DNA from: an uncultured Candidatus Saccharibacteria bacterium | GTDB lineage: Bacteria > Patescibacteriota > Saccharimonadia > CAILAD01 > GCA-016700035 | NCBI GenBank assembly: GCA_964583675.1 | Contig: CAZOVH010000001.1 | Coordinates: 81,754 to 145,753 of the forward strand | Direction: 5' to 3' | Length of the DNA stretch: 64,000 bases | The notes under the pieces: generated by a model | Database searches by the model: none | What the model saw: only the letters and a program-made list of their open reading frames with translations | Told to the model about the DNA's origin: nothing | Program-made: the position numbers and the translations under genes | Shown: piece after piece, positions 1 to 64,000 of the stretch | Numbering within the stretch: position 1 is the first letter of the stretch | Layout: each line of letters begins with the position of its first letter

Positions 1-586
1 GATTAGGATTTACTACTTGGGTTCTTAAAAACGTTCCGTAATCCATCAGTGCCCAATACCATTCCCGTGGATGTTCTCTATCTACTGCCCCGGCAATAAA
101 TGGCAAAATTTCTTTATCCGTCACACCTTCCCGATCGCCAAAAAAATGATGTAGGAACACTCTGCGTATATTTGTCTCAATAAAAACCACTGGCTGATTG
201 AATCCGTACGCAACAATCGCTCCCGCAGTGCCCGGGCCAATACCGCTGTATGTCTTCAGCACTTCAACATCACTTGGCAAATTGCCGTCATAATCTACAT
301 GCACCCGCCGGGCGACTGCTTGCAGCCTTAAAGCCCGCCGGTTATATCCTAGCCCTTTCCAAAGTCGCAACACATCTTCAGTAGAAGCGGCTGCCAAACT
401 TGCAAAATCTGGCCATTTCTCAACCCAAGCTTCAAACTTAGGGCGCACCCTATCGACCTGAGTTTGCTGCAACATAAACTCGCTCACCACCACATTGTAA
501 GGTGTAGGCTCGTCGCGCCAAGGCATTTGGCGAGCATGCTCACGATAGTAATTCCAAACAATTTCCTGAAATTCGACAATACGCAT
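1..586 (-). CDS. mutY: A/G-specific adenine DNA glycosylase MutY (N-terminal part; gene continues past window start)
   Basis: Minus-strand ATG at 586..584. My translation MRIVEFQEIVWNYYREHARQMPWRDEPTPYNVVVSEFMLQQTQVDRV... matches the HhH-GPD MutY N-terminus. There is no stop before position 1, and it is absent from the ORF track because it is truncated. Confidence 0.7.
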   Translation of the reverse strand, partial: MRIVEFQEIVWNYYREHARQMPWRDEPTPYNVVVSEFMLQQTQVDRVRPKFEAWVEKWPDFASLAAASTEDVLRLWKGLGYNRRALRLQAVARRVHVDYDGNLPSDVEVLKTYSGIGPGTAGAIVAYGFNQPVVFIETNIRRVFLHHFFGDREGVTDKEILPFIAGAVDREHPREWYWALMDYGTFLRTQVVNPN

Positions 587-656
587 ATATGGTTACAGTA
601 TACAAAAATGAAAAACGGCCGGGCATAAAGCCCGACCGGTGATCTCACCTAAGAGA

Positions 657-1313
657 TCACAAGAAGGTGGCGTGGGCCTCGGCCCATTGGAGTGCCTCCG
701 TAGCTCGATCACGCCCACGCAGAAGCTCTCGACGCAACGTGGGTGGCAACTCAGTATCGCCCCAGAAATAGTTCCAGGATCGATCAGTGGGATTCACCCA
801 CAGCAAACGGTGCATATGCTTGCGCTCGCCAGCCCGGAACCAAGCCGCAGGCTCAACACCAATCTTGGTGTAGCCCGCTGACAACAGTGCCTTGATGCTG
901 GCCGTATTACCGAACAACACCTCCGACTCAATCGCCATCAGGTCCAAAACATGGACAGCGTAATAGCAACGCGCCCGATGCGCAGACTTGGCAATCTTCT
1001 TCCCCCACATATCGCGGCGAAAAATGAGACTACCAGAACTGTAACGACTCGGCTTCTCATGAAGCGAAGTGATGCCGATCGGCTCCCCTTCGAAGCGAAG
1101 CGACCACATCACAGAACCGGCATCAGTGCGACACCTCTCGAACCACTCATCCTCGTCTCGCTCGGTCTGCGCCGAAGGCAAGCCCAGCGTACGGGCAAGT
1201 TCGTAGCTCTGCATGCCAGCCGCAATCTTAGCGGAGTCCGAGGCCTGCAAAGGCTCCATGGTAAACTCCAGCCCGTCATCGGTTGTAACACGCATCGAAA
1301 AGCCAAAAGCCAT
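657..1313 (-). CDS. GNAT (RimJ/RimL-like) N-acetyltransferase, high-GC
   Basis: 218-aa ORF with GNAT motif B-like NTASIKALLSAGYTKIGV. SD AAGGAGAAAG lies upstream of the ATG. Local GC is clearly above the flanks. Confidence 0.55.
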   Translation of the reverse strand: MAFGFSMRVTTDDGLEFTMEPLQASDSAKIAAGMQSYELARTLGLPSAQTERDEDEWFERCRTDAGSVMWSLRFEGEPIGITSLHEKPSRYSSGSLIFRRDMWGKKIAKSAHRARCYYAVHVLDLMAIESEVLFGNTASIKALLSAGYTKIGVEPAAWFRAGERKHMHRLLWVNPTDRSWNYFWGDTELPPTLRRELLRGRDRATEALQWAEAHATFL

Positions 1314-1656
1314 GACTTTCTCCTTCTTGTACTAGGTTCACTCGACGAGAGGGTTCTCGTCGAGCAATTGATCTCCGAAATGCGCTTAATGTAAATTCTT
1401 AATTTTCGATATAAAAAAGCCTCCTTTCGGAGGCCAATTACTCGAAAAGAATGAGATTTACTCGAGTACCAGACCTCCTGGAATTGTGCGTACAGCAACA
1501 TGCCCAGCTGATTTCGCATCAGCCGAGAAAGTTGGGTGTTCGATCATGTAATCGAGTAATCTATTCATAATATCTTTATTAAAACACTAATGTTAATTAT
1601 TGTCAACAAATTAACTGAAATATGTTATGCTTTCTATATATTAAGGGGACATAACT

Positions 1657-2235
1657 TTGCCGAGCATACATAAGCCACTGTTTTTAATAACCGGCAGTTC
1701 GGGTGTTGGGAAAAATGCTGTTATTGCCGAGTTGGTGCGTCAGCACCCCACCCTAGCTCAAGTTATCAGCGTAACTACCCGCTGGCCAGCTAGGGCTCAA
1801 GAGAAATTTGCTGAGCACTACTTTTTTGTCGACAATGAGCGGTTTGCCTGGCTTGAAGAAACCAATCAGTTAGTCGAAAGTACCTTTGTGTATGGCGATC
1901 ACTACGGCACATTGGCTTTTTCGCTCGATCACACGATTGCAAGCGGCAAAACACCAATCCTCACCGTCGACCCCAAAGGTGTTGAGAACTACCGCCAGCT
2001 TGGCTATACCGTAAAGGTAATCTTCTTAGATTTTCCAGATGCGCGAACACAAAAAGATCGCATCATAAAACGCCAACCCAATATTAGCCCCGAAGAACTC
2101 GACGAGCGTCTGGCCGAAGCCGCTCAAGAGCGCGCTTGGGCCAATACTCAAGCGCAAACTCCAGATTTTGCCGTGGTGGTTAACGATAAACTCGGTGCCT
2201 GTGTACAAGACGCCGCCCGAGCTTTGGATTTATAA
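1657..2235 (+). CDS. gmk: guanylate kinase
   Basis: 192 aa with a P-loop GSSGVGK and a guanylate kinase-like core (TTR, YFFV, YGT). Apparent TTG start. Confidence 0.8.
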   Translation: MPSIHKPLFLITGSSGVGKNAVIAELVRQHPTLAQVISVTTRWPARAQEKFAEHYFFVDNERFAWLEETNQLVESTFVYGDHYGTLAFSLDHTIASGKTPILTVDPKGVENYRQLGYTVKVIFLDFPDARTQKDRIIKRQPNISPEELDERLAEAAQERAWANTQAQTPDFAVVVNDKLGACVQDAARALDL

Positions 2236-2340
2236 GGTTATCTTTTAAGCTAATTTCCAGCTAAGTTCGCGTTATAATAGGGCTTGCTGGATTGCATTCT
2301 TGGCCGAATTATTCTAAGCTACTCCAGTTCTTAAAAAACT

Positions 2341-3726
2341 ATGCAAAAATCACCTAAACCAGATTTTATCTATGATCCAGTTCGGGACAAGCGGCACAAT
2401 CTGAAACGAGTCGCCGGTCGCCCGAAAAAGCCAATGGCGCGCTGGAAAAAAGTTCTTATTTTTATTGGTTGCTGCCTCGCGCTCGGCCTGGTTGCTTTTG
2501 GTATTTTTACGTTTACTAACATTGCAAAAATCGCACCAAATTTCTTCAAGTTTGAAACTAAACTAAAAGGCGAAGATGAAGGCCGTGTTAATATTCTCCT
2601 CATCGGCACCGGCGACCCTGGTCACGATGGTGAAGGGCTTGCTGACACCAATATTTTGGTCAGTGTAAATACCCGCGAAAATAAGCTCGCCATGGTCTCC
2701 ATTCCGCGTGATACACGCGTAAAAATTGATGGGCATGGTAGTAAAAAGATTAATGAAGCACACGCATATGGTGATATCCCGCTGGCCACCGATACCGTCG
2801 AAAACTTTTTAGATGTACCGGTCCACTATTACGTGCGTGCCAACTTCACTGGACTCAAACAAGCCGTAGATGCAGTTGGCGGCATAGAGATAGACAACAA
2901 ACAATTGCTCTACGATCCAGAATATCCATGCGATAAAAACCAATGGAAGAGTTGCGGTTTTAAGCTACAGCCAGGTAAGCAAAAAGTAGACGGCACGACT
3001 GCGCTCAAATACGCCCGCTGCCGCAAGGGTACCTGTGGCGATGACTTTGGTCGGGCCGCTCGTCAGCAAGAAGTTATTACTGCCATTCGCACCAAAGCTA
3101 TGAGCACCGAAACTATTTTGAACCCAGCAAAACTGACGGCACTCATTCAAACGGCCGGCGACAATGTAAAAACAGACCTTTCCGTACAGGGCATGCTACG
3201 CCTCAATGACCTCACAAAAGACATCCCTAACGATCAAATCGTCAATGCCGTGTTCTCGCTGGAGCCAAACGGATTTCTTAAGCCTGACCCAGCAGGCTCG
3301 AGCGACCTCCTGCCAATCGATACCACGCTCACCTCTATTCAAACCTTTGTAAAAGACATCTTTAAGCTTGGCCCTATATGGAAAGAGAATGCCACTATCG
3401 TCATCCAAAATGGTACAGCCACAGCTTCACTCGGCGGCAAACTCGAGGCTAAGCTCGAAAAAGAAAAGCTACCTTTCACCATCACGCAGGTAACCAATGC
3501 CTTAAAGCGAGACTATACAACAACCCAAATTATCGACTATACCGGTGGCACAAAAAATAACACCAAGTCTTATCTTGAGGGTGTACTCAAAGTAACTGCC
3601 ACCACACCAGAAAAAGAAGTGAAGAATCCACCTCAAGATTTTGTCATTATTATTGGCTCAGACTACGGCAATTACCTACCAACGCCATCTCCGTCACCAA
3701 CAACTAATAGCTCCAGTCGTCGCTAA
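2341..3726 (+). CDS. LytR-CpsA-Psr (LCP) family cell-envelope polymer transferase
   Basis: 461 aa. N-terminal TM anchor, LCP core (NILLIGTGD, SIPRDT) and a C-terminal LytR_C-like domain. Confidence 0.75.
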   Translation: MQKSPKPDFIYDPVRDKRHNLKRVAGRPKKPMARWKKVLIFIGCCLALGLVAFGIFTFTNIAKIAPNFFKFETKLKGEDEGRVNILLIGTGDPGHDGEGLADTNILVSVNTRENKLAMVSIPRDTRVKIDGHGSKKINEAHAYGDIPLATDTVENFLDVPVHYYVRANFTGLKQAVDAVGGIEIDNKQLLYDPEYPCDKNQWKSCGFKLQPGKQKVDGTTALKYARCRKGTCGDDFGRAARQQEVITAIRTKAMSTETILNPAKLTALIQTAGDNVKTDLSVQGMLRLNDLTKDIPNDQIVNAVFSLEPNGFLKPDPAGSSDLLPIDTTLTSIQTFVKDIFKLGPIWKENATIVIQNGTATASLGGKLEAKLEKEKLPFTITQVTNALKRDYTTTQIIDYTGGTKNNTKSYLEGVLKVTATTPEKEVKNPPQDFVIIIGSDYGNYLPTPSPSPTTNSSSRR

Positions 3727-3729
3727 GAG

Positions 3730-3894
3730 TTAGTCGATCGGTATAATTGTCTCACTTGGCACGGGAGTTGCCTCCGAACGTTTGCCACCATTAAAAGCGT
3801 ACCAAGCGAGTGCAAAAATCGTTGCGGCCATCAAGAGAAGCACCATACCCATAATGATGATACCTCCAGATTGTGTGCGACGTGGCTGATTCAT
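3730..3894 (-). CDS. small single-pass membrane protein (54 aa)
   Basis: ATG at 3894. The product MNQPRRTQSGGIIIMGMVLLLMAATIFALAWYAF... has one hydrophobic helix. The longer track ORF 3730..4191 overlaps rarA and is unlikely. Weak RBS. Confidence 0.3.
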   Translation of the reverse strand: MNQPRRTQSGGIIIMGMVLLLMAATIFALAWYAFNGGKRSEATPVPSETIIPID

Positions 3895-3970
3895 ATACCT
3901 ATAGTAAATCAGCTTACGTCCAAACTCCAGTGTTCGGCATTTCTTCGTCATTACCTGATATACTATCTGT

Positions 3971-5179
3971 ATGACTAGCGATAATTCACACCAAAAAATT
4001 GAATTTCGACCGCTTGCCGATCGCCTGCGGCCCCAAAACCTGAAAGAGATGGTTGGCCAAGAAGCCGTCATCAGCAAGGGAAGTTTTGTTCGCGAGCTGG
4101 TTGAATCCGGACAAGTAGCGTCACTGATCTTTTGGGGGCCGCCGGGTTGCGGCAAAACCACTTTGGCTCGCATTTTAGCCCGCTCTGGCAACTATCACTT
4201 CGTCGAAATTTCTGCCGTCACCGCCTCCAAAGCAGATGTCATGCAGGTGATTGAAGATGCCAAGGCCATGCAGCGACTCGGCACTCAAACTATTTTGTTT
4301 GTCGACGAAATTCATCGTTTTAATAAGGCTCAGCAAGATGCTTTTCTTCCTCACATCGAAAACGGCACAATCATTTTTATTGGTGCCACTACTGAAAACC
4401 CAAGTTTTGAAGTGATTGCCCCTTTGCTCTCGCGTAGTCGCGTAGTCGTCCTCGAAGCAATTCCAAAACCTGAGCTCACAAAGCTCCTCAAACGCGCACT
4501 CAAAAACTACTCCTCAACCAAAGCCGATAAAGATGCACTCGACCTACTAGCCGAACTCTCAGTTGGTGATGCTCGCGCCGCTCTCGGTGGCCTCGAGGCC
4601 ACCATACAGATTTCCCCCACACATATCACAATCGAAGCCGTAAAACAGGCCATGCAAACCCTGGCTCTCAGTTACGACAAAACTGGCGAATATCACTACA
4701 ACCTAATTTCTGCTTATATTAAGTCTATTCGTGGTAGCCATGTAGATGCAGCTCTGTTCTATCTTTTTCGCATGCTCGAAGCTGGCGAAGATCCAAAGTT
4801 TATCGCCCGCCGCTTAGTGATACTTGCCTCCGAAGATATCGGCATGGCAGCGCCAGCGGCGCTCAATCTAGCTGTTAGCTGCTTCCAAGCCATCGAGCGC
4901 GTGGGCTTGCCGGAAGGTGAATATGCATTAGCTCACACAACAATTGCGCTGGCAAAATCCCCCAAAAGTCGATCAGTAGCCGACGCCATGGGTCGCGCCA
5001 AGAAATCGGTAAAAAATAATCCTACTGCGCAAGTACCACTGGGGCTCCGGAACGCACCTACTAAACTCATGAAAGAGTTGGGTTACGGCAAAAACTACAA
5101 GTGGAAAGCCGATTTCCAAGCACCCGAGGGTTTCTTGCCAGAAGAACTGCAAAATGAACGCTACTTTTTTGATGACTAG
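3971..5179 (+). CDS. rarA: replication-associated recombination protein A (AAA+ ATPase RarA/MgsA)
   Basis: 402 aa. Walker A FWGPPGCGKTT, Walker B LFVDEIHRFNK, and a MgsA-type C-terminal helical domain. Confidence 0.85.
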   Translation: MTSDNSHQKIEFRPLADRLRPQNLKEMVGQEAVISKGSFVRELVESGQVASLIFWGPPGCGKTTLARILARSGNYHFVEISAVTASKADVMQVIEDAKAMQRLGTQTILFVDEIHRFNKAQQDAFLPHIENGTIIFIGATTENPSFEVIAPLLSRSRVVVLEAIPKPELTKLLKRALKNYSSTKADKDALDLLAELSVGDARAALGGLEATIQISPTHITIEAVKQAMQTLALSYDKTGEYHYNLISAYIKSIRGSHVDAALFYLFRMLEAGEDPKFIARRLVILASEDIGMAAPAALNLAVSCFQAIERVGLPEGEYALAHTTIALAKSPKSRSVADAMGRAKKSVKNNPTAQVPLGLRNAPTKLMKELGYGKNYKWKADFQAPEGFLPEELQNERYFFDD

Positions 5180-5243
5180 TATTTGTGGCCCTATCGGTGA
5201 ATAATACAAGCTAAGTTATCGCACCTAAGCAAGTGAGGTTCCG

Positions 5244-5501
5244 ATGCAGGGAATAAGTCCCGTCCAATTTCGTATCATCGAAGACTGCTTGCCTTCAGAT
5301 CTCAGCCCGAGCGGCAAGCTAGCCATAATCAAACGGTACCGAATCATTTTGACGAAAATGCTGAATGGCCAAGCGACTCAAGATGAGTGCAAGCAAGTCG
5401 AGGAGTTCATGACTCAGGTCTCCGTCAGAAGCATGGCTGAATGTGCTCGACCAGGCTGCACGGTCGTCGAATTCCTGCCGCCCCCATCGTCACCCAGATG
5501 A
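5244..5501 (+). CDS. hypothetical small protein (85 aa)
   Basis: ORF with normal amino-acid composition. An intrinsic terminator lies about 70 nt downstream. Confidence 0.35.
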   Translation: MQGISPVQFRIIEDCLPSDLSPSGKLAIIKRYRIILTKMLNGQATQDECKQVEEFMTQVSVRSMAECARPGCTVVEFLPPPSSPR

Positions 5502-5568
5502 TTAAGCTTATGCTTGGGTTCGCTGCTGCGAGCTGATAGGCTAGATAAGTACTCGAGACAAGGGAGTC

Positions 5569-5598
5569 GCCCGAACCACATAGGTTCGGGCTTTTTAT
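5569..5598 (+). terminator. intrinsic terminator hairpin (gcccgaacc ... ggttcgggc + T-run)
   Basis: 9-bp GC-rich stem followed by TTTTTAT. It sits between the convergent ORFs 5244..5501(+) and 5595..6314(-). Confidence 0.5.
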
Positions 5599-6314
5599 AT
5601 TTCACCTCGCAAATAACTTTGGCGTGTAGCTTCAGGCAATCGCTCAATCGCATAACGCAACATTGTCCTGGGCATCGTTTTATACCGACCATTTTCCTGC
5701 AACCACATCTCCAACTCCTCCTCACTCACCCGCTTGCCGGCTTCTCGCAACATCCAGCCAACCGCCTTATGCATCAGGTCATGTGTGTCCGCGATAAGCA
5801 GCTCGGCAATTTCGTAAGTTGGTTCCGAGTCCCCAGCTCGTATAAAGGCAAATGTTGCCAACATGGCAATCCGCTTTTCCCACAAATTCTTTGAGCGCGC
5901 GAGCTTTTTTAAAACTCCCCAATCGCCCTGCGAAACGAGCCAGGCGCCAACAATATTGGGGGCAGAAGTATCGACTAAGTCCCAATTATTTATTCGTTTT
6001 GCATTGCGCAAGTAAAATGTATAAATTTTTTGCCTGTCTTCCGTATTATCTCGAGTAAATTGCTGCACCAAAACCAAGCAGCCAGCCAAACGCGCCTCGT
6101 GCCACTCGCTTGCAAGCAGCTTTTGTACCTCCAATAGGGACATGTTCTGCACCGCTCGCACATGCTTGCGAGTTGTAGGCACAGTAATCCCAAAAAACTT
6201 ATCTCCCTCACCGTACTCGCCAGGGCCAGTTTTGAAAAACCGCGTGGAATGCTGGGCGCGCACTGGATCTCCTTCTTGAGAAAGCGCTTCAATCAATTCT
6301 TGTGCTGTTTTCAT
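5595..6314 (-). CDS. DNA alkylation repair enzyme (AlkD/AlkC-like HEAT-repeat glycosylase family)
   Basis: 239 aa. FFKTGPGEYGEGDKFFGITVP and the helical repeat organisation are typical of the DNA alkylation repair family. Confidence 0.65.
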   Translation of the reverse strand: MKTAQELIEALSQEGDPVRAQHSTRFFKTGPGEYGEGDKFFGITVPTTRKHVRAVQNMSLLEVQKLLASEWHEARLAGCLVLVQQFTRDNTEDRQKIYTFYLRNAKRINNWDLVDTSAPNIVGAWLVSQGDWGVLKKLARSKNLWEKRIAMLATFAFIRAGDSEPTYEIAELLIADTHDLMHKAVGWMLREAGKRVSEEELEMWLQENGRYKTMPRTMLRYAIERLPEATRQSYLRGEI

Positions 6315-6378
6315 GTTTCAATTCTATCAGCCTATCAATAAAAATACCCCAGGAATCGAAACTCCTGAGGCTACGGCA

Positions 6379-6765
6379 CTAGGCCGATGCAAGGTTGCGC
6401 ATGCGTGCCCGAGCCTGATCGATGAGGTCGTAGATGCCAACACCACGTTCAGCGGCCACTTCGCGAATCAACGCACAGTTGTCATCGCTCAGCAGCTCAC
6501 CGTATTGTCTCAGCTGCATGTACACTTCGCTACCGAAGTCATCACGCAGCATCCACTGGTCGGTACTCGACGGATCACCCACAGGTCTGAGCTCAGCCTG
6601 CAGCAGTGTGTCCGGACCGAAGGATGCTCGGTTACCGAAATCATCGATCACCATGAGACACATATCTACAGAGCTGGACGCGTAGTAGAAAATCTCCGGA
6701 CAACAGCCTTCTTCGTGACAGAGCGTCATCAGATGACGGCGGGGTGCGGAATCAGCCTGAGACAT
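6379..6765 (-). CDS. hypothetical acidic protein (129 aa), second gene of a high-GC two-gene operon
   Basis: ATG at 6765 overlaps the upstream TGA (TGACATG) with a GGAG motif just upstream. Diverse composition (MSQADSAPRRHLMTLCHEEGCCPEIFYY...). GC about 60%. Confidence 0.45.
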   Translation of the reverse strand: MSQADSAPRRHLMTLCHEEGCCPEIFYYASSSVDMCLMVIDDFGNRASFGPDTLLQAELRPVGDPSSTDQWMLRDDFGSEVYMQLRQYGELLSDDNCALIREVAAERGVGIYDLIDQARARMRNLASA

Positions 6766-6766
6766 G

Positions 6767-7225
6767 TCAGCTCCGATCCTGGGAAGAAGCGCCATGATGG
6801 GGCTGTGAAATGGAGATGCGATCAATCTCCTTGCAGATGCGAAGCATCTCCGCCTCGAACTGGCGAACACCCTCTTCATCGAGGCGCACTGCCTGACCGG
6901 CACACAGCAGGGAGACATAGCGCCGACCGCCGATAGTGCCGCCGAACACACAGAGGTTCGAACTACCACCGAAGTTGCGTTGGCAATACCCATCTTCTTG
7001 ATTGAAGTTGGCTCGCACTGCTTGAGCCAGACATTCGACATCGACGTAGTCCAGATGGGCGGTTGCATCACCGACGCGAAGTATCAGCTTGAATTCATGC
7101 ACACGGCTCAACCTACTCAGCGAGACATGCAGCTCTTTGCTGTTCGTTCCACGTACCGTCATACCTTCCGGCAGTCTCGGTGGCAACACACTCGTTGCAT
7201 CTACAACTTGGCCAGTTTGGCTCAT
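6767..7225 (-). CDS. hypothetical protein (152 aa), first gene of a high-GC two-gene operon
   Basis: ORF in the high-GC island, translationally coupled to the 6379..6765 gene. No recognisable domain. Confidence 0.45.
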   Translation of the reverse strand: MSQTGQVVDATSVLPPRLPEGMTVRGTNSKELHVSLSRLSRVHEFKLILRVGDATAHLDYVDVECLAQAVRANFNQEDGYCQRNFGGSSNLCVFGGTIGGRRYVSLLCAGQAVRLDEEGVRQFEAEMLRICKEIDRISISQPHHGASSQDRS

Positions 7226-7304
7226 TTGTTTGGCTCACTTTCTTTCAAAGTGGATAAGGTACAGAGAACTTGAATTCTACCAAAAATATGTCAAAACTTC
7301 AAGA

Positions 7305-7961
7305 TTAAATACCGATGTCGGCAAGCCTATACAAATGTTTTGCTTCCTCCGTACCTGACGCCCTCACCTTGGCATGCTTGCCACGCCCCATAAACAACAA
7401 CACGAGCTCTCCGGCGCGGCCAGAAATCTCGAGCTCAGGCGAAGCCTCAGAATGTTTACCCACACTTCTCTCGTGTGTCTCACCTGAACTCTCATCGTGG
7501 ATTACGAGCCTAAAACGACCACTCACCCGCCGAAATGCAAATCGCGCAAGCTGAGGTACGAATCCCGACAATACCGCTTCCAGCTCATCTGAAATCACCC
7601 TCGAACGCCCGAGCTTACCGCGCAACAAATCCTCGTTGTGAACATAAAACTCAATCACATTAAACGGCAAACGCTTCACCCATGCTGGTGGATGCTCCAA
7701 CTTTGCGATCATCTTCTCATGCCCAATCTGCTTCATTTTCGTAATCGCAGCATCGTGCTTGTGATGTAAAAACGGCATCACAATGCCAGCGCGGGCTGGT
7801 ATGCTGCCTCGCTCTCGAACAATAAGATGTGCTGCCAAATCTTCCACATCCCAACCAGCGCACAATGTATCTGCTCGCCATTCAGCTTGCTTCAACTCTT
7901 TAAGGGTCTTCACAAAAAAAGCTCGCTCAGCCAAAATAATATCTTTTTTACTCAAAGCCAC
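7305..7961 (-). CDS. DinB/YfiT-like protein (mycothiol-dependent maleylpyruvate isomerase N-terminal-domain-like)
   Basis: 218 aa. CAGWDVEDLAAHLIVRER is typical of the DinB_2/MDMPI_N family, which is common in Actinobacteria. Confidence 0.5.
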   Translation of the reverse strand: MALSKKDIILAERAFFVKTLKELKQAEWRADTLCAGWDVEDLAAHLIVRERGSIPARAGIVMPFLHHKHDAAITKMKQIGHEKMIAKLEHPPAWVKRLPFNVIEFYVHNEDLLRGKLGRSRVISDELEAVLSGFVPQLARFAFRRVSGRFRLVIHDESSGETHERSVGKHSEASPELEISGRAGELVLLFMGRGKHAKVRASGTEEAKHLYRLADIGI

Positions 7962-8010
7962 GCTCCTTATCTATCCGATAGTATCACGGAATCTGGCCGC
8001 CTCGCGTATA

Positions 8011-8783
8011 CTGGTTGCATGCATGCTTTCTTTAAAGAGCGCAAAACGCCAATGATTATCGCCCATCGTGGTGCTTCGGCCGATGCTCCAGAAAACACCC
8101 TGGCTGCTTTCCGGGAAGCCATTCGGCAAAAAGCCGATGCCATTGAGCTCGATGTTCAGATGACCAAAGACAAAAAACTCGTCATCATGCACGACCTCAC
8201 GCTGGATAGAACCACAACGGGCAAAGGCTTAGTGTCATCAAAAACCCTCAAAGAAATTAAAACCCTCGACGCCGGTATAAAGTTCAGCGAAAGATTTCGC
8301 GGCGAACGCATTCCAACGCTCGACGAAGTTTTCGCCACATTTGGTAAGAAAACCAACTACGTCGTCGAGCTAAAATTTTACCGACTTAATCCCGGCCGCT
8401 TCGCCGAACGAGTGTACGACTCCGTCGCCAATCACGGCCTAGTCAATCAAACACTTTTCCTGTCATTCGATCACCGACTCCTCATCGATATTGAGAAAAA
8501 TAATGCTGCTGCAAAAACCTGCTGGGCTTTTGTGCCATTTTTTGGCTGGACACCCCCAGGCTGGCTCGTTTCTCGTTTTGATGCGCTGGCTGTCGCGTCG
8601 AGACGAGCAAAATCTGGCTACACAGACCGCCTACACGAGCTAGGCAAACCGGTCGACCTCTGGGCCGGACGCGGCGAGAATGAAGACTACCAAGACGAAT
8701 TGCGTGCTGGTGCGGAATTTATCACCACCAACCACCCTGCCGAGCTACGCCGTGAGCTGCAGAAACACACCACCGCCTCCTAA
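8011..8783 (+). CDS. glycerophosphodiester phosphodiesterase
   Basis: First ATG at 8011 gives MHAFFKERKTPMIIAHRGASADAPENTLAAF... with the GP-PDE motifs HRG and ELDV. The track ORF start at 7827 is probably an upstream extension. Confidence 0.8.
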
Positions 8784-8851
8784 GCTCGGTACTTGAAAAA
8801 GTAAGCCAGTTATGCTAAAATAGATAGCGTCGTAGTCGAAAAACGACGTCT

Positions 8852-9433
8852 ATGAAACACAAAAAGCACATCCCACATACGCATAATCAAAAGAAATCAC
8901 ATGCACTGATGACAGTGGCTACCCTTTCCGTGGCTCTTGTCCTGAGTGCATTTTCTCTTCCTACCCCCAAGAACAGCAGTGCCGCTGCCTCGGAGCTGGA
9001 TCTGGAAACCATGCGTCAGGTGTGCGCCCAGGCTGCACCGGCTTCATCAGCTTATGGAGACTGTCAGGATAGCGCAGACCGCATTGCTGCCTTGCGCGTA
9101 CCAAGCCCAATCGCCTATCTCAACCCGCCCTACCAAGCATTTTCTAATTGTCGCGAAGCTGTAGATTACATTTTTCAAGATCGAATCGACTATCCACGAG
9201 CCGTAAAGGTTGTATTTCGTGAATCTACCAACAATCCTAATGCTCGACGTCCTGGAAGCCAGTACGCCGGCTGTGCCCAGCTCTCTTCTGCCTTGCAACG
9301 CCTATTCTTAAAAGGTCCGTGGAATGACCCTTACTACAACGTACTCGCCCTCCGAGATGCTGTAGACCACCCACGTTGGGGTTGGTGTCACTGGGACCTC
9401 GTGAACTATTGTGGTAAGGGTGGCGAATTTTAA
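8852..9433 (+). CDS. secreted lytic transglycosylase (SLT-domain) protein
   Basis: Signal peptide. RESTNNPNARRPGSQYAGCAQL matches the SLT catalytic region ES..NPNA...G..GLMQL. Confidence 0.5.
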   Translation: MKHKKHIPHTHNQKKSHALMTVATLSVALVLSAFSLPTPKNSSAAASELDLETMRQVCAQAAPASSAYGDCQDSADRIAALRVPSPIAYLNPPYQAFSNCREAVDYIFQDRIDYPRAVKVVFRESTNNPNARRPGSQYAGCAQLSSALQRLFLKGPWNDPYYNVLALRDAVDHPRWGWCHWDLVNYCGKGGEF

Positions 9434-9677
9434 GATGAATCCATAACCTATTCTCCTTATACTTGCATTAGCTTAAAATTTGTGTTAATGTAATTAAGTT
9501 GTCAAACCAGTCTGAACTCCGCAAAGAGTGCCCACGAGCACGCCAATTTGCGAAGCTGAGACCTTGAGCTTAGTCACGTCGTAGACACCATCGAGACGTG
9601 GTAAGGATAGCTCACAAGCTGACAACGCCCCCTAGAAGGCCAACCCCCTTGGCCTTCGTGTACCTTTGGAGTAATCC

Positions 9678-10079
9678 ATGCAATCCAGCAAGAACATTCG
9701 ACGTGCAACGATCCTCGCGATCGTGAGCCTGGGCGCTGTTGTGCTCGCCAGCTGCACGCCGGAGCAGATCGCGCTTGCCAGGCGCATCCACATGGAGCGT
9801 CTGGCAGTGCAGAACCACCCGTTCCTGACGTGTGTGCGCCATCACGAGTCAGATCGTGGCCCTGCGCCCCACACCAACGGGTATGGCGAAGACAATCCAC
9901 GTAGCTCTGCATCTGGAGCCTACCAGTTTCTGGACTCCACCTGGCAGAACGTGTCTGTGCGATCTGGCCACGGCGGCTATGCTCGCGCCAAGGACGCACC
10001 CTGGTTCACCCAGGATGCCGTCGCCATGTGGACGCTTCGAAACGTCGGCACTTCCCCTTGGGCCGGCACTGGCTGCTAA
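9678..10079 (+). CDS. Rpf-like (transglycosylase-like domain) lipoprotein, high-GC
   Basis: Lipobox VLASC. C..HESDRG...NGYGEDN..SGAYQFLDSTW resembles the Transglycosylase-like (Rpf) domain. GC about 63%. Hairpin plus SD GGAG upstream. Confidence 0.5.
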   Translation: MQSSKNIRRATILAIVSLGAVVLASCTPEQIALARRIHMERLAVQNHPFLTCVRHHESDRGPAPHTNGYGEDNPRSSASGAYQFLDSTWQNVSVRSGHGGYARAKDAPWFTQDAVAMWTLRNVGTSPWAGTGC

Positions 10080-10100
10080 CCCTTCGCGGGAACCCACCGG

Positions 10101-10136
10101 GTGGGAAGATTCATTTCTTCCCACCCACTTTTTTAT
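10101..10136 (+). terminator. intrinsic terminator (gtgggaag ... cttcccac + T6)
   Basis: 8-bp stem and a T-run. Lies between the convergent Rpf-like gene and msrB. Confidence 0.5.
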
Positions 10137-10534
10137 TTATCAGATTTTTTCAAGTCTAAGCTGGCAGAATTTATGCAAAAGCGCTGCCCTGTCGTATCGC
10201 GCGGACCATCTTCAAATATATGCCCTAGATGCGCGCCACATTTACTGCACACCACCTCAGTGCGCGTCATGCCGTGACTTACATCTTCACGCACTTCAAC
10301 AGATCCAGGTACAGCTCGATCAAAACTCGGCCAACCAGAGCCAGATTCAAACTTGTGCTGGCTATCAAACAAAACCTGACCGCACACTTTACAGGTGTAA
10401 GTGCCATCGGTATGCTCATCCCAATATTTACCAGTAAATGGTGCTTCCGTACCAGCATTCTGCGTAATTTCAAACTCTTCCGAGGTTAACCGCTTTTTCA
10501 GTTCATCTTTATCTACCTGAAAACTATCAGCCAC
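10133..10534 (-). CDS. msrB: peptide-methionine (R)-S-oxide reductase
   Basis: 133 aa. SelR/MsrB zinc-ribbon CxxC pairs (CKVCGQ, CSKCGAHLGH). Confidence 0.85.
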   Translation of the reverse strand: MADSFQVDKDELKKRLTSEEFEITQNAGTEAPFTGKYWDEHTDGTYTCKVCGQVLFDSQHKFESGSGWPSFDRAVPGSVEVREDVSHGMTRTEVVCSKCGAHLGHIFEDGPRDTTGQRFCINSASLDLKKSDK

Positions 10535-12324
10535 TACTTTGCCTCCTGCAACTCATCCATCCATCCGCGGATAATTTCAAACCCACCACGCCAGAAGTCT
10601 TCGCTTTCGTAATCTATCCCAACTTCTTCTAGCACGAGCTTTGGATCACGCGCGCCACCAGCTGCTAAAATGGCCTCGATTTTTGGCACAAAACTCTCTC
10701 CTTCCTGCTTATACCGTGCGTACAGCGATAAGCTTAGAAGCTCACCAAAGTTATAGGCATAGCAATAGAACGGGGTGTGTACGATGTGCGGTATGTAGGA
10801 CCATTCGTGCTGGAAGATATCATCCACTTCAACAGAATCGCCAAACTGCTCACGTAACCCGTCGAGCCACAACTTTTGAATATCCACTAAGCTTGCCCCA
10901 TTTGGAATTGCTTCATGCGCGGCAATTTCAAACTTCACGAAATAGTTTTGCCGGGAAATTGTGGCGTAACTATCAGCTAACTTCTCTGCCAATAATGCTT
11001 TTTTCTCTACCGGGTCGGTAATTTTATCGAGTAGCGACTCAAAAAGCAGCATTTCACCAAACGTAGAGGCAGTTTCTGCCAAAGGTAAATTGGGGTGGTG
11101 CGAGCCTATCGGTAAATGCGCCGCATACATGTCGTGCACGCCGTGACCCAGCTCATGCGCTAATGTTGAGATATCGCGGCTTTTACCAGCAAAATTGAGC
11201 ATGACATACGGGGTCATAGAGGGCGTCACAGCTGCGCAGAAGGCCCCTCCGCGCTTTGTAGATGCCGGATGCGAGTCAATGTGCCTCTCGTCTAATATTT
11301 GGCGGGCTTTGGCCGCAAAATCAGCCGAATACTTCGAAAAGCTTTCCAGCACCAAATCAACTGCCTCGGCATAGCTATATTCCGATTTCGCTTCTGAGAG
11401 AGGCGCGTACAAATCGTAACGACTCAACTGACCTACTCCAAGTTCCCGGGCTTTCCAAGCAAAAAAGTCATGATATACACCCCTCTCCTCTTCACAGACC
11501 TTCATTAGCGATTCGATGGCCTTATCAGAAACCTGATTAGCAGCATTACGCATACCAATCGGGCTTGAATAGCCACGTAAGCCAGCTTCATAGGCCCAAT
11601 CTTTGACAATCGACTGGTAAACCTTAAAGAATTTATCTTCCTCGCGGATATAGGGTGCAAACAATGCTTGATATGTTGCCTTACGACGAGCTGCATCGGT
11701 GGAATACACTCCTGATTTTAACTCTTCGGCGGTTTCAAACTGCTCTGTTTTGCCATCCAGTTCGAGCTCAAAGGTAAAATCAGTCTCGATCATGTCACGT
11801 AAATCTGTCAGCGCGCTTGTGCCGGTAGCATCTTTGTGACTAATAATTGATTCTTCGGCCTGTGCGAGTGTGTGTCGAGCCATATCTCGCGCGTACGTCA
11901 GCGCGTACTCCATACCTTCTATGCAGGCAAAAAGCCGCTTAGCGTTCGCATCATCGAGCGTTTGCATGCCAGCTACTTCTTTACCCTTCAGCCACATCGA
12001 GATAGGACGCGACACCTCACGTAACCGTACCGCTAAATCTTGGGCACGTGGTTTGTCGCGCTTAGCTTCTTCGGATTTAGCGTCGGTAGATTCAGCGAGA
12101 CTCGGGCGAGAATACAGCAGCGTGAGTTTCTCAGATAACGCAAAGCTCCAAGCAAAATAGGCCTGAAAATCTGCTTCGCTCATATCTGGAGCAAGCTTTT
12201 TCTGCCACTCGGCATACTTTGGCATTTCAGCTTCAATTTCGGTATACAACGTATCAAATTTGCCATCCGGAAAAACGTCGTTTAAGTTCCAGTGGACTGC
12301 TTCAGTGGTGGTCTTTTTTGTCAT
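10534..12324 (-). CDS. pepF: oligoendopeptidase F (M3B family)
   Basis: 596 aa. HEXXH zinc motif HELGHGVH and M3 family architecture. Overlaps the msrB start by 1 nt. Confidence 0.85.
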   Translation of the reverse strand: MTKKTTTEAVHWNLNDVFPDGKFDTLYTEIEAEMPKYAEWQKKLAPDMSEADFQAYFAWSFALSEKLTLLYSRPSLAESTDAKSEEAKRDKPRAQDLAVRLREVSRPISMWLKGKEVAGMQTLDDANAKRLFACIEGMEYALTYARDMARHTLAQAEESIISHKDATGTSALTDLRDMIETDFTFELELDGKTEQFETAEELKSGVYSTDAARRKATYQALFAPYIREEDKFFKVYQSIVKDWAYEAGLRGYSSPIGMRNAANQVSDKAIESLMKVCEEERGVYHDFFAWKARELGVGQLSRYDLYAPLSEAKSEYSYAEAVDLVLESFSKYSADFAAKARQILDERHIDSHPASTKRGGAFCAAVTPSMTPYVMLNFAGKSRDISTLAHELGHGVHDMYAAHLPIGSHHPNLPLAETASTFGEMLLFESLLDKITDPVEKKALLAEKLADSYATISRQNYFVKFEIAAHEAIPNGASLVDIQKLWLDGLREQFGDSVEVDDIFQHEWSYIPHIVHTPFYCYAYNFGELLSLSLYARYKQEGESFVPKIEAILAAGGARDPKLVLEEVGIDYESEDFWRGGFEIIRGWMDELQEAK

Positions 12325-12407
12325 GCTTCTATTGTGGCGGAGTTAGCTATTTTGCGCTAGCGTAAGCAGCTTTGCTACACTACATATAAGTAAAAGGAAA
12401 AAGAACT

Positions 12408-12647
12408 ATGCTACTTCTCCATGCCATCATCGCGCTCGCCAGTATCGGTCTCTTTGCCGGGCGCATCTTTACGCAAAATACTCAATTACATGTCGCTGCC
12501 AATATCAGTGCCATAGCTACCCTAGTAACCGGAGCTTTTCTCGTACTTGGCCAAGCCACTTCTCTCTCGCACGCATGTGTTTCTGGAACTATCTACCTCG
12601 CAGCAGTAGTTGCGCTCAGCCGAGCTGCAACGTTACGACAAGCTTAA
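12408..12647 (+). CDS. small membrane protein (79 aa, 2-3 TM)
   Basis: Hydrophobic ORF with an SD-like AAGGAAAAAG upstream. Confidence 0.4.
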   Translation: MLLLHAIIALASIGLFAGRIFTQNTQLHVAANISAIATLVTGAFLVLGQATSLSHACVSGTIYLAAVVALSRAATLRQA

Positions 12648-12768
12648 GTAATAAGCGAGAGATAAACGCTTCGCTACTCATTGCGTCGCTTTCTCGGAGT
12701 AAACTCCTGCGATAGCGCCTTATGATCGAACCCTCTGCTTCGCAGTACGGATTCTTATCCTGTCACAT

Positions 12769-12809
12769 CATTACTAAAGCCAGGACCATTGGTCCTGGCT
12801 TTAGTAATG
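12769..12809. repeat. perfect 19-bp inverted repeat (hairpin) abutting the tRNA-Ser 3' end
   Basis: cattactaaagccaggacc-att-ggtcctggctttagtaatg, seen directly. The arm ends overlap the tRNA CCA. Confidence 0.6.
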
Positions 12810-12897
12810 GCGGAGAGAGAGGGATTCGAACCCTCGGTACGGTTTCCCGCACACACGCTTTCCAAGCGTGCTCCTTCAGCCACTCGGACACCTCTCC
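12808..12897 (-). tRNA. tRNA-Ser (anticodon GGA), class II with long variable arm
   Basis: The reverse complement reads GGAGAGGTGTCCGAGTGGCTGAAGG...CTTGGAAAG...GGGTTCGAATCCCTCTCTCTCCGCCA with CCA encoded. Confidence 0.8.
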
Positions 12898-12986
12898 ACG
12901 CGGTGTGATTATATCTGAAAAACACCCAATTTTCCAGAAAAAAATACCCGACCTCGCCCTCATGAAAGAGAAACGAAGCCGGGATT

Positions 12987-14078
12987 CTAGGCCGCAGCCT
13001 TTTTGGTACAACCAACATCGACAAACGTGTCCAAGCGAATCAGTGGATACCGACTCACCTCAGACTGTTTGCTGATAGGAGTTCGCGCCAAGTGACAGGG
13101 CTGAAGCACTAGCACCACTTCTGCGCCATACCGCTGCAAGCGCTCTGCAAGCACCAGGTGATTGCGATAGTCATTGCCCACCAGGTAGACAACGGCTGGC
13201 AGCTTTGGATCGCGCTTAGGATCTGGCTTAACCTGACAGCGCGTCCAATCCGAGAGGATGTCGTCCACGTCGCCAATTCGATGCAATTCTTCGCGCTGGA
13301 CAGCCAGTGCCTTGCGCACACGGTGTGCCCGATCTATGAGTTGCACAGTCGGCACCACATACGGATCAGCCTGGACGTCACGTTCCCTACCAGGCCAATC
13401 GAGCTGGCTAGCGTAGGCCACTGCCAAATGCTCGCGCACTCGCTGAATGTACTCGGCTTGCCCCCGCTCAGCGAGCGAAATGTTTGACCAAGCACTGATC
13501 AGCAACTTTTCGAGCCAACTACGTGACTTCTTGAAACGAGTAAGCCGCGCCAAAAGAGGCAACACCACGCGCAACACCATCCTTGTGGGAAGGCTGTAGT
13601 GAATGGCGTACACCTTGGTGAGCGTGCGGGCCGACTCTCGAAGCGTTGACACTGCCGTGTCGGCAATGCAATCACACTGAGCATCACGGGAGGCATCGAG
13701 CTCACGAAGAGCGCGCTTCACCTCACCAATCGCTTGATAGCCACGCGTGCCGAGAGCCTCATCTAGGCCTCGCGACACAGCTACAAGATCGGACGGATAA
13801 TCGGCTGGTGGCTTGGTGAAAACCTTCCAACCAGAGCCCGTGAGCATGCTCTCAAAACGAACACGCCCCTCGGTTGGATCGTCCTGACCATGTGACTGCA
13901 GAAAAACTGCCGCCTTCGCCTTAAAGTCGTCAGTGCCGAGGCGCGTACGCGCGTCTTCCAACAGAGCGGCCTTCAGGGCGAAGTGGTCCAGCTTGGCCTC
14001 GCGACCAAAAAGCTTCCCCATCGTTACGAGGACATTGGGGCCATCAACCGCGATGATTGCTTGAGCGCGCATATTCAC
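12987..14078 (-). CDS. NYN/PIN-like domain protein (N-terminal predicted RNase domain, unknown C-terminal), high-GC
   Basis: 363 aa. N-terminus [19 protein letters not shown] resembles the NYN (LabA-like) domain. GC about 60%. Confidence 0.45.
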
Positions 14079-14161
14079 CTCCTTTGAGGTCTAGCGCATA
14101 TCGAGGTACGATTACGAAAGCAAATTATACTATCAAGTTAGTAAAATTTCAAGTATATCTT

Positions 14162-14383
14162 TCACTTGCGAGTAAGCAGAAAGGCTGCACCGGTCGCCAA
14201 CAGAAGTGCCACCAGAGTTTTGAGTGCTAATCCGAGACATGTTTGCGCCACTACATAGCCCACAGCCACACACTCGCCAGCACATGATCCTTGAGTTATG
14301 CACCATGCATACACCCCAAGTGCAACTAAAAATTCCGCCACAAGCGCCCCTATAAAAACTTTGCGGCGCACCGACTTCTTCAC
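14162..14383 (-). CDS. small 2-TM membrane protein (73 aa), translationally coupled to upstream gene
   Basis: Its start lies 3 nt after the stop of the 14386..15435 gene. Hydrophobic. Confidence 0.4.
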   Translation of the reverse strand: MKKSVRRKVFIGALVAEFLVALGVYAWCITQGSCAGECVAVGYVVAQTCLGLALKTLVALLLATGAAFLLTRK

Positions 14384-14385
14384 TC

Positions 14386-15435
14386 TTAACCGAGTTTCTT
14401 TTTTAGTTCCTCAACCAATGCAACAGGCGTAGGATCAATGCCATTTAAAATCCCCATGTACGAAGAAACATAATCACCAAGCAGAATTGTCCAGAGTAGT
14501 TGCTGGATGTGCGTTTGCCCCTCGGCATGCACCACAATTGGCTCAAAACCATGCTCTTTGAGGATTTCTTGCGTTATCGTAAACCGCTTTTGCACCCGAA
14601 CATGGTCTAAGCTCGATTGGAGCTGCACCGTTGCCACTGGCTTCTTTTCGGGAAATAGCCAACCCTGATATTCGTTGTGATTCAACTCAGGATAGACATT
14701 ACAAAATGCCAACTGCTTAGCATTCTCATTAATATCAATCTTCCACTTATAGGCTGCCGCGCGCAAAGCCGGACCAGCGTACATAACCCCTGGCTGGCCA
14801 TGTAAATGTCGCGCCAGCGCTAAAGCAATATTATCTTCATCCAAATTATCCAGGCTCAACTTAGATTTCTCGACATCAAGCCAATTGGCGGCATCTAAAA
14901 GCTCACGACGCACATCTAAATCACCAATCCAGCCAAGATCTGAGAATACGCAAGTTAGGGCCTTAAGACCAGCAAATGGCGAGAGTCGTGGCTGCGAAAC
15001 CTGTGGGAGTTCGAGCGTGAAATATTTCTTTGAGCGAGCGATCTCCAGGAGCTTTCCGCCAGCGGCCATAATAACTATGCGCGCCGAGCGCTTCTCTGCT
15101 TGTTCAAGTGCCGAGAGTGTCTCTTCGGTGTTACCCGAATAACTTGATGCTATAAAGAGCGTAGTTGGCCCAACATATTCTGGTATGTCGTAGCCACGCA
15201 CAATCTCGAGTGGTCGTGCCAAGCGCGAGCTCAGCCAGTTCTTGGCTATATCTGCCGCCAGGGCTGAACCGCCCATACCAGCTACAACAATATTTTCTAG
15301 CCCTTCTCCCCAGCTAGGTGTAATGTCGTCTGTCATGGAATCAGCAAAGTTAAGACGCAAATGCGATGGCTGCACGTCTACTGCATCAAAAATATGGTGT
15401 TTGTCGAGTTTTTCTAGGTGAGCAAAATCTTTCAT
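14386..15435 (-). CDS. bifunctional phosphoglucose/phosphomannose isomerase (SIS-domain, archaeal-type)
   Basis: 349 aa. SIS motifs (VVAGMGGSALAADIA, FIASSYSGNTEETL) and a PGI/PMI-type C-terminal domain. Confidence 0.7.
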   Translation of the reverse strand: MKDFAHLEKLDKHHIFDAVDVQPSHLRLNFADSMTDDITPSWGEGLENIVVAGMGGSALAADIAKNWLSSRLARPLEIVRGYDIPEYVGPTTLFIASSYSGNTEETLSALEQAEKRSARIVIMAAGGKLLEIARSKKYFTLELPQVSQPRLSPFAGLKALTCVFSDLGWIGDLDVRRELLDAANWLDVEKSKLSLDNLDEDNIALALARHLHGQPGVMYAGPALRAAAYKWKIDINENAKQLAFCNVYPELNHNEYQGWLFPEKKPVATVQLQSSLDHVRVQKRFTITQEILKEHGFEPIVVHAEGQTHIQQLLWTILLGDYVSSYMGILNGIDPTPVALVEELKKKLG

Positions 15436-15540
15436 ACCTAGATTATCGCCTTTTTTTATCTATCTGTCGAACAGGGTTAAACTTTGTCTTGCAAAAAACG
15501 TCAACGCGTTGTAACATATCGCACATCGGCACTTTTGTCG

Positions 15541-15546
15541 TATAAT
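15541..15546 (+). promoter_or_regulatory. -10 box TATAAT (within the recurring cgtataatc motif)
   Basis: Located 41-46 nt upstream of the GTG of 15587..16000 in low-GC DNA. Confidence 0.3.
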
Positions 15547-15586
15547 CAACACCCGTACCTACAACCAAGAAAGTTGAGGTGGTACC

Positions 15587-16000
15587 GTGCCCACACGGAC
15601 CATGACCCTCACGGAATGGCAGAACGAAGCTCGGCGGCGCACCGACTCGGTGATGAGAGGCGGACGAGCCAAGCCACTCGCCCTCCTCAACGTGCATGTC
15701 GAGAACAACCCAGAGCCTTGGCAGGCTCTGTGCTCGAAGGCCATCACGTTTGCCACCGCCTGCTTCAGGCAGCTCCAGCTGGGCTACGGCGAGGTGAACG
15801 GCACCACGCACTCCCGGCTGGGCAAGATGGTGCGCTACATCGACTCGCGTGCCGAGGACTGGCGCGGTGAGGCTGCCGAGCAGTACCGCGAGCTCCGCCA
15901 ACTGATCGGCGAGGTCGATCCCGAAGCGCTCCCCGGGCGCGACGAGATGGACCGGCAGCACCAGCTGCAGGACTGCGATCCGGCCGTGGCCATCGCCTGA
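15587..16000 (+). CDS. hypothetical protein (137 aa), high-GC island
   Basis: GTG start with SD GAGGTGG 5 nt upstream. Diverse composition. The antisense ORF 15443..16084 has Leu/Gly/Arg-rich junk composition. Confidence 0.5.
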   Translation: MPTRTMTLTEWQNEARRRTDSVMRGGRAKPLALLNVHVENNPEPWQALCSKAITFATACFRQLQLGYGEVNGTTHSRLGKMVRYIDSRAEDWRGEAAEQYRELRQLIGEVDPEALPGRDEMDRQHQLQDCDPAVAIA

Positions 16001-16016
16001 CCAAGAGGGTCTCACA

Positions 16017-16053
16017 CCCCGGTAGACAACGACGTCTACCGGGGTTTCGCTTG
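16017..16053 (+). terminator. intrinsic terminator (ccccggtagac-aacgac-gtctaccgggg + TTTCGCTTGTT)
   Basis: 11-bp GC stem plus a T-rich tail, 17 nt after the stop of the 15587..16000 gene. Confidence 0.55.
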
Positions 16054-16061
16054 TTGCAGTT

Positions 16062-16105
16062 TTACTAAAAAGAATAACCTCCAACGGGATAGGACCGTTG
16101 GAGGT
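16062..16105 (-). terminator. intrinsic terminator for the minus-strand operon (cctccaacgg-gatagga-ccgttggagg + U-run on minus)
   Basis: 10-bp stem. On the minus strand it is followed by TTATTCTTTTT, downstream of ORF 16126..16392. Confidence 0.45.
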
Positions 16106-16125
16106 CGGTGTAGATTTGTCCGGTT

Positions 16126-16392
16126 CTACTTCCGGTTGCGCGAGGGCTTGGGCGGATGCTTCCGCCTGTCCTGATGTGCCCAGGGGTGACGCACCTCACC
16201 GGGCTGGTAGTAGCACCAGCTGGAAGACCGCACCGACTTGGAGACTCGTGCCTCCGGGTCGGACAACTCGCTCCCCGTGCAGGACAGCTCATCGGAGCCA
16301 TCACGAGGACCCGCGAGGCCGGCCAGGTCGTAGTAGTCCTGCTCGAACTCGTCAGGCTCGGTGGCGGCAGGTCGGATCATGGTCTTGGGCAT
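16126..16392 (-). CDS. hypothetical acidic protein (88 aa), high-GC island
   Basis: SD AAGGGGGAAAG 4 nt upstream of the ATG. The N-terminal half is acidic (EPDEFEQDYYD). Confidence 0.4.
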   Translation of the reverse strand: MPKTMIRPAATEPDEFEQDYYDLAGLAGPRDGSDELSCTGSELSDPEARVSKSVRSSSWCYYQPGEVRHPWAHQDRRKHPPKPSRNRK

Positions 16393-16414
16393 TACTTTCC
16401 CCCTTGTGGGTCTA

Positions 16415-16903
16415 TCAGACGGCGGTCAGGACGGGCAGGTCGGCGTGCACCGGCACAGAGTCGGCGACAAGCAGCTTGGGCTGCTCAGCCACACGCTCGA
16501 TCATGGTGACGACGTCTCGGTAGACATCCATCTGCTGCCGCGTGAAGGGCACACGGCAGCGCATCAACGGCGCGATGAAGCGCCAGTTGTCGTCGTGCTG
16601 CAGCAACGTTCGCTGCTCGAGCTCGGCGTAGGACATCTGGGTGCGATACGTGTCGATCACATCGACGCGAGTTAGCACCCACTCGAACATGTCGTCCACG
16701 GAGACAAGCTCCGGACGAGTCTGTCCGTAGGCATCGAGCATGGCCACGATGGCACCGATGCCTCGCTGGCGATCGGTGTGATTCCCATCGCGCTGCAGCC
16801 AGCAGGACACATCGTTGCCGCGCGGCTCGACACCCTGATGCCGGACGAGTCGGAAGCGATGATCACGCAGGCCCTCCTCGAGGAAAGTCCAGAGCGTGTT
16901 CAT
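16415..16903 (-). CDS. hypothetical protein (about 163 aa; ORF open up to 17074), high-GC island
   Basis: ATG at 16903 (MNTLWTFLEEGLRDHRF...). Diverse composition. The start is uncertain. Confidence 0.4.
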   Translation of the reverse strand: MNTLWTFLEEGLRDHRFRLVRHQGVEPRGNDVSCWLQRDGNHTDRQRGIGAIVAMLDAYGQTRPELVSVDDMFEWVLTRVDVIDTYRTQMSYAELEQRTLLQHDDNWRFIAPLMRCRVPFTRQQMDVYRDVVTMIERVAEQPKLLVADSVPVHADLPVLTAV

Positions 16904-17198
16904 GTACCGACCGTTGACGTCAGGGTCCGTCAAGATGGCGGGGATGCGGGGGGATGGCGGAAGATTCACAGGGCTCCTGGGTTGATTGAAGGTGCGGGGA
17001 CAAAAAGAGAACGTATCGCGCGACACTGATGTGTTGCGGTATGCGCCCTCCCACAGAGTTCGTGTTTTCCTCACAAACTATCTGGGAGAGGACAAAGTGT
17101 TTGGATTGAGCCCGAGGGGCCGGAAGCAGGCGCAAGAGGCGCCCTTGTGGTCGAACCACAGCTCCGGCCCCTCAGCCACGCCCCAGCGAGTCAGAGGA

Positions 17199-18161
17199 TC
17201 ACTTCCTCTTCTTGGCCTTGGCGGTTCCGGCCACGGGCTTGCCGCGGACGGCAGCCTGCCCGGGGACACCCTGGGGGTTCGGCTTGCCCACCTTGATGCG
17301 GGCGTGCTTCTCCTCCCAGGTCGGACCCTGGGGCTGCGGAGCCGGCTTGGGCCCCTTGGCCTCGGACTCAGCGCGACGCGCCTCGGCCGCCTCTTCGCGA
17401 CGAGCCTGGCTCACCGACTGGGTGGCGTGGAGACTGGGCTCCAGGTTCTCCAGCACCGTCAGCAGACCACGCAAGGTGTCAGCCGGCAGCGTCTCAAGAC
17501 GCCGCAGCTGCTTCTGGCGGTTGGTCGGCATACGGTCGCTGAACCACTGAGTGTAGTCACCGCGGCCATCCTGGGTGAGGACGTGCATGATCTCCTTGCG
17601 GACACCATCCTCCTCGAGACGGATGGCCTCGAAACGGGCCTGTTCGGCGGCGCGGCTCTCGGCACGCTCGGCGTCGAGCTGGTCCATCGCGGCGCGGCCA
17701 GCCGGGGTGGGCTGGAAGTGCGGCGCGTAGGACAGAGCTGTGCGGACGACCTCGGTGTCGTCGTCGGTCAAGCCGACGTAGACCTCGATGTCGAGCTCCT
17801 CGTCGCCGGAGCTGACGCGGCCGTTGTTGATGGCCTGCGCGAAGCTCCGGGCGCGAGCCCTCTCCTTCACCGACAAGCCGTTCAGCCAGTCGGTGAAGAT
17901 CTCGGGCTTGTACTTGGCCACGAGGTCCTCGAACTTGTAGACGTTGTTGAGCGCGCCCTCGAGCTCCTCCCGGCTGCCGTTGAGGGCAGCCTGGAGCTCG
18001 TTCTTGAGGCGCGCCACCATCTTGTCCTGGTGGAACTCGCTGTCGAGGATGGCCTGAGCCAACTTGGCCAGGTGCGGCGTGGTCGCCTCGCTCCACTTGA
18101 ACTGGCGCGGGATGATCGGGGTGAACACGGGGGTCGGGTTGGTGGTCTCAGTCATGGTCAT
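17199..18161 (-). CDS. hypothetical protein (320 aa) with Lys/Ala/Pro-rich basic C-terminal tail, high-GC island
   Basis: ATG at 18161 with SD AGGAGGG upstream (MTMTETTNPTPV...). The C-terminus is ...KPVAGTAKAKKRK. The antisense 398-aa ORF is junk-like. Confidence 0.55.
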   Translation of the reverse strand: MTMTETTNPTPVFTPIIPRQFKWSEATTPHLAKLAQAILDSEFHQDKMVARLKNELQAALNGSREELEGALNNVYKFEDLVAKYKPEIFTDWLNGLSVKERARARSFAQAINNGRVSSGDEELDIEVYVGLTDDDTEVVRTALSYAPHFQPTPAGRAAMDQLDAERAESRAAEQARFEAIRLEEDGVRKEIMHVLTQDGRGDYTQWFSDRMPTNRQKQLRRLETLPADTLRGLLTVLENLEPSLHATQSVSQARREEAAEARRAESEAKGPKPAPQPQGPTWEEKHARIKVGKPNPQGVPGQAAVRGKPVAGTAKAKKRK

Positions 18162-18360
18162 TATGCCCTCCTGGGCTCTTGAAAAGGAGACCACCAACTG
18201 GCCTCCGGATACCTATTACCCTCGTCTGACACGCAAACTACAGGTAACCGGAGGCCTTATTTCCAAACACTTTGTCAAATAACAACTTGATAAAATCAGA
18301 TTACCAAGTCGCTATAGTATAGCAAATTATAGGCTTTTTGTCAATGTATTATGACAAGTT

Positions 18361-19317
18361 TTATTTGGAGAATAGCGGGAGCCCTTCAGGTTTAGCGCCG
18401 CCTACGGACCTAATCCGCATACTTCCATATCTGGCGCTATCTGGATCATGTTCCGGAATAATGCTCTGCTCTCCAGACAGAACATCCTGTGCCATCTGAC
18501 GAATTTCTTTTCTGAGTTGTAGAGACTCTAAATCGGGCGTATCTGGGCGAGTTGAGAGAATTTCTGCTCCAGCTCTCTGGGCTGCACTACCAGATAGCGA
18601 AGACTTCTCGGGATTAATTCCTGAAACTCCACGACCTGAGTCTGAGGACTTTTTATACCAAACAGGAATTTCAGATGGATAGCTATTTCCATAGCGATCT
18701 TCCCTGCGTCCAGCTTGCATCCAGGCAGCAGATTTAATGTGCGCATCTGGGAAAGCTCGCCTGAATATCTGATACGCCAACTCTTCTGTTGAGCCACTCA
18801 CACTCACCTCGTCTACTACTAAAAGATTTTTACCGGCCATATCTGGATATACTTGCTTCATGGTTTCGATGTAGCTATCGAATATACCCTCCTGTACCTG
18901 ACGAATCATCTGCTCGCGAGTCGGTCGGCCACCACCTGGCCCCTCGTTGGCATGCAAGTTAAGAAAATGCGTATCTGGCTTCTTCGCGCCCTCTTCTGGA
19001 AACACTTCCCACATCGCATCAGTTAACCAATATACTGGACGCGCCGATTTATCTAAATAAAATACTACGTCAGCAGAATCGTGCCCAGGCCCACTCTCAT
19101 CCGCAAACCCATGACGAATTCTGTCGATAAGTCGCTCGGTATTTTGCACATATTTCGCGCGCATACCCTCAGAATCACCTCGAGCGATAGTGTCTGTTGC
19201 AACCACCTGCTGCCTTTTCGTTATCATGTCTAAGTAATTTTCCGCAGTCAGAAGTTTAAATTCTATGCGCTTTTCTTTTTCGGCTGATGCCGGGCTTGGT
19301 CCTTTTTCCATAAGCAT
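18361..19317 (-). CDS. phosphoribosyltransferase (PRTase)-domain protein
   Basis: PRTase type-I motif LLVVDEVSVSGSTEE. Start assigned to the ATG at 19317 (MLMEKGPS...). The upstream in-frame extension looks non-coding. Confidence 0.45.
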   Translation of the reverse strand: MLMEKGPSPASAEKEKRIEFKLLTAENYLDMITKRQQVVATDTIARGDSEGMRAKYVQNTERLIDRIRHGFADESGPGHDSADVVFYLDKSARPVYWLTDAMWEVFPEEGAKKPDTHFLNLHANEGPGGGRPTREQMIRQVQEGIFDSYIETMKQVYPDMAGKNLLVVDEVSVSGSTEELAYQIFRRAFPDAHIKSAAWMQAGRREDRYGNSYPSEIPVWYKKSSDSGRGVSGINPEKSSLSGSAAQRAGAEILSTRPDTPDLESLQLRKEIRQMAQDVLSGEQSIIPEHDPDSARYGSMRIRSVGGAKPEGLPLFSK

Positions 19318-19401
19318 AAGCGTAACATATTTTACAGGTTTACAGTCCGTAGAGAGTATTGTAAAATTACCATCATTCCGCACCTTATAGGGAGACCCTC
19401 C

Positions 19402-19920
19402 ATGAAGCACGTCGATCCAACCGAGTTGCCGCTCAAGTTCCGGCGAGATACGCGAACTATTCGAGAGCTCATCGACCAGGCCGAGCAGCATGCAGGAACC
19501 GGAGAACACGCAGCGGCACTACAGGCGTACAAAGACGCCTATCGCGAGAGTCGCCAACTTCCCGATCGAGATCTAGAGATCGAGATTGCGCTACTGATGG
19601 CGCGCTATCAGTTCGAACGCGGCCATCTCGATGCAGCGCAAGACTGGCTGGCTACGCACTGCATCCTGCTTGCAAGTGAAGTTGGCTTGCAGGATGGCAT
19701 GACAATCACTGGCAACAGTACCGTCATCAACTTTGTCGCCACCGCCAGCCTGCACGAGCCAGGAGCCGACACAATCAAGGTGTATCGCAAGTTCTCAGAC
19801 ACCTGGAAGAATCCCTTCGTACTCGAAGCAATGGCCGACGAAGGCCTTCCATTCGGCACGCAATTTCTGCCTGCGAAGACGCTGCTCCTTGCGATTCGTA
19901 CAGCATCAACCCCAGAGTGA
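19402..19920 (+). CDS. hypothetical protein (172 aa), GC-elevated
   Basis: ATG with an upstream GGGAG. The stop lies in the loop of an intrinsic terminator. Confidence 0.45.
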   Translation: MKHVDPTELPLKFRRDTRTIRELIDQAEQHAGTGEHAAALQAYKDAYRESRQLPDRDLEIEIALLMARYQFERGHLDAAQDWLATHCILLASEVGLQDGMTITGNSTVINFVATASLHEPGADTIKVYRKFSDTWKNPFVLEAMADEGLPFGTQFLPAKTLLLAIRTASTPE

Positions 19921-19936
19921 TCTGGGGTTTTATTTA
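19909..19936 (+). terminator. intrinsic terminator (accccaga-gtga-tctggggt + TTTTATTT)
   Basis: 8-bp stem plus a T-run directly at the gene end. Confidence 0.5.
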
Positions 19937-19998
19937 CATCTTTTAATTTTTATTGTAAAATATAATCTATTCGTACCTCCTACTGAATCGAGAAAAGC

Positions 19999-20667
19999 AT
20001 GGATAGATATCTGGAAGCCTTCGATGCCGCCGAGCAGGCTCGCATCCAGGGCGACAACGCGAAAGCAGTGCTGCTCTATGAAGAAGCTGCCAGCCTCGCA
20101 GAGTACAGTTCTGCTGCCGACCCTGTCACTCTCCACCACATGTGGGGTGTGGTCCTCACAAGTCTTGGTCAACATGAAGAGGCAGACGAACACTTCGCAG
20201 ATGCGTTGCTTCTCACAGATGACCCTACCAAGGTCAGGGCGATCAATCGCGATGGTAGTCGAGTAGCACTCCTGAGAGGCGACTTTGGTGTTGCCCATGA
20301 GCTCATCGACTACGCCATGGGTGAACCAACGGACGACATTGCAGAGCGCGGAGCCAGCATGGGCTTCAAGGCTCGTATCTTGCTCGCAGAGGACAAGCCC
20401 GAAGAAGCGCTCGAGATTTTCGGCATGGCCGATGTTCTTCTGCAGCGCAGTGACAACCGCCACTATGAGCTCTACAACCTCATGCACTTCCTGGAGGCGC
20501 TAGTGGAATATCGGCTCCCCCTCTTCGAAGACAACTGGGCAGAGATTCAGTTCGCAAGAGACCAAGTGTCACGACTTCGAGCACTGGCGATGAACTATGG
20601 CGGCCTGCCCCATCAACAGCGTGCCGCGAACATCATCAGCAGCGTCCTTGCCGAGCGCGAAGGCTGA
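19999..20667 (+). CDS. hypothetical helical-repeat (TPR-like) protein (222 aa), GC-elevated
   Basis: Ala/Glu/Leu-rich helical repeats and a strong terminator downstream. Confidence 0.45.
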   Translation: MDRYLEAFDAAEQARIQGDNAKAVLLYEEAASLAEYSSAADPVTLHHMWGVVLTSLGQHEEADEHFADALLLTDDPTKVRAINRDGSRVALLRGDFGVAHELIDYAMGEPTDDIAERGASMGFKARILLAEDKPEEALEIFGMADVLLQRSDNRHYELYNLMHFLEALVEYRLPLFEDNWAEIQFARDQVSRLRALAMNYGGLPHQQRAANIISSVLAEREG

Positions 20668-20673
20668 TCCCCA

Positions 20674-20702
20674 CCCCGAGTTAATCCTCGGGGTATTTTA
20701 TT
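20674..20702 (+). terminator. intrinsic terminator (ccccgag-ttaatc-ctcgggg + TATTTTATT)
   Basis: Stem plus a T-run. It shares the motif CCCACCCCGA...TCGGGGTATTT..TTACTAA with the terminator at 30495. Confidence 0.55.
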
Positions 20703-20753
20703 ACTAAAAAGAGCCTCGTTTTGAGGCTCTTTTTGGATTTGGCGATGTATTCG

Positions 20754-22657
<1,904 letters not shown>

Positions 22658-22729
22658 TCTTACCTCCTAAAATTACTTAGTACTTACTCGATAAAAAAAT
22701 GTTAATGCAATCTATTGCTAGAGAAAGCA

Positions 22730-22756
22730 TTAGCACTCTCATAAGTCGAGTGCTAA
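22730..22756. promoter_or_regulatory. CIRCE operator (HrcA binding site) upstream of groES
   Basis: TTAGCACTC-N9-GAGTGCTAA, a perfect consensus inverted repeat 73 nt upstream of the groES start. Confidence 0.85.
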
Positions 22757-22830
22757 CTTTAGTATAGAAATTCCTTGGTGACGCGTCAAGCAATAAAAAT
22801 CGCCCAGTCGATTATGACTGGGCGAAAAAA

Positions 22831-23652
22831 CTACATGGTGGACTGTAGTACGCGCGCGAGTTCGCGCCCCTTCTCGATAGCCATCTGCCAATCGCGCTGC
22901 ATGGCTCGGGCAACCACTCGATCGCCACCCATGTAATTCTCTGGATGGATCGGCTCCATCACCACAGCAGCTGCACATGAGCGGCGGAGAAAGCGCGTGC
23001 GACGATGCTCATCAGCCTTGCCCACGCCGTAGATGGCAAGCGGCACCAACGGAACATTGGCCCGAAGAGCGGCGTACATTGCGCCCAGCTTGGCGTCGGA
23101 AAGGTCGTCGTCATCACGACGCGTACCCTGCGGATACAGCACCACCGGCTGGCCGCGGAGCAATGCGCGGTGAACAACATCCTTCATCTCGTCCTTCGTG
23201 TAGGTGAACTTCTGATACTCTGGGTGCTTTGCCCAGTCCACATCACGCATGAACGGAATACAGCCCTGAGGCTGGTTCAGCCACTTCAGCCACGTCCAAC
23301 GAACAAAGTCTGGCTTCGAGGGCCAGGCCATCGGTCGCGGGATGAAGCCCGTCAGTGGAATGTCCAGCATGTGCTGGTGATTGGGCGCCACCACAAACGG
23401 GTAATCACTGATGTGACTATCGCCCTTGCGACGATATCGCGGCGGGTAATAAGTTGGTGATGGCTGTGGCAGTTGGTGCGAGCCGTGAATCTTCCCCTTC
23501 ATGCGTGTTGCCGCTACCATCAGAATCAATCGACGAAAGACCCTGTGGCCAAACCACGGACCGACACCGTTGGCGTTGCGCAGGCCCCTGAGGCGCTTTG
23601 CCTCGGCCTGCGGCGACAGAACGGGGATATCGGCTGACTGCGCCTGACTCAT
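22831..23652 (-). CDS. lysophospholipid (1-acyl-sn-glycerol-3-phosphate) acyltransferase-like, PlsC family, high-GC
   Basis: HX4D motif NHQHMLD. ATG at 23652 with SD GGGGA. GC about 60%. Confidence 0.55.
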   Translation of the reverse strand: MSQAQSADIPVLSPQAEAKRLRGLRNANGVGPWFGHRVFRRLILMVAATRMKGKIHGSHQLPQPSPTYYPPRYRRKGDSHISDYPFVVAPNHQHMLDIPLTGFIPRPMAWPSKPDFVRWTWLKWLNQPQGCIPFMRDVDWAKHPEYQKFTYTKDEMKDVVHRALLRGQPVVLYPQGTRRDDDDLSDAKLGAMYAALRANVPLVPLAIYGVGKADEHRRTRFLRRSCAAAVVMEPIHPENYMGGDRVVARAMQRDWQMAIEKGRELARVLQSTM

Positions 23653-23722
23653 ATTTTCCCCTAACACTCGTAGGTACAACAACTGGCGATGATTTTAGCA
23701 GATATATGCCAGATATGTAAGC

Positions 23723-23773
23723 AAAAAAAGAAACCCCGCCGAAGCGGGGCCGGGAGAGGGCCGAAGCTCTCCC
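23723..23773 (-). terminator. tandem GC hairpins followed by a U-run on the minus strand (ccccgc-ttcg-gcgggg TTTCTTTTTTT)
   Basis: Immediately downstream of the minus-strand lipoprotein gene 23783..24370. Confidence 0.5.
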
Positions 23774-23782
23774 CCGAAATCA

Positions 23783-24370
23783 TCAGCCGCCGTAGTTGTC
23801 CTTGTCGGCGACGGATGTGGGAGATGAACCCGTGTTGTACACCAGCACCGGCTGGGTGGTCAGGTCCAGCGGGGCGTCGGCCAGCACGTACTCGCCGGGC
23901 CACTGGATCATCACACCGTCGGTGGTGAAGAAGAAGATGGCATCCTCCGAGGGACCCCAGGTGCCGTCGTCCATCGGCGCTTCGATGCCGATGAGCGACT
24001 TGCAGCCCGAGCCGCAGGAGTCGACGAGCTGGGTCGCTGTCGTCATCTGCGAGGAGGTGTTGCTCACCTTGCCCTTCACGGTGTAGTTGGCCATCAGCTG
24101 ACCCTGATCCGAGAACAGGTAGATGTAGCTGATCTTGTTCGGATCCGAGTAGCGGATGTGGCGCTCACGCAAGTTCATGCGCTCCAGCCAGCCGCCTTCC
24201 TCCATCTCTTCGAGGGGGTACGGGACGGCCTTCTCGGCGGCCTGGCTGTACTCCTCGGTGATGTTCTGGCTCTTCTCCTGCGTGGATGCCTCGTCTTCGC
24301 CGCTGCACGAGGCAGCGATGAGCACGAAGGGCAGGAAGAGCAGGATGAGGTACTTCTTGTACTTGGTCAT
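23783..24370 (-). CDS. lipoprotein (195 aa), high-GC
   Basis: Signal peptide and lipobox LIAASC. No recognisable domain. Confidence 0.5.
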   Translation of the reverse strand: MTKYKKYLILLFLPFVLIAASCSGEDEASTQEKSQNITEEYSQAAEKAVPYPLEEMEEGGWLERMNLRERHIRYSDPNKISYIYLFSDQGQLMANYTVKGKVSNTSSQMTTATQLVDSCGSGCKSLIGIEAPMDDGTWGPSEDAIFFFTTDGVMIQWPGEYVLADAPLDLTTQPVLVYNTGSSPTSVADKDNYGG

Positions 24371-24389
24371 GGTTGTCTTTCTTGCTGAT

Positions 24390-24414
24390 GGGAGGGGGTT
24401 CGAAACCCCCTCCC
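24390..24414. other. GC-rich hairpin (gggagggggtt-cgaa-accccctccc) in the 5' leader of the lipoprotein gene
   Basis: 10-bp G/C stem between ORFs 24447.. and 23783... There is no U-tract on either strand. Confidence 0.4.
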
Positions 24415-24446
24415 GGAGTGGTTGTTGAGTGGAGCTTGAAGTACGA

Positions 24447-24974
24447 TCAGGCTGCCGGCTGGCAGTCCGTCTCGCTGATGGTCGACATGGAGTCGATCTG
24501 ATACGGCAGGTCCGGGGACCGCCACTCGGCGCGGATGGTCTTCCGAGCTTCGGCGTTGTAGCTCGCGACGGCGTCCTGACAGATCTGCTGGAGACCGGTC
24601 ACCGTCGTCTGCTTACCCTTGAGTTGCTGTGTGTAGAGCTGCACCTGCACCAAGTCCGAGCTGGAGGGCTGCGGGTTGGTGGCGATGAACTCGTTCAGAT
24701 CGGCCTGTGCTTCGGTCAACTTGAGGTCCTGCGCCTTGATGGTGGCGTAGGTGTCCTCGAAGAAGGCCTGGGCACTGATCCGGTTGTCGGCATCATTGCG
24801 CTGCTGTACGATCTCGCCGGAGCCGCGCACGCCACTGGTGGCGACGCTGATGCCCCAGCCAGCGACTGACAGGATGATGACGGCCGCAATGAGGACCCAG
24901 ATCCACGTCTTGACGCGGCGAGGGGTCCATCGATTGATCTCGTCGTCCCACTTCTCTTCGATGGTTTTGGACAT
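24447..24974 (-). CDS. membrane-anchored hypothetical protein (176 aa), high-GC
   Basis: ATG at 24974 (MSKTIEEKWDDEINRWTPRRVKTWIWVLIAAVIILSVAGWG...) with SD GGGAG. One N-terminal TM. Confidence 0.5.
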   Translation of the reverse strand: MSKTIEEKWDDEINRWTPRRVKTWIWVLIAAVIILSVAGWGISVATSGVRGSGEIVQQRNDADNRISAQAFFEDTYATIKAQDLKLTEAQADLNEFIATNPQPSSSDLVQVQLYTQQLKGKQTTVTGLQQICQDAVASYNAEARKTIRAEWRSPDLPYQIDSMSTISETDCQPAA

Positions 24975-25369
24975 GTGTGGTTCACTCCCGAATTTTCGAG
25001 GTACTTCCAGTGAGTCGGTCACTGGCACCGTGAGGGTCATCCCCTCATGGTGAGTAACGGGAAGGCGATTAACCTTCGCACCATGAGGTGATGAGACCTT
25101 TAGTAAAAGCAACAAAGTATGGAGCTTGTTGCCACCCTGAGCGGTCCCGTTATCCGCTCATCACTCCGTTCGTTCATATCTGTCGTTTTCGGCGCTTGAT
25201 GAGAGGATAGGTTTGTCAGGGTAAGTAGACACAAAAATCCCGCTGGCCGCGGACCTAAGGCTTAGTCCAGGGCGAAACGGGATTTTCGATACCTATAGCG
25301 TATTAAGTTGTGAAATCAATATAGCAGTTCTACACTATGATGTCAATAGGCTTTGGCACTTTTTTATTA

Positions 25370-26314
25370 TTAAGCAGCTTTACCTGATCTCCTATCTGTT
25401 GTACGTAATGGTTTTAACTCTTTTTTCGGCTCCACCCACGTGCCACGGAGCTTGTGCCAGGCCTCACTGATGGCCCTACTTTCATCCAATGCATGCAAGT
25501 TGATAACATCCGGACGGACGCGCACAAACGCTTCAGAGCGTAGATTCTTGGCCTGCTTACTGGTGTGACGTAAGTGAATTTTATAGCCACGATCATCCAA
25601 GCTATCCATCCATTTCATCCCCGCCCGATCGATGCTGCGTCCTCCTTTGGGCCATAGATAGTTTGGTGCATGCAAGCGCACATACGGACTAGCCTGCAAA
25701 ATCTCATACCACCGCCGTGCTCCGTACACCGGCACAGCTGTCATCAACCAGTAAATTAGGTGTGGATCGTTTTCGTGCATTATATCGCGCTCGAAAGTCA
25801 CTCCTCGTGTAGTTAAAAACATACCCAAACTAAACTGCCCGGCTTTTTTTTCTTCTGTTTCAAGCAGTTTTGCCCATCCTAGCGTTTTCCAGAGTAAGCC
25901 CTTAGCAACAAACACTCGGCCTGGCGTAGTCACAACGAGTAAATCTATGTCGCTATCCTCATGCACGTTACCTATGGCTACACTGTTTACCACGCACACC
26001 GCTTTTATAAATGGCATTTTTGCTAAAACTCGTGCCAATTTTCTAGCTCTACCCAAGAGATACTCCCTGTGCGCCTGTGCTTTATGTAAATCTACGTAAC
26101 GCACGCCAGGCAAACCAAAATCGTCATTGAGCCGAACTAAATCACCTGCTTCTACCATTTCGCGCGCCATTGCCTGCACCGCCAGATGACTCGCCTTAAC
26201 AGATAGTAGAGCATTGAGCCGCTCGATACTCACCGGCATGCCAAAGACCGCAAAATACGCCACCATATCTAAGATGGCCTCACGGATGGTTTGTTCTTTA
26301 TCATGGGCATTCAT
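25370..26314 (-). CDS. nucleotidyltransferase-fold (Pol-beta-like) domain protein
   Basis: ATG at 26314 (MNAHDKEQ...). NTase motif VNSVAIGNVHEDSDIDLLVVT (hG[GS]x9-13DxD-like). Confidence 0.45.
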   Translation of the reverse strand: MNAHDKEQTIREAILDMVAYFAVFGMPVSIERLNALLSVKASHLAVQAMAREMVEAGDLVRLNDDFGLPGVRYVDLHKAQAHREYLLGRARKLARVLAKMPFIKAVCVVNSVAIGNVHEDSDIDLLVVTTPGRVFVAKGLLWKTLGWAKLLETEEKKAGQFSLGMFLTTRGVTFERDIMHENDPHLIYWLMTAVPVYGARRWYEILQASPYVRLHAPNYLWPKGGRSIDRAGMKWMDSLDDRGYKIHLRHTSKQAKNLRSEAFVRVRPDVINLHALDESRAISEAWHKLRGTWVEPKKELKPLRTTDRRSGKAA

Positions 26315-26350
26315 ATGCTGTTCATCATAACAAACCTGGAGGATTGGAAG

Positions 26351-26402
26351 AAAAAGTAAATAAAAAAGATTTGAGCCGGTACGCTTGTTGGCGTACCGGC
26401 TC
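26351..26402 (-). terminator. intrinsic terminator on the minus strand (12-bp stem gagccggtacgc/gcgtaccggctc + U-rich tail)
   Basis: Perfect 12-bp stem. The minus-strand RNA would end ...CAAAUCUUUUUUAUUUAC. Confidence 0.5.
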
Positions 26403-26985
26403 TGTGTGCCGTTTTGCAGGCACCCGAGGGAGCGATCTCTGGTCGCGGCGACCAAGAGTTCACCCTGACAGTAGGAGGAGCGCGCCGGGCGCTCACTACT
26501 TTCGGCTTTGGACGATGTCTGTCCTGCGGGCCACACTGATGCAAGAGTGAATTACGAGTCAAGCTCGGTTTACCTCTGGCTCACCAGATAAGTTCCTCGC
26601 TCACCGTTTTAGTCCCCCCCGGGATCCAGGGTCGTTACGCCAGACAAGCTCAAGGCTCTTCTTACCTCGACCAGCATTACTGCTAGCTAGAAGCCGGTCT
26701 GACTAAACGTGATCCTTGGTGTGCAACTAAGTTTCCCCCTTCGAAGCTTCACGCAGGTTCTTCACCTACGTGTAGAAATGATGCGAGGTCGATGTGTCTG
26801 CTCTTCCTTTTTGCAGGTGCTGCCCACTAGGGCGGTGCTCGCGACATAACCCCCCTTCAGGTATTACGGGTCGCGGCTGGGGCTCGGATGCCCCTTCATG
26901 CACCATCCGGCGAGATTGCTCCCGGCGTTTGGCGATGCTTCGTATAGTACCACGTATTGACATCTTTGTCAATACGTTTTGCAGT
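26403..26985 (-). ncRNA. unassigned GC-rich structured noncoding region (candidate ncRNA; strand uncertain)
   Basis: About 580 nt with no convincing ORF, about 58% GC in a low-GC context, many hairpins, and terminator-like hairpins at both ends. No known RNA family matched by eye. Confidence 0.2.
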
Positions 26986-26989
26986 AGTA

Positions 26990-28354
26990 TTAGCTATTTT
27001 CTTGAATAAGCGCTTTCAGCTCTTTATGTGCGGCTGCCAAAGCAGTCTTGGTTCTGGCTTCTATATTAAGGCGAACCAGAGGCTCCGTATTACTTGGACG
27101 AATGCTAGCATGCCAATCGTCGGTGCGAATACACAACCCATCGAGTGTGTCCAGCTGAGCTGTTCGATAATGTTTCTGGAGGGCAATTAAGAGCTTTGTT
27201 GTATTCTCTACATCAAGATTCTCTTCTGGAATGCTCTGATATTTTCGATACGGACGCACCAACTCTGAGAGCGGTTTCTCCGTTTCAGACATTACACCTA
27301 ACACCATCACCGCAGTAATCAGCGCCGAATCACAGTAGAAATTATCACGATAGTAAAAATGACCAGAGGCTTCACAGCCAAAAATCGCGTTGCGCTCACG
27401 CATCACGGCCTGCATGTAGCTGTGGCCGACACGACTCTGCACCACTTCCCCGCCAAGCGCCTCGACCGTTTCGCGCAAAATGTCGCCAACTACTACGCTC
27501 TGCACCACCGTGCTTTTTGGGTTTTCTCCTAAAAATGTATGTGCCAACAGAGCTGCCAGTGCTGCTGCCTCCACGGCTTCACCCTTCTCATCAACAAAGA
27601 AGCATCTGTCACCATCACCGTCGAAAGCGATGCCGCAATCTAGTTCATTGCGCTGTACGAGGGTTTTTAGATCGTCCATCGCGCCTTCTAGCACCGGATT
27701 AGCCGGATGATTTGGGAATGTACCGTCCAGCTCCATATATAGGCCAGATACTTCAAGGCCTGTCAGTTCTTGCAGCTTAGGAATTGGTACCGAACCCATG
27801 CCATTACCAGCGTCAACACCTACCTTGAGCGGCTTAATTTCTGCGCCAGCAAAACGCAAGGTATGCTCTACCCAATCTGTAAGAATGTTCTTTTCTAGTT
27901 TTTTACCAGGTTCATCCGCCGGACTGAATTCATTTTTCTCCACCCGTTTTTTCAATTCATTAAGTCCACCTTCAGCACTCAACTGCACTACACCGGCAGC
28001 TGTCAGCTTAATGCCGTTGTATTTCCCAGGATTGTGGCTGGCAGTTATCATCGCCGCACCAGCTAGATCGTACTGCCCGACTGCAAAGTAGCTCATATCT
28101 GTTGTAACCATACCAATATCAAGTACTTCCCTGCCCTGCAAGATAAGCCCCTCTATAAAAGCAGTCGCCAATTCCTCAGAATCTGCACGCATATCACGTC
28201 CAACCGCAATCGTACCCCCTGGCATCTGTTCAGCAAACGCTTGAGCAATATCTCGAACCACATCAGCATTCAGTTCATCACCAACCACGCCTCGAATGTC
28301 GTAGGCCCGAAAAATTGCGTCTAGACGCGCAGCGCGCTCGCTTCCCTCACTCAT
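26990..28354 (-). CDS. phosphohexomutase (phosphoglucosamine mutase / phosphomannomutase family)
   Basis: 454 aa. Active-site serine loop TASHNPGKYNGIK, metal-binding DGDGDR, and a sugar-binding C-terminal domain. Confidence 0.8.
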   Translation of the reverse strand: MSEGSERAARLDAIFRAYDIRGVVGDELNADVVRDIAQAFAEQMPGGTIAVGRDMRADSEELATAFIEGLILQGREVLDIGMVTTDMSYFAVGQYDLAGAAMITASHNPGKYNGIKLTAAGVVQLSAEGGLNELKKRVEKNEFSPADEPGKKLEKNILTDWVEHTLRFAGAEIKPLKVGVDAGNGMGSVPIPKLQELTGLEVSGLYMELDGTFPNHPANPVLEGAMDDLKTLVQRNELDCGIAFDGDGDRCFFVDEKGEAVEAAALAALLAHTFLGENPKSTVVQSVVVGDILRETVEALGGEVVQSRVGHSYMQAVMRERNAIFGCEASGHFYYRDNFYCDSALITAVMVLGVMSETEKPLSELVRPYRKYQSIPEENLDVENTTKLLIALQKHYRTAQLDTLDGLCIRTDDWHASIRPSNTEPLVRLNIEARTKTALAAAHKELKALIQENS

Positions 28355-28466
28355 GGAGCTTATTATAGCTGATTTCTTCTAAAGAGGAACATCAGAAGCG
28401 TCAATTACGTACGCCGTTGAGGCAATGGATTTTTAACAAAGCAGTTCGCTCTGTATTGAGATCGAT

Positions 28467-29534
28467 TTACCAGAAGATGTTGCGTTTAATGCGCGAGTAA
28501 AGCTTATGAAACAACGGCTCAGCCTTCTGCCAGCGGCCATATACACCGGCTTTAAGTGGCAGCTCCCAACAGCCAACAAACTGCGTAATTTCTTGATTAA
28601 ACCCACTCTTAAACTGATACAAGCCATACATATGATGCTCGGGGTTGAGTTGATCTTTTGGCGGCACGGCGATGAGATCATATTCCTTCGCGCCGCGATC
28701 GCGTGCCCAACGCATGACTTCATATTGCAGCAGATACGGCGCCATTAAATTCCGTTTAGCGCCACTCGAGCCACCCTCTTTGTAATACGCTTTTGCGCCA
28801 AAAATCATCGCGTATTCAGCTGCCAGCACCTCACCTTCGTGCACGGTTACAAAAAACTGACCCATGCCGGCACGTGCAAAACTCTGCCAGTACGACTTAA
28901 ACGCATGTTTTGGTCGCAAATAAAACCCGGCCCTACCCTGCGTATCGCCCATCAGCTTATACATTTCATCAACCATCTCGTCGGTGGCATCACGCTTTTC
29001 GATGGTGACACCTTTTTTTGTAGCCAGCCGAATATTGTAACGCGTCTTCTGCTTAAAGCTCGCCAGCAGTGCGTCATCATCCTTATCAATATCCACGATG
29101 ATTGTGGCTCGAAACTGCAAATCATGCACACTCTTAAGATACCCTGCTTGCTTGGGCTTGAGCTCATCATCATAAATCTCGGGCTCTACCATCAGCATAA
29201 ATGCCTTGGAGTCGTGTTTTTTAATGTATAAAGCCAACTCTTTGGTGAGCGCCTTAAACGCGGCCATCTGGGCCTTATCACTTTTGTAGTGCGCGAAGAT
29301 TCCAGGGCCTTTCGGGATATACCAAATGGTACCAAAACCTGGCGCATTTTTTACTAGCGCCTGAAAGTACACACGCTCTTTGCCACCCTCCCAGGCAAGC
29401 CTTTCCGGACGCCAATCATATTGCGCTTTATACTCACCCCACTCCTGTGTCTGGTAAATATGGCCGCCATCCGGATTCTCTAAAACCAGCTTATTCCAGG
29501 CGTCGCGCTCTTCGGGTCCGGCAGTTCGTATCAT
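28467..29534 (-). CDS. FemAB-family peptidoglycan interpeptide-bridge aminoacyltransferase
   Basis: ATG at 29534 preceded by TATAAT and GGAG. FemAB-like length (about 355 aa) and motifs. Confidence 0.6.
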   Translation of the reverse strand: MIRTAGPEERDAWNKLVLENPDGGHIYQTQEWGEYKAQYDWRPERLAWEGGKERVYFQALVKNAPGFGTIWYIPKGPGIFAHYKSDKAQMAAFKALTKELALYIKKHDSKAFMLMVEPEIYDDELKPKQAGYLKSVHDLQFRATIIVDIDKDDDALLASFKQKTRYNIRLATKKGVTIEKRDATDEMVDEMYKLMGDTQGRAGFYLRPKHAFKSYWQSFARAGMGQFFVTVHEGEVLAAEYAMIFGAKAYYKEGGSSGAKRNLMAPYLLQYEVMRWARDRGAKEYDLIAVPPKDQLNPEHHMYGLYQFKSGFNQEITQFVGCWELPLKAGVYGRWQKAEPLFHKLYSRIKRNIFW

Positions 29535-29634
29535 GCTCCGTATTATACCGGTTTGACCCCTGTAAGATACATTGACTAAATAATTACTAAGTTGTATTAT
29601 ATGCGAACCTGCACCTATCCAAGAAAGGTTCCTG

Positions 29635-30486
29635 ATGACAACTGTCAGCATGGAAAAGTTCCTCACCAGCTACCCCACACGACAAGAAGCGCTCGACACG
29701 CTCGGTCTCGGTGACCTATTCGAATTCATCGATGCCGTCGACGTACATGAGGACTCATCGGCCGCCGACAAACTGGCCGAGACAGCTACGCTCGCAAAGA
29801 GTGAGCATGGCATCCGAGACATGTGGGCCTGGCTACAGCGAAACTTCGGCCTGTCACACAGCCGTGTCAACCAGATCATCACACGCCAGCCGGTCGTACA
29901 TCTGCAACATCACCTACGGCATGCCACGTCGCCGAGTCTGCGTCCGGGCTACCGCTTCAACCAGCTGTGCTACGCCTGGAGCATCTTGCACGATGTGCCC
30001 GAAGGATTCTTGTACGGCGACAACTTCCAGATGATGCGCGAGCGCTTCGACTCGACACTCCAGCAATACCTGGAAGATGCCGTGACCCCCGAGCTGTTCT
30101 GGCTGTGCTTCCACGCCAGCCAGGATGAGCTTCTGCATGACATGCTGCGCAAGCAAGCGGCTGTTCATGCCAGGCGTGTTCTCGAAGAATACACGGAGTC
30201 ACTAGAGGAACTCTGGCTTCTTGATCCGCTACAGCACGAACCCACCTCCATCTGGGACCACACCCTTGAGGACGCAGACACACCGGCAGAAGACGTCGAC
30301 GACAGCCCTGATGCAAGCAACGATCTGGAAGCACTCGACGTCGCACTGACTGAAGGTCCGTTCGATGATGAAGATGACTCCACCAATGGTGGGCCGATCA
30401 GTGCCGAAGCCATGGACGATGAAGACGCCTTCGAAGTGTCGATTCGCAAGCATTACGGCAAGCAAGCCGCTGACCTGCTCTTTTAG
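29635..30486 (+). CDS. hypothetical acidic protein (283 aa), high-GC
   Basis: Asp/Glu-rich C-terminus and a conserved-style terminator downstream. Confidence 0.45.
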   Translation: MTTVSMEKFLTSYPTRQEALDTLGLGDLFEFIDAVDVHEDSSAADKLAETATLAKSEHGIRDMWAWLQRNFGLSHSRVNQIITRQPVVHLQHHLRHATSPSLRPGYRFNQLCYAWSILHDVPEGFLYGDNFQMMRERFDSTLQQYLEDAVTPELFWLCFHASQDELLHDMLRKQAAVHARRVLEEYTESLEELWLLDPLQHEPTSIWDHTLEDADTPAEDVDDSPDASNDLEALDVALTEGPFDDEDDSTNGGPISAEAMDDEDAFEVSIRKHYGKQAADLLF

Positions 30487-30494
30487 AGCACCCA

Positions 30495-30525
30495 CCCCGA
30501 CTTTCCCTGGTCGGGGTATTTCTTT
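30495..30525 (+). terminator. intrinsic terminator (ccccgac-tttccctg-gtcgggg + TATTTCTTT)
   Basis: Stem plus a T-run. Motif CACCCACCCCGA...TCGGGGTATTT..TTACTAA shared with 20674..20702. Confidence 0.55.
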
Positions 30526-30586
30526 ACTAATACCTAATTAAGTTATATAATTTACCTGTTATAGCACCCTATCCGAAACGAGCAAT

Positions 30587-31078
30587 ATGTCCACCGACGA
30601 CATTCGCTTCCGCCCCATTCGTTGCGGGGCTGGTCACACTCACTCCGTATTCGAACACAGCCGCGCAATTCAGCAGGCCGTTTTCGTGGAAGAGCAAGAC
30701 GTTCGTCCCGAAAAGGTGTTCGAGCACCAGCACGAAGCCACGCATTACGTCTGCTACATTCTTACAGATGACACCTGGCTGCCGGTTGCTTGCGCCAGAG
30801 TCCGGCAGTTCCAGGCCGATCGGTCCATCAAGATCGAGCGTGTTGCCACCCTCAAGGAATTCCGAGGCAACAAGTACGCACACCGACTCCTGGAGTACAT
30901 CATCCAGGAGCAGGGCGAGCGCTACCAGCCGCCGTTCTTCTTTCTGAACTCCCAAGAAGCAGCTGTCGGACTGTACTTGACGCTGAATTTTGCGTCCAAG
31001 GGTGACATCTTCAACGAAGAGGGTATCCGTCACGTTCGCATGGAGCTCGAATGGCCGCTTGCCACAGCCGCAGCCTAG
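30587..31078 (+). CDS. GNAT family N-acetyltransferase
   Basis: 163 aa with an acetyl-CoA binding motif region (FRGNKYAHRLLEY). Confidence 0.55.
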   Translation: MSTDDIRFRPIRCGAGHTHSVFEHSRAIQQAVFVEEQDVRPEKVFEHQHEATHYVCYILTDDTWLPVACARVRQFQADRSIKIERVATLKEFRGNKYAHRLLEYIIQEQGERYQPPFFFLNSQEAAVGLYLTLNFASKGDIFNEEGIRHVRMELEWPLATAAA

Positions 31079-31110
31079 CCCCCTACCCTCGCCTCGCGCG
31101 AGGGTCTTTT

Positions 31111-32073
31111 TTACTCCAGCCCGCGCAACCTACGATACACCTGGTAAGCTCGATACTTCGTCTTTTTAATAGGAATATCCCACGTGCCGAAAGTGGTCAC
31201 GCGCTCACCGCCAAAACCTTTTTTAAACGCGGTAATCCCTGCCCATTTATGGTCAGCAGAATCATCTGGCGCAGCGCCCCAAAAATCAAACTTCGTCAGT
31301 CCCGCAACTTTAGCATCTGCAATCATCTTCCAGACTGCCGAGACAGCTACTTTGTATTCACGATTCAAAGCCTGATCATTACCAGTATGCGCATACGAGC
31401 GCGTATCGCCCCAGTCGTACACCAGACTGACGCTGGCTACTTTTCCGGCCACGCTAGAGACATAAAAGCTCGCAACACCTTTACCGATGAGTGTTTCCGC
31501 GAGATGGCGGTAATAACTATCCGGATAATTCGTGATATGGGCGTGTGCAGCAGTGTCAGCCATAAGCCGCAAAAAATCATTCATAGGTGACATATCTTGC
31601 ACCTGTCGAATAACGATACCGCGTTTTTCGGTAGTGTTTACGCGGTTGCGATGGCCAGATTGCAAGCCGCGTCGCAAATCTTCTTCCGGCTGGGAAATAT
31701 CCAAAACAAATGTATGCTGAGGATCTACCTCGGTGATCTTGCGCGCACCCGCAGCTCGCAAATCGGCTTCCGTAACAGCGCCAATCGGCTCCAGGCGAAC
31801 AAAATCTACCTCCTGCTCCTCGGCCGAAAAAACAATCGAGCGCAGTGCCTCTGCGGCGTTCTTCTGCACCACTGGGCCATAGGGCAAAATAAGATAACGC
31901 AAGCCCTTTGAGCTACGCATAAAGCCTTGCCAAGCCCACCCACCTGCTGAACTAGCCCGCACGGCTTCGCGGCCAACAATCTCCTGAAATTCTGCCCAGG
32001 CGGTACTTTGTAAAATGCCACCGCCTAACTGCGCAATCTGCGTATCCCAAACGGTTGGCTCAAAGTTAGTCAT
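31111..32073 (-). CDS. FemAB-family protein (second paralog)
   Basis: ATG at 32073 (MTNFEPTVWD...). A TTG at 32103 is an alternative start. FemAB-like. Confidence 0.55.
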   Translation of the reverse strand: MTNFEPTVWDTQIAQLGGGILQSTAWAEFQEIVGREAVRASSAGGWAWQGFMRSSKGLRYLILPYGPVVQKNAAEALRSIVFSAEEQEVDFVRLEPIGAVTEADLRAAGARKITEVDPQHTFVLDISQPEEDLRRGLQSGHRNRVNTTEKRGIVIRQVQDMSPMNDFLRLMADTAAHAHITNYPDSYYRHLAETLIGKGVASFYVSSVAGKVASVSLVYDWGDTRSYAHTGNDQALNREYKVAVSAVWKMIADAKVAGLTKFDFWGAAPDDSADHKWAGITAFKKGFGGERVTTFGTWDIPIKKTKYRAYQVYRRLRGLE

Positions 32074-32173
32074 AGTTTTATTGTATACCAAAGTATAGTC
32101 CAACTTATATTGCTAAATTAGTAAAAAAATTGTATGATATAGCAATTCTTGCACCTCAAAGAAAGGCTTCACC

Positions 32174-32461
32174 ATGGGTGGACTCAGTCCCAACCTCACT
32201 CTCGAGGGCGATGCGCCCAACATCTACCACACCGATGGGAGAGGCAGGCCGCTTGATGTCAGCGGAACAGCTGATGTGCCACAACCAATCCCCGGCCGTT
32301 ACGACCCCTACAACGACAGGTTCGACCCTGAGGTCTTCGACACAAGCATGGTGGTAGCTCTGACGCTCGCCAGCATCGCGCTGGTCGTCGGCATCATCGG
32401 CGCCATCGTGACCGTGCCGATCACCATCGTGCGTCGCCTCCGTCGGAGGAAGTCATCATGA
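32174..32461 (+). CDS. hypothetical C-terminally anchored membrane protein (95 aa), high-GC
   Basis: Pro/Asp-rich N-terminus and a single C-terminal TM followed by RRLRRRKSS. Confidence 0.35.
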   Translation: MGGLSPNLTLEGDAPNIYHTDGRGRPLDVSGTADVPQPIPGRYDPYNDRFDPEVFDTSMVVALTLASIALVVGIIGAIVTVPITIVRRLRRRKSS

Positions 32462-32510
32462 TCAACCGGCGCTGGATCGCTGAGTAACCGTAAAACCCCA
32501 CCCTCCCCAA

Positions 32511-33119
32511 TCAGGAGAGTGGGGCATTTTTATGCCGCGAGTGCAGCATGGCTTGAAAGTTCGCAACCGACATTCGGAGTGCGAGCGAAGTACGTGGCAG
32601 TCCATTGAGTGGCGGTCGCACCCGGTGTCGAATGCGCGGATCACTGGCTCGATCCGGCTCACATCCCAATAGCACCATCGCACTCCCAGCCGAAACTCGC
32701 CAAGACACGATCCGTCCATGCAGCTCAACATCAATCACCGACTCACCTGCCAGCGTATAGACCACCACCAAGTAGACATCTTGCTTATAATCTCGGTGCC
32801 AGCCAATCATGTCCCAAGGCTTGATGTAGCGCTGCATCGCTACATCATTCACTCGCCATTCGCGCAGCCACGCTGGACCACCGCGCGCATGAATGGTGCG
32901 CGCAACAGATTCGGTACGCTCAACCAGCCACTCCAAGGCACTTGGCAGCGGCTCTGCAAAATGATGAGTCGTAAAGGACTGATACACGCCGCTCGGCCGT
33001 GGTCGATGGACCTCAGCCTCATCGCAGAACTGCAATAGTTCTGCGCACGTCGCTGCGGTGAGAATACCTGGATACACAACGCATCCCTGCAGCATTGCTG
33101 TGAGAATGGCCGAATACAT
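32511..33119 (-). CDS. putative Fe(II)/2-oxoglutarate-dependent oxygenase-like protein, high-GC
   Basis: H-x-D...H...R-x-S spacing (WHRDYKQD ... HG ... RHRV). ATG at 33119 with SD GGGAG. In-frame extension to 33179 is possible. Confidence 0.35.
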   Translation of the reverse strand: MYSAILTAMLQGCVVYPGILTAATCAELLQFCDEAEVHRPRPSGVYQSFTTHHFAEPLPSALEWLVERTESVARTIHARGGPAWLREWRVNDVAMQRYIKPWDMIGWHRDYKQDVYLVVVYTLAGESVIDVELHGRIVSWRVSAGSAMVLLGCEPDRASDPRIRHRVRPPLNGLPRTSLALRMSVANFQAMLHSRHKNAPLS

Positions 33120-33129
33120 GTGCTCCCAA

Positions 33130-33384
33130 TCAATCTCCAGTTGCTGCATCGTCGCTCTCCTCTCTAAGAAAGCTCCCAAATAGCTGACGATCTTTCACAT
33201 CGTGACACCGCTCGTGCGCCAAGTAGTTTATGCTCTGCTCTCCATTGCGGAACAAAACAGTCGCAACTGCGCGCTGACGCTGCTGCACCAAGTGACAGCA
33301 ATGCTCACAAACATGATGATGTGCCAACGGAAATGGGCACAGCCATTCGCCTCGAAAATCGTGACCGACAAGACACAACGCCAT
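33130..33384 (-). CDS. small Cys/His-rich protein (84 aa), high-GC
   Basis: HHHVCEHCCH cluster. The stop is 10 nt before the start of the 32511..33119 gene. Confidence 0.35.
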   Translation of the reverse strand: MALCLVGHDFRGEWLCPFPLAHHHVCEHCCHLVQQRQRAVATVLFRNGEQSINYLAHERCHDVKDRQLFGSFLREESDDAATGD

Positions 33385-33624
33385 TGTTGCCTCCCTTTTT
33401 GTAGGTACACCCGGAACAAAGAACTGCCCGGGCGGGCAGTTTTCTTGGGTTTACTTTGGTGAGTTCAGTACTTTCAAAAACGCTGGCCGCTCGGTCAGTT
33501 TAGGCTATAGTCCATCATGGACGACCAGGTTGTGTGGCGCTTTGAAAGTAACATTACTTTTATGATACCAAAGCGAACAGAAAAAGAAAACCGCACCCGA
33601 ATAATCGGATGCGGGGAGCTCTAC

Positions 33625-34065
33625 TCAGCAAAACTGAGCCGGATTAAGGGCAGCAAGAACAATTCGTGCCTGGCGGCCTGAGGCTATCACGGTGGTTCGA
33701 GTCGGCAAGCGCGCATGCGAGATAGGCGTAAAGGCCACCTGCCCAACATGCAGACGAGATGCACACACACCACCTCTAACCTGCGTCTGAATATCCGCAA
33801 CTCCAGACACAACCAAAACTGCATGATGACCAAGAAAGTGCTGCGGCAGTACGAGCTCGCCTCCACTCTCCAGGGTGAATTCTTCTACAAAGTTAAAGTC
33901 ATGCCGGCAAAGAGGCTGTTCGCGAAGCAACCTCTCGGGGCGAGAGGCAACAGCTTGCAAGCGCATAGGCGACATCGTGACTTTCTCCACGACATGCAAA
34001 GAGTCGACAGCGGCCGCAAAGACCTTTGGCTCTCGGTTTTGAACAAATCCAGGTGTACGAGTCAT
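33625..34065 (-). CDS. cupin domain protein
   Basis: GGELVLPQHFLGHHAVLVVSG, a cupin motif with the H-x-H...E...H pattern. Confidence 0.5.
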   Translation of the reverse strand: MTRTPGFVQNREPKVFAAAVDSLHVVEKVTMSPMRLQAVASRPERLLREQPLCRHDFNFVEEFTLESGGELVLPQHFLGHHAVLVVSGVADIQTQVRGGVCASRLHVGQVAFTPISHARLPTRTTVIASGRQARIVLAALNPAQFC

Positions 34066-34254
34066 TACTACTCCAATGATAAAGGTACGAGGGGACGCTC
34101 AGAGAAGATCAAAAAAGACCGCCTGAGCGGTCAATTTTGCAAGTTTCTAGTCGCTAGTTAGCGCAAACCTGGCCGCTCGTGCCGTCGAGTGCCATAAAAA
34201 TACCAAGTGTTTGCGTTGCGTAATTGCATGATGGCCTGTATTATTCCATAGATT

Positions 34255-35325
34255 ATGACTACTGACAAGCAAATTCGAACCATTCTCTCCATCGAGTCAA
34301 GCTGCGATGAGACAGCCTGCGCGATTATTCGCAACGGTCGCGAGGTTTTAGCAAACGTAATTGCTAGCCAAGCCGACTTACACGCTCAGTTTGGCGGCGT
34401 GGTGCCAGAAGTCGCGGCGCGCAGTCACATCGAAGTGGTAATTCCGGTCATTGAAGAAGCGTTGCAAGACGCCAATCTGAGCTGGGACGACATCGATGCA
34501 ATTGCCGTTACTCGTGGCCCCGGCCTAATTGGGTCACTGCTTATTGGGGTGTTGACTGCCCAAGTAATCGCCACAGAAAAAAATAAGCCCCTGATTGGCG
34601 TAAACCACATCTTAGCGCACGCCTACGCTAGCTTTTTAACCGAGGGTGAGCAACCAACATTCCCAATGCTGGCGCTGATTGTTTCCGGCGGAGACTCCCG
34701 GCTTATGTTGTTCCGCGAAGACCTCACGTTCGAACTTATCGGCCAGACCCGCGATGATGCTGCTGGTGAAGCTTTTGATAAGGTAGCCAAGCTCCTTGGT
34801 CTCCCTTACCCTGGTGGCCCGAATATCTCTCGAGTAGCAGAAGTAGGCAATGACCAAGCCTATAACTTCCCCATTGCCAAGATGGGTGACAGCTACGATT
34901 TTAGCTTTTCTGGCCTCAAAACCGCCGTCTTGCGACAGGTTCAGCAGATTGTCGGCGATAAGCCTGGCCTGGCTGACCTAAAAAAGACCTATCAGCTGCC
35001 CGCAGAAACCGTTGCGGACATCGCAGCATCGTTTGAGCGCACTGTAGTAGAAACGCTCGTGAGAGGGCTTGTACGTGCGTATAACGCCTACGCTCCGGCA
35101 AGCGTGGTGGTTGGCGGTGGCGTGAGCGCCAATAAACGGTTACGAGAGGAAATTGTGGCTAAAATTCCAGAAGCTCGCGTAGTGCCACCAGTGTTCTGCA
35201 CCGATAACGCCGCTATGATTGGGGCGTTGGCATATCAGATGGCTCAACAAGATTCTGGGGTTCTGTCGCCGGGGGGACTGATTGAGGCCGAACTGGTGGC
35301 TGACTCGAGCTTGGAAGTTTTGTAG
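34255..35325 (+). CDS. tsaD: tRNA N6-adenosine threonylcarbamoyltransferase
   Basis: 356 aa. Kae1/TsaD motifs SIESSCDETACAI and HxxxH metal site context. Confidence 0.9.
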   Translation: MTTDKQIRTILSIESSCDETACAIIRNGREVLANVIASQADLHAQFGGVVPEVAARSHIEVVIPVIEEALQDANLSWDDIDAIAVTRGPGLIGSLLIGVLTAQVIATEKNKPLIGVNHILAHAYASFLTEGEQPTFPMLALIVSGGDSRLMLFREDLTFELIGQTRDDAAGEAFDKVAKLLGLPYPGGPNISRVAEVGNDQAYNFPIAKMGDSYDFSFSGLKTAVLRQVQQIVGDKPGLADLKKTYQLPAETVADIAASFERTVVETLVRGLVRAYNAYAPASVVVGGGVSANKRLREEIVAKIPEARVVPPVFCTDNAAMIGALAYQMAQQDSGVLSPGGLIEAELVADSSLEVL

Positions 35326-35773
35326 ACCCAGGCTTGAGATAGGCGCCCTGGATAGCCCAGATAACAATCATCACTCCTGGTACACTTCCTAGAGCAAATA
35401 CACGAACCCACGAAGATTGAAAATAGCCAAAAGATACCAGGCAGATAAAAAGTACTGCAAAAGCAGTTAACACCATATAGACTCTATTCTGCTTTTCATC
35501 AAATCCGTCATTTTGATCAACTAGTTTTAGAGTTACCAACACCGAAATCACCACACTTATAAGAGCGGGGGCCAAAACAGCCAGACCCAGTCCTAGATAA
35601 AATATGGTGTTAAATAAATAAATACCCGAAAAGCCAGGCAGAGGTGTTCCTGCCGGTACTCCCACCTGAATGATAGCTATGGTCCATAGGGAACTAAAGA
35701 ACAATCCATAAAGCGAGACGAACCAAGTAAAAGCTATGGAAAATGCACGTCTAAAGTCAAGTCGCATGTGCAT
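35213..35773 (-). CDS. polytopic membrane protein (about 186 aa)
   Basis: Four hydrophobic helices. The Pro/Ser-rich C-terminal tail overlaps the 3' end of tsaD by 112 nt (convergent). Confidence 0.4.
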   Translation of the reverse strand: MHMRLDFRRAFSIAFTWFVSLYGLFFSSLWTIAIIQVGVPAGTPLPGFSGIYLFNTIFYLGLGLAVLAPALISVVISVLVTLKLVDQNDGFDEKQNRVYMVLTAFAVLFICLVSFGYFQSSWVRVFALGSVPGVMIVIWAIQGAYLKPGSTKLPSSSQPPVRPQSVPPATEPQNLVEPSDMPTPQS

Positions 35774-35832
35774 ATAGTACCACCGCTTAGCATAACTAGC
35801 ATCTACACCAGATAATTGATAGGCTGTAAAGT

Positions 35833-38208
35833 ATGGAAAAAGCCTACGAGCCCTCAAAATATGAAGCTAAAATTCGTGAAATTTGGCAACAATCTGACAG
35901 CTTTGCGCTAAATAGCAACTCCCCTTCTCCAGACGCAAAACCGTTTACCATCATTATGCCACCGCCAAACGCCAACGGCTCACTGCACGCTGGCCACTTG
36001 ATGTACGTAGTGGAAGATATCATGACCAGGTACGCACGCATGCAAGGCCGCCCTACTCTCTGGCAGCCAGGAACAGATCACGCCGGCATCGAAACGCAAT
36101 TCGTATACGAAAAAGAGCTCGCTAAAACCGGCAAATCTCGCCACGACCTCGGCCAAGAAAAATTTTACTCAGAAGTGTGGGATTTTGTAGAAAACCATAA
36201 AGGTACCATGATTTCTCAGATGCAGTCGATGGGCTTTTCTGCAGATTGGGACAAGCTAAAATACACGCTTGATAGCGACATCGTTGACGTAGTTTTGGAT
36301 ACATTTAAGCAGCTACACGATGACGGCCATATCTACCGTGGTAACCGCATCGTAAATTGGGACCCAGTCACTCAATCGGCTTATGCAGATATCGAACTCA
36401 AGTACGTTGAGCGCGAAGATGAAATATACACCTTAGATTACGGCACCGTTCAGATAGCTACCACCCGACCAGAAACCATCTTTGCGGACGTTGCGATTGC
36501 CGTAAATCCAGAAGACAAACGCTTCGCAAGCCTTGATGATGCAATAGCTACAATTCCACTTATTGACCGTCCTATTCCTGTAATTGCCGATGCTCATGTC
36601 GATCCAGAATTTGGTACTGGCGCACTTAAAGTCACTCCTGGACACGACAAGAACGACTACGAGATTGGTCTCCGCCACAACCTCCCTCAGCTCACGGTTA
36701 TCGACTTTGAGGGAAAGATGATTAACGTACCTGAAAAGTACGCGGGGCTCACCGTAGACAAAGCTCGCACAGCCGTTGTGGCCGATCTAGAAGCCGCCGG
36801 CAAACTCGTACGTCGTGAGAAGATCACTCACTCTGTTGCCATTCAAGACCGATCCGGAGCTGTTATTGAACCACTCATTACCGAGCAGTGGTTTATGCGC
36901 ATGGCCGAGCTAAATCGACCCGTTATCGAAGCCATCGAAAACGAGCACATCAAAATCTATCCAAAGCGCTTCAAAAAAATCGCTTTAGAGTGGCTCAAAA
37001 ATGAGCATGACTGGTGTATTTCCCGCCAAATCTGGTGGGGTATCCGTATTCCGGTGTACTACAAGACAAGCCATGATGCGGATAAAAAGCCTTACATCAT
37101 CGCAAAATCCGAAGACGAAGCGCTCGAATACTACGGCACTGGCAACTATCGAGCCGAAACTGACACATTTGACACCTGGTTTTCATCTGGGCAATGGCCA
37201 TATGCCACACTTATGACAAGCCTAGGAGATGACTGGCAAAACCACTACCCTACTACCGTAATGGCAACCGCCCGCGACATTCTTCACAAATGGGTAACGC
37301 GCATGACGATGTTCTCACTCTACAAAACTGGCAAAGTACCATTCGAGAACGTCTACCTATGGGGCATGGTAACCGACGAAAAAGGTCAGAAACTCTCTAA
37401 ATCTAAGGGCAACTATGGCGACCCAATGGAAATCACAGCCCAATACGGCACCGACGCGCTGCGTCTTGCCCTATCTATTGGCATTACACCTGGTAATGAC
37501 GGCAAACTCTCCGAAGAAAAAATCAAAGGTTACCGTAATTTTTGTAACAAACTGTGGAACGTAGCTCGGTTTACCACTACCCGTCTAAGTACAGACTACA
37601 CACCTAAACGGCCGGAACTACTCTCCCCTGCTGACCACTGGATTATTGAAAAGACCAACGTAGCCATCAAGGACGTTTCTCGTCATCTCGATAACTACCG
37701 CTTTTCTGAGGCAGGTGAAGCGGTCTACCACCTGCTCTGGAGTGAGCTTGCCGATTGCTACATAGAATATTCAAAACAATCACTCAATCCTGAGGTACTC
37801 GCCCATGTTCTGGATACCGTACTCAGGCTTGCTCACCCATTCGCCCCCTTTGTAACAGAAGCGATCTGGCAGGAACTCCCCTGGACAGAAACAAATCTAA
37901 TTACCGAACATTGGCCGAAACTAATTATACACACAAATAACGAACAAGCCAAGAAGTTTGACATAGAAATTGCTGCAATTATTGCTCAAAAACAAGCCGA
38001 TTCAGATCAAGTGCTCCGCGTGAAACTTGAAAAAGAGCTCCAACTCAAAATGCAGCACATCGAAATCATTCAAAAGAAGCTCGAAAACGAGAATTTTGTG
38101 GCCAATGCGCCCGAGTCAGTAGTAGAGTCGGAACGTGCTAGACTTAAAGAAGCACAAGCCGCCTATGAAGAACTCCAAACCGCTCTCATTCAAATCCGAC
38201 AAGCCTAA
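35833..38208 (+). CDS. valS: valine--tRNA ligase
   Basis: 791 aa. HIGH (LHAGHLM), KMSKS (KLSKSKG) and the GTDHAGIETQ editing-domain entry, which is ValS-like. Confidence 0.9.
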   Translation: MEKAYEPSKYEAKIREIWQQSDSFALNSNSPSPDAKPFTIIMPPPNANGSLHAGHLMYVVEDIMTRYARMQGRPTLWQPGTDHAGIETQFVYEKELAKTGKSRHDLGQEKFYSEVWDFVENHKGTMISQMQSMGFSADWDKLKYTLDSDIVDVVLDTFKQLHDDGHIYRGNRIVNWDPVTQSAYADIELKYVEREDEIYTLDYGTVQIATTRPETIFADVAIAVNPEDKRFASLDDAIATIPLIDRPIPVIADAHVDPEFGTGALKVTPGHDKNDYEIGLRHNLPQLTVIDFEGKMINVPEKYAGLTVDKARTAVVADLEAAGKLVRREKITHSVAIQDRSGAVIEPLITEQWFMRMAELNRPVIEAIENEHIKIYPKRFKKIALEWLKNEHDWCISRQIWWGIRIPVYYKTSHDADKKPYIIAKSEDEALEYYGTGNYRAETDTFDTWFSSGQWPYATLMTSLGDDWQNHYPTTVMATARDILHKWVTRMTMFSLYKTGKVPFENVYLWGMVTDEKGQKLSKSKGNYGDPMEITAQYGTDALRLALSIGITPGNDGKLSEEKIKGYRNFCNKLWNVARFTTTRLSTDYTPKRPELLSPADHWIIEKTNVAIKDVSRHLDNYRFSEAGEAVYHLLWSELADCYIEYSKQSLNPEVLAHVLDTVLRLAHPFAPFVTEAIWQELPWTETNLITEHWPKLIIHTNNEQAKKFDIEIAAIIAQKQADSDQVLRVKLEKELQLKMQHIEIIQKKLENENFVANAPESVVESERARLKEAQAAYEELQTALIQIRQA

Positions 38209-38929
38209 GCGCCCAAAACGTCTCAAATATATCGTTGGGGGAGTGCTTTTGCTGTGTCTTGTTTCATTCATTTTTGGACGAGAGGCTGCAGCCAGCCAAA
38301 TGGCAAAAGCATCACAAACACTGCCACAAACTGAACGTGAGCAATACCTCCTAAATCTATCAGCGGCTAGTCTTAGAACAGACTCAGCCCAGCTGGCGCT
38401 CGCAGAGTTTTACCTTGCACAGCAGAACTACGCCAAAGCTGCTCAGGCTTACCACGATGGATCCACCAGTCTACGTGATGAAGCTGCTGCAAACTATACT
38501 GAAGCAGGGAAGTACGACAAGGCTATCGTACTGTACAAAAATCTCTCTAAAAACGGTTCGAATACGAACTATACGTATCTATTGGCTCGTAGTTATATAA
38601 ATGCAGAAGATATCAAGAAGGGGTGTGAGTTAAAAGACAAACTGGGGGAGAGTGAGGAAGCGAAAAAGCTACAGCAACTGTGTGATTTTTCTGAAAAGAA
38701 AGACATTTCTCGCAAAGATATGTATGAACTTTCAAGCCTAGGCGCTGACACTCTGGTGGAGAAGACCCTTGCCAAGAGAACTCAAAAAACCGCCGAGGAT
38801 TGGCTTCTTCAAGTCCGCATTTACCAAAAGAGGGGAGAGCTGGATCGCGCCAAACAAACGCTAGAAGCAGCCTTACAGCAACTTCCCTACGACGTACAGC
38901 TCCAAGACGCCCAAAAAGCTCTCAACTAG
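38135..38929 (+). CDS. membrane-anchored TPR-like repeat protein (start uncertain)
   Basis: The track ORF overlaps the valS 3' end by 73 nt. A TM anchor is followed by helical repeats. The true start may be an internal GTG/TTG after 38208. Confidence 0.4.
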   Translation: MLDLKKHKPPMKNSKPLSFKSDKPKRPKRLKYIVGGVLLLCLVSFIFGREAAASQMAKASQTLPQTEREQYLLNLSAASLRTDSAQLALAEFYLAQQNYAKAAQAYHDGSTSLRDEAAANYTEAGKYDKAIVLYKNLSKNGSNTNYTYLLARSYINAEDIKKGCELKDKLGESEEAKKLQQLCDFSEKKDISRKDMYELSSLGADTLVEKTLAKRTQKTAEDWLLQVRIYQKRGELDRAKQTLEAALQQLPYDVQLQDAQKALN

Positions 38930-39039
38930 GCGCCATGTGAAACGCACTTGTTTCACAATATTCTTATGCTATTCGTACTACTTTCGCTTATTGAGATAGT
39001 TTTTAACTACCGTACATAGAAATTTTTGCAACAATCCCG

Positions 39040-39045
39040 TATAAT
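39040..39045 (+). promoter_or_regulatory. -10 box TATAAT (cgtataatc motif) upstream of tRNA-Ser(GCT)
   Basis: 20 nt upstream of the tRNA 5' end. The same nonamer recurs at 39971-39979 and 15538-15546. Confidence 0.3.
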
Positions 39046-39064
39046 CTTCATCTGTAGCACCTAT

Positions 39065-39157
39065 GGAGAGGTACCCAAGTGGCTGAAGGGGCTGGTTTGC
39101 TAAACCGGTAGGTCGGGGAAACCTGGCGCGAGGGTTCGAATCCCTCCCTCTCCGCCA
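39065..39157 (+). tRNA. tRNA-Ser (anticodon GCT)
   Basis: GGAGAGGTACCCAAGTGG... with anticodon loop TTGCTAA, a long variable arm, GGTTCGAATCC and CCA encoded. Confidence 0.85.
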
Positions 39158-39184
39158 TGATGAACAGATACGTGTCTGCTGATC

Positions 39185-39529
39185 ATGGCGAAACAGATTA
39201 CTACTCTAGAAGATCTTGCTGGTTTTATCGATACCCAATTTGAGCACTTAACCAGCCTGTTTCCAGATGTATATTCACATCACGAGATGTTAGCATACGC
39301 AGCTCTAGCGAAACTTACCGAGGAAACTGGCGAACTATCCGAAGCTGTACTCTCCGAATTCCAGCGACAACGCAAAACCAAATCCCACAAGACCACCTCC
39401 ATCGAGAAAGAAGCTGCAGATGTAATTGTTGTGGCACTTCTTATAGCCCATCAGTTTAATATTGATATCCCGAAAATGCTCCAAGCAAAAATAGAGTATT
39501 TAGAAAATCGCCGGTCAACCGACGCATGA
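39185..39529 (+). CDS. MazG-like nucleotide pyrophosphohydrolase
   Basis: 114 aa. EExGELxEAV and EAADVIVVALLIA motifs of the all-alpha NTP-PPase. Confidence 0.55.
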   Translation: MAKQITTLEDLAGFIDTQFEHLTSLFPDVYSHHEMLAYAALAKLTEETGELSEAVLSEFQRQRKTKSHKTTSIEKEAADVIVVALLIAHQFNIDIPKMLQAKIEYLENRRSTDA

Positions 39530-39969
39530 ACTCACCCCTTGGGCCAATTCACCTGACCGTAAATGATGGTGCACTAATATCTCTCAGCTACTCCACCCAA
39601 CAAAGCGGCGATGGAACTGATGAGGCCGGGCAGCAGCTCCAGGAATATTTTTCTGGCAATCGAGTAAATTTCGACCTGCGAGTACGTCCAGAAGGAACAC
39701 TTTTTCAGAAACAGGTTTGGGAAGAGATGCAGAAAATTCCTTTTGGAGAAACAGTCACGTACGCTGAGCTCGCCAAAAGAGTAGGGCGTCCTGAAGCCTG
39801 GCGAGCAGTCGCCAATGCATGTGGCAAAAACCCGATTGTAATAGTGATTCCGTGTCACAGAGTAGTCGGCTCATACGGAAAACTCGGCGGTTATTCTGGT
39901 GGACTCGATAAAAAACAATGGCTCTTACAGCACGAAGCCTCTGTACTCTCGAGAATTTCTCGAAAATAA
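39526..39969 (+). CDS. ogt: methylated-DNA--protein-cysteine methyltransferase
   Basis: 147 aa with the active-site PCHRV motif. The 4-nt overlap with the upstream gene suggests translational coupling. Confidence 0.8.
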   Translation: MNSPLGPIHLTVNDGALISLSYSTQQSGDGTDEAGQQLQEYFSGNRVNFDLRVRPEGTLFQKQVWEEMQKIPFGETVTYAELAKRVGRPEAWRAVANACGKNPIVIVIPCHRVVGSYGKLGGYSGGLDKKQWLLQHEASVLSRISRK

Positions 39970-39971
39970 CG

Positions 39972-39977
39972 TATAAT
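39972..39977 (+). promoter_or_regulatory. -10 box TATAAT upstream of tRNA-Ser(TGA)
   Basis: cgtataatc motif 24 nt upstream of the tRNA start. Confidence 0.3.
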
Positions 39978-40000
39978 CTATGCGTTCCACTTAAAAACAC

Positions 40001-40090
40001 GGAGAGGTGTCCGAGTGGTTGAAGGAACTGGTCTTGAAAACCAGCAGGCGTGAAAGCGTCTCGTGGGTTCGAATCCCACCCTCTCCGCCA
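40001..40090 (+). tRNA. tRNA-Ser (anticodon TGA)
   Basis: GGAGAGGTGTCCGAGTGG... with anticodon loop CTTGAAA, a long variable arm and CCA encoded. Confidence 0.85.
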
Positions 40091-40121
40091 GCAATTATTT
40101 GATTCAAAAAAGGATCTCACC

Positions 40122-40445
40122 ATGAAAAAGCATATGCACGGCTTTATGGATTTTATTCGCGAGCAAGGCGTTGTCGGGCTCGCCGTTGGTTTTATTCTAG
40201 GCGCAGCGGTTGCTAAAGTGGTATCTTCGCTCGTTAACGACATTGTTAACCCGTTTGTGGGCCTTGCACTAGGCTCTGCCGATGGACTGAAGGCCGCAAA
40301 CGTAAAAGTGGCTGGAGCCACCGTTGCCTACGGTAATTTTTTGGCTACTTTGCTCGACTTCGCAATCATCGCAGCAGTCGTGTATTTAGGCGTAAAAATC
40401 CTCGGCCTTGACCGACTTGATAAGAATAAAGACGACAAAAAATAG
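40122..40445 (+). CDS. mscL: large-conductance mechanosensitive channel
   Basis: ATG at 40122 (MKKHMHGFMDFIREQGVVGLAVGFILGAA...). MscL signature and length (107 aa). The track ORF started earlier, inside the tRNA. Confidence 0.8.
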   Translation: MKKHMHGFMDFIREQGVVGLAVGFILGAAVAKVVSSLVNDIVNPFVGLALGSADGLKAANVKVAGATVAYGNFLATLLDFAIIAAVVYLGVKILGLDRLDKNKDDKK

Positions 40446-40501
40446 CGTAAAAGCTTGAGGGCTTTGCCCTTTTTTAGTAATTGCGAGATAATGGCGATAA
40501 C

Positions 40502-41041
40502 ATGCAGCCAGATACTCAAGCCCCAGAAGAAGAGCAAATAGACGAGCAGCTTCCAGAAGATGCTATCACAGAAAATCAACCGGACGAAGTCTTATTGCAG
40601 TGGCAGGTCCAGGATACAGCCCCTGAGCACAAGAGCACTCTTTGGTATGTGGTACTTGGCCTCATTGCCGCCATCATTATCGTTATCGCTATCTTCACTC
40701 AGACTTGGTTCGTGATCCCACTCGGTATCCTTGTGCCTTGGGCGCTATCACTCTATACCAATCGCGGTATTGGCGATCACAACTATGAGCTTGCTACGTT
40801 TCACGCATCTGTTGATGGCAAAATTCATGCTTACACGAACTTTAAGTCATTCTTTGTTGTTACAACAGGGAAACTTACAACTTTTGAGCTGGTGCCCGCT
40901 AAGCGCTTTGGGCAGCTCATAACACTCCACGCTAACGATGCTGAAGTCGAGGATGTGTCTGACATCCTCACGTCCGTACTCCCCGAAACCGAGCCGCAAG
41001 GCTACGTCGGAGAGTCATTCTTTAATCGCTTGAAGTTTTAG
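40502..41041 (+). CDS. hypothetical membrane protein (about 179 aa)
   Basis: Acidic N-terminus, two TM helices and a soluble C-terminal domain. Confidence 0.4.
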   Translation: MQPDTQAPEEEQIDEQLPEDAITENQPDEVLLQWQVQDTAPEHKSTLWYVVLGLIAAIIIVIAIFTQTWFVIPLGILVPWALSLYTNRGIGDHNYELATFHASVDGKIHAYTNFKSFFVVTTGKLTTFELVPAKRFGQLITLHANDAEVEDVSDILTSVLPETEPQGYVGESFFNRLKF

Positions 41042-41105
41042 CCCTTTACGAATCAGGGGAAATTAGGTAAAATAACCTCTGCTTTTTGTACCTTACATTT
41101 TGTGC

Positions 41106-41182
41106 GCGCTCGTAGCTCAGTTGGATAGAGCGTTGGTTTGCGGTACCAGAGGTCGCAGGTTCGAATCCTGCCGAGCGCACCA
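41106..41182 (+). tRNA. tRNA-Arg (anticodon GCG by eye)
   Basis: GCGCTCGTAGCTCAGTTGGATAGAGCG... with A20 in the D-loop, anticodon loop TTGCGGT, GGTTCGAATCC and CCA encoded. Confidence 0.7.
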
Positions 41183-41724
41183 TAATTATTTTCTTGTGAA
41201 TTCGGGAGGGGAATAATCCTTTCTCGATCACACCAGAAAAGTCTGGTAAGTTCATGAGATCCCGCGTGTCCCTAAGAGGAAGTGAGCCTCACCGCCTCAC
41301 GAAAGCGTAAGTCGGTCATATGGGTTTGTTAACGACCAAGCCCTATGGCGCCAAGGAACTTCGCTGCACAGAGGATCGGCAGCTGTATCTGCCCTGCTGG
41401 GCTCGTAGAAGCTCGCGGTGGATGCAGCCGTTTCGCACCTTAATACATGCAACAATTCTGGGATAAGCAACGCCCAGACGTTCGACGACAAGGCCACCCC
41501 AGCTTCGGCTTAGGTGTGCTCACAGGAATCGGGGATCCCCTGCATGTCGAACGAATAACCCCGGCATTCCTGTGATGCACACCACTGACACAGCGGATTA
41601 GATACCCGCGCCGTCACACAAGGTGGTAAGGAGGAGCATCGTCCTCCGTTGGTAACCCAGCAACCGCGGAAGTACCAACGAAAACGTAGAGATTGGGGTG
41701 CCAGGACACCCCTCTCTCGACCAA
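41183..41724 (+). other. structured noncoding spacer with colinear 16S rRNA-like conserved motifs (possible mini-16S relic/pseudogene)
   Basis: Contains GCTCGCGG...CCTTAATACATGCAA, CTGCATGTCGAACG, an exact GGATTAGATACCC, CGCCGTCACAC and GGTAACC..AACCGCGG, in 16S order, within 540 nt and with many hairpins. Confidence 0.3.
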
Positions 41725-41797
41725 GCACAGATAGCTCAGTTGGTAGAGCATTCGCCTGAAAAGCGGAAGGTCGAAGGTTCGAACCCTTCTCTGTGCT
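41725..41797 (+). tRNA. tRNA-Phe (anticodon GAA)
   Basis: GCACAGATAGCTCAGTTGGTAGAGC... with anticodon loop CTGAAAA and GGTTCGAACC. CCA is not encoded. Confidence 0.8.
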
Positions 41798-41801
41798 CGA
41801 T

Positions 41802-41874
41802 ACCCCCGTAGCTCAGCGGAAGAGCGTCCGATTCTTAACTCGGAAGGTCGCGAGATCAATACTCGCCGGGGGTG
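41802..41874 (+). tRNA. tRNA-Lys (anticodon CTT)
   Basis: Acceptor ACCCCCG/CGGGGGT and anticodon loop TTCTTAA. Unusual T-loop ATCAATA (A54). CCA is not encoded. Confidence 0.65.
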
Positions 41875-41900
41875 CAGGGCTAATGTGAGCCTTAATCACA

Positions 41901-41971
41901 CGGGCTATAGCTCAGAGGTAGAGCTGCCAGCTGGGTGCTGGTGGTCACAGGTTCAAGTCCTGTTAGCCCGA
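41901..41971 (+). tRNA. tRNA-Pro (anticodon GGG by eye; T at position 37 is unusual)
   Basis: Acceptor CGGGCTA/TAGCCCG, anticodon loop CTGGGTG and GGTTCAAGTCC. Confidence 0.55.
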
Positions 41972-42056
41972 CAACTGACTTCCACTCTCGTTGTTTTTGT
42001 AGCAGCGCCGCCAACGCTGCTCTCTGCTTGCAGAAAGCAAGGAAACGGGAAGTCAG

Positions 42057-42134
42057 GCGGGGGTAGCTCATGGGAGAGCAACTTGGGTGAAAGCCCGAGG
42101 AGGTACGTGGGTTCAAATCCCACCCCCTGCACCA
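42057..42134 (+). tRNA. tRNA-like gene with atypical 18-nt anticodon arm (identity unresolved; possibly Phe-like GAA with extra nucleotide, or pseudo-tRNA)
   Basis: Acceptor GCGGGGG/CCCCTGC, D-arm GCTCATGGGAGAGC, T-arm GTGGGTTCAAATCCCAC and ACCA encoded. The anticodon region CTTGGGTGAAAGCCCGAG is one nucleotide too long. Confidence 0.4.
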
Positions 42135-42566
42135 CCACACCTTCAGTCGGCGAGGTAAGTGGACCACTGCCTCTAGAGAGGCCTCCATTGGACCCCTCTC
42201 GAACCCAGTGGTGTGTGCCTTAAAATCAGACCGAGTCTCGTGAAAACGGGGCAAAGACAGTTTGTGGCACACTCGGGTAGCACGTCTTTCACACAGACGA
42301 AGGCCCCGAAAGACAAGCCGACGCTCGGTAAAATCCGGACACCACGAGACGCAAAACGTAAATGGAAGACACATAGCACAAGTCCGGTCCCTCATGCCAG
42401 CTTCGGCAAAAATGAGGCAACGCAAGTTGATGCATGCGACGGCATGCGCTGCACCATACCGAAGCGTGGCGATAGAAGCTCGCCTCGCTGAAAGCCTTCG
42501 GGCCGTAAAAGTTGGTGTGGCACCCGCCGGTCGGGGAGAGGTCCCCGGCCGGCACTTCTTTTTTAC
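42135..42566 (+). ncRNA. structured RNA / leader (about 430 nt) ending in a strong intrinsic terminator; T-box-like UGGCACC element immediately 5' of the terminator
   Basis: No credible ORF. Multiple long-range complementary segments. GGTGTGGCACCCGCCGG overlaps the 5' strand of the terminator. Confidence 0.25.
42526..42566 (+). terminator. intrinsic terminator (gccggtcgggga-gaggt-tccccggccggc + CTTCTTTTTT)
   Basis: 12-bp GC-rich stem followed by a T-run, 67 nt upstream of the ATG at 42633. Confidence 0.7.
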
Positions 42567-42632
42567 TCACAGTTTGCCCTCAGTATTCTTTTTTCGCTAT
42601 AGTGATTGCAACACTTACTAAAAGGAAAACTT

Positions 42633-43319
42633 ATGGCTACCACAAAAACCCCTCCCGTCGTTACGGCAACTACCTCTACCGCCACCACAGCAGCAGCATC
42701 AAATTACCCTGGAGCATTTGGCCTGTTTAAGCCAAGTAGCCAAGCAATCCGCCTAGCGTTTGTGCCACTCTTGCTCATATACGTAATCCTTTTTGCGATC
42801 GGCATAGTTGTTGGCATATTCAGCGGAGGCAATAAAGATCTGGCCGATTCACTTGGCAGTATCCTCAATATCGTCTCACAGGTTATCACCATCCCAATGT
42901 TTTCGTTCATTATCTTGTATGCGGTACGCGGTACACGCAAAGAACTTCGAGAATCGTTTGACTACGCCACTCAAAACATTTTGCGTTTCTTTGTAGCTAA
43001 CCTGCTTTCTATTCTGGCGGTCCTTGGGGGACTCATCCTGCTAGTAATCCCTGGAATTCTCATTGCGATGAAGTTCTCCATGGTAAATTACATCTTGGTG
43101 GATAACCCTAAGATGAGCGGCACAGAAGCACTTTCAAGAAGCTGGGATATGACAAAGGGCCACATGGGCAAAATCTTTGGGATCATTGGCGTTTCTATTC
43201 TTATGCTGCTGCCTATTATTACTATCGTAGGTATCATCGCTACTGTTATCCTGCTCGTACTCTACGCAGCAGCCATGCCTGTGCTCTACAACTACCTTGT
43301 CGGCAAACAAAAAGCCTAA
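42633..43319 (+). CDS. polytopic membrane protein (228 aa)
   Basis: ATG at 42633 with SD AAGGA. Thr/Ala-rich N-terminus followed by about 6 TM helices. Confidence 0.5.
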   Translation: MATTKTPPVVTATTSTATTAAASNYPGAFGLFKPSSQAIRLAFVPLLLIYVILFAIGIVVGIFSGGNKDLADSLGSILNIVSQVITIPMFSFIILYAVRGTRKELRESFDYATQNILRFFVANLLSILAVLGGLILLVIPGILIAMKFSMVNYILVDNPKMSGTEALSRSWDMTKGHMGKIFGIIGVSILMLLPIITIVGIIATVILLVLYAAAMPVLYNYLVGKQKA

Positions 43320-43388
43320 CCAAGCTAGCTCAAACCTAGAAAAACTGTAAAAATCAGGTATAATATTCCAGTTCGACCTCAGCTATCT

Positions 43389-43479
<91 letters not shown>

Positions 43480-43524
43480 CTCTGTGTCGTGAAACGCATT
43501 CACGGCAAGGACCTGGAGGCACAT

Positions 43525-44142
43525 ATGACCAAGCAAGCACATCGACTCGCAGTTCTGGTGTCCGGGAGTGGCACGCTCTTGGAGCACATGATTTCTGAAG
43601 GCCTTCCAATAGATCGAGTAATCGCAGACAAACCCTGTCGAGGTCTTCGACTTGCCAAAAAGGCAAGGGTTAAGCGGATTGAGTTCTTTCGGGAAGACTA
43701 TGGCTGGGACCAGGCGAGACAATGGAGTGATCAGCCCAATTTCAATCGTGAAGGTTTTTCCGAAGGTCTAGCAAGCTCTCTCAACGAGCGCGGCATCACC
43801 GTTGCAGCAATGGCTGGCTTCATGACAATCCTTTCACCAGGGTTCTTCTCTGTCTTCGAGGGGGTGCTACTCAACATTCATCCAGCACTCTTGCCCGCCT
43901 TCAAGGGCGAGAAAGCCGTTCAAGACGCGCTCGACGCTGGAGTGAAGATTACTGGTACAACTATCCACATCGCTACACCCGAGCTCGATGCCGGACCAAT
44001 TATCGAGCAGGAAGCGGTGCGGGTTATGGATGACGACACCGTCGATTCGCTCCACGAACGCATCAAACAAGTTGAGCGACCACTCTACGCCAGAGTGTTG
44101 CGCGAGCTTCTAGGTGGAACTCGTATTCTGCCGTCACACTAG
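43525..44142 (+). CDS. purN: phosphoribosylglycinamide formyltransferase-like (formyl transferase N-terminal domain)
   Basis: ATG at 43525 with SD GGAGG. PurN-like motifs VLVSGSGTLLE and NIHPALLPAFKG. Confidence 0.65.
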   Translation: MTKQAHRLAVLVSGSGTLLEHMISEGLPIDRVIADKPCRGLRLAKKARVKRIEFFREDYGWDQARQWSDQPNFNREGFSEGLASSLNERGITVAAMAGFMTILSPGFFSVFEGVLLNIHPALLPAFKGEKAVQDALDAGVKITGTTIHIATPELDAGPIIEQEAVRVMDDDTVDSLHERIKQVERPLYARVLRELLGGTRILPSH

Positions 44143-44167
44143 TGACGGTTTTTTTTATTTAACTGCT

Positions 44168-44575
44168 ATGCTAAAAGCTATGCAGCTCATACGAAAGCTC
44201 AAACAACATGACATCATTCCTTTATGGAGTAATCTACCGTTCTATATTCCGGCTGGCCTCGCCATACAAAAAGGCCTGCTCTGGTATGGTTTACTCATCG
44301 CGCTCGCAACAACCGTATCGCTGTATTATCATCACACCGATGAAACCGCCCTCAAAAAAACCGACCGCGTACTAGCCTACTCAGTAATTGTTGCCAACTT
44401 ATACGTCTTACACCTCAGCGGCTGGAAGCAACCATACTTCGCAATCGCACTAATTTTTGTGGCCATAGCCTTTTACTTCTTTTTTCATGGTCGTGGAGCC
44501 AAATACGACCTCTATCACGGCCTCTGGCACCTGAGTTCGGTAGTTATCACCATGATGTGCGTTTTAGCCTACTAG
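44168..44575 (+). CDS. membrane protein (135 aa, 4 TM)
   Basis: ATG at 44168 (MLKAMQLIRK...). Hydrophobic helices with His-rich loops. Confidence 0.4.
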   Translation: MLKAMQLIRKLKQHDIIPLWSNLPFYIPAGLAIQKGLLWYGLLIALATTVSLYYHHTDETALKKTDRVLAYSVIVANLYVLHLSGWKQPYFAIALIFVAIAFYFFFHGRGAKYDLYHGLWHLSSVVITMMCVLAY

Positions 44576-45228
44576 CGCTTTGCTACAGCCGCCACAAACA
44601 CCGGCCCTGAACCAGCCAATTTCAACACTCGCGCACACTCAGTAACAGTAGCGCCCGTAGTCACAACGTCATCAATGAGTAATATCCGCTTATCTTCGAG
44701 TAATGCTGAATGCTTGGTAGAAAAATTGCCCTTTACCTGCCGCCAGCGCGCCTCGCGACCAGCACCAACCTGCGGTGTGTGGACCGTGCGAGATAGGAGT
44801 TCAACATATGGCTTGCGAGAAATTCGCGATAATTCACGAGCAATCAATTGCGGGGCTACATAGCCACGCTCACGTCTTCGAGACGATGTATCGGGTACAA
44901 AAGTAATGAGATCATAATAGGGAAGTTCTGCCAACGAAAGCTTTCTCGCAAGAACGCTCGCGATATCTTCGCGGCCTTCGTATTTCAGCCCTTGAACCAC
45001 ACCTTCAACCTGGCCTTGGTAGTTCCATAAAATAGTTGCTCGACGCACGCGCGTTCGCCATTGACAACTGGAGCACACCTGCCCATCAGATGTTATTGCG
45101 TTACATAAATAGCATGCATTCTGATGTTTTTCTAAGCCTCCGCTACATGCATTACACAGCCCCGAGCCTTCATCGTTGCATAAAACACAACAGCTAGGAA
45201 CCAGTAACCTGGAAATAAGTTTCAACAA
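44572..45228 (-). CDS. comF: ComF family protein (competence protein F; PRTase fold with N-terminal zinc ribbon)
   Basis: N-terminal CxxC...CxxC, PRTase motif ILLIDDVVTTGAT and ComFC-like length. Confidence 0.7.
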   Translation of the reverse strand: MLKLISRLLVPSCCVLCNDEGSGLCNACSGGLEKHQNACYLCNAITSDGQVCSSCQWRTRVRRATILWNYQGQVEGVVQGLKYEGREDIASVLARKLSLAELPYYDLITFVPDTSSRRRERGYVAPQLIARELSRISRKPYVELLSRTVHTPQVGAGREARWRQVKGNFSTKHSALLEDKRILLIDDVVTTGATVTECARVLKLAGSGPVFVAAVAKR

Positions 45229-45302
45229 ACTTGCGTTCTCCTGTAAGTTGCCAGTATAATACGTGCTAAGATCAGGTGGAGTAAAGGATAAGGAGTTTAA
45301 CT

Positions 45303-45737
45303 ATGGCTCGTAAGCACAATCCAGACGAAGAGATTTTGCAGGACGAATTCCTCGATGACACCTCAAGCACTTCTGATGAGTGGATGGGGGAGGAAGAATT
45401 TGAAGGGCAGCTTGCTGTCGACGTATATCAAACTAAAGACAGCGTTGTTGTAAAAGCACCGATTGCTGGTGTTCGATCAGAAGATATTGATATCGCAATT
45501 TCTGAAGACGTCATGACAATTCGTGGTGATCGTAAAGAAGAAGTAATTGTAGAAAAAGAGCACTACTACGTACAAGAATGCTTCTGGGGTTCATTCTCTC
45601 GCTCAATTATCTTGCCTACCTCAACTATCGCCGAGAAGGCGCAAGCAACCCTTAAAGACGGTGTACTCACCGTAACAGTTCCGAAGGTTGTACAAGAAGA
45701 TAAGGTTAAGAAGATTAAGGTTAAGCCAGTCGCTTAA
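45303..45737 (+). CDS. Hsp20/alpha-crystallin family small heat shock protein
   Basis: 144 aa. ACD core with GVLTVTVPK. Confidence 0.8.
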   Translation: MARKHNPDEEILQDEFLDDTSSTSDEWMGEEEFEGQLAVDVYQTKDSVVVKAPIAGVRSEDIDIAISEDVMTIRGDRKEEVIVEKEHYYVQECFWGSFSRSIILPTSTIAEKAQATLKDGVLTVTVPKVVQEDKVKKIKVKPVA

Positions 45738-45781
45738 GCACTAAACCTCTGACTAAAAAACGCCCTATTACTGGGCGTTTT

Positions 45782-46042
45782 TTAGTGCTTACGAAATCGC
45801 TTCCAAAATAGCAGAGTAGCTACCGGTAAAAGAGCTAATAAAATCAGGAGTATCCACGCCAAGAGGGTAGGGGAGCAGACCGGTGCTGGAGCTCCTATCA
45901 TCTCGCATTGAACCCCAGTACAATCTATCGGTGGCGATACACAGTTTTTAAAGTCATAACTCCACCATATTTGTAACATCACCCAAAACACAGGCACATA
46001 GCTTACGGCAGTAATAAGATATGCTTTTTTGAGAGGCTTCAT
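45782..46042 (-). CDS. small membrane protein (86 aa), coupled to upstream SBP gene
   Basis: 4-nt overlap with the stop of 46039..47391. Two hydrophobic helices, Trp- and Cys-rich. Confidence 0.4.
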   Translation of the reverse strand: MKPLKKAYLITAVSYVPVFWVMLQIWWSYDFKNCVSPPIDCTGVQCEMIGAPAPVCSPTLLAWILLILLALLPVATLLFWKRFRKH

Positions 46043-47391
46043 TTTCTCGGGTAACTTACAATAATGTCGGTGGCTCGACGTTCGAGATTCTTAACCGCCA
46101 ACTGCGGATCTAACCCTGAGAGCACACTTACTGTAGCGTCATAGAAATACCCATTCATTTCCTTATCGTTACCACGGTAAAACGTCTGGGCAGAACTTAT
46201 CTGTGAGGCGAACGGACCGATCATTGCATCGCCATCTTGAGCACTTATAAGGTCTTTTCGACTTGTCGGCCTAAGTGTTTCTGAGTTAAATTTCTTCTGA
46301 TTGTCTTTGGTGGCTGCAAATCGAATAAAGTCCCATGCTATTTCTGAGTTTGATGAATTTTTATTCACCATCTCAACCCAGTATTGTGCAAAGTTTATCT
46401 CTTTTTGGTCTTTTATCTGTGGAAGTTTGGCCATCTTAAATTCTAAGCCCTGGTTAAACTGCTTTACCTCGGTAGCCTTAAATGGATAATTGATCATCAT
46501 CGCCACCTTACCTTCGGCAAAAGCCTTCACGGTATAACCAAGCGTATCTTGAAAAGCATAGTTCTGCTTCTTGGGGTTAGCGAAGCTGGTGTAATACTCC
46601 ATTGCTTTAGCTCCAGAAGCGTAGCCGCTCGCATCTGGCTGAGCAAATGTGGCTTTAGTTGGTGGTTCATCTGTCATACTCGCCCCGTTTTGCAACATGA
46701 GTGCAGACTGGATGTCGACTGACTGATGCACAAACGGGGTGCCTAGCGCCGCCCCAGATTGCGTAATAGTTTCACCTTCCCGCTTAGTAAGCTTTCGGCT
46801 CGCCTCCGTAAACTCATCCCAGTTTTTCGGGACTCCAACATTGGCCTCCTTGAGCAGCGCGGGATTGTAGTAAAGTCCTAGGGTAGAAACTCCGTATGTT
46901 ACGCCGCGAATCTTACCGTCATACAATAATCTTTGCGTAGCAGCATCAACAAAAACATCTTTATATACCTTCTCGGTATATACCGTATCTGGAGCCGGTG
47001 TGGAGTAATCTACATAGCGCGGCATCCAATCATTCAGTACCGAATATATGTCTGGTAGGTTGCCTGTTTGGGCCGCCTGAGCCAGCTCTGCATCGTAACT
47101 GCCGTAATCAATATCACGTATCTCAATCTTTACGTTTGGGTGAAGTTTTTGAAATTGATCGATAATAGGCTGCATATACCGAGCTTCATCCCATGTGCGC
47201 CAGTAGGTGAGAGTTACTTGTTTTGATTCATCGTACACGACACGACTTTCACTATCAGCAGGAGCAAGAACAGCACCAAGTCCACTCTTATCTGATTGCG
47301 TGTCGGCTGGACGTGTAGCTAAATAGAGAAACCCAGCTGCACCAAGTATGATAACAGCAACTACGCACCAAAAAAGAATTCGCTTAAGCAT
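46039..47391 (-). CDS. ABC transporter substrate-binding protein (family 1, sugar-type)
   Basis: ATG at 47391 (MLKRILFWCVVAVIILGAAG...). SBP_bac_1-like length and composition. No permease or ATPase is adjacent. Confidence 0.65.
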   Translation of the reverse strand: MLKRILFWCVVAVIILGAAGFLYLATRPADTQSDKSGLGAVLAPADSESRVVYDESKQVTLTYWRTWDEARYMQPIIDQFQKLHPNVKIEIRDIDYGSYDAELAQAAQTGNLPDIYSVLNDWMPRYVDYSTPAPDTVYTEKVYKDVFVDAATQRLLYDGKIRGVTYGVSTLGLYYNPALLKEANVGVPKNWDEFTEASRKLTKREGETITQSGAALGTPFVHQSVDIQSALMLQNGASMTDEPPTKATFAQPDASGYASGAKAMEYYTSFANPKKQNYAFQDTLGYTVKAFAEGKVAMMINYPFKATEVKQFNQGLEFKMAKLPQIKDQKEINFAQYWVEMVNKNSSNSEIAWDFIRFAATKDNQKKFNSETLRPTSRKDLISAQDGDAMIGPFASQISSAQTFYRGNDKEMNGYFYDATVSVLSGLDPQLAVKNLERRATDIIVSYPRK

Positions 47392-47457
47392 TACAACTAT
47401 TGTACCAAACCAAAAACGCCCCAAGGGGCGCATTGGCTTCTATGATAAAGGTTTTAC

Positions 47458-47835
47458 TTAAAACTGCGCGAGTACGAAGTTTACAATTGCGTAGCCAAGG
47501 AGCGCTACAACAATACCAACCACCGCATAAAGAATGGTGTCTTTAGCGGCCTGGGTGTTTTTAGAATCTCCACCGGAAAGAACATAACGCAAGCCGCCAA
47601 CTACCAGCATAATAACTGCAGCAACGCCTACGATGTAGAGTAGTATGTTCGTAACACGCCCCACAGCCTGCGGGACAGTTAGGGGACTAGCCGGACCACA
47701 CTCTACGCCGCTGTTCAGGCCGCCAGCTGGATCACCGCACGCAGCCAAAGCACGCCCTGGTAGCTGTAATACTGCGGAGACAGCAGATGCACCCAAGACC
47801 GATACCTTTAAAACTGAGTTGCTAGTAAACTTCAC
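47458..47835 (-). CDS. TrbC/VirB2-like pilin (125 aa)
   Basis: Signal peptide, Cys pair, two TM helices and the C-terminal motif NTQAAKDTILYAVVGIVVALLGYAIVNFVLAQF. Confidence 0.6.
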   Translation of the reverse strand: MKFTSNSVLKVSVLGASAVSAVLQLPGRALAACGDPAGGLNSGVECGPASPLTVPQAVGRVTNILLYIVGVAAVIMLVVGGLRYVLSGGDSKNTQAAKDTILYAVVGIVVALLGYAIVNFVLAQF

Positions 47836-47850
47836 GAAAACCTAGGATTT

Positions 47851-48228
47851 TTACGCTGCAAACTGACCGAGTACAAAGTTAACAATCGCATAGGCAAGAA
47901 GGGCTACAACGATACCGATAACCGCATAAAGAATGGTGTCTTTAGCAGCCTGGGTGTTTTGTGAGCTACCACCAGAGAAGATGTAACGGAAACCACCAAC
48001 GATGAGCATAATCACCGCAACTACACCAATAACAAAGAGCATGGTGTTGGTGATGGTTTGAATATTTGCTACAAGATCAGTCTGCTGATCGTCACCCTTA
48101 GCAGCACTTGCACCTTCGTTAATTCCGCCTACTGCGGCTGAAGCGTGTCCTGCAAGTGAAGCTGCCACTACGGCATTACCAGCCAGCACGAGTGAACCTT
48201 TTTTAAGTAAATCTTTTGCATTACGCAT
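47851..48228 (-). CDS. TrbC/VirB2-like pilin paralog (125 aa)
   Basis: Same architecture and a near-identical C-terminal motif (NTQAAKDTILYAVIGIVVALLAYAIVNFVLGQF). Confidence 0.6.
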   Translation of the reverse strand: MRNAKDLLKKGSLVLAGNAVVAASLAGHASAAVGGINEGASAAKGDDQQTDLVANIQTITNTMLFVIGVVAVIMLIVGGFRYIFSGGSSQNTQAAKDTILYAVIGIVVALLAYAIVNFVLGQFAA

Positions 48229-48363
48229 ATTGTGTATTGTCTCCTTGACTTCTAATAATAGCTAAGTGGGCGAGTGCACACTACTAGGCACATTCTACTG
48301 CAAGGAGAGATATATCAGCAAGCGTTATGGGCAAAATTCTTATGCTTGCACTAAGAAAAGTCT

Positions 48364-48924
48364 TTAACGGAACTGGGCACTTACAAAGCTTATGATGGCC
48401 GTCCCGAGCAGTGCAACGCCCACGCCAATGACTGCGTAGAGAATCGCATCTTTTGCTGTCTTCGTCTTACCAGGATCACCAGCAGATGTTACGTACAGGA
48501 TTCCGGAAACGATAATCATAATCACCGAAGCCGCGCCAATCACCCACAAGAATAGCTGAATGCCAGAATTAACCACGCTTTGAACATTTGTAGCACCCGC
48601 AACAACCGGCAAGAAGAAATCAACAACTGCACGCGCAATTATCGCAATCACAAAACCAATTACGGTATAAATAATTGACTGAATTGCCAGCTTAGTTCGG
48701 TCAGGACGTCCGGCAGAAATTACAAACATAAAACCCGAGTACACAATCATTACTACGCCAACTACACCAACTACCCAAAGTAGGAAAGTAAAAAGATTAT
48801 TTACCAGCTGGGGAAGTGTGGCTGGACCACTGGCAAACTGAGTCGGTTTATACGTTGGCAAAGGCAAATTCGTCGCCTCTGCCGCGACATACAGCTTAAT
48901 CCCTAGTTCCTGAAAAACATTCAT
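48364..48924 (-). CDS. tandem double-domain VirB2-like pilin (186 aa)
   Basis: Two consecutive pilin-like units (RTKLAIQSIIYTVIGFVIAII... and KTKTAKDAILYAVIGVGVALLGTAIISFV). Confidence 0.55.
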   Translation of the reverse strand: MNVFQELGIKLYVAAEATNLPLPTYKPTQFASGPATLPQLVNNLFTFLLWVVGVVGVVMIVYSGFMFVISAGRPDRTKLAIQSIIYTVIGFVIAIIARAVVDFFLPVVAGATNVQSVVNSGIQLFLWVIGAASVIMIIVSGILYVTSAGDPGKTKTAKDAILYAVIGVGVALLGTAIISFVSAQFR

Positions 48925-48929
48925 GCCAT

Positions 48930-49790
48930 TTATCCCGTTATTACTCTGCCAATTAAACTAAATATCAGACTAACAGAAGCAACTCCAAGTAAGCCGATTA
49001 CCGCATACGTAATGATCTTACGGGCGGACTGAATAGATTGTGGGTTTCCAGCAGCGGTCATCATTCTTATACCACCAACAATTATCATCGTTACAGCCAG
49101 CGCGCCACCTATAAATTGTATGTACTGCCAAGCTGCCGCAATCAACTCAAGGATGGTGTTTTGATCAAAGTTATTGAGATCTACCCCTAAAAAGCGTCCT
49201 CCGCCAGTCACACCAATAAGATCGAGCGTTACGCGGGCTGCAAAGAAGAGCGCAATGCTCGAAGCGGCCAACGTAATACGTTTCTTGCCAGCCTTAAGTG
49301 CTTCTGGCGATGCACCACCGGTAATAACCTGCACCATGCCAAGCCCAATCATAATCGCAAAGACAATTACGCCAATATTCAAAATATAGTTTGTGAGATT
49401 TTCTACTATTGACTGAATCGCAGTCTGGTCATTGCCTCCAGTACACAGAGTAGACACAAAGCCACTACTAATAATTTGCCCATCAGCCTTAATGTCGTTA
49501 CACGTACCCTTAACAGACTGTGGGTTGTTGAGTCGCTCATTTTCGGCATTCGTACTTGTGCCATTACCAACTGGCTCGCTCCGAGCTGGACCTTTCGTTC
49601 CTGGAGGGAGATTCTCAGAACATACCAGCGCACCATCAGCGCCTTCTTTATATGTTCCGGCGGCTCCACCCGTCAAAGTACAGGGCTGTCCAGCTAGCTT
49701 TGCAGGGTCGGCATATGCCACTGGCGCAGTATATATATGTAGGGCGAGAAGGAGAGTGGCTGGCAATAAGTACGCAAGGCGGCTTTTCAT
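48930..49790 (-). CDS. secreted Cys-containing domain fused to two VirB2-like pilin units (286 aa)
   Basis: Signal peptide, an extracellular domain of about 120 aa with 4 Cys, then two pilin-like TM hairpin units (KKRITLAASSIALFF..., ARKIITYAVIGLLGVASVSLIF). Confidence 0.5.
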   Translation of the reverse strand: MKSRLAYLLPATLLLALHIYTAPVAYADPAKLAGQPCTLTGGAAGTYKEGADGALVCSENLPPGTKGPARSEPVGNGTSTNAENERLNNPQSVKGTCNDIKADGQIISSGFVSTLCTGGNDQTAIQSIVENLTNYILNIGVIVFAIMIGLGMVQVITGGASPEALKAGKKRITLAASSIALFFAARVTLDLIGVTGGGRFLGVDLNNFDQNTILELIAAAWQYIQFIGGALAVTMIIVGGIRMMTAAGNPQSIQSARKIITYAVIGLLGVASVSLIFSLIGRVITG

Positions 49791-49832
49791 GTCCCTTATT
49801 ATAAGCGGGTTTGGTATAATTTCGGTAGGGTA

Positions 49833-52800
49833 ATGAATATTCTTTCCAAAAAACTGAATATATTTCAGCAGGGGGCGCTGTTTGGCGCTGTTTTTTTCCT
49901 TTTATTTTTAGTTTCTATTTTAGTTGCGCCATCAGCGAAAGCAGGACCAAATAGCCCTACTGAATATGAAGGGTCTGATTCTACTCAATGCCAGTGGGTG
50001 GCCGACTCAAAAATTGTCTGCGGTACAGGGGAGTGGTGGTTTGATATTAATCAATCAGTATCTCTTGGCTATCCGGTATATAAAAGTTCTGACACCTCTA
50101 ATTCGTACATAGTTTTTGATAGCAATGGTGAAAATGGTGAGCTCACAAAAGACCCTGCTCAAAAAACAAACGGGACTGATGCATTTTTAGGAGAAAAACA
50201 GGTACGTAATAATCGCCTGTGGGCAAATGACGACAACTCTAGCGACCCAGTTGATAACGGCATGAGTGCACCACCTAACGGTGAGCATTATTATTGTGGC
50301 CTAAAATCCAAGACTGAAGAGGAATGCTTCGATGGGAGGGGCGGCTCACTTATAAAAGTCACTCAAGATCAGGGCGATAAAATTACGGCCATGCGCGATC
50401 AAATAGAAGAAACAATAGGTTCAGAAGAAGATTGCACAGAAGATGCAGGCTCATTAGGTTTTGTACTGTGTCCAATACTGAGCACCACACGCAATGCGGT
50501 TGGTGCACTCATTGGAGACGGAACGGGTAAAGGGTTTCTAGTCGAACTACTTACTATAAGACCCTTAAGCTCCACGAATACGCCAGAGCTCTACAATGGG
50601 TGGCAGGCTGTAAGAAATATTGCATTAGGCCTATACATTTTAGTCTTTGTATTAATTATTTTTGGTAACGGTATTGGCTATGACCCCTACACGATTAAGA
50701 GAGCGCTGCCTCGACTGGCAGCCGGCGTTGTTTTAACATTTGCCTCTTGGTGGATCATGCAAACACTTGTAGATCTATCAAACCTTGTAGGCAATGTTAT
50801 CCCCGCATTTGTGGCACAGATTTCAGGTAATGCCGGAATTGCAGACTACGCAATCGACCTAAACCCTGCCCTTGCCTTGAGCTCCGTAATCCTCCTAATT
50901 GTGGTTGCTTTTATCGCCCTTGGAGCCTTGCTAGTTGGTCTTGCCGGTTTAATTATGCGCATCGTGATTATTTATGCTCTCGTACTTTTAGCCCCTGTCG
51001 CGTTTATTGCCTGGGTACTCCCAAACACAGAAGGCCTCTTTAAGAAGTGGTGGAAAAACCTTATTAAGGTACTCATGATGTTCCCGATAGTTACAGGCAT
51101 GCTCTCTCTTTCATTGTTCTTCCAGACCATCCTACTCAATACGCAAACAGACGCTGCTGGCAACAGTAATGGATTAGGAGGGTCAGCCTCCAACTCGGTA
51201 ACCGGTATTGTTGGTATGCTTGCACCACTCATAGCAATTATCATGATCCCTAAAACCTTTAAATGGGGCGGTGAAGCCTTTGCTGCAGCAGCTGGATATA
51301 TGGCAGGAAAGGCAAGTGGAGTTGCAGGTAAAATATCTGATGCACCCAAAACAATCGGAGGCAAAGCTGCAGGTAGTGCAAAAGAACGTATGCTCGCAAG
51401 CGACAAAACTGCTGCCCTCACTGGCGCAATGGCCTCTAGTCGATTGGGTCGACTTGCGGGCGGTAAAGCCGCCATGAGATCAAGTGGTAGAGCAAGAAGC
51501 AGGGTTATTGGCGAGGCAGAAAGCCTAACAAAGAATATGACAAACGACCAGCTTGAAAAGATCGCTAAAACCGGCACACAAGAAGAGAGAATTGCCGCAA
51601 TTGGCCAGCTCGCAAAACGCAAGGATAGAGGTAAGCTCGCCTCCTTATCGCAGGCAGGCGGTAAAACTGCAAGAGCTTATGACGAAGCTAGTAGTAGGCA
51701 TGCTGGTGAGTTTGGAGGCAATGCTGACCTGCGCCGCATCGGCGGTAAATTCACGAACGTTGGAGACATGTCTACCGAAGATGCGGCCGGAATGAATGCA
51801 GACGGTTTCGCCGCAGGACTCGCAACAGGTGCAATATCTCACGCCACTGCGCAAGCAATCTACAATAATGACCGTACCCGAGCATCTCTTTCGCCTCAAA
51901 AACTACATGACCTTACAACATATTTATCATCTGGAGGAACAACCGACAAGGATGGAAATAGAATTACAGTACAAGGCAGAAACTCTCGCGTTGCCGATGC
52001 AAAAATAGAAGCAACCACTCCTAGTTACAATGCAGAAGGCAAGCATGTCGGCCAGAGAGTTACGTTTAAGGGTGATTCTGAATTACAAAATGCCCTCAAT
52101 GTAGCTGGATCAAATCGAGGCGTAACCACCACATCTGCTAGTGGTACTCCTCAGCCCACAGCAACTACCGCTCCAGCACGTCCAGCTCCACCACCACCTC
52201 CACCATCAGGAGGAACTCCAACTTATACTACCCCTGCGGGCGCACCAACCTACACAACAACGGGTACGCCAGTTCCACCACCACCAAGTGGCAATGTGCC
52301 AGTTTGGAGCAATCCAACTGCACCACCACCTCCGCCGCCAAGCGGTAGCACTGGTGGAACACCTCCGCCTTACACAGGCCCAGCTGCGCCATGGCAGCCG
52401 GCTCCCGGTTCGCAAACACCGCCTCCACCACCAAGTGGAGGGGCACCTACCGGCACGAACGGTGGAGGCACAGTCATAAACAATGTCACCAACGAAAATT
52501 CAACGACGAATAACAACTCGACCACCAACAACGTAAAAACCGTTCTCAACAACAACGGCATACCAAGTTCGATTGCGCTTGGTGCAGCCACACAGCTTGG
52601 AAGTGCCAAAAATCGCTTCGGAGCAGGATCAGCCGAACACGACGGCCTAGCCGGCATTGAAAGTAAGCTCAATGATCTGGGTCGTATGATTCAGTCCGGA
52701 TCACTCAGTCAAACTCGATTGCGAGAAAATATCCGTGACATCCACCGCGATATTGATGACCTACCACCAGGTGCACATGACCAACAAGATAACCTACGTG

Positions 52801-52847
52801 GCGTCCTCACAAACATCGAGCGCAATGCCACCGACGACGAGGCGTAA
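49833..52847 (+). CDS. VirB6/TrbL/PrgH-like polytopic T4SS channel protein with long Pro-rich and Asn/Thr-rich C-terminal extension (1004 aa)
   Basis: Signal peptide, an extracellular Cys-containing domain of about 250 aa, at least 6 TM helices (residues about 270-480), then a disordered tail with PPPPPSG repeats. Confidence 0.55.
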   Translation: MNILSKKLNIFQQGALFGAVFFLLFLVSILVAPSAKAGPNSPTEYEGSDSTQCQWVADSKIVCGTGEWWFDINQSVSLGYPVYKSSDTSNSYIVFDSNGENGELTKDPAQKTNGTDAFLGEKQVRNNRLWANDDNSSDPVDNGMSAPPNGEHYYCGLKSKTEEECFDGRGGSLIKVTQDQGDKITAMRDQIEETIGSEEDCTEDAGSLGFVLCPILSTTRNAVGALIGDGTGKGFLVELLTIRPLSSTNTPELYNGWQAVRNIALGLYILVFVLIIFGNGIGYDPYTIKRALPRLAAGVVLTFASWWIMQTLVDLSNLVGNVIPAFVAQISGNAGIADYAIDLNPALALSSVILLIVVAFIALGALLVGLAGLIMRIVIIYALVLLAPVAFIAWVLPNTEGLFKKWWKNLIKVLMMFPIVTGMLSLSLFFQTILLNTQTDAAGNSNGLGGSASNSVTGIVGMLAPLIAIIMIPKTFKWGGEAFAAAAGYMAGKASGVAGKISDAPKTIGGKAAGSAKERMLASDKTAALTGAMASSRLGRLAGGKAAMRSSGRARSRVIGEAESLTKNMTNDQLEKIAKTGTQEERIAAIGQLAKRKDRGKLASLSQAGGKTARAYDEASSRHAGEFGGNADLRRIGGKFTNVGDMSTEDAAGMNADGFAAGLATGAISHATAQAIYNNDRTRASLSPQKLHDLTTYLSSGGTTDKDGNRITVQGRNSRVADAKIEATTPSYNAEGKHVGQRVTFKGDSELQNALNVAGSNRGVTTTSASGTPQPTATTAPARPAPPPPPPSGGTPTYTTPAGAPTYTTTGTPVPPPPSGNVPVWSNPTAPPPPPPSGSTGGTPPPYTGPAAPWQPAPGSQTPPPPPSGGAPTGTNGGGTVINNVTNENSTTNNNSTTNNVKTVLNNNGIPSSIALGAATQLGSAKNRFGAGSAEHDGLAGIESKLNDLGRMIQSGSLSQTRLRENIRDIHRDIDDLPPGAHDQQDNLRGVLTNIERNATDDEA

Positions 52848-52849
52848 TT

Positions 52850-53689
52850 ATGGGGCAATATAAAGTACCTCAAAACGTAGAGAGCGAAGACAGACTCCTA
52901 GGCCCCTTAACGATGAAGCAATTCATCTACGCTATCATTGGGCTCGGGTGGGGATTCCTTATTTGGCGTATTCTTTCACCGGGAGGCACTGCTGCAATCC
53001 CTATCATGCTACTACTCATTGTGCCGGTTTCTGGTTTTATGCTCCTCTTGGCATTCGGTAAAAGGGAGGAGCAGAGTTTTGAGAATTACCTCATCGCCCT
53101 CATTCGTTTTAGTGTTGTACCGCGCAAACGCATTTGGCTAAAAGACGACTTTAAGGGTGAGGTGATTATCGATGCACCGCCGCCGCCAAAGCCCATGGCG
53201 CCAACTAAAGAAGATATCGCCCATGTTCACAGTCGACTTCAGCAGCTCTCGCTAGTTGTAGACACGCGTGGACACGCCAAGACTCCAGATGTTCAGCTGG
53301 CCGACCAAACAAATCGGGCTGCGGAATTTTCTCAACGCGTTTTTACACCGCCAGAACTCCAAAAGCCCATCCTGGAAGGGGGAGTACAAGAACAAGATGA
53401 CGTATTAGCAACAACAGAAGCGTCAGCCGCTCAAGCGCAAAAAGTTGATGAGCTACTACAAAACCAAGAGTACTCGATTCGTGAAGAGGCTATGAAAAAG
53501 ATGACTCAGGCCGTCGAAAATCCCGAATCTCAGGCCGTCGAAACCCCTACACAACCCTCCCAGCCACCAGCTGATAATGCTATACTGAAAAAGGTTATGG
53601 ATGCACCCCACCTAAGTGTGGCCCAGGTAGCCCAAGTGGCTAATCGTGGGCAACTCGCACAAGGCCAGGAAATCCAAATCCAACAATAA
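52850..53689 (+). CDS. PrgI/VirB3-like T4SS membrane protein (279 aa)
   Basis: N-terminus MGQYKVPQNVESEDRLLGPLTMKQFIY plus two TM helices, matching the conserved PrgI-family start (VP.D.E.ED...GP.T.RQ). Confidence 0.5.
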   Translation: MGQYKVPQNVESEDRLLGPLTMKQFIYAIIGLGWGFLIWRILSPGGTAAIPIMLLLIVPVSGFMLLLAFGKREEQSFENYLIALIRFSVVPRKRIWLKDDFKGEVIIDAPPPPKPMAPTKEDIAHVHSRLQQLSLVVDTRGHAKTPDVQLADQTNRAAEFSQRVFTPPELQKPILEGGVQEQDDVLATTEASAAQAQKVDELLQNQEYSIREEAMKKMTQAVENPESQAVETPTQPSQPPADNAILKKVMDAPHLSVAQVAQVANRGQLAQGQEIQIQQ

Positions 53690-53835
53690 AACGTATAAAA
53701 CCAAGACAGAAGACCCTCTAAATAACAAAATCTTTGAAGGTTGCTGTCTTTTTTTGTTATGATGATATATTCGTCACTCACCAGTAATGCAGTGATGAGG
53801 GTGTTCAAAAGTAAAAGAGGGAGAGAGAAGTTCGC

Positions 53836-54753
53836 ATGCCACAGGAGGCTGCCAAAACTCCACAACAAATTGAATATGAAAAGTCGATCACTCCCGCCAA
53901 GGAGCCGAAAGACCAACGTACCAGCACGCAAAACCACCTGATGTTCACCGAAATTAAGGATGGCATCGTCGTAATGCGTGATGGCTCTTTGCGTATGGTC
54001 GTACTTGCGAGTGCACTCAACTTTGACCTCAAAAGCCCCCAAGAACAGGATGCTATCGAGTACGCATACCAAGGCTTCCTTAATGGCTTACACTTTCCAA
54101 TTCAGATTGTTGTACGCTCACGTAAGCTCGAGCTTGACGGCTACCTTGAAAACCTTGAAGTTCTTCAAGCCAACCAAGAAAACCCTCTTCTAGCTGGACT
54201 AATGGAAGATTATATTTACAATATTCGCGGCCTCTTAGAACAAGTAAACATCATGAATAAAGAATTCTATGTTGTTGTACCGTATTATCTGGATGTTACC
54301 TCTAAAAAGAAAGATAATGCCGGCTTTAAACTTGCGAGCTTATTTAAGACCAACACCGATACCATGCAAACCACGGAGATGTTTGAGCAGCGTAAGCGAG
54401 ACTTAATTCAACGTACCAACCTGGTTGCCCAAGGCTTGGCTCAGCTTGGTATTCGAGCAGCTGTTCTCTCCACACAGGAGATTACTGAGCTCTTCTATAC
54501 GGCGTATAACCAAGAAGAAGCTACCAATCAAAATCTTGTAGATATCGAGCAAATGACGACGCCGGTTGTAGAACGTAGTGATGCCGATCCAGAACCATAT
54601 AGCGGCGCAACCTATCATGAGCCAGAGCCTGACGATCTATACTCTGCTGCCACGCAAATACCTCAGCCAGCACCAGCACCAACGCAACAAACTACGCAGC
54701 CACCAGTAGCTCAGCAGCCACCGCAAAATCCACTAATTGGGGGAGGGGTATAA
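53836..54753 (+). CDS. hypothetical T4SS-associated protein (305 aa), translationally coupled to virB4 (TAATG)
   Basis: SD GAGGGAGAGAGAAG. The stop overlaps the virB4 ATG. Gln/Pro-rich C-terminus. Confidence 0.4.
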   Translation: MPQEAAKTPQQIEYEKSITPAKEPKDQRTSTQNHLMFTEIKDGIVVMRDGSLRMVVLASALNFDLKSPQEQDAIEYAYQGFLNGLHFPIQIVVRSRKLELDGYLENLEVLQANQENPLLAGLMEDYIYNIRGLLEQVNIMNKEFYVVVPYYLDVTSKKKDNAGFKLASLFKTNTDTMQTTEMFEQRKRDLIQRTNLVAQGLAQLGIRAAVLSTQEITELFYTAYNQEEATNQNLVDIEQMTTPVVERSDADPEPYSGATYHEPEPDDLYSAATQIPQPAPAPTQQTTQPPVAQQPPQNPLIGGGV

Positions 54754-56660
54754 TGGCGCGCAAACCAAAAGTAGATCCAGCTCAGCAGGCAGCCATCGAC
54801 ATGGCTGCGGCCCAACAGCAAGAAGCTGAACGTGCCTATCGCGAAGGAATCTTAACTCTACGTGACATTATTGCGCCAAGCTCGTTTACTATAGAGAACA
54901 ATTATCTCATTATTGGCACTCGCTATGTGCGCACATTGTTTGTGTACGGCTATCCACGCACCCTATTTACCGGTTGGCTCTCGCCAATTATCAACCTCGA
55001 TGAGGTTATTGATATTTCGCTCAATATCATGCCGGTCGAAAGTCGTGTAGTACTTGAGAACCTCAAGAAAAAAGTAGGTCAACTCGAAGCCTCTGTGCAA
55101 ATTAACGCCGAAAAAGGTAAGATTCGCGATCCAGGACTAGAAGCTGCCATTGGTGACGCCGAAGAACTTCGTGACAAGCTCCAAGTAGGTGAAGAACGCT
55201 TCTTCCGTTTTGGGCTTTACATCACGCTCTACGGAAAGGATATCGAGGAACTCGATCTTATTCAACGCAAAATTGAATCCATCCTCGGAACAAGCCTCGT
55301 CTACACAAAACCAGCTAGCGTTCAGATGGAGCAGGGCTTTAACTCGACGCTCCCAATTGGCACCGATCAGCTTGGCATCTACCGCAACATGAATACCGGC
55401 TCACTCTCAACCAGTTTTCCGTTTACCACCGCCGAACTCTCTCGCAATGAAGGGGTTATGTATGGCTTAAACCGCCACAACAACGGTCTAGTGCTATTTG
55501 ATCGATTTAGCTTAGAAAATGCCAATATGGTTGTATTTGCAAAGTCTGGTTCTGGTAAAAGCTTTACCGTAAAGCTCGAATGCTTACGCTCACTTATGTT
55601 GGGTGCGGAAATTATTATCATCGATCCAGAGAACGAGTACCGCACACTGTGTGACGCAGTAGGCGGGAGCTACATTCACTTGTCGCTCGCCAGCAACACG
55701 CGCATTAACCCGTTTGATATTCCAACCACGGTTGATCCCGAGGAAGCCGACAACGCACTGCGCGCAAACATCATCATGCTGCACGGCTTACTGCGCCTGA
55801 TGTGTGGCAAGCTTGAGCCAGCAGAAGAAGCAGATTTGGATGTTGCGCTTATCAATACGTATGCCCAAAAAGGCATCACCAACGATCCGCTGACACACCG
55901 TAGCCAGCCACCTGTAATGAGCGATTTGTATAACACACTTATCACAATGGGTGGCACCGGCCCAGCAATCGCCGCTCGTCTACGTCGCTACACCGAGGGT
56001 ACGTTCTCTGGAATCTTCTCGCAACAATCAAACGTTCAACTCGACAATAAATTTGTAGTCTTTAATATTCGCGACCTAGAAGATGAACTACGCCCAATTG
56101 GCATGTATATCACCCTCAACTACATTTGGAACCGCGTAAAAACCGACCGACGTAAGCGCATCTTAGCTGTAGACGAAGCTTGGCAGCTCATGAAGCATCC
56201 AGACTCAGCATCGTTTATGTTCTCAATCGCTAAGCGCGCTCGTAAGTATTACCTCGGCCTCACAACCATCTCGCAGGACGTGGAAGACTTCTTAAATGAT
56301 CGCCTGGGACGTGCCGTAGTAAACAACAGCTCTTTGCAAGTTCTCCTAAAACAAGCACCGTCCGCTGCCGATGTTGTTGCCGAAACATTCAAGCTAACGA
56401 GCGAAGAAAAAAACCGCCTTACTCAGTTCCCGGTAGGAGAGGGATTATTCTTTGCTGGTTCTAACCACGTGGTTATTCGCATTTTGGCGAGCCCCATGGA
56501 AGAGCAGCTCATCACCACCAATCCGCAGCAACTCCTTGAGCGACAAATGCGCGACCAAGAAGAAGCTCAATTACAAACCGCAGAACCGGCCCCAGAATTA
56601 CAACAGGCAGTTCCAGAACCACCGGCAACCTACCAGCAGCCAGGAGGGCAGGTTAGCTAA
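54753..56660 (+). CDS. virB4: VirB4/TraE/PrgJ-family T4SS ATPase (635 aa, Gram-positive type)
   Basis: N-terminal APSSFTIENNYLIIGTRYVRTLFVYGYPR, Walker A VVFAKSGSGKSF, Walker B ILAVDEAWQLM. Confidence 0.85.
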   Translation: MARKPKVDPAQQAAIDMAAAQQQEAERAYREGILTLRDIIAPSSFTIENNYLIIGTRYVRTLFVYGYPRTLFTGWLSPIINLDEVIDISLNIMPVESRVVLENLKKKVGQLEASVQINAEKGKIRDPGLEAAIGDAEELRDKLQVGEERFFRFGLYITLYGKDIEELDLIQRKIESILGTSLVYTKPASVQMEQGFNSTLPIGTDQLGIYRNMNTGSLSTSFPFTTAELSRNEGVMYGLNRHNNGLVLFDRFSLENANMVVFAKSGSGKSFTVKLECLRSLMLGAEIIIIDPENEYRTLCDAVGGSYIHLSLASNTRINPFDIPTTVDPEEADNALRANIIMLHGLLRLMCGKLEPAEEADLDVALINTYAQKGITNDPLTHRSQPPVMSDLYNTLITMGGTGPAIAARLRRYTEGTFSGIFSQQSNVQLDNKFVVFNIRDLEDELRPIGMYITLNYIWNRVKTDRRKRILAVDEAWQLMKHPDSASFMFSIAKRARKYYLGLTTISQDVEDFLNDRLGRAVVNNSSLQVLLKQAPSAADVVAETFKLTSEEKNRLTQFPVGEGLFFAGSNHVVIRILASPMEEQLITTNPQQLLERQMRDQEEAQLQTAEPAPELQQAVPEPPATYQQPGGQVS

Positions 56661-59600
56661 TGCTTCGCCTGGAGGGTGACTCACAGGACCCACTTACTAG
56701 CTCTCGACACTACAAGGATATTAAGAGCGCCAGTAAGCAGTCCAACACAGGGCCAGGTTCTATGGCCGACAAGGCTGCCAATGGGCATATAGATAGTCTT
56801 TCTTCAGCAGGCAAGAAAGGTAGTGAAGCCGCTACAAAAGGTGCTTCTAGTGCTAATAGTACGGCGTCGAAAGGTGCTTCCAGTGCCGGCGCCAGTGCTT
56901 CGAAAGAAGCCGGGAAAGCCGCAGCTGATGCAGCAGCTAAGAAATCCATTTCCAAAGCAGTAGGAAAATCACTTGGTAAAGGCCTAAATGTAAAAGGCGA
57001 TATTGATGATGTAAAGAGAACAGCCAAAGAAGATGGTGCTGCTGCGGCTGCGGCTGCGGCAGGCCTTAAAGCCGCCGAAACGGTTGCCTCAAAAGTACCA
57101 ATCGCCTCGCAAGTTGCGACTGCCATCCGCGCGGGACAGGCCGCCCTGGCTAAAGTAGGCATCAACATTAAAGATCAGTACATTATGTACGCACTCTTGT
57201 TGGCTCCAATTCTCGCCCTTGTGCCAGTGATGGTTTTTGCACTCGTTGTCTTCTTCGCCTGGAAAAACCCTCAAGCCATCCTGAAGCTATCATTTACTAA
57301 TTTTAAAACTTTTGTTGGCGCAGCCCAGTCACTCGTAATCGAAAACGGAGGTGCCTCAAAGATGGCTTACGAGGTTGAAGTAGGAGGCAACCGAGCAGTC
57401 GCAGCTCCAGGTGATGTAGCGAAGCCAGAGGAAGGCACATATGAATATAAGTTGGCCCAAATAGACTGGGAAAAGGCAAAATATCAAACCCTCCCACTTG
57501 ATAGTCGCTGCGAGATCAAAACGAAAAAAGTCGTTTCCGTACTTGATGGAAAAGAACGTTCAGTTATCGAATCTGTAGAGCTAAATACAAACCCCGGCAA
57601 AGACCTGCAGGGAGTGGCTAGAGCTAACTGCATTAATAATACATATCCGATTTGGAACACCATGATGCGATCTCAGTTTGTGCGTGATGGCGTGAATAAA
57701 AACCTCAATGTACGCTACGCCTATGCTGAGCCGCAAGATTCAACTACATTGAGCGAACCTTCTGACGAATTCTCAACCACCCTCCGCGACAAAACTCTCA
57801 CCAGAATATGGAATCGTGGCCAAGCTATCAATAAACCCATTCAATCCACACCTGAAGAGGTTACGGCAAATGATGAAGAAGTAAAACGCTTCTTCACTAA
57901 CACCCGAGAAGTTCAAAAGTACGCAAAAGAAACTAATATCGCAAAATATAGCGACGAAGTAATTAGCTGTGCTGATATGTATGTCCCGAAAGGTGATAGC
58001 TACTACCAAAAAGATATAGACAAAATGAATCATGACTTGGCATGTGGCATTAACCCAAAAGATATTCTATTGTATACGACTAGCCCGTCTGAAGACCTCA
58101 TTAATGACTCGGACCCATTAATCGCCATTAAACCAAAGCGAGCAGCACTCAATGTAGTTTGCGATCTCTACTATAATCTTCTCGCCCCAGACAGTGACTA
58201 TGCTCCGGCAGTAGATAAGTACCGACAAAAAGTAAAAGACCGCATCAACTCTGCGGCTGTTGCTGGCTGGCAAGCTATGACATATGCCGATACGCATCAA
58301 AAAAGATTTATAGATCTTAAAGAGCTGGGCGGAGACTTTTATAAAATTTCCGGTATACAAGAAGGTCAAGAATATAACTATGCACTGGATTACCGTAAAA
58401 ATGGAGTTGCACTCGAGCCTGATGCCATCTCCCGCATTGTTGGCTACTACAACAAGCAAGCAGACGCCATTCCAGCCATCCAGCAAGAAAAGCAATATCA
58501 AGATGCATTAAACCTAGTCTTCACATACGTGACGTCAGGCGGCGATGCCTCTCCTTGTGATGCAGCTCGAGATACTGGCGAATTCGATAACACAAATAAT
58601 AATGATCCTCAGAGAAACGCAAAAATTAGCACTTTTTATAGTGATGTGTATCCCGCATTCAAAAAGGCAATCGCTGGAATAGATTTCTACGCCAACCCAT
58701 CACAAAGCAAATCTGTAAGCCAAATTTATAAAGACCTAACCTACGAAGACCTCCGTTTCCGATTAATTCGTATTGAGTCTAATGCTGCCACCGCCGGCAC
58801 CGAAGATGGCCCTCAAAACTTTAATCGTATGAATTTCGGCATGAAAGCCTACACAAACGCTTTTACTCTTTCAATGGGTGGAAACTTTCTCACTCAAAAC
58901 GAAGCTATCAGCCGCGATGAATCAACTCGAGTAGCGAGATACTATGACGATAAAACAAAGGGGATTGCCTGGCGCTTCTTTAACCTGGATAACCCCGGCT
59001 CATTTGCCAGCCGACTCGCTGTAGCCTCGACTGATAAGCCACAAAATATACCTGGCAACATCACAGGTACTTTGGCCTATATTATGAATCCCATCAGGAA
59101 CGCTGCGGGAGAAAATGGCACGCTAACTGCATTCTTAACCGGAGAAAGCCGAGTGGCCTCAGCCAGCTCCGTATATGATTCGGCTAATCTCAAGCTCGAT
59201 CCGGCTGGTATGCCAGAAGCATTTAATCAAATCAACCCAATCGAAAACGCTCGATACATTGAAAGTATAAAGAAGAATGATCCAACTCTTGCCACCGAAC
59301 TTGCTGGCTACGATCAGTGTTTTAAAGAGTTCCTTCCGAGCCGGTTCCATCTACTAAATCCACCTCCAGACAAAGTAGATCTATACAAAAACGTATGTAC
59401 GCCGCTCCTAGACAGTACTGCCACACGAGATCCAAATAGTCTCATCCTCCGCTACCGAGCCTATCACTTTCATATGCTCCAAGCCGATGCACTCGTATAT
59501 TTGTCAGACCCCAATAAGGAAGATCCCAACTTCAGCGCACCAGAGGGCGGAAGTACAACAAACCCTGTCGCAACTACCCCCACCGACGGAACACCAACCA

Positions 59601-60076
59601 ATCCGAGTGGTGACACCTCGGCATTACAATGCCCACCAGGAACTACCGACGCGGGTGTCGGTGAAAAATTTGGCGTCGGCCGCGTGCTCATGCATCGACT
59701 TAGGCTCTGTAACGTACAGGGGATTACCGTAAATGTTTCTATTGCCAATTCACTAAATGCTATGCTTACAGAAATGAAAGGAGCTAGTATTAATTTGGGC
59801 GGTTGGGGCTATCGAACATTTGATAAACAGGTTGAGCTCAGAACTACAAATGGCTGTCCCGACACCTACAATAGTCCGGCAAGTACGTGCGGAACTCCAA
59901 CTGCACGTCCAGGACAATCGAATCATGAAAATGGAGAGGCGATCGATTTCACTTCCGGAGGGTCAACATTGCGTAGCGGAACTCCAGGCTTCAACTGGCT
60001 TAAAGCAAACGCCGCACGCTACGGGTTTAAAAATCTGCCTTCAGAATCATGGCACTGGTCGATTAATGGAAAATAA
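56660..60076 (+). CDS. large membrane-anchored surface protein with C-terminal LAS/M15 (VanY-like) peptidoglycan peptidase domain (1138 aa)
   Basis: Ala/Lys/Ser low-complexity N-terminus, TM at about residues 180-205, and a C-terminal SNHENGEAIDF (SxHxxGxAxD) plus ESWHW (ExxH) motif. Confidence 0.55.
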   Translation: MLRLEGDSQDPLTSSRHYKDIKSASKQSNTGPGSMADKAANGHIDSLSSAGKKGSEAATKGASSANSTASKGASSAGASASKEAGKAAADAAAKKSISKAVGKSLGKGLNVKGDIDDVKRTAKEDGAAAAAAAAGLKAAETVASKVPIASQVATAIRAGQAALAKVGINIKDQYIMYALLLAPILALVPVMVFALVVFFAWKNPQAILKLSFTNFKTFVGAAQSLVIENGGASKMAYEVEVGGNRAVAAPGDVAKPEEGTYEYKLAQIDWEKAKYQTLPLDSRCEIKTKKVVSVLDGKERSVIESVELNTNPGKDLQGVARANCINNTYPIWNTMMRSQFVRDGVNKNLNVRYAYAEPQDSTTLSEPSDEFSTTLRDKTLTRIWNRGQAINKPIQSTPEEVTANDEEVKRFFTNTREVQKYAKETNIAKYSDEVISCADMYVPKGDSYYQKDIDKMNHDLACGINPKDILLYTTSPSEDLINDSDPLIAIKPKRAALNVVCDLYYNLLAPDSDYAPAVDKYRQKVKDRINSAAVAGWQAMTYADTHQKRFIDLKELGGDFYKISGIQEGQEYNYALDYRKNGVALEPDAISRIVGYYNKQADAIPAIQQEKQYQDALNLVFTYVTSGGDASPCDAARDTGEFDNTNNNDPQRNAKISTFYSDVYPAFKKAIAGIDFYANPSQSKSVSQIYKDLTYEDLRFRLIRIESNAATAGTEDGPQNFNRMNFGMKAYTNAFTLSMGGNFLTQNEAISRDESTRVARYYDDKTKGIAWRFFNLDNPGSFASRLAVASTDKPQNIPGNITGTLAYIMNPIRNAAGENGTLTAFLTGESRVASASSVYDSANLKLDPAGMPEAFNQINPIENARYIESIKKNDPTLATELAGYDQCFKEFLPSRFHLLNPPPDKVDLYKNVCTPLLDSTATRDPNSLILRYRAYHFHMLQADALVYLSDPNKEDPNFSAPEGGSTTNPVATTPTDGTPTNPSGDTSALQCPPGTTDAGVGEKFGVGRVLMHRLRLCNVQGITVNVSIANSLNAMLTEMKGASINLGGWGYRTFDKQVELRTTNGCPDTYNSPASTCGTPTARPGQSNHENGEAIDFTSGGSTLRSGTPGFNWLKANAARYGFKNLPSESWHWSINGK

Positions 60077-60079
60077 CGC

Positions 60080-61990
60080 ATGAAAATAAGAAAACTACAT
60101 TTCAATAAAGTAAAAAATAGATTTATTCGTTTGACGTATATCGTTTCTACATTACTTCTTATTGTGACACCAGCTCAGGCCGCAAGCGAACAGCGCAGAG
60201 ATATTGAGCGTACTCCTTTTTATGACAAGAACGCCGAACTAATTTGCGGAGCTGCGGGGACAACACAAGCAGCAGGAGGCGGGGGACTTATCGTTGGGGG
60301 AACAGTCTATTATCTCGGTGATTCAATCGGCGAAGGAGTTAAGACTCCTCTTGAAAAAAATCTTACTGCAGCTGGCTATAAGGCCGTCGTAAATGCAAGT
60401 AATTCTCGCTCTATCAGTGGTCCGGGAAGAGATGGATCGTCTGGCTTGGAAGCGGCAGCGAAAGACGCCGCCGTGATTCAAGGCGCTCAAGTGGTAGTTA
60501 TTGAGCTCGGCACAAATCCAGAGTCGAATGGTGATTTCGCAGGCAATCTTAATAACCTGGTCACACAAATTAAAACGGCCGGCCCACAGGCAAAAATCTA
60601 TCTCGTAGATGTTGCCGTAACGGCCGAACAGGCTGCTCGACTCGGATCAGCTAATGTAAATAAGGCCATTTATGCAAAGGCCGCAGAGCTCGGTACGCCA
60701 GTGATAAGTAGATTTAAAATTTATTATCCTGGGGGTAATCCGGAAACCTTTGAAAATACTGCAAGCCCCGCATTACCATTTGATGCCGCTGGAATTCATA
60801 GCCCTAACTCGCAAGGTTATGAAGCGCTTGCGGGAGTCATCCAGACCAGCATCACCACCTCGAGTGCACTCGCAACACCAAGCACATCCGACCCCTGTCA
60901 GTGTCCAGTTTCAGGAGGCGCCGGAGGAAGCGCAGCTACAATTAATCTTGCCGGTAACGACAATGTCGAGAAAGCATTTAACTTCTTCGTAAGCAAAGGC
61001 TTCTCACCGCAACAATCTGCCGGGATAGTAGGCAATCTGATTGCAGAATCGGGTGTAAATCCAAAACGAGTGCAGAGTACACCGACACCTGAAGGGGATA
61101 AAGATAATATTACAGTTAATAATAAAACGGGCTACGGCATCGCCCAATGGACCTCTTCTGGACGACAACAAGGTTTGGTTGATCTCGCTCGTTCGCGGGG
61201 CATGACTATCGAGGGTGATCTTGCACTTCAGCTCGACTATCTCATGATTGAGCTTACTGTTGGCTATAAAGACGTATATGATGCCATCAAACTCTCTGCA
61301 GATCTTAAGGCGGCTTCAGACGTATTTATGACTAAATTTGAGCGCCCTGCAGATCAAAGTGAAACTGCTCGGCAAAAACGTGCCAGCATGGGACAACAGG
61401 TACTAGATCTGTATGGCAACGGCGCAAGCGCCAGTGGTGCTCTCATTAGCGGCGCAACAAACTGTAATACTGGAGCGGGAGGTCAGGCGGCCGGCTTCGT
61501 AGGCTTCCCACTCCAAACTACTAAAGCGCGAATGACCGAGCTAAATGGCGGTCAGTTTAAGAATGGAGTGATGGGACAAGGCGGACACCCGTATGCGGCT
61601 CACGACATTATGGCCGACCCTGGAACTCCGGTAGCTGCAATTCTGTCGGGTAAGGTTGTACAAGTAAGCACAGATAAGTGCCCGGGGAGACTTATCGCAG
61701 TTTGGAGTGAACAGGTAGGCGTTACCGTCGCATATCTACACATGTCTATTGAGCAAACAATAGTGAAAGAGGGTGATTCTATCGCCGAAGGTCAAATTAT
61801 CGGCTTTGTTGGGCCACCAGCAGCTGGCTGCGGAACCCCACACCTCCATATTGATGCCAATACTACCAACCGTAGAATTGGGTGTAAGCGTGAAAGTTGC
61901 TCTACAGAAAATAAAGCACTCTTCCAGGCTGGGAGCGATAAAATTGGGTTACCAAAATCACTTTTCGATAGCTATCAGCGACTACCATAA
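60080..61990 (+). CDS. three-domain cell-wall hydrolase: SGNH/GDSL hydrolase + phage-tail-lysozyme-like + M23 peptidase (636 aa)
   Basis: Signal peptide; GDSIGEG (SGNH block I); GNLIAESGVNP...GYGIAQWTSSGR (lysozyme-like); HPYAAHDIM...HLHID (M23 HxxxD and HxH). Confidence 0.6.
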   Translation: MKIRKLHFNKVKNRFIRLTYIVSTLLLIVTPAQAASEQRRDIERTPFYDKNAELICGAAGTTQAAGGGGLIVGGTVYYLGDSIGEGVKTPLEKNLTAAGYKAVVNASNSRSISGPGRDGSSGLEAAAKDAAVIQGAQVVVIELGTNPESNGDFAGNLNNLVTQIKTAGPQAKIYLVDVAVTAEQAARLGSANVNKAIYAKAAELGTPVISRFKIYYPGGNPETFENTASPALPFDAAGIHSPNSQGYEALAGVIQTSITTSSALATPSTSDPCQCPVSGGAGGSAATINLAGNDNVEKAFNFFVSKGFSPQQSAGIVGNLIAESGVNPKRVQSTPTPEGDKDNITVNNKTGYGIAQWTSSGRQQGLVDLARSRGMTIEGDLALQLDYLMIELTVGYKDVYDAIKLSADLKAASDVFMTKFERPADQSETARQKRASMGQQVLDLYGNGASASGALISGATNCNTGAGGQAAGFVGFPLQTTKARMTELNGGQFKNGVMGQGGHPYAAHDIMADPGTPVAAILSGKVVQVSTDKCPGRLIAVWSEQVGVTVAYLHMSIEQTIVKEGDSIAEGQIIGFVGPPAAGCGTPHLHIDANTTNRRIGCKRESCSTENKALFQAGSDKIGLPKSLFDSYQRLP

Positions 61991-62004
61991 AAAGAAAGGG
62001 AACT

Positions 62005-62793
62005 ATGAATAAACTCTCCACTCAAGCCAAGCTGATTATCGGACTCTCATTCGTAACCCTAGTATTGCTCTGCGTGATGATATATGTGCAGTTCGTTCAG
62101 TTTCGTATTGTTAAATCTACCCCCGATACAAACAACTACCCAAGCACAATGGGCCTACTCGTATTGGAGTTTAATGAAAAATTAGACGCCAAGGCTATTC
62201 AGGATGCATACAATAAAGATGCAGCAAGTGTTATAAAGTTCAGTTTTGATAGCCCAGCCTATATAGAAGTGTATGATAAGACTCTCAAGATAACGATTCA
62301 GGAAACTGCTAAAGAAGGTAAGTACAAACTTCTACTTAATAATATTAAGTCTGAAGATGGAAGCATCTTTAAGCGAGAGATTCCTTTTGTCGTTAAGAAT
62401 ATTGCATACAATGACATGCCTGAAGAAACCCAGAAACTTTTTAATGAATATGCCTCAGAGGGAGAGACCCTACCTCAAGATCCAATCGTGGGAGTACTCC
62501 CTTATCAGACAGATAAGTATAAAATTAGTTATGTTTTTCCAGAAGAAGACGTCGAGATACCTGCAACAATAACTATTACCATGAAATTCTTTGAGCCGGG
62601 TGACAATGCATTACCAGAAACGCCAGCCCAAAGACAAGCTTACTTAAACGACCTCAGAAAATATCGGACCGAAGCATTAACCTACCTGAAAGAAAAAGGT
62701 ATAGATATTAATAACTATGTCATTAAATACACAGAGTTTGATCTACAAAACGAATTTCCGACTGGCTACGTCGCTCAACCAGAAACCGAATAG
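62005..62793 (+). CDS. membrane-anchored extracellular protein (262 aa); positional VirB8/PrgL-like candidate
   Basis: N-terminal TM anchor plus an extracellular domain, placed after the hydrolase genes as prgL is in pCF10-type loci. Low GC (about 38%). Confidence 0.35.
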   Translation: MNKLSTQAKLIIGLSFVTLVLLCVMIYVQFVQFRIVKSTPDTNNYPSTMGLLVLEFNEKLDAKAIQDAYNKDAASVIKFSFDSPAYIEVYDKTLKITIQETAKEGKYKLLLNNIKSEDGSIFKREIPFVVKNIAYNDMPEETQKLFNEYASEGETLPQDPIVGVLPYQTDKYKISYVFPEEDVEIPATITITMKFFEPGDNALPETPAQRQAYLNDLRKYRTEALTYLKEKGIDINNYVIKYTEFDLQNEFPTGYVAQPETE

Positions 62794-62801
62794 TTCACCA
62801 A

Positions 62802-63074
62802 TTATCCAATACGTATAAAAATTTTTTCTAGTTTTTGACCAGTTTTCTTTACTATTTCGCGTTCTATCTGAATTTTACGCATGCGGATTTCACTAGCCTC
62901 AACCGGGTGGCCAACGGTTATGCGCAGTAAACCCTCGTTAAAACTCACCGAATCAACTGTCACTCCCGACCGTCTTTTTATAATCTCTTTAACTGTCTTA
63001 AAGAATTGTAAAATATCAAACTGTGCATCTAAATTCTTACGCGACAGACTGTCGCCAATTCTTTCAAAACTCAT
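62802..63074 (-). CDS. DUF721-family small protein (DciA-like), downstream of recF
   Basis: 90 aa with a 4-nt overlap with the recF stop. Typical recF-DUF721 synteny. Confidence 0.45.
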   Translation of the reverse strand: MSFERIGDSLSRKNLDAQFDILQFFKTVKEIIKRRSGVTVDSVSFNEGLLRITVGHPVEASEIRMRKIQIEREIVKKTGQKLEKIFIRIG

Positions 63075-64000
63075 ACTGGAGGCCTCGTTAAGTCGAGTGT
63101 TTGCGCCGGCAGCTTAAGTCGCTTATCAATATCAGTACTCGTAATCACTGTCTGAATCTCGGACAGTTCGCTAATGAGTTGGCGGCGGCGAGATTCATCA
63201 AGCTCACTAAACACGTCATCTAAAAGAAGGAGCGGCTGACGATCTTCACTTTTTTGCTTAACGTATTCTAGTTCAGCAAGCTTGAGTGCTAGAAGTGCTG
63301 TGCGTGTCTCCCCGCGCGAGGCCATGCTCTGGATCGGATAGCCGTCAAACCATAGCGACCAATCCTCGCGATGTGGGCCCACCGTGGTTGTGCCCAAAGC
63401 GACATCGCGCTGGCGAGCTGCCGAAATGCGCTGCATAAAACTAGAACTCTTCTCATTAAATTCTAGTTTTAGCTTATGTTCTCGCTTGGCAATCCTCGGT
63501 ACCACCTCAGCCAGAATAGTGGCTAAGTCCGCAATCAATAATTCCCGATGCTGTGAAATTTCTTCAGCAACAGGAGCTAGTTGAGTCTCTAAGATAAAGA
63601 GCTGATCATCAAGTTCAGTAATAGGCGAGCGCTTATTGCGCCACAAAAGTGAGTTGCGCTGTTTTAAAATTCTGCGGAACGATAAAAAATTACTGCGATA
63701 ATGCTCGTCGGTCTGCGTCAGAACCACGTCCACATAGCGTCTACGGCGCTCTGGAGAGCCGGCAAGTAAGTTTAGGTCATTGGGCTCAAACAAGACTACA
63801 GGATGTCTACCAAGTAGCGTAGAACGCGAAATCTTAACGGCATTACGTTCAAACTGCTTAGATTTACGTGGCGTAAGTCGAGACACTACTCGAATCTGCT
63901 CATCATCATACGTTGCCTCTACTACGTAGCCATCCTGGCCATGCGCAACTAGCTCTTCATCATCTCCACGAAATGACCTACCTGTTGCGGCCACATACAT
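63071..64000 (-). CDS. recF: DNA replication and repair protein RecF (C-terminal about 300 aa; N-terminus beyond window end)
   Basis: SMC-like motifs SRGETRTALLALKLAELEY (signature) and LLLLDDVFSELD (Walker B/D-loop). The ORF is open to position 64000. Confidence 0.8.
   Translation of the reverse strand: MYVAATGRSFRGDDEELVAHGQDGYVVEATYDDEQIRVVSRLTPRKSKQFERNAVKISRSTLLGRHPVVLFEPNDLNLLAGSPERRRRYVDVVLTQTDEHYRSNFLSFRRILKQRNSLLWRNKRSPITELDDQLFILETQLAPVAEEISQHRELLIADLATILAEVVPRIAKREHKLKLEFNEKSSSFMQRISAARQRDVALGTTTVGPHREDWSLWFDGYPIQSMASRGETRTALLALKLAELEYVKQKSEDRQPLLLLDDVFSELDESRRRQLISELSEIQTVITSTDIDKRLKLPAQTLDLTRPPV

Follow-up and report, generated by a model that had tools for sequence, protein, structure and literature searches.

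Nine GC-rich gene patches in a Saccharibacteria chromosome and their probable standing as an old accessory compartment

The chromosome of an uncultured Saccharibacteria relative carries, within a window of 64,000 nucleotides (the whole stretch of DNA that was analysed), nine GC-rich patches among housekeeping genes. On balance, they seem to form an old, lineage-restricted accessory compartment of mixed origins, the GC content of which would be kept above that of the core by the way in which these loci evolve. Because most of the patches are old accessory genes shared with relatives, high GC here is not a sign of recent host capture. The patches are listed below with their GC content in 400-nt windows, each followed by its genes.

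Island 1, 640-1330, GC 0.56-0.57
657-1313, minus strand: GNAT acetyltransferase, GNAT1 (Acetyltransf_3, RimJ/RimL-like; Pfam E=7e-12), GC 0.57, GC3 0.65
Island 2, 6350-7250, GC 0.53-0.56
6379-7225, minus strand: two translationally coupled genes, 6767-7225 (152 aa) and 6379-6765 (128 aa), GC 0.55-0.56, GC3 0.58-0.61
Island 3, 9500-10130, GC 0.58-0.605
9678-10079, plus strand: Rpf/transglycosylase-like small lipoprotein (133 aa, lipobox LASC), GC 0.62, GC3 0.71
Island 4, 12990-14100, GC 0.53-0.59
12987-14072, minus strand: NYN-fold protein (361 aa) split by a helical insert of ~190 aa, GC 0.57
Island 5, 15560-18190, GC 0.605-0.685 (four genes within 15587-18161, GC 0.63-0.67, GC3 0.81-0.89; gene calls taken from identical contigs)
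15587-16000, plus strand: i5a
16126-16392, minus strand: i5b
16415-16969, minus strand: i5c
17199-18161, minus strand: i5d, with a Lys/Ala-rich basic tail
Island 6, 19400-20670, GC 0.50-0.57
19402-20667, plus strand: two TPR-like helical proteins, TPR1 and TPR2 (172 and 222 aa; weak TPR matches), GC 0.56-0.57
Island 7, 22830-25120, GC 0.56-0.625
22831-23652, minus strand: 7a, PlsC-like lysophospholipid acyltransferase (273 aa), GC 0.60, GC3 0.69
24447-24974 and 23783-24370, minus strand: 7b, membrane protein followed by lipoprotein, GC3 0.85-0.90
Island 8, 29600-31080, GC 0.52-0.59
29635-31078, plus strand: acidic protein (283 aa) and a second GNAT, GNAT2 (163 aa, Acetyltransf_10; Pfam), GC 0.57
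Island 9, 32130-34070, GC 0.55-0.60 until ~33.0 kb and 0.50-0.545 thereafter
32174-32461, plus strand: tail-anchored small protein, GC3 0.73
32511-33179, minus strand: 222-aa protein, 'oxy', GC3 0.57

The GC-rich mosaic described in the initial annotation is seen both in the GC profile and in the per-gene composition, with all nine intervals lying above a backbone of 44-51% GC. The range of 58-65% GC given there applies to three patches only; the others reach about 53-59%, and the amplitude was thus overstated. Mean GC3 is 0.69 for island genes (range 0.50-0.90, n=20) and 0.47 for backbone genes (0.37-0.55, n=23), a difference with a Mann-Whitney p of 9e-8 when about 20 genes in nine patches are compared with 23. 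Third codon positions carry most of the difference in GC, and only coding sequence shows the rise: spacers within and at the edges of the islands have a GC content of 0.28-0.59. From 35 to 64 kb the profile is flat at 38-53%, save for a tRNA cluster at 41.1-42.1 kb. Consistent with the proposal that islands have their own promoters and terminators, predicted consensus sites flank individual island genes, and 18 sigma-70-like promoter sites are observed where 8.3±2.8 are expected. Pfam searches found no integrase among the genes of the islands and the window, and a repeat search found no att-like repeats at the islands.

The organism is a Saccharibacteria relative, as had been supposed. Its backbone order, ValRS-TsaD-FemAB-FemAB-PGM-NTase-GroES-GroEL...PGI, runs collinear with that of L001, the nearest reference genome. 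In L001, the slots of islands 7, 8 and 9 are gaps of 80-290 bp: island 8 is inserted between two FemAB genes that are 230 bp apart there, and the slot of island 9 is an 80-bp gap. The islands are extra genes wedged into a syntenic core, interleaved with housekeeping genes as had been described, and the DinB/MDMPI_N gene reported nearby as mycothiol-type is present. Islands 3-6 and the PlsC-like gene occupy the same slots, and are also GC-elevated, in relatives with backbone proteins 62-97% identical (L093/L088: GroEL 97%, PGI 86-88%; L090: GroEL 79%; L084/85: PGI 74-78%; L097: PGI 69%). The 7b pair is absent from its slot in L088 and L090. In each relative genome, island GC3 exceeds that of its own backbone. 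Same-slot homologues of island proteins are 23-76% identical, compared with 49-97% for backbone proteins; DinB and GDPD are only 37% identical in L097. Because islands 3, 4 and 5 keep both position and raised GC in genomes with PGI 69-88% identical, they are old residents and not repeated recent captures.

The NYN label of island 4 is supported by fold: an AF2 model with a pLDDT of 86 matches 2qip in Foldseek (prob 1.0, TM-target 0.70) as well as the NYN domain of Marf1, and D10, N13, D268, D270 and D301 are invariant in the alignment. Orthologues 29-46% identical occupy the same slot in L093, L088, L097 and L084, and dN/dS is 0.11-0.13. In island 5, same-slot homologues are 65-69% identical for i5a (L093, L088, L085), 23-37% for i5c and 37% for i5d (L097); the basic tail noted earlier is indeed present on i5d. 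No island 5 gene matches a family, phage or plasmid in Pfam, PHROGs or the phage and plasmid libraries. Values of dN/dS are 0.09-0.14 for i5c, 0.34-0.38 for i5d, 0.74 for i5a and ~1 for i5b. TPR2 of island 6 has orthologues in L088 (53% identity) and L090 (30%); this island is hypervariable, with 17-39% nucleotide divergence among otherwise near-identical strains, and dN/dS of its genes is 0.16-0.28. The PlsC-like label is confirmed by PF01553 (E=8e-17). Only 14 homologues were found, with 57-88% identity, and all four contigs read for the homologues P0004 and P0007 are syntenic Saccharibacteria loci with the gene upstream of GroES.

Collections of 5.8 and 1.84 billion proteins were queried with the Rpf-like, PlsC-like, GNAT1, NYN-like, i5d and 'oxy' proteins; the remaining island genes were compared with Pfam, PHROGs and the phage and plasmid libraries. 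Among 1.84 billion representatives, the NYN-like family comprises only ~11 clusters, i5d ~6 and 'oxy' ~13. The best matches in Actinobacteria that had been anticipated were not found for PlsC-like, NYN, i5d or 'oxy' in these searches, although failure to find a donor is not proof that there was none. For most genes tested, the nearest homologues lie in the same lineage, which the initial annotation had itself named as speaking against capture. Traceable matches of NYN-like, i5d and 'oxy' apparently lie on contigs that also carry the clade's Rpf or PlsC-like homologues, as judged by indirect matching. Wherever matches could be traced, these three families and the PlsC-like one appear restricted to this clade.

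Both GNAT labels are confirmed by Pfam. Relatives of GNAT1 that are 30-45% identical fill over 100 representative clusters, one of which is named Patescibacteria; a GNAT 32% identical occupies the same slot in L093, and the homologue at the CPR locus L108 is likewise GC-elevated. In L097 this slot has no GNAT, and HhH-GPD and Gmk adjoin. The genes of island 2 have no match in Pfam or PHROG; the second is 45% identical to the same-slot gene of L093, and the slot is occupied by msrA in L097. GNAT2 is matched by plasmid GNATs of unrelated phyla at 29-38% only, and its neighbouring acidic protein differs in length by strain (234 vs 283 aa). The solid part of island 9 is 32174-33179, both genes of which are also called on sister contigs. 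Gene calls in 33130-34065 are uncertain and barely GC-elevated, with GC3 of 0.50-0.51 for the two rightmost ORFs, and the labels 'oxygenase-like', 'cupin' and 'Cys/His' find no family match in Pfam.

The Rpf-like lipoprotein provides the actinobacterial link. Its own Pfam match is weak and below the cut-off (22 vs 27 bits), but its homologues carry PF06737, and it shares with such proteins the motif HPFLTCVRHHESDRG...ASGAYQF and a secreted or lipoprotein context. It has 171 homologues, and same-slot orthologues are 76% (L093) and 59% (L097) identical. As its actinobacterial flavour had suggested, the domain shares 70-76% identity with proteins that bear the names Microthrixaceae or Actinomycetes bacterium, are 176-210 aa long and are encoded on contigs of 70-72% GC; the gene itself has a GC content of 0.59-0.62 in Saccharibacteria and 0.72-0.74 in Actinobacteria. 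Phage-like contigs of 168-186 kb encode lipoproteins of 132-135 aa that are 59-63% identical over the full length, one of which (P0027) is 71% identical over the domain, and their genes adjoin an Amidase_2 endolysin. The minimal 133-aa architecture is common to these phage-like copies and not to the longer actinobacterial form. A neighbour-joining tree of the 97-residue domain gave no resolved branching.

The 7b pair matches phage genes. Over their full length, both proteins share 33-35% identity with gp26/27 of Microbacterium phage Caron and gp72/73 of Arthrobacter phage Raphaella, where the gene order is the same, and the pair resembles phage 'moron'-type pairs in recurring in phages of Arthrobacter, Microbacterium and Curtobacterium, within the early/DNA-metabolism regions. 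However, the window pair lies on a chromosome and has no further phage genes in its neighbourhood, and its family has no PHROG or Pfam entry. IMG/VR holds 78 loci (best 53% identity), 28 of which have the membrane gene upstream in the same order; the closest relatives overall are unassigned viral contigs of 57-59% GC (45-53% identity), and lipoprotein homologues occur on plasmids of seven distinct lineages. Because the module occurs at 25% to 70% GC and in many phyla, with archaea, Firmicutes and Proteobacteria among its carriers, it is not specifically actinobacterial.

Four co-specific strains show heavy recombination, and their grouping shifts along the region. Divergence per 500 bp ranges from 0 to 39%, with peaks in NYN, i5b, TPR1/2 and the acidic gene. 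Where measurable (NYN, i5c, i5d, TPR1, TPR2, PlsC, lipoprotein), dN/dS is 0.09-0.38, compared with 0.01-0.06 for most backbone genes. Substitutions at third positions were polarised over 17 kb by a minority rule for the ancestral state, without an outgroup and with small counts:

Backbone: S>W 124, W>S 137; implied equilibrium GC3 0.49, current GC3 0.47
Hypervariable island genes: S>W 104, W>S 82; implied equilibrium GC3 0.59, current GC3 0.64
Most GC-rich island genes: S>W 35, W>S 15; implied equilibrium GC3 0.68, current GC3 0.83

The W>S excess in islands over the prediction of the backbone process has a p of ~0.01 (a hand calculation on four strains and small counts), and first and second positions are W>S-enriched as well. 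The most GC-rich genes show a net loss of GC (35 vs 15, p=0.007).

Repeated host-to-symbiont capture, as initially proposed, would make each island a separate, fairly recent acquisition by an epibiont of high-GC Actinobacteria, with the GC excess as an un-ameliorated donor signature. The Rpf-like domain agrees with this, as do the actinophages that are the top annotated-phage matches of the 7b pair (33-37% identity), the confinement of this pair to the present species and its S>W excess, the GC loss of the most GC-rich genes, and reported transfers linking Saccharimonadia with Actinomycetota in activated sludge (bioRxiv 10.64898/2026.09.16.751625). However, genomes with 62-88% PGI identity keep islands 3-6 and the PlsC-like gene in synteny and at raised GC, four families have no actinobacterial homologue in the searches, GNAT1 has a Patescibacteria relative, the lipoprotein module is spread far beyond Actinobacteria, integrase and att sites were not found, and spacers and promoters look native. 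Capture is partly supported, through the actinobacterial connection of the Rpf-like gene; as a general account it is largely refuted, and we regard it as distinctly unlikely. Passive relics of a few ancient high-GC acquisitions in the clade ancestor, which would still be ameliorating in the absence of any force that favours GC, are rather unlikely. They would explain the S>W excess, the lower GC of Rpf in Saccharibacteria and spacers already at native GC, and the net GC loss of the most GC-rich genes is what plain amelioration predicts and does count against the reading that we favour. On standard amelioration theory, synonymous sites should be saturated at 62-88% core protein identity, yet orthologue GC3 stays at 0.72-0.90 in lineages so diverged. 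Moreover, the implied equilibrium GC3 of the islands is 0.59-0.68 and not 0.49, and hypervariable alleles are balanced in composition (104:82).

It is very doubtful that the islands show the neutral composition of the genome while translational or codon selection keeps the conserved core AT-richer. The weaker constraint on island genes and the concentration of the difference at third positions fit such a view, but intergenic DNA is not GC-rich (0.28-0.53) and W>S enrichment extends to first and second positions. Furthermore, DinB and GDPD are 64% and 59% identical to those of L093 and have GC3 of ~0.5, whereas the better conserved Rpf (76%) and i5a (68%) have 0.71-0.85, so GC3 does not simply track constraint. 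A chimeric assembly, in which reads of a high-GC organism were mixed into a CPR contig, is refuted and can practically be discounted; no point was found in its favour. SRR13208889 and SRR13208906, assembled independently, agree at 100% identity over 11.6-18.9 kb; the same arrangement occurs at 95-99% in samples from JGI and ENA and in further Logan samples, in three further strains with the same islands and in a complete 916-kb genome. Island genes are also under purifying selection within the population.

The framework of Lawrence and Ochman describes horizontally acquired genomic islands and their compositional amelioration. The patches resemble such islands in being accessory genes of atypical composition between core genes, at least one with an identifiable foreign source, and in the drift of the most atypical genes toward host composition. 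Unlike classic islands, they are GC-richer than the core and not AT-richer, are tiny (1-4 genes), lack an integrase, tRNA-3' target or att repeat, and are mostly position-conserved across genera with an implied equilibrium GC above the core. Recombination-associated GC-biased gene conversion, which Lassalle et al. (2015) reportedly described in bacteria, is a candidate link: GC3 is highest, and substitutions are W>S-enriched, at the loci that recombine and exchange alleles the most. However, the shift usually attributed to this process is a few percent, far below the GC3 gap of 0.2-0.4 in the window, and the spacers are not GC-rich; biased conversion there would have to be offset by promoter selection. 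The activated-sludge screen concerns the same phylum pairing, and the Rpf-like gene ties the clade to Microthrixaceae-type Actinobacteria, but that screen reports transfers of >99% nucleotide identity with recombinases nearby, its methods section also stating a >90% filter (bioRxiv 10.64898/2026.09.16.751625), whereas the best link in the window is 70-76% amino-acid identity, old and common to several genera.

In the old accessory compartment that we favour, small cassettes, made up of one to four functional genes that are lineage-restricted and evolve fast, would sit in fixed intergenic slots between syntenic housekeeping genes, each probably expressed from its own predicted native-type promoter, and most would have been in place before the genera of the clade diverged. 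High-GC Actinobacteria or their phages are the probable source of the Rpf-like muramidase lipoprotein gene, and the membrane protein and lipoprotein pair is a widespread phage/plasmid module; the family of GNAT1 includes a Patescibacteria protein, and the remaining genes would belong to families apparently found in this clade only. High GC would then not be a fresh donor fingerprint but would be kept far above the core level through the mode of locus evolution. Alleles may be replaced and recombined with particular frequency in the islands, and island substitutions may lean more strongly from AT to GC than core ones, which fits recombination-associated GC-biased fixation acting on initially GC-rich input, while the most extreme genes would slowly lose GC. 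Judging from gene content, the compartment may serve the cell envelope and interaction with hosts or phages, through peptidoglycan cleavage, lipid acylation, surface lipoproteins and TPR proteins.

The initial annotation described at least nine patches at 640-34070 in which GC rises to about 58-65%, and proposed that, if the organism is an epibiont of high-GC Actinobacteria, they would fit repeated capture of host genes. A 400-nt sliding GC profile shows a rise at all nine patches, hereafter islands 1-9, over a window mean of 49.8%. However, the level of 58-65% holds only for those at 9.6-10.1, 15.6-18.2 and 22.8-25.1 kb; the others peak at 53-59%, and GC is barely raised in the right half of the last interval (33.2-34.07 kb). 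With gene calls taken from identical public contigs and our own ORF analysis, third-position GC (GC3) averages 0.69 (0.50-0.90) in 20 island genes and 0.47 (0.37-0.55) in 23 backbone genes (Mann-Whitney p=9e-8), so that the islands have the atypical composition relative to the genome by which integrative genomic islands are classically recognized. The GC excess resides in coding sequence, and spacers in or beside the islands have a GC content of 0.28-0.59, as in the backbone. As had been proposed, each island carries its own predicted signals: individual genes are preceded by consensus sigma-70-like promoters (18 promoter-like sites versus 8.3+/-2.8 in shuffled sequences) and followed by predicted hairpin terminators.

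The backbone consists of housekeeping genes for an HhH-GPD glycosylase, Gmk, LytR, MgsA, MsrB, an M3 peptidase, PGI, GroES/EL, PGM, two FemAB proteins, TsaD and ValRS. The longest ORF of the GDPD gene (7827-8783) overlaps the DinB-like gene (7305-7961) by 135 nt; because the orthologue in the relative L093 is called at 251 aa, the true start in the window probably lies downstream. The second half of the window has flat GC except for a tRNA cluster. In this cluster, ARAGORN gives two tRNA-like genes (41802-41875 and 42057-42134; Rfam tRNA scores of 54.6 and 43.2 bits) the four-base anticodons ctta and gaaa without an amino-acid assignment, and either these genes have enlarged anticodon loops or the predicted fold may be wrong. 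A same-strand run of very large ORFs (1004, 279, 305, 635, 1138 and 636 aa) at 49833-61990 has backbone GC.

Contigs that are 100% identical to the window have been assembled independently from two sequencing runs, and JGI, ENA and further runs contain related strains. The GC mosaic is therefore biological; a chimeric assembly is ruled out by the identical contigs and by strains with the same arrangement.

A contig search with GroEL as bait was too unspecific, with 79 of 80 loci belonging to Firmicutes and other unrelated phyla. The only informative locus, and the sole close species-level reference, is the Candidatus Saccharibacteria MAG L001 (GroEL 78%, 45% GC). Its contig is collinear with the window (ValRS-TsaD-FemAB-FemAB-PGM-NTase-GroES-GroEL...PGI) and has gaps of about 80, 230 and 290 bp at the sites of islands 9, 8 and 7, respectively. 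Its GroEL-PGI slot (11379-14359) encodes a TPR-like protein of 266 aa, a 237-aa protein with a Lys/Ala-rich basic tail and a 292-aa protein of no assigned family, under a local GC bump of 51-58%; no sequence similarity to the proteins of islands 5 and 6 was detectable.

Relatives were retrieved through the PGI, PlsC-like and Rpf-like proteins, and about 21 kb was compared for each. All of them have the same design. In L088 (complete 916-kb CP064998.1) and L093 (a 701-kb contig), identity to the window is 72-97% for backbone proteins (GDPD and DinB 59-64%) and 23-76% for island proteins in the same slots, whose genes have a GC3 of 0.53-0.74 versus 0.38-0.47 in the backbone. L097 (PGI 69%) has islands 3, 4 and 5 at the same slots, at a GC of 0.57-0.64 versus 0.48-0.53, and lacks islands 1 and 2; L084, L085 and L090 follow the same pattern. 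Such syntenic, GC-raised homologues indicate that islands 3-6 and the PlsC-like gene of island 7 are older than the divergence of these genera. These are syntenic across the clade, whereas islands 1, 2, 8 and 9 and the membrane protein and lipoprotein pair of island 7 have a narrower distribution. Presence is sporadic for this pair, for islands 1 and 2 (missing in L097) and for islands 7-9 (missing in L001).

No island protein matches an integrase, recombinase or transposase in Pfam, NCBIfam or PHROG, and PHROGs and NCBIfam gave nothing useful on these proteins otherwise. A search for att-like direct repeats at the islands yielded only short internal chance repeats. A tRNA-Ser(GGA) gene (12808-12897) abuts island 4 at its 5' side only, which is not the arrangement of insertion at a tRNA 3' end.

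An outside donor is indicated for island 3, an Rpf-like lipoprotein gene (9678-10079). Of its 171 homologues, few are named. Those that match over the full length (133-136 aa) are orthologues from Saccharibacteria. Homologues of 176-210 aa match the catalytic domain only, at 70-76% identity, which equals the level of the congeneric orthologue (77%); those that are named belong to Microthrixaceae or an Actinomycetes bacterium, and two contigs encoding such proteins have 70.5% and 71.8% GC and ordinary actinobacterial-type neighbours. In two further short copies (132-135 aa, 59-63% identity) the N-terminus is of lipoprotein type, and the gene sits directly downstream of one for an Amidase_2 endolysin. 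Their contigs (L187 and L188; 168-186 kb, 58-60% GC) look like large phages and also encode an N6/N4 methylase, NT5C, a peptide deformylase and a protein with an RF-1 domain, with all these genes on a single strand. The window protein scores 22 bits against PF06737 (E=2.7e-4), under the 27-bit gathering cut-off, and PF06737 is the precomputed family of many of its homologues at 60-76% identity. A conserved HHESDRG motif is present, and a muralytic role is predicted. Judging from these sequence comparisons, a putative actinobacterial or actinophage source of the gene is well supported. A neighbour-joining tree of the 97-residue Rpf domain, without support values, is unresolved, with long Saccharibacteria branches among short actinobacterial ones, and is too weak for counting transfers. 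Amino-acid composition as a taxon proxy was uninformative for Rpf homologues, the proteins being too short. In one 136-aa family member, P0028, the N-terminal 40 residues are almost identical to the window protein and the C-terminal third groups with P0069 on another family branch, which suggests that P0028 may be a product of intragenic recombination between Rpf family members.

The proposal that the closest homologues outside the lineage are actinobacterial thus applies to the Rpf-like protein, although the phage-like contigs are equally close, and fails for the PlsC-like protein, the NYN-like protein of island 4 (12987-14072), i5d of the four-gene island 5 (i5a-d, 15587-18161), the 'oxy' protein of island 9 and GNAT1 of island 1. 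Only 14 homologues of the PlsC-like protein were found (57-88% identity); the contigs read for two of these are Saccharibacteria loci with the gene upstream of GroES. In exhaustive phmmer searches with the other four against 1.84 billion representatives, the clusters numbered about 11 for NYN, about 6 for i5d and about 13 for 'oxy', and their traceable members apparently lie on the contigs that carry the clade's Rpf or PlsC-like homologues. The search with GNAT1 gave over 100 clusters (30-45% identity), and one of these is named Patescibacteria. A GNAT gene 41% identical to GNAT1 lies beside trmD/rpsP on a CPR-like contig of 41% GC (L108, 4158-4808). It is the most GC-rich gene there (GC 0.53 versus 0.36-0.44, GC3 0.52 versus 0.28-0.44), and the GC elevation at this different location thus follows the GNAT1 family.

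Full-length homologues of the membrane protein and lipoprotein (24974-23783) are adjacent genes, in the same order, of Microbacterium, Arthrobacter and Curtobacterium phages (33-37% identity, E down to 1e-28). Scanning IMG/VR for close relatives of the lipoprotein by itself found none; an alignment-based scan placed its family on 78 contigs of 25-70% GC (best identity 53%), 28 of which have the membrane gene upstream. Plasmids from Firmicutes, Proteobacteria, haloarchaea, Deinococcus and one actinomycete carry the lipoprotein family as well. The pair is hence a general mobile module and not an actinobacterial marker. For the rest of the island proteins, comparison with phages, plasmids, PHROG and Pfam returned no signal.

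The NYN label itself was borne out by invariant D10, N13, D268, D270 and D301 and by a fold match. An AlphaFold model from an 11-sequence alignment (pLDDT 86; a single-sequence model with pLDDT 41 was discarded) matches the NYN/LabA-like structure 2qip (prob 1.0, TM-target 0.70) and the Marf1 NYN structure 5yaa (prob 0.96), and has a helical insert of about 190 residues. The protein has no Pfam match by sequence, and a PDB sequence-profile search with its alignment returned chance matches only.

An alignment of four co-specific strains over 12.6-29.6 kb shows strong mosaicism: 500-bp segments diverge by between 0 and 39%, the strain nearest to the window switches along the alignment, and divergence peaks within the NYN, i5b, TPR1/2 (island 6) and acidic (island 8) genes. 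The islands are peaks of recombination and allele turnover. Strain L099 shares 98.8% identity with the window over 16.4-29.6 kb, and the value falls to 80.8% over GNAT2-FemAB2-tail (30486-32466), so that the core gene FemAB2 has also been caught in allele replacement. Where measurable, dN/dS is 0.09-0.38 for NYN, i5c, i5d, TPR1, TPR2, PlsC and the lipoprotein, compared with mostly 0.01-0.06 in the backbone (exceptions: tm69 0.13, NTase up to 0.5). These seven are genuine genes on which selection is relaxed or diversifying. i5a (dN/dS 0.74) and i5b (about 1, variable in length) are doubtful or very fast. At i5b (16126-16392), the window allele differs by ~17% over 16000-16500 from three co-specific strains that are 0-0.2% apart, and the ORF has 88 aa in the window and 75 aa in the three; it is either a hypervariable small gene or no gene. 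The nucleotidyltransferase-domain gene at 25370-26536, counted as backbone, has unusually high dN/dS values of 0.46-0.51 and lengths of 314, 371 and 388 aa among strains.

Differences confined to a single strain were polarised against the state in most of the other strains, in a small sample without outgroup or frequency spectra.

Third-position changes among co-specific strains (S>W, loss of GC; W>S, gain of GC)
Backbone genes: S>W 124, W>S 137; implied equilibrium GC3 0.49, current 0.47
Hypervariable island genes: S>W 104, W>S 82; implied equilibrium GC3 0.59, current 0.64
Most GC-rich, low-diversity island genes: S>W 35, W>S 15; implied equilibrium GC3 0.68, current 0.83

If the high GC were a passive leftover of donor DNA, net loss of GC would be expected, and such a loss is seen in the most GC-rich class (p=0.007). 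However, GC3 remains at 0.7-0.9 in orthologues from lineages with core-protein identities of only 62-88%, distances at which synonymous sites should be saturated, which argues that the excess is not a passive leftover alone. The per-site W>S/S>W ratio at third positions in this small sample is 2.1 and 1.4 in the islands versus 0.97 in the backbone, and by hand calculation the backbone rate ratio, given island composition, predicts fewer W>S changes than observed (p ~0.01 per island class). W>S changes are enriched in the islands at first and second positions as well. The most economical reading is that a GC-favouring fixation bias would act at the recombining island loci, while the most extreme genes slowly ameliorate. 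Both the link with recombination and the enrichment at first and second positions would fit biased gene conversion, which by itself does not explain the AT-rich spacers.

The islands are accessory cassettes at fixed slots, most of them old and most without a detectable donor, the searches of large protein collections having covered the Rpf-like, PlsC-like, GNAT1, NYN, i5d and 'oxy' proteins; one gene is probably of actinobacterial or phage source and one pair is a generic phage/plasmid module. Their predicted content (muramidase lipoprotein, acyltransferase, surface lipoprotein with membrane partner, TPR proteins, GNATs and NYN nuclease) points to putative roles in envelope remodelling and in host or phage interaction. 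A bolder and rather doubtful reading is that of a two-compartment genome, in which recombining, fast-evolving envelope and host-interaction genes would be held at GC3 0.6-0.9 across genus-to-family divergence and the core near 0.47. Its cause would be a fixation bias towards GC, such as biased gene conversion acting at hot spots of allele exchange that actinobacterial or phage DNA would have seeded.

Compositional islands, amelioration and gene exchange between CPR bacteria and their hosts are known. Less usual here, the accessory genes are richer in GC than the core, the islands are tiny, integrase-free and position-conserved across genera, and they appear to be near a separate compositional steady state. 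Transfer between the Saccharimonadia and the Actinomycetota within activated sludge has already been reported (bioRxiv 10.64898/2026.09.16.751625), and cultivated Saccharibacteria grow on Actinobacteria (PMC10633639). A literature search found no paper linking Saccharibacteria with resuscitation-promoting-factor-type genes or biased gene conversion.

GC-rich patches in CPR genomes are thus not necessarily fresh host DNA; here they are mostly old, clade-specific and position-conserved. A lipoprotein predicted to cleave peptidoglycan, which the clade shares with Microthrixaceae-type Actinobacteria and with endolysin cassettes on phage-like contigs, provides a concrete cross-phylum link and a testable clue to the host range of this uncultured activated-sludge clade. 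About 20 small, hypervariable genes under purifying selection are candidates for host or phage interaction. If the two-compartment reading is true, a GC-rich composition would be the sign of an evolutionary regime and not of recent transfer, and composition alone could pick out interaction genes in CPR genomes. Should the GC-favouring regime extend to the whole genome, this clade would offer a natural system in which to measure biased gene conversion in ultra-small bacteria.

Follow-up and report, generated by a model that had tools for sequence, protein, structure and literature searches.

What kind of locus lies behind a GC-rich block beside pgi in a Candidatus Saccharibacteria chromosome? 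We analyzed a 64-kb stretch of this chromosome (64,000 nt, hereafter the window), whose mean GC content is approximately 0.49. From approximately 15550 to 18200, GC content is 62-70%; in 200-nt windows it reaches 0.56-0.73 (15500-18199), and it is 0.41 immediately outside, both at 15400-15599 and at 18200-18399. A first-pass annotation had described an island of 65% GC with four ORFs in a convergent arrangement, and both descriptions were borne out, the former by the GC profile and an excess at third codon positions (GC3), the latter by the ORF list, GC content by codon position, indels and dN/dS. On balance, we favor the view that the block is an old, vertically inherited locus of one Saccharibacteria group, in which a swappable gene D lies between conserved RNA bookends that pair with each other.

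Organization of the block

As read from the sequence, an operon D-C-B faces a convergent gene A, with the terminators of the two units face to face (Table 1). We judged all four ORFs to be genuine coding genes because of their codon-position GC content, in-frame indels and dN/dS. In each of the four frames, GC3 exceeds GC1 and GC1 exceeds GC2, a pattern from which the antisense ORF at 16986-18182 (+) departs. Indels between D homologues keep the frame, dN/dS is below 1 for A, B, C and D (0.08-0.72 among close relatives), and D, C and A each have a ribosome-binding site (RBS) ahead of the start. Rechecking the ORF calls in the high-GC frames left the four ORFs standing and moved one start. Gene C, previously begun at ATG 16903, is placed at GTG 16969 by gene callers in 8 contigs, and the additional N-terminus (IPAxLxDPDVNGRY) is conserved in its homologues.

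The promoter of D-C-B sits in AT-rich DNA outside the island, and both of its hexamers are kept in all aligned lineages; a scan of the D-C spacer found nothing promoter-like. For gene A, a "cgtataatc" promoter had been proposed, but its TATAAT (15541-15546) is replaced by TATACC, TAACGT or CATGTC in relatives and is probably a chance occurrence. The probable promoter is instead a hexamer pair whose position and spacing are kept in 8 of 8 aligned loci (TTGCAT-17-TATGAT in L009, TTGATT-17-TAACAT in L017), although it matches 8 of 12 positions and thus falls under the scan threshold. Downstream of it, the stem of a leader hairpin varies in a compensatory manner (CGGC/GCCG; CGGCAA/TTGCCG in L025), as judged by inspection of the alignment.

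The claim of face-to-face terminators also held, since both hairpins are conserved with compensatory and G-U changes. The terminator of D-C-B, called by a scan that overall did no better than chance (3 found vs 2.4 expected), is kept in relatives with covariation. The hairpin of A escaped the scan because only 4 of the 8 bases after it are T; it is kept in 9 loci, with compensatory changes in the outer stem and G-U wobbles in L015, L023 and L025.

Table 1. Genes, signals and RNA elements of the block, in window coordinates
Feature	Position	Strand	Basis or remark
Probable promoter of A, TTGCAA (15489-15494), 17-nt spacer, TAACAT (15512-15517)	15489..15517	+	Conservation
Leader hairpin of A, CGGCA-CTTT-TGTCG	15527..15540	+	Alignment inspection
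Gene A, 137 aa, GTG start, upstream RBS GAGGTGG	15587..16000	+	ORF list
Terminator hairpin of A, perfect 12-bp stem ACCCCGGTAGAC / GTCTACCGGGGT, then TTCGCTTGTT	16016..16045	+	Inverted repeat I16
Intrinsic terminator of D-C-B, 12-bp stem, then T tract ATTCTTTTTA	16076..16106	-	Terminator scan
Gene B, 88 aa	16126..16392	-	ORF list
Gene C, 184 aa, GTG start at 16969, RBS AGGAG	16415..16969	-	Conserved N-terminus and gene calls
3'UTR hairpin 4, CCTCTCCCAGA ... TCTGTGGGAGGG, just downstream of box 2	17043..17090	-	RNAalifold, 9 lineages
Box 2, TCCAAACACTTTGTC (D strand)	17091..17105	-	Exact reverse complement of box 1
Y-shaped three-way-junction element, directly 3' of the D stop codon	17106..17179	-	RNAalifold
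Gene D (type 1), 320 aa	17199..18161	-	ORF list
Stem 3, GTTGGTGGTCTC (18198..18187) with GAGACCACCAAC (18149..18138, D codons 5-8)	18138..18198	-	Perfect 12-nt inverted repeat I21
5'UTR hairpin 2, 15-bp stem GGCCTCCGGTTACCT / AGGTATCCGGAGGCC, 27-nt loop	18200..18256	-	Inverted repeat I6
Box 1, GACAAAGTGTTTGGA, in the D 5'UTR	18262..18276	-	Pairs with box 2, enclosing the D ORF
5'-terminal hairpin, 12-bp stem, at or beside the inferred D transcription start	18282..18312	-	MFE and centroid folds
Promoter of D-C-B, TTGACA-17-TATACT, upstream TG	18316..18344	-	11 of 12 positions in scan

RNA structures around gene D

Judged by alignment, the non-coding parts around D are better conserved than the proteins and carry covariation. 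In L015, L017 and L009, respectively, the 5'UTR matches that of the window with an identity of 0.80, 0.70 and 0.64 and the D-C spacer with 0.75, 0.73 and 0.60; the pgi coding sequence gives similar values (0.77, 0.68 and 0.69). The D coding DNA shows only the identity to its relatives expected of unrelated GC-rich sequence. Neither conserved RNA structures nor swapping of the D cassette had figured in the first-pass annotation.

The 5'UTR contains three predicted structures. The 5'-terminal hairpin lies where transcription would start, a position taken from the -10 box alone; its stem sequence differs in L009, L019 and L023, with compensatory changes in the consensus structure. Hairpin 2 shows compensatory changes in L009, L015 and L017 (e.g., CG:3 UA:3) and recurs in the remote loci L027, L028 and L029. 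Stem 3 encloses the RBS AGGAGGG (18172..18166), a GCCC/GGGC hairpin (18176..18165) and the ATG (18161). The minimum-free-energy fold computed for the 188-nt leader (z = -6.2) includes this stem. It is predicted in 8 of 8 aligned lineages, with pairs that are invariant or vary by G-U only and zero double changes.

Downstream of D, the 241-nt stretch from the D stop to the C start, including the Y element, folds with z = -4.1 relative to shuffles. Across 9 lineages, RNAalifold found compensatory changes at 15 of 44 pairs in the Y element and hairpin 4 together; in hairpin 4 (columns 134-185) these include CG:5 UA:4 and CG:6 UA:2, and the hairpin also forms when the window sequence is folded at minimum free energy. 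The Y element is single-copy in the window and strand-specific in score (covariance model, 90 bits on the D strand vs 28 bits on the other), and it matches no Rfam family.

A predicted long-range helix enclosing D

Boxes 1 and 2 form a perfect 15-nt inverted repeat (I5) with its arms 1156 nt apart, and these are the sole two copies in the window. The helix that they would form measures 14-17 bp, and its 14 core pairs are formed in all of 11 lineages. Changes on both sides occur at 8 of 17 pairs; 90.9% of cells are paired, a share that drops to 30-48% once the partner is shifted by 1-3 columns, and none of 500 shuffles reached the covariation score. Because the covariation at this locus is drawn from approximately 11 related lineages, it represents few independent events.

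The same boxes could act as DNA, either as crossover sites at which a recombinase inverts D or as looping operators, perhaps bound by A. They are exact inverted repeats on either side of D, both stay identical through concerted changes, box 1 lies directly downstream of the promoter, and most lineages carry an operator-like internal palindrome (CAAA-N3-TTTG) inside each box. In addition, 186 of 187 box cells are Watson-Crick or unpaired at helix ends, with a single G-U pair, unlike the other helices of the locus, which contain many; this pairing therefore leaves room for DNA-level inverted repeats. However, D has one orientation relative to its promoter in all of approximately 25 contigs from many samples and lineages, and the Pfam-scanned neighbors, a set that leaves out the small ORF at 14162-14383, contain no recombinase or helix-turn-helix domain. 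The boxes are also surrounded by covarying, strand-specific RNA structures. In L028, the box has drifted to GACAAAACATATGTATG and lost the palindromic word, yet it stays complementary over 17 positions with one G-U pair, which fits pairing and not a fixed protein-binding word. We therefore regard a DNA-level role as unlikely and favor an RNA helix between the bookends of D.

Gene D and its exchangeable slot

The D slot is occupied by two protein families (types 1 and 2), both soluble and 250-475 aa long, between which homology is not detectable (hhalign probability 34%). Both types are present in both deep pgi clades, a distribution that conflicts with the pgi tree. The N-terminal TETT residues are retained even in the unrelated type-2 proteins because stem 3 pairs through D codons 5-8.

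In the window, D is of type 1. Its residues 1-270 form an acidic, all-helical body, and residues 271-320 a tail of net charge +10. Its AF2 model is all alpha-helical with a pLDDT of 81, residues 288-320 being below 50, and had no fold match in PDB or BFVD. Relatives are few, with 11 in a database of 5.8 billion proteins and 12 among 1.84 billion representative proteins, and dN/dS is 0.41. The tail had been read as a low-complexity Lys/Ala/Pro stretch; it is instead the most conserved part of the family, a non-repetitive motif (PTWxEKHAxxxxGKPNPQGVPGxxxxRGxxVAGAGK) carried by one protein only in the window and in each locus. Remote type 1 members join varied N-terminal parts to this same C-terminal motif. 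D type 1, D type 2 and B each combine an acidic body with a basic C-terminal part of net charge +8 to +11, and this shared layout suggests a common need to bind a polyanion or a conserved partner.

One functional hypothesis is that D, and perhaps B, are T4SS substrates recognized by their basic, disordered C-termini, with the small acidic proteins A or C as chaperones or immunity partners and swapping driven by an arms race with the host. The charge layout, the diverse N-termini on one C-terminal motif and the hypervariability of D and B agree with it. The window also contains, at a distance of 30 kb, a monoderm-type T4SS cluster (T4SS pilin, PrgI, VirB4/TraG-like ATPase, cell-wall hydrolases). 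Such systems are widespread in Patescibacteria, and a paper on them names no specific substrates (PMC12102498). However, the D-C-B/A block is not linked to the T4SS genes, and its proteins contain no toxin, enzyme or known effector domain. A tail motif found on one protein per locus, and on approximately 12 among 1.84 billion representatives, is unlike a general secretion signal common to several effectors, and nucleic-acid binding explains the basic tails equally well. We hold secretion to be decidedly improbable. Being a proposal about function, it is compatible with the RNA architecture.

Genes A, B and C

None of the four proteins matched Pfam, PHROGs, PADLOC, NCBIfam or PDB sequences, and fold searches with the models of D and A found no match. 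The absence of an obvious domain, noted in the first pass, thus held in every library searched, and none of the four fell into a routine annotated family. Its description as a candidate novel module stands as well, since the proteins lack known domains, the D and A folds are unmatched, and an operon and a convergent gene end in facing terminators.

Gene A is the conserved partner of the locus, found in every lineage seen, with 14 homologues at 54-97% identity and dN/dS of 0.29-0.36. AF2 predicts a bundle of four long helices (best model pLDDT 77, pTM 0.73), with moderate and inconsistent confidence given that the other four models score only 53-59; a PDB fold search with it gave no match. The only family resemblance is a weak one to WXG100 in Pfam (E = 0.03).

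Gene C encodes the most constrained protein of the block (dN/dS 0.08-0.21) but is missing in some lineages; close homologues number only 3 among 5.8 billion proteins, and family and PDB sequence searches found no match. Gene B encodes a small, Pro-rich protein (11% Pro) with an N-terminal half of net charge -8, a C-terminal half of +8 and a motif common to relatives (PDEFEPD...DPPxRxPKRxR). It is hypervariable (dN/dS 0.5-0.7), and two alleles (88 and 75 aa) occur on backbones with identical D, approximately 190 nt in mid-gene being replaced.

Genes C and B might form a toxin-antitoxin-like or effector-immunity-like pair within the D operon, with C as the constrained globular member and B as its small variable neutralizer. 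They are co-oriented and separated by 22 nt, strong purifying selection acts on C but hardly any constraint on B, which is allelic, and both are absent together from the remote loci L026 and L028. In L025, both were lost by a precise deletion that retained the RNA elements. Neither protein, however, matches a known toxin, antitoxin or immunity family, and the large gene standing first is the less common order. Such a pairing therefore seems highly doubtful.

Composition, distribution and origin

The GC surplus of the block lies almost wholly at third codon positions, with GC3 of 0.85, 0.82, 0.81 and 0.89 in A, B, C and D and of 0.43-0.49 in the neighboring pgi, groEL, hyp382 and pgm. The block is GC3-rich in all carrier lineages, the distant loci included. 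The order groESL-TPR ... D-C-B / A-pgi, always beside pgi, is found in about a dozen Saccharibacteria lineages (recurring in L009, L013-L019, L022-L025 and L029) with 86-98% GroEL identity and 65-97% PGI identity to the window. Outside this group, we found no relatives in 5.8 billion proteins, 1.84 billion representatives, 185,579 GTDB species genomes or phage and plasmid records, the sole match among the GTDB genomes being a Ca. Saccharibacteria MAG. Synonymous sites in the block change 2.5-6 times more slowly than in flanking genes; between the window and L013, dS is 0.14-0.37 in the island vs 0.57-1.73 in the flanks, and D and A have a dN 5-8 times as high as pgi and groEL.

These data bear on the foreign origin that the first-pass annotation implied, namely that the island was recently acquired from an actinobacterial host or actinophage and that D is a histone-like or nucleoid-associated protein binding DNA via its tail. 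Its GC and GC3 resemble a genome of approximately 65-70% GC, cultivated Saccharibacteria live on Actinobacteria according to the literature, and the D tail is basic and predicted to be disordered. However, the block occupies the same place down to 86% GroEL identity and is GC3-rich throughout, so that any acquisition predates the divergence of these lineages. Its synonymous sites are not drifting toward the host composition but change more slowly than the flanks, and the search of Actinobacteria, phages and plasmids yielded no homologue. The proposed likeness of the tail to actinobacterial nucleoid proteins is likewise not supported: HU, Lsr2 and H1-like domains are absent (Pfam, NCBIfam), and the tail is a unique conserved motif without PAKKA-type or other repeats. 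Recency is thus largely refuted, and the reading as a whole is very improbable.

Least tenable is the idea that the ORFs are artefacts of GC-rich non-coding or antisense DNA and that the true gene may be the 398-aa ORF at 16986-18182 (+): the region does contain long antisense ORFs, but GC1 of this one is 0.83 vs a GC3 of 0.67, substitutions cluster at third positions in the proposed frames, and the D model is confidently helical, which together with the indels, dN/dS and RBSs refutes it.

A model for the locus

Under the favored reading, an ancestral locus with paired RNA bookends, a sigma-70-type promoter in AT-rich DNA would drive D, followed by C and B where present, and the convergent gene A would be transcribed from its own conserved promoter, both units ending in facing hairpin terminators. 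The conserved core would be the RNA around D more than the proteins: the 5' hairpin, the 15-bp hairpin, stem 3, the Y element and the 14-17 bp helix. From these sequence features, we infer co-transcription of D-C-B, a stable mRNA and translational gating. The D message may be long-lived yet closed to translation until it is opened or cleaved; a helicase or a protein, A for example, could open it, and cleavage could be of the RNase III type, within the long-range helix.

The D ORF appears to be exchanged between these conserved bookends. Because the two D families conflict with the pgi tree and B alleles are swapped, the sequences point to homologous recombination through the conserved flanks together with diversifying pressure. 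Synonymous sites here change 2.5-6 times more slowly than in the flanks, from which we also infer that the extreme GC3 is under active maintenance. Selection might act on the structure or stability of the mRNA, or the block might be a recombination hot spot with GC-biased gene conversion; alternatively, the block may have spread recently from lineage to lineage, which would also yield a low dS. As to its biological role, our best guess is a part in conflict or in the interaction between epibiont and host.

Comparison with known systems

Several known systems share individual features with this locus. The actinobacterial HU-like proteins HupB/MDP1 and Hlp also have a positively charged, disordered C-terminal extension rich in Lys, Ala, Pro and Gly. 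D, in contrast, has no HU fold before its tail and no tandem PAKKA/AAKK-type repeats, and its tail consists of one strongly conserved motif that includes Trp, His and Pro-Gly positions. T4SS substrates and their chaperones (e.g., VirE2/VirE1) resemble the locus in an acidic body, an unstructured positive tail, small acidic proteins nearby and a T4SS in the genome. They differ in that the motif here is confined to one protein per genome fragment, there is no homology to known substrates or chaperones, and translocation is hypothetical.

Gene A shares with WXG100/ESAT-6 proteins a predicted helix-turn-helix hairpin in which a turn containing W-R-G joins helices 72-87 and 95-110, and Pfam and NCBIfam both align the same 35 residues. 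However, the scores are far under the cut-offs (15 bits vs 27.3; 14 vs 44.9), W-x-G is not conserved in L009, P0020 and P0028, and A is longer at its N-terminus by approximately 50 residues and is modelled as a four-helix bundle. The window also showed no type VII ATPase.

Invertons and shufflons likewise place short perfect inverted repeats, evolving in concert, around a gene just downstream of a fixed promoter. Unlike them, D keeps a single orientation in approximately 25 contigs, no recombinase gene was detected nearby, and the repeat of one lineage contains a G-U-type mismatch.

Two further parallels are at the RNA level. In RNase III stems, such as those of 16S/23S rRNA precursors and phage T7 early mRNAs, distant complements pair around a functional unit, as the boxes may do around D. 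Here, the boxes would enclose an ORF for a protein within a chromosomal operon, cleavage is hypothetical, and the helix is shorter than classical substrates (at least 20 bp), although 14-17 bp is a length that a minimal RNase III substrate can have. In hok-type mRNAs, the 5' and 3' ends fold back on each other in a long-range helix and the RBS is sequestered, which keeps the message stable and translationally inert until it is processed. D differs in encoding a soluble protein of 250-475 aa in place of a small membrane toxin, in having no antisense RNA promoter opposite its leader in the promoter scan, and in lacking any sequence or Rfam relationship to hok-type RNAs. What the two share is the architecture itself, namely a long-range 5'/3' helix and a sequestered RBS, both of which are predicted for the D message.

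Gene structure and transcription signals

The four ORFs that the first-pass annotation placed in a GC-rich island at 15587-18161 (A to D) are present and are real genes. The annotation had cautioned that long antisense ORFs in this high-GC sequence might overturn the calls; codon-position GC, in-frame indels and dN/dS instead support the proposed frames. These follow GC3 > GC1 > GC2, the pattern of high-GC coding DNA, and a 398-aa antisense ORF has a GC1 of 0.83 and a GC3 of 0.67. Indels among D homologues keep the frame, third positions concentrate the differences among relatives, and dN/dS is 0.08-0.21 for C, 0.29-0.36 for A, 0.41 for D and 0.5-0.7 for B. The annotated gene coordinates hold except for the start of C, which was moved to GTG 16969 (184 aa). 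This start is used in eight independent gene calls, and the 22 residues that it adds (IPAILTDPDVNGRY) are kept even where the identity of C falls to 18-29%. The start of A at GTG 15587, behind GAGGTGG, agrees with relatives.

Positions of the genes, RNA elements and neighbouring features discussed in the text
Feature	Position	Strand	Remarks
Gene A	15587..16000	+	
Gene B	16126..16392	-	
Gene C	16415..16969	-	
Gene D	17199..18161	-	
D-C-B promoter	18344..18316	-	TTGACA-17-TATACT with upstream TG; matches at 11 of 12 positions; conserved in all aligned lineages
5' hairpin	18312..18282	-	12 bp; approximately at the inferred transcription start; stem sequence varies, pairing kept
Box 1	18276..18262	-	GACAAAGTGTTTGGA
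Hairpin 2	18256..18200	-	15 bp; compensatory changes
Stem 3	18198..18187 with 18149..18138	-	12-bp inverted repeat, leader fold; second arm is D codons 5-8
Y-shaped element	17179..17106	-	three-way junction; directly 3' of the D stop codon
Box 2	17105..17091	-	exact complement of box 1
Hairpin 4	17090..17043	-	
D-C-B terminator hairpin	16106..16076	-	passes terminator scan; conserved with covariation
A terminator hairpin	16016-16045	+	perfect 12-bp stem, weaker tail; conserved with covariation
Conserved stretch at end of B	16100-16135	-	last B codons and following bases (CCGGAAGTAGAACCGGACAAATCTACAC)
pgi promoter-like pair	15442-15470	-	TCGACA-17-GATAAT; 7 nt separate its end from the pgi ATG (15435); conserved in relatives
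363-aa orphan	12987-14078	-	GC 0.57, GC3 0.61
tRNA-Ser(gga)	12808-12897		beside the 363-aa orphan
Second extreme-GC3 patch	23783-25115	-	195-aa ORF (GC3 0.90) and 222-aa ORF (GC3 0.78)
tRNA-like gene	41802-41875	+	ARAGORN; four-base anticodon ctta, amino acid unassigned; Rfam tRNA score 54.6 bits
tRNA-like gene	42057-42134	+	ARAGORN; four-base anticodon gaaa, amino acid unassigned; Rfam tRNA score 43.2 bits
T4SS cluster, monoderm-type	48930-62793		GC3 low (0.38-0.50); T4SS pilin, 1004-aa orphan, PrgI (VirB3-like), VirB4/TraG-like ATPase, 1138-aa protein with VanY domain, 636-aa protein with GDSL lipase, phage-tail lysozyme and M23 peptidase domains

The cgtataatc box previously named as the promoter of A is found in the window's lineage only. 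A TTGCAA-17-TAACAT pair located 24-52 nt upstream of this box is conserved in all lineages and, judged from sequence, is more likely to be the A promoter. The facing terminators reported between the convergent genes are real and conserved, with the GC-rich hairpin and following U tract of rho-independent termination, and their wobble pairs show selection at the RNA level.

Several features of the neighbouring DNA were also recorded. Because the promoter-like pair of pgi ends so close to its ATG, the pgi mRNA may be leaderless or nearly so. The end of B is conserved at the DNA level across lineages, even where the B frame differs (locus L015 reads another frame, ending ...PGSRTG), which points to an overlapping RNA or DNA element at the gene end; the GTAGA...TCTAC motif of the B 3' end recurs in the A terminator stem. 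The 363-aa orphan keeps its place beside pgi in relatives and is only 30% identical in locus L009; its N-terminus resembles the start of NYN/LabA-like nuclease domains, with no profile support. Two tRNA-like genes with four-base anticodons lie further along the window.

Conserved RNA structures around D

The most informative features of the module are non-coding: conserved, covarying RNA structures, including a helix between the two UTRs, bracket the D ORF. Alignments of the sequence on either side of D, from six lineages at first and nine to eleven later, contain long invariant stretches. In the related loci L015, L017 and L009, identity to the window was 0.80, 0.70 and 0.64 for the 5'UTR and 0.75, 0.73 and 0.60 for the D-C spacer, comparable to that of pgi coding DNA (0.77, 0.68 and 0.69) and well above that of D-coding DNA, which is itself at the level of unrelated GC-rich sequence. 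Relative to shuffled sequences, folding gave z = -6.2 for the leader and z = -4.1 for the D-C spacer, and in a nine-lineage alignment of the 3' region compensatory changes were present in 15 of 44 predicted pairs.

Stem 3 encloses the AGGAGGG ribosome-binding sequence, a small GCCC/GGGC hairpin and the ATG. It is predicted in all eight aligned lineages and is upheld by invariant and G-U pairs, not by double changes; because of this stem, the N-terminal MTxTETT is kept where the rest of D is unrelated. Together, the elements at the two ends of D suggest that its mRNA is stable and translationally locked. Searching the window with a covariance model of the Y-shaped element gave one copy, with 90 bits on the D strand against 28 on the opposite one. 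A different structured 3' element (GGCCGGGGAGG...CTCCCCGGTC) replaces it in loci L019 and L021, and in L029 both occur in tandem, the second element lying upstream of box 2.

No non-tRNA Rfam family matched the window at gathering threshold, and 15400-18400 gave chance-level matches only (E >= 1.6). A reading of the boxes or the Y-shaped element as genome-wide repeats was rejected, each being single-copy in the window (the boxes as the one pair only). On inspection, the 3' element showed no integrase and no core-site consensus, and an attC/integron reading was rejected. The locus offers a concrete example of elaborate post-transcriptional architecture in the phylum, none of whose elements is in Rfam.

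Probable pairing between the two UTRs

Boxes 1 and 2 form a perfect 15-nt inverted repeat, 1156 nt apart, for which a rough estimate gives ~0.005 pairs expected by chance in 3.2 kb; no other copies of the boxes occur in the window. The long-range helix measures 14-17 bp. Its 14 core pairs are formed in 11 of 11 lineages, with both-side (compensatory) changes in 8 of 17 helix pairs. Helix cells were paired in 90.9% of cases versus 30-48% with the partner slid by 1-3 columns, and none of 500 shuffles reached the observed covariation score. Helix variants differ by lineage (GTG/CAC, ACG/CGT), and in L009 a GA-to-AT change is also matched by TC-to-AT. In locus L028, the box has drifted to GACAAAACATATGTATG and the partner follows over 17 positions with one G-U pair; drift with kept complementarity favours base pairing and speaks against a fixed protein-binding word, and the G-U pair argues for pairing at the RNA level. 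From these substitution patterns, we favour pairing of the boxes in RNA rather than in DNA.

A DNA-level role is possible, however, because the helix, unlike the other helices of the locus, is strictly Watson-Crick apart from this single G-U pair. The boxes might, for example, delimit an invertible segment (inverton), since they provide the flanking inverted repeats of such elements. Yet ~25 assembled contigs from several lineages and samples all carry D in the same orientation, and no recombinase domain was found in the scanned hyp363, pgi, hyp382 and TPR proteins or in A-D (groEL was identified via gene calls in related contigs, and an ORF at 14162-14383 lay outside the scan). The favoured RNA helix persists in L025, and probably does so in L026 and L028, all of which are without C and B, indicating that it serves D itself and not the D/C boundary.

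Exchange of unrelated genes at the D slot

The D slot holds two protein families without detectable homology, and a relationship between them was rejected at an hhalign probability of 34%. D type 1 is carried by the window, L013, L022, L009 and the remote members P0030-P0038, and D type 2 by L015, L017, L019, L021, L023 and L025. In the pgi tree, the window (type 1) is nested in type-2 lineages, with PGI identities of 92% to L025, 89% to L015 and 87% to L023, and L009 (type 1) groups with L017 (type 2). At least two replacements, or a long-lived polymorphism moved by recombination, are needed to reconcile the D types with this tree. On a short time scale, B shows a swapping that resembles that of D: alleles of 88 aa and 75 aa, differing in ~190 central bases, occur on contigs with identical D. 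Both cassette and allele swapping are evident, and recombination through the conserved flanks probably mediates them.

Locus L025 has precisely lost C and B and has retained the terminator and the RNA elements. This loss, together with D swapping, marks the RNA scaffold, the D-type cargo and A as the constant members. Even the remote loci L026 and L029 have an A-like gene in convergent orientation, and in L028 this position is taken by a convergent gene of similar size. Exchange of unrelated genes between conserved RNA bookends is a hallmark of conflict-driven diversification.

Base composition and synonymous divergence

The window has a mean GC of ~49%. In 200-nt windows the GC fraction is 0.56-0.73 across ~15550-18200, and the edges are sharp (0.41 at both 15400-15599 and 18200-18399). 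Third codon positions carry nearly all of the excess, GC1 and GC2 being ordinary: GC3 is 0.85 in A, 0.82 in B, 0.81 in C and 0.89 in D, versus 0.43-0.49 in pgi, groEL, hyp382 and pgm. Elsewhere in the 64 kb, comparable GC3 is found only in the second patch listed in the table. Its 195-aa ORF is lipoprotein-like, with a signal peptide ending LIAASCSG, and a single membrane helix is predicted in its 222-aa ORF. Both lack Pfam domains and are poorly conserved among relatives, the GTDB MAG L014 having fragments only.

Divergence rates were compared in one genome pair, the window and the related locus L013. In the flanking genes dS was 0.93 for pgi, 0.75 for hyp382, 0.83 for groEL and 0.57 and 1.73 for two TPR genes; it was 0.37 for A, 0.23 for D and 0.14 for C. 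Likewise, four-fold sites differed by 0.40-0.54 in five flanking genes and by 0.10-0.29 in A, D and C. The dN of D (0.097) and A (0.13) was 5-8 times that of pgi and groEL (0.016-0.018). The locus thus pairs rapid protein change with slow synonymous change, which is unusual.

The low dS would reflect one of three causes: selection at synonymous sites, biased gene conversion, or a block ancestor younger than that of the flanks. Because dS is still lower in the block against the more distant L009 (D 0.74, C 1.18, groEL 2.57), we favour a standing force. High GC3 is maintained here with dS suppressed, and its persistence over long divergence bears on the question of mRNA selection versus biased gene conversion as determinants of base composition in reduced genomes.

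Distribution and age of the locus

Eight metagenomic contigs encode the exact D protein, with the same neighbours in each. Among 185,579 GTDB species genomes, the single match was a MAG named uncultured Candidatus Saccharibacteria. In D of L014, the GTDB representative MAG, the tblastn match seemed to contain a 146-nt insertion, which is a run of masked N (10523-10623), a database artefact. Searches recovered 11 members of the D family in a 5.8-billion-protein collection and, with a profile, 12 among 1.84 billion representatives, and close relatives numbered 3 for C and 14 for A. Phage and plasmid collections gave no match to the locus by blastn or tblastn. The conserved 3'UTR word was absent from the viral contigs scanned, and a metagenome scan for it yielded only three further loci. 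One of these, L020 (SXGT01689583.1, 1014-1036), has the 23-nt word with a third central variant (CAAACGGTTTGTCC) among unrelated flanks with Ser-repeat-rich ORFs; it was excluded; the match could be fortuitous or come from a very distant relative.

The synteny of the locus is ancient. All longer contigs bearing relatives share the order groES-groEL, TPR protein(s), a variable gene, D, C and B where present, convergent A, and pgi. PGI identity to the window ranges across these loci from 92% down to 65%; between the window and L009, identity is 86% for GroEL, 69% for PGI, 38% for D, 28% for C and 33% for A. In all of these lineages the block is GC-rich, at 0.63 vs ~0.51 in L009, 0.64 vs 0.52 in L015 and 0.61 vs 0.55 in L017, and GC3 of D is 0.87-0.92 in L019, L022, L023, L025 and L029. 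The same order and GC-rich block in distant lineages contradict a reading of the island as a recent import: any foreign origin predates their divergence, and the composition has not decayed since.

Protein families of the locus

The description of a candidate novel module is borne out, in that all family, PDB and fold searches came back empty and the module looks new. A-D and their versions in L009, L015, L019 and L023 matched no family in Pfam, PHROGs, PADLOC or NCBIfam, with sub-threshold noise limited to A (WXG100), D (Mce4_CUP1), C (SigZ) and D type 2 (Cmr5). Profiles made from the alignments of A, C and D gave nothing below E = 0.01 among PDB sequences. The AF2 model of D (pLDDT 81, pTM 0.44) is all-helical with a tail disordered from residue 288, and Foldseek found no match to it in PDB or BFVD (best E 1.2 and 0.36). 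A was modelled as a bundle of four long helices at moderate, inconsistent confidence (best model pLDDT 77, the other four 53-59), with no match in PDB (best E 2.5). The locus therefore has four protein families, or five with D type 2, without a sequence relative, and the D type 1 and A models are without a structural relative.

Two assignments of A were considered. The similarity to WXG100 (PF06013 / TIGR03930) is weak and falls short of the family cut-offs, at 15.0 bits in Pfam against 27.3 (E = 0.031) and 14.3 in NCBIfam against 44.85. The 137-aa protein, with four long helices where the family has a two-helix hairpin of about 100 residues, has W92-R-G94 in a turn between two model helices, and most relatives keep W-x-G; P0019 retains WSG, and the motif is replaced in L009 (SFDAE), P0020 (TMNDK) and P0028 (WND). 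The scanned large ORFs of the 64-kb window contained no FtsK/SpoIIIE domain of a type VII ATPase (EssC/EccC), the only secretion ATPase found being VirB4/TraG-like. A MazG-like identity, prompted by the N-terminal MTLxEWQ, was dropped, as neither profiles nor folds backed it.

D type 1, D type 2 and B follow a common plan, in which an acidic body of net charge -7 to -8 precedes a C-terminal part of +8 to +11; in D this part is the disordered tail (residues 271-320 net +10; residues 288-320 with pLDDT < 50). The first-pass annotation had described this tail as Lys/Ala/Pro-rich and likened it to the DNA-binding tails of actinobacterial nucleoid or histone-like proteins. A histone-like, low-complexity tail is not supported: instead of short tandem Lys/Ala/Pro repeats, the tail has one non-repetitive motif conserved position by position, and D has no match to the Bac_DNA_binding, Lsr2 or histone H1-like families of Pfam and NCBIfam even at E up to 0.1-1. 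The tail of D type 1, PTWxEKHAxxxxGKPNPQGVPGxxxxRGxxVAGAGKGTKEK, is the best-conserved part of the family and is joined to diverse N-terminal parts in remote members. These features are compatible with binding to a conserved partner or nucleic acid and, weakly, with a secretion signal; for DNA binding, the indications are the net charge of +10 and the predicted disorder. D has the positively charged, unstructured C-terminus of T4SS substrates; in six-frame translations of the window and the loci, the tail profile was found in D only and was not shared by several substrates. The window also contains a T4SS cluster of a kind typical of Patescibacteria (PMC12102498).

Proposed reading and comparison with known systems

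Overall, the first-pass observation stands with the corrections described, and its interpretation was half right. We propose, as a speculative reading that in its entirety is unlikely to hold, that in this locus Saccharibacteria have a gene-expression unit of a kind not described before. Its scaffold, conserved for its own sake, would comprise the 5' hairpin, a lock that closes the ribosome-binding site and start codon, the Y-shaped element on the 3' side and the helix between the UTRs. It would act as a docking frame into which recombination swaps unrelated ORFs, each for a protein with an acidic helical body and a basic tail. The mRNA would be stable, closed-loop and translationally masked, with the boxes probably pairing in RNA, and selection on RNA would hold the synonymous sites of the cargo at ~85-90% GC. 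As variable factors of the epibiont, the cargo proteins would serve in interaction or conflict and might be delivered to the host, and A would be the conserved protein, opening the message or reading the scaffold.

Saccharibacteria, like other Patescibacteria, are abundant and obligately host-dependent. To our knowledge, the lineage-specific genes of Patescibacteria are mostly unannotated, and almost nothing is known of gene regulation in this group. A role of the locus in conflict or host interaction may be suspected, and should the cargo proteins act on the host, they would be candidate molecules mediating epibiosis. If the locus proves to be just a housekeeping oddity under regulation, what remains of interest is a new RNA motif and a handful of orphan families.

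Two known kinds of system invite comparison. The HU/histone-like nucleoid proteins HupB and Hlp have a basic tail, as D does; D has no domain match to these, to Lsr2 or to H1-like Hc1, and matches no PDB sequence or fold. The mRNAs of hok/sok-type type I toxin-antitoxin systems resemble the D message in its long-range 5'-3' pairing, present in 11 lineages and probably at the RNA level. The two differ in that a consensus-based scan, which can miss weak promoters, showed no plus-strand promoter-like site for an antisense RNA in 15300-18500, and also in their products: the hok/sok-type toxin ORF is small and hydrophobic (<~60 aa), whereas the D slot encodes soluble helical proteins of 250-475 aa.

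Follow-up and report, generated by a model that had tools for sequence, protein, structure and literature searches.

A lineage-restricted structured RNA with 16S-like hairpin loops in a tRNA cluster of Saccharibacteria

A tRNA cluster with two structured RNAs

The window analysed here is a stretch of 64,000 nucleotides from an uncultured Candidatus Saccharibacteria bacterium. It also encodes ValRS, GroEL, FemAB and a T4SS ATPase, no rRNA gene is present within its 64 kb, and among genomes it is matched best by MAGs of Patescibacteria and Saccharibacteria. The locus of interest is chromosomal and lies in a cellular Saccharibacteria context with housekeeping genes as neighbours. At its centre is a spacer that, just as the sequence-only reading had it, fits exactly between tRNA-Arg(gcg) and tRNA-Phe(gaa). 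The RNA encoded by this spacer is referred to as RNA-1. The locus comprises the following features:

41045-41073, plus strand: promoter-like element (TTTACG, 17 nt, TAAAAT; consensus scan), 5' of tRNA-Arg
41106-41182, plus strand: canonical tRNA-Arg(GCG) with encoded CCA (ARAGORN and Rfam, 70 bits)
41183-41724, plus strand: RNA-1, a structured non-coding RNA of ~540 nt (fold, homologs, covariation)
41725-41798, plus strand: canonical tRNA-Phe(GAA), directly 3' of RNA-1
41802-41875, plus strand: tRNA-shaped gene with an 8-nt anticodon loop
41901-41972, plus strand: tRNA-shaped gene, Pro(GGG)-like, with C1:G72
42057-42134, plus strand: tRNA(Ala)-like gene with G3:U70, A73 and encoded CCA
42135-42563, plus strand: RNA-2, a second conserved structured RNA (fold z = -5.3)
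42526-42553, plus strand: stem of an intrinsic terminator, which together with a T run forms the 3' end of RNA-2

The position of tRNA-Arg(GCG) is unchanged in all relatives, in which a tRNA-like gene takes the place of tRNA-Phe(GAA) 3' of RNA-1. Homologs of the Pro-like gene carry non-standard anticodon loops of 5-7 nt. In the tRNA(Ala)-like gene the anticodon arm is a plain, variable hairpin, and the gene gives weak matches to the tRNA-like domain of tmRNA. Further downstream, the terminator of RNA-2 is followed by a gene for a DUF975/UPF0259 membrane protein. At the promoter-like element, the 50 nt past the upstream gene are about 90% identical in the relatives L087, L088, L089, L091 and L092. 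The promoter-like element is the probable start of a transcription unit and the terminator of RNA-2 its probable end. A single transcript would accordingly comprise tRNA-Arg, RNA-1, the tRNA and tRNA-like genes, RNA-2 and the terminator. Judging from the anatomy of the cluster, RNA-1 is probably excised from it by tRNA-processing enzymes; its 5' end would be the product of tRNA-Arg 3' processing and its 3' end would be generated by RNase P cleavage at the 5' side of the next tRNA.

RNA-2 is conserved in six lineages and shows compensatory changes in 19 of 40 pairs, and it has no match in Rfam. A comparison across these six lineages revealed neither similarity to 23S, 5S or 16S rRNA nor k-mer enrichment, and used as a negative control RNA-2 showed no rRNA enrichment. 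Paralogy between RNA-1 and RNA-2 was considered and rejected, as they have just two 11-mers in common.

RNA-1 is a conserved, structured RNA

RNA-1 has a length of about 520-560 nt. About six related lineages of Saccharibacteria have a homolog at the corresponding position (L087, L088, L090, L091 in a reduced form, L093 in part, L095 to L097, L125 and L178). Compared to shuffled sequences, the spacer folds with z = -5.7 on the plus strand and z = -4.3 on the minus strand. In the consensus structure, which draws on only 7-8 sequences from about six lineages, 92.5% of the cells are paired and 36 of the 102 predicted pairs exhibit compensatory (double) changes. Shuffles gave 20.5 ± 2.5 such pairs, with none out of 500 reaching the observed value, and slid controls gave 1-9. 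We also considered a protein-coding function and rejected it, as the open reading frames on the plus strand span just 42-48 aa and the homologs differ by frame-breaking, non-triplet indels.

Searches of the window, its sub-windows and the homologs against Rfam, at gathering and at permissive thresholds, matched tRNAs alone; for RNA-1 and its homologs there was no match to tmRNA, RNase P RNA, SRP RNA, 6S RNA or group I-II introns. A covariance model of the conserved core (R1) exclusively matched members of the RNA-1 family. Synteny around ValRS, compared across 80 genomes, provided the taxonomic placement; in these genomes neither blastn nor the covariance model detected a homolog of the spacer. 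In a metagenome scan with the core pattern, 72 of 73 matches belonged to an unrelated repeat of termite-gut metagenomes and the remaining one (L125) was a true member. Phage genomes searched by blastn and two pattern scans of viral contigs gave tRNA matches alone or none at all. With regard to relatives, RNA-1 is present and structured in the closest clade, and absent or unstructured at about 40 more distant Saccharibacteria loci.

Covariation shows that RNA-1 is built from three units: a hairpin domain at the 5' end, a core that is conserved, and a 3' domain that is exchangeable. Its parts are listed here, with the h24-like, 1400-like and h18-like modules following in the next section:

41191-41238, plus strand: helix 1, the long hairpin of the 5' domain (14 pairs, 4 compensatory, 98% paired)
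41432-41553, plus strand: conserved core with the invariant UUCGCACCU (alignments A2 and A3)
41457-41478, plus strand: core hairpin UCUGGG/CCCAGA
41479-41486 and 41546-41553, plus strand: core helix formed by CGUUCGAC with GUCGAACG
41630-41647, plus strand: SD:anti-SD-like hairpin GGAGGA-GCAUCG-UCCUCC, preceded by UAA (helix 5, predicted fold)
41688-41717, plus strand: helix 7, the 3' terminal hairpin (11 pairs, 3 compensatory)

The long 5' hairpin is the sole part kept in L094, which has lost almost the whole RNA. The core is probably pseudoknotted, because the CGUUCGAC/GUCGAACG helix crosses the GGUGUGC/GCACACC hairpin; compensatory changes occur in 3 of the 8 pairs of core helix 10. Within the hairpin at 41630-41647, a perfect Shine-Dalgarno-like UAAGGAGG is paired with an anti-SD-like strand, and the GAGG...CCUC of this hairpin is kept in 6 of 7 members. 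The 3' terminal hairpin is followed by GACCAA and then by the next tRNA. Taken together, RNA-1 is a previously undescribed, modular, structured non-coding RNA restricted to a small clade of Saccharibacteria.

16S-like hairpins in the 3' domain

The strings that the sequence-only reading had picked out as 16S rRNA motifs are all present on the plus strand at the coordinates it gave. These strings and the structures around them are:

Within 41432-41453, plus strand: string CCTTAATACATGCAA
Around 41541-41553, plus strand: string CTGCATGTCGAACG
41593-41609, plus strand: h24-like hairpin GCGG-AUUAGAUAC-CCGC (predicted by MFE)
41595-41607, plus strand: 13-mer GGATTAGATACCC, exact compared to E. coli 16S 785-797
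41606-41624, plus strand: 1400-like strand CCGC(G)CCGUCACAC-AAGGU, containing CGCCGTCACAC (helices 2-3)
41648-41679, plus strand: h18-like hairpin with a 7-bp stem (GUUGGUA/UACCAAC) and the 18-nt loop ACCCAGCAACCGCGGAAG

In the h24-like hairpin, the 9-nt loop and the two closing G-C pairs are identical to 16S 785-797, the 790 loop. Its stem is 96% paired and invariant, and as it never varies there is no covariation support for this stem. Apart from one inserted base, the 1400-like strand is similar to 16S 1399-1411, and a string similar to 1501-1505 comes next. Paired with 41582-41589, it serves as the 3' strand of a helix around the h24-like hairpin. The loop ACCCAGCAACCGCGGAAG of the h18-like hairpin compares with the 530 loop of 16S, GCCAGCAGCCGCGGUAAU. 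This element agrees with 16S 518-530 at 12 of 13 positions in the window and at all 13 in L125, and the hairpins of L095 and L125 match 16S 518-540 at 19-20 of 23 positions. Their stem (CUCAGU/ACUGAG) differs from that of 16S (CUCCGU/ACGGAG) by one compensatory pair, and across the family compensatory changes occur in 4 of the 7 pairs of the h18-like stem. In the lineage of the window, the h24-like, 1399-1411-like, SD:anti-SD and h18-like elements stand side by side in the 3' domain. This and three other lineages have hairpins that reproduce 16S h24 and h18 in their apical parts, in loop sequence as well as in geometry. Pairing of the h24-like or h18-like loop with other loops or with the anticodon loops of the tRNA-like genes, which by eye is conserved in places, was dropped as a reading because it lacks covariation.

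Not every part of the proposed resemblance holds up. The strings had been described as colinear with 16S; their actual order is 790-like, 1400-like, 530-like. The out-of-place element is the GGTAACC...AACCGCGG string at 41648-41679, which had been assigned to the 3' terminal helix and instead matches the 530 loop (h18); in RNA-1 it lies on the 3' side of the 1400-like string. The two 5' motifs proposed as 16S motifs score at background, with matches of 9-10 nt also to 23S, and one of them is deleted in L095. Over about 400 of the 540 nt, the 5' part of RNA-1, similarity to 16S is at background level. SSU covariance models gave no match at the gathering threshold or at E<=10 for the whole window, a 6-kb and a 165-nt segment and six homolog loci, and LSU and 5S models matched neither the spacer nor its homologs; direct comparison with 16S nevertheless finds more than the single 13-mer.

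That 13-mer had been given a chance expectation of about 0.2%, an estimate that fails as a test. A comparison of the whole E. coli 16S with the window, counting either strand, yields three shared 13-mers where 2.9 are expected, so that the 13-mer alone is unremarkable. The combination of elements behaves differently in shuffle tests, which gave P ~0.002-0.005 for the window: the best three 13-nt segments of the spacer match E. coli 16S at 13, 12 and 12 positions, a sum that 0.2% of dinucleotide shuffles attain. In L125, two 13-mers are exact (785-797 and 518-530) and 20/23 positions of 518-540 agree, which none of 1000 shuffles reached. Probes for the 790 loop and for h18 matched only genuine 16S and RNA-1 members in 4.0 Mb of control DNA searched on both strands. 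For 16S 1399-1411, by comparison, five 12/13 matches occurred elsewhere in the control DNA; the string assigned to the 1400 decoding region, which aligns to 16S only with an indel, is on its own weak evidence.

Membership of the family does not depend on the 16S-like loops, which are missing or degraded in several RNA-1 members. The 790-like loop is identical in L095, L096, L097 and L125 and retained at 12 of 13 positions in L090 and at 11 of 13 in L087, which has no 530-like loop. The h24-like hairpin is deleted in L088, both the 790-like and the 530-like loops are degraded in L178, and L091 bears a different 3' domain. The resemblance of the h24-like and h18-like hairpins to the rRNA site is thus a property of part of the RNA-1 family only. 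Between the window and L095, the 3' domains are 80% identical overall compared to 43% for the 5' domains, and a 49-nt block with the h24-like hairpin is identical. This block possibly reflects constraint on the h24-like module. Since identities of the RNA-1 domains between lineages are mosaic, it could also stem from recombination between lineages rather than from purifying selection.

Because RNA-1 is conserved and folded and carries near-exact 16S hairpin loops in its 3' part, we regard it as an RNA gene and not as a decayed 16S. Our verdict is that it represents a new RNA family without the status of a 16S relic. The alternative suggestion of a functional rRNA-like RNA is borne out in part: RNA-1 is conserved, structured and equipped with h24- and h18-like hairpins. 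Most of the RNA is unlike 16S.

Possible roles of RNA-1 and relation to known systems

In the 30S subunit, h24, h18 and the 1400-strand elements line the decoding cleft for mRNA and tRNA. A role as a decoy or mimic of the decoding region is plausible, the loops AUUAGAUAC and CCAGCARCCGCGG being the ones on which this reading builds. We tentatively favour it as a realistic possibility that this structured RNA imitates part of the ribosome, acting in trans as a mimic or decoy of the 30S decoding region. It would bind and titrate a factor that normally recognises these 16S loops. This could be a ribosomal protein or an enzyme that modifies rRNA, a factor of initiation, hibernation or ribosome assembly, or else a toxin or antibiotic. 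In its most far-reaching form, which we consider unlikely, this reading would make RNA-1 the first decoding-site decoy known from nature to act in trans. Released as a stable RNA from a tRNA operon, it would present replicas of the 790 and 530 loops, of the 1400 strand and of the SD:anti-SD pairing, and so sequester a factor that targets the 30S cleft. An antibiotic from the actinobacterial hosts of Saccharibacteria would be one candidate, next to a toxin or a factor of initiation, hibernation or assembly. In a variant, RNA-1 might act as an assembly chaperone and also pair with 16S, since 16S 759-768 is complementary to its invariant UUUCGCACCU and the 16S 3' end to its UAAGGAGG.

Somewhat less probable, and in our view rather doubtful, is an unrelated role for a genuine structured RNA whose likeness to 16S loops is coincidental or convergent, for example through tertiary or kissing contacts. 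RNA-1 would then be an ornate, self-assembling tRNA-associated RNA similar to ROOL or GOLLD, or a scaffold or processing element of the RNA operon. The tRNA-cluster setting, which is also that of ROOL and GOLLD, would fit this, as would the bulk of RNA-1 that lacks 16S similarity, the silence of the SSU models and the loops that vary or are lost in L087, L088, L178 and L091 where the core and overall fold persist. Moreover, apparent significance is inflated, as 64 kb were scanned for striking features. On the other hand, two independent 16S loop probes match only RNA-1 and true 16S in 4 Mb, both matches lie in hairpin loops of the 16S size class with a nearly identical h18 stem in L095 and L125, and the values of L125 lie beyond all 1000 shuffles. 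The sequence CCGCGG is palindromic, but this palindrome is lost in L090. A search for ROOL and GOLLD at E<=10 gave no match.

It is decidedly unlikely that the block from tRNA-Arg to the terminator was brought in as cargo by, or is left over from, a small element that integrates or recombines at the 3' side of tRNA-Arg, with RNA-1 serving the element and its 16S-like pieces derived from rDNA. Such an origin would explain why the content between tRNA-Arg(gcg) and tRNA-Ser(cga), genes that are adjacent or close in most Saccharibacteria, differs in every lineage, and why RNA-1 is polymorphic for presence, absence and size, with mosaic domain identities. In L093, the 3' end of tRNA-Arg is duplicated over 27 nt within a small insertion, and between L095 and L096 one tRNA-like gene has been exchanged in the manner of a cassette. 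However, a repeat of the tRNA-Arg 3' end that could be an att site was sought in the window and not found, the block contains no integrase, transposase or phage gene, and phage genomes and viral contigs gave no match. Synteny of the genes on its flanks shows the block to behave like a locus of the chromosome.

The reading as a heavily deleted rRNA operon remnant, that is, a second operon whose 16S pseudogene shrank by deletions and left its tRNAs over, is largely refuted and highly improbable: the order 790, 1400 and ~1500 of the 16S-like strings and the Ala-type tRNA-like gene between RNA-1 and RNA-2, loosely like a 16S-tRNA-23S layout, are outweighed by the lack of any SSU, LSU or 5S model match, the 530-like hairpin out of 16S order, 5' 400 nt unrelated to 16S, an RNA-2 without 23S or 5S similarity, and a fold kept by compensatory substitutions, unlike neutral decay.

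In the literature on rRNA-mimicking RNAs and on non-coding RNAs of Saccharibacteria, we found only the leaders of ribosomal proteins. The leaders of S15, L20, S6:S18 and Firmicutes S4 are short cis-acting 5' UTR elements that imitate a few rRNA nucleotides, and the factor that binds the rRNA also binds the leader mimic (Eckert and Weinberg 2020, PMC7247131). Like them, RNA-1 is a non-ribosomal RNA that reproduces sequence and structure of an rRNA site; unlike them, it stands alone, measures ~540 nt and belongs to a tRNA operon that has no gene for an r-protein downstream, and it copies whole apical hairpins with loops of 9 and 18 nt.

ROOL (RF03087) and GOLLD (RF01998) are intricately folded RNAs of 500-800 nt that typically occur beside tRNA genes and have a patchy, lineage-restricted distribution. 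RNA-1 is similarly large and folded and is directly flanked by tRNA-Arg and tRNA-Phe (or tRNA-like genes in relatives). It matches neither model, also at E<=1 on the homologs, and it is chromosomal in Saccharibacteria with housekeeping neighbours, in contrast to the frequent phage or prophage context of ROOL and GOLLD, which are not known to have rRNA-like modules. The proposed logic of a stable trans-acting RNA that imitates and titrates the natural target of a factor is that of 6S RNA, which mimics open promoter DNA, and of CsrB/RsmZ, which mimic the GGA sites of mRNAs; RNA-1 is related to neither in sequence or structure, and the target putatively imitated is the 30S decoding region. With SSU rRNAs, including the miniaturised and fragmented mitochondrial ones, RNA-1 shares the 790-loop and 530-loop hairpins and a 1400-like strand. 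Unlike these, it fails the SSU covariance models, has its elements out of order and its 5' two thirds unrelated, and lacks the central pseudoknot, h27/h28, h44 and h45.

Even if the mimicry is not functional, the locus contributes two structured RNAs not described before and a group of tRNA-like genes that do not decode, among them an alanine-type acceptor without an anticodon, in a phylum for which, to our knowledge, almost no non-coding RNA biology has been described. If it is functional, rRNA mimicry would extend from short cis-acting leaders to a free-standing RNA, and its object would be the small subunit's functional centre rather than single protein-binding sites. The 3' domain of RNA-1 would then give direct access to the factors reading the decoding site in these ultra-small episymbionts, which have an unusual translation apparatus as it is.

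A conserved structured RNA within a tRNA cluster

RNA-1, a structured non-coding RNA of about 540 nt, fills the spacer between tRNA-Arg(gcg) and tRNA-Phe(gaa) without a gap. From promoter-like site to terminator, the elements are arranged as follows.

41045-41073: promoter-like site, in a stretch about 90% conserved among relatives
41106-41182: tRNA-Arg(gcg)
41183-41724, + strand: RNA-1
41725-41798: tRNA-Phe(gaa)
41802-41875: tRNA-like gene; anticodon loop of 8 nt (UUCUUAAC); T loop AUCAAUA, atypical in lacking the usual UUC; Rfam tRNA model score 54.6 bits
next in order: Pro-type tRNA
42057-42134: Ala-type tRNA-like gene
42135-42563, + strand: RNA-2, a second structured RNA, extending from the Ala-type gene to the terminator
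42526-42563: strong intrinsic terminator

RNA-1 folds much better than shuffled sequence (z = -5.7 for the tRNA strand, -4.3 for the opposite one), and the ORFs on its + strand span only 42-48 codons. Homologs were sought on contigs encoding relatives of the conserved 179-aa membrane protein immediately upstream of tRNA-Arg, where they occupy the identical position, immediately 3' of tRNA-Arg(gcg). The relatives comprise L090, L087 and L088 (about 72-75% identity), a reduced version of 344 nt (L091), a partial copy at a contig end (L093), three loci from NCBI MAGs (L095, L096, L097), L178, and L125, which came from a metagenome pattern scan; L094 retains solely the 5' hairpin. No homologs were found in the phage genomes searched or at 80 ValRS-anchored genome loci. 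The RNAalifold consensus of seven sequences contains 102 pairs (92.5% of cells paired in a count check). Compensatory double changes occur in 36 of these, compared to 20.5 ± 2.5 after column shuffling (0/500 shuffles reached 36) and 1-9 in slid controls, and the homologs differ by non-triplet indels. A covariance model of the conserved core matched RNA-1 family loci only, with no match in about 40 other Saccharibacteria loci; Rfam gave no match to RNA-1 or its homologs. In the metagenome scan (L098-L170), the core search pattern also picked up an unrelated sequence (…TTTTTCGCACCTGTCCAGACCGGCTCTGGGGCCCACCCAGCC…) on termite-gut contigs; its roughly 60 copies are closely alike, and it is probably a dispersed repeat.

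RNA-1 is built from a 5' hairpin domain, a conserved core and a 3' domain with five helices. The core contains the invariant UUCGCACCU and a helix (41479-41486/41546-41553) that crosses the neighbouring hairpin, so that a pseudoknot is likely in the predicted fold. Domain identities are mosaic: identity of the window to L178 and L095 is 76% and 43%, respectively, in the 5' domain, and 64% and 80% in the 3' domain. Either selection or recombination between lineages could thus explain a 49-nt block that is identical in the window and L095. These data establish RNA-1 as a new, modular, lineage-restricted structured RNA outside Rfam.

16S-like modules of RNA-1

Direct comparison with E. coli 16S, whose numbering is used here, was made for the modules of RNA-1 (+ strand).

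41431-41440: invariant core motif UUUCGCACCU, complementary to 16S 759-768
41593-41609: hairpin GCGG-AUUAGAUAC-CCGC, with the 9-nt loop and two closing G-C pairs of h24 (790 loop hairpin, 785-797)
between the h24-like and h18-like hairpins: CCGC(G)CCGUCACAC-AAGGU, like 1399-1411 with one inserted base, then ~1501-1505
between the same hairpins: UAAGGAGG (41627-41634) paired with UCCUCC; as a perfect Shine-Dalgarno sequence, UAAGGAGG complements the 3' end of 16S
41648-41679: hairpin with a 7-bp stem and an 18-nt loop, ACCCAGCAACCGCGGAAG, resembling the loop GCCAGCAGCCGCGGUAAU of h18 (530 loop hairpin)

No plausible conserved ORF follows UAAGGAGG. The outer pairs of the h24-like hairpin are altered relative to h24 with pairing preserved, and 4/7 pairs of the h18-like stem covary across the family. 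In L095 and L125 this stem reads CUCAGU/ACUGAG, in 16S CUCCGU/ACGGAG. In L125, 518-530 is exact and 20/23 positions are identical to 518-540. The best three 13-nt windows of the spacer score 13/12/12 against 16S, values attained by 0.2% of dinucleotide shuffles, and those of L125 by 0/1000. K-mers shared with the 16S sense strand are enriched 2-4 fold in the window, L090, L095 and L125 (P 0.002-0.03); RNA-2 of the same operon showed no enrichment against 16S, 23S or 5S. Across 4.0 Mb of fetched DNA (both strands), probes for h18 (at least 18/23) and the 790 loop (at least 12/13) matched only a genuine 16S and RNA-1 members. The 1400-like string alone is not significant (five 12/13 matches elsewhere in control DNA), and two 5' motifs of the spacer stay at background level, with comparable matches in 23S. 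At the sequence level, it is established that some 3'-domain variants hold faithful copies of two 16S hairpins.

All motif strings quoted by the sequence-only reading, which had proposed a mini-16S relic or a functional mini rRNA-like RNA, are present in 41183-41724. Its strings and location stood, but not its arguments from chance and from 16S order: the window and complete E. coli 16S share three 13-mers, with 2.9 expected, and the module order differs from that of 16S. As the loop of 41648-41679 resembles that of h18, the supposed 3' terminal helix is better read as a 530-loop copy. A functional RNA with rRNA-like elements was borne out in part, as a conserved RNA, structured in relatives too, with two 16S-like hairpins, but with the loops in some members only.

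Neighbouring RNAs and genome setting

RNA-2 (fold z = -5.3; no Rfam match) is kept in six lineages, including lineages without RNA-1, with compensatory changes in 19/40 pairs. The Ala-type gene (homologs at L087 7526-7597, L090 1803-1874, L091 3163-3234, L094 6007-6084 and L095/L096 6438-6512) retains in all lineages both the determinants of alanine identity (G3:U70, mostly A73) and a D arm of Ala type. The position of the anticodon arm is taken by a simple hairpin whose loop, 4-9 nt long, is different in each lineage, and Rfam gave weak matches to the tmRNA tRNA-like domain; the gene looks like a non-decoding alanine acceptor. L095 and L096 have 99.8% identical RNA-1, and their Pro-type tRNA-like gene (6315-6388) differs at many positions, including paired stem changes; the loop of the following tRNA-like gene has AAC in one and AAA in the other. 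The pattern looks like replacement of a cassette, or hypervariation of a local kind.

The window is from a cellular Patescibacteria genome, not a phage. It encodes ValRS, GroEL, phosphoglucomutase, M3 peptidase, a solute-binding protein, a VirB4/TraG-type ATPase and two enzymes of the FemAB family (aminoacyl-tRNA-dependent, cell-wall; 28467-29666 and 31111-32103). The nearest genomic ValRS matches are Patescibacteria and Saccharibacteria MAGs (top 62% identity, Lake Baikal MAG). A 2-kb stretch (16001-18000) has 64% G+C versus 43-54% in the remaining window.

Possible function and origin of RNA-1

The h24 and h18 hairpins face each other across the 30S decoding cleft. The most economical functional reading, which we infer, is that RNA-1 is a molecular mimic. 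Because tRNAs abut both its ends, it would be released by tRNA-processing enzymes; as a mimic, it would act in trans as a decoy for something recognising the copied 16S loops.

About 400 nt of RNA-1 have no 16S similarity, and SSU covariance models gave no match to it, even with a 165-nt search space. The 16S-like loops are not family-wide: L087 has AUUGGGUAC in the 790-like loop and lacks the 530-like loop, the h24-like hairpin is absent from L088, both loops are degraded in L178, and the 3' domain of L091 is different. The main rival to mimicry is a function unrelated to 16S, the modules having arisen by convergence or capture. It is also possible that the block originated as a mobile locus, given the polymorphism of the locus and an insertion in L093 (2561-2914). 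There, about 350 extra bases separate tRNA-Arg from the RNA-1 start, and within them 27 nt of the tRNA-Arg 3' end are repeated (2688-2714), as happens when an element integrates into a tRNA gene; however, the window lacks an att-like repeat and the block mobility genes. The relic reading fails because compensatory evolution maintains RNA-1, its sequence is mostly unrelated to 16S and rrn context is absent (no rRNA genes within the 64-kb window by Rfam models).

In the known cases of rRNA mimicry, a short leader of a ribosomal-protein gene acts in cis and reproduces a few nucleotides (PMC7247131), whereas RNA-1 stands alone and reproduces hairpins in full. In size, tRNA neighbourhood and unknown function it resembles ROOL and GOLLD; it differs from them in matching neither covariance model and in having no phage context. 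In the literature, we found no Saccharibacteria RNA of this kind described. The RNA-1 family is new, joining two known themes in a new combination: large tRNA-associated structured RNA and, if our inference is correct, rRNA mimicry.
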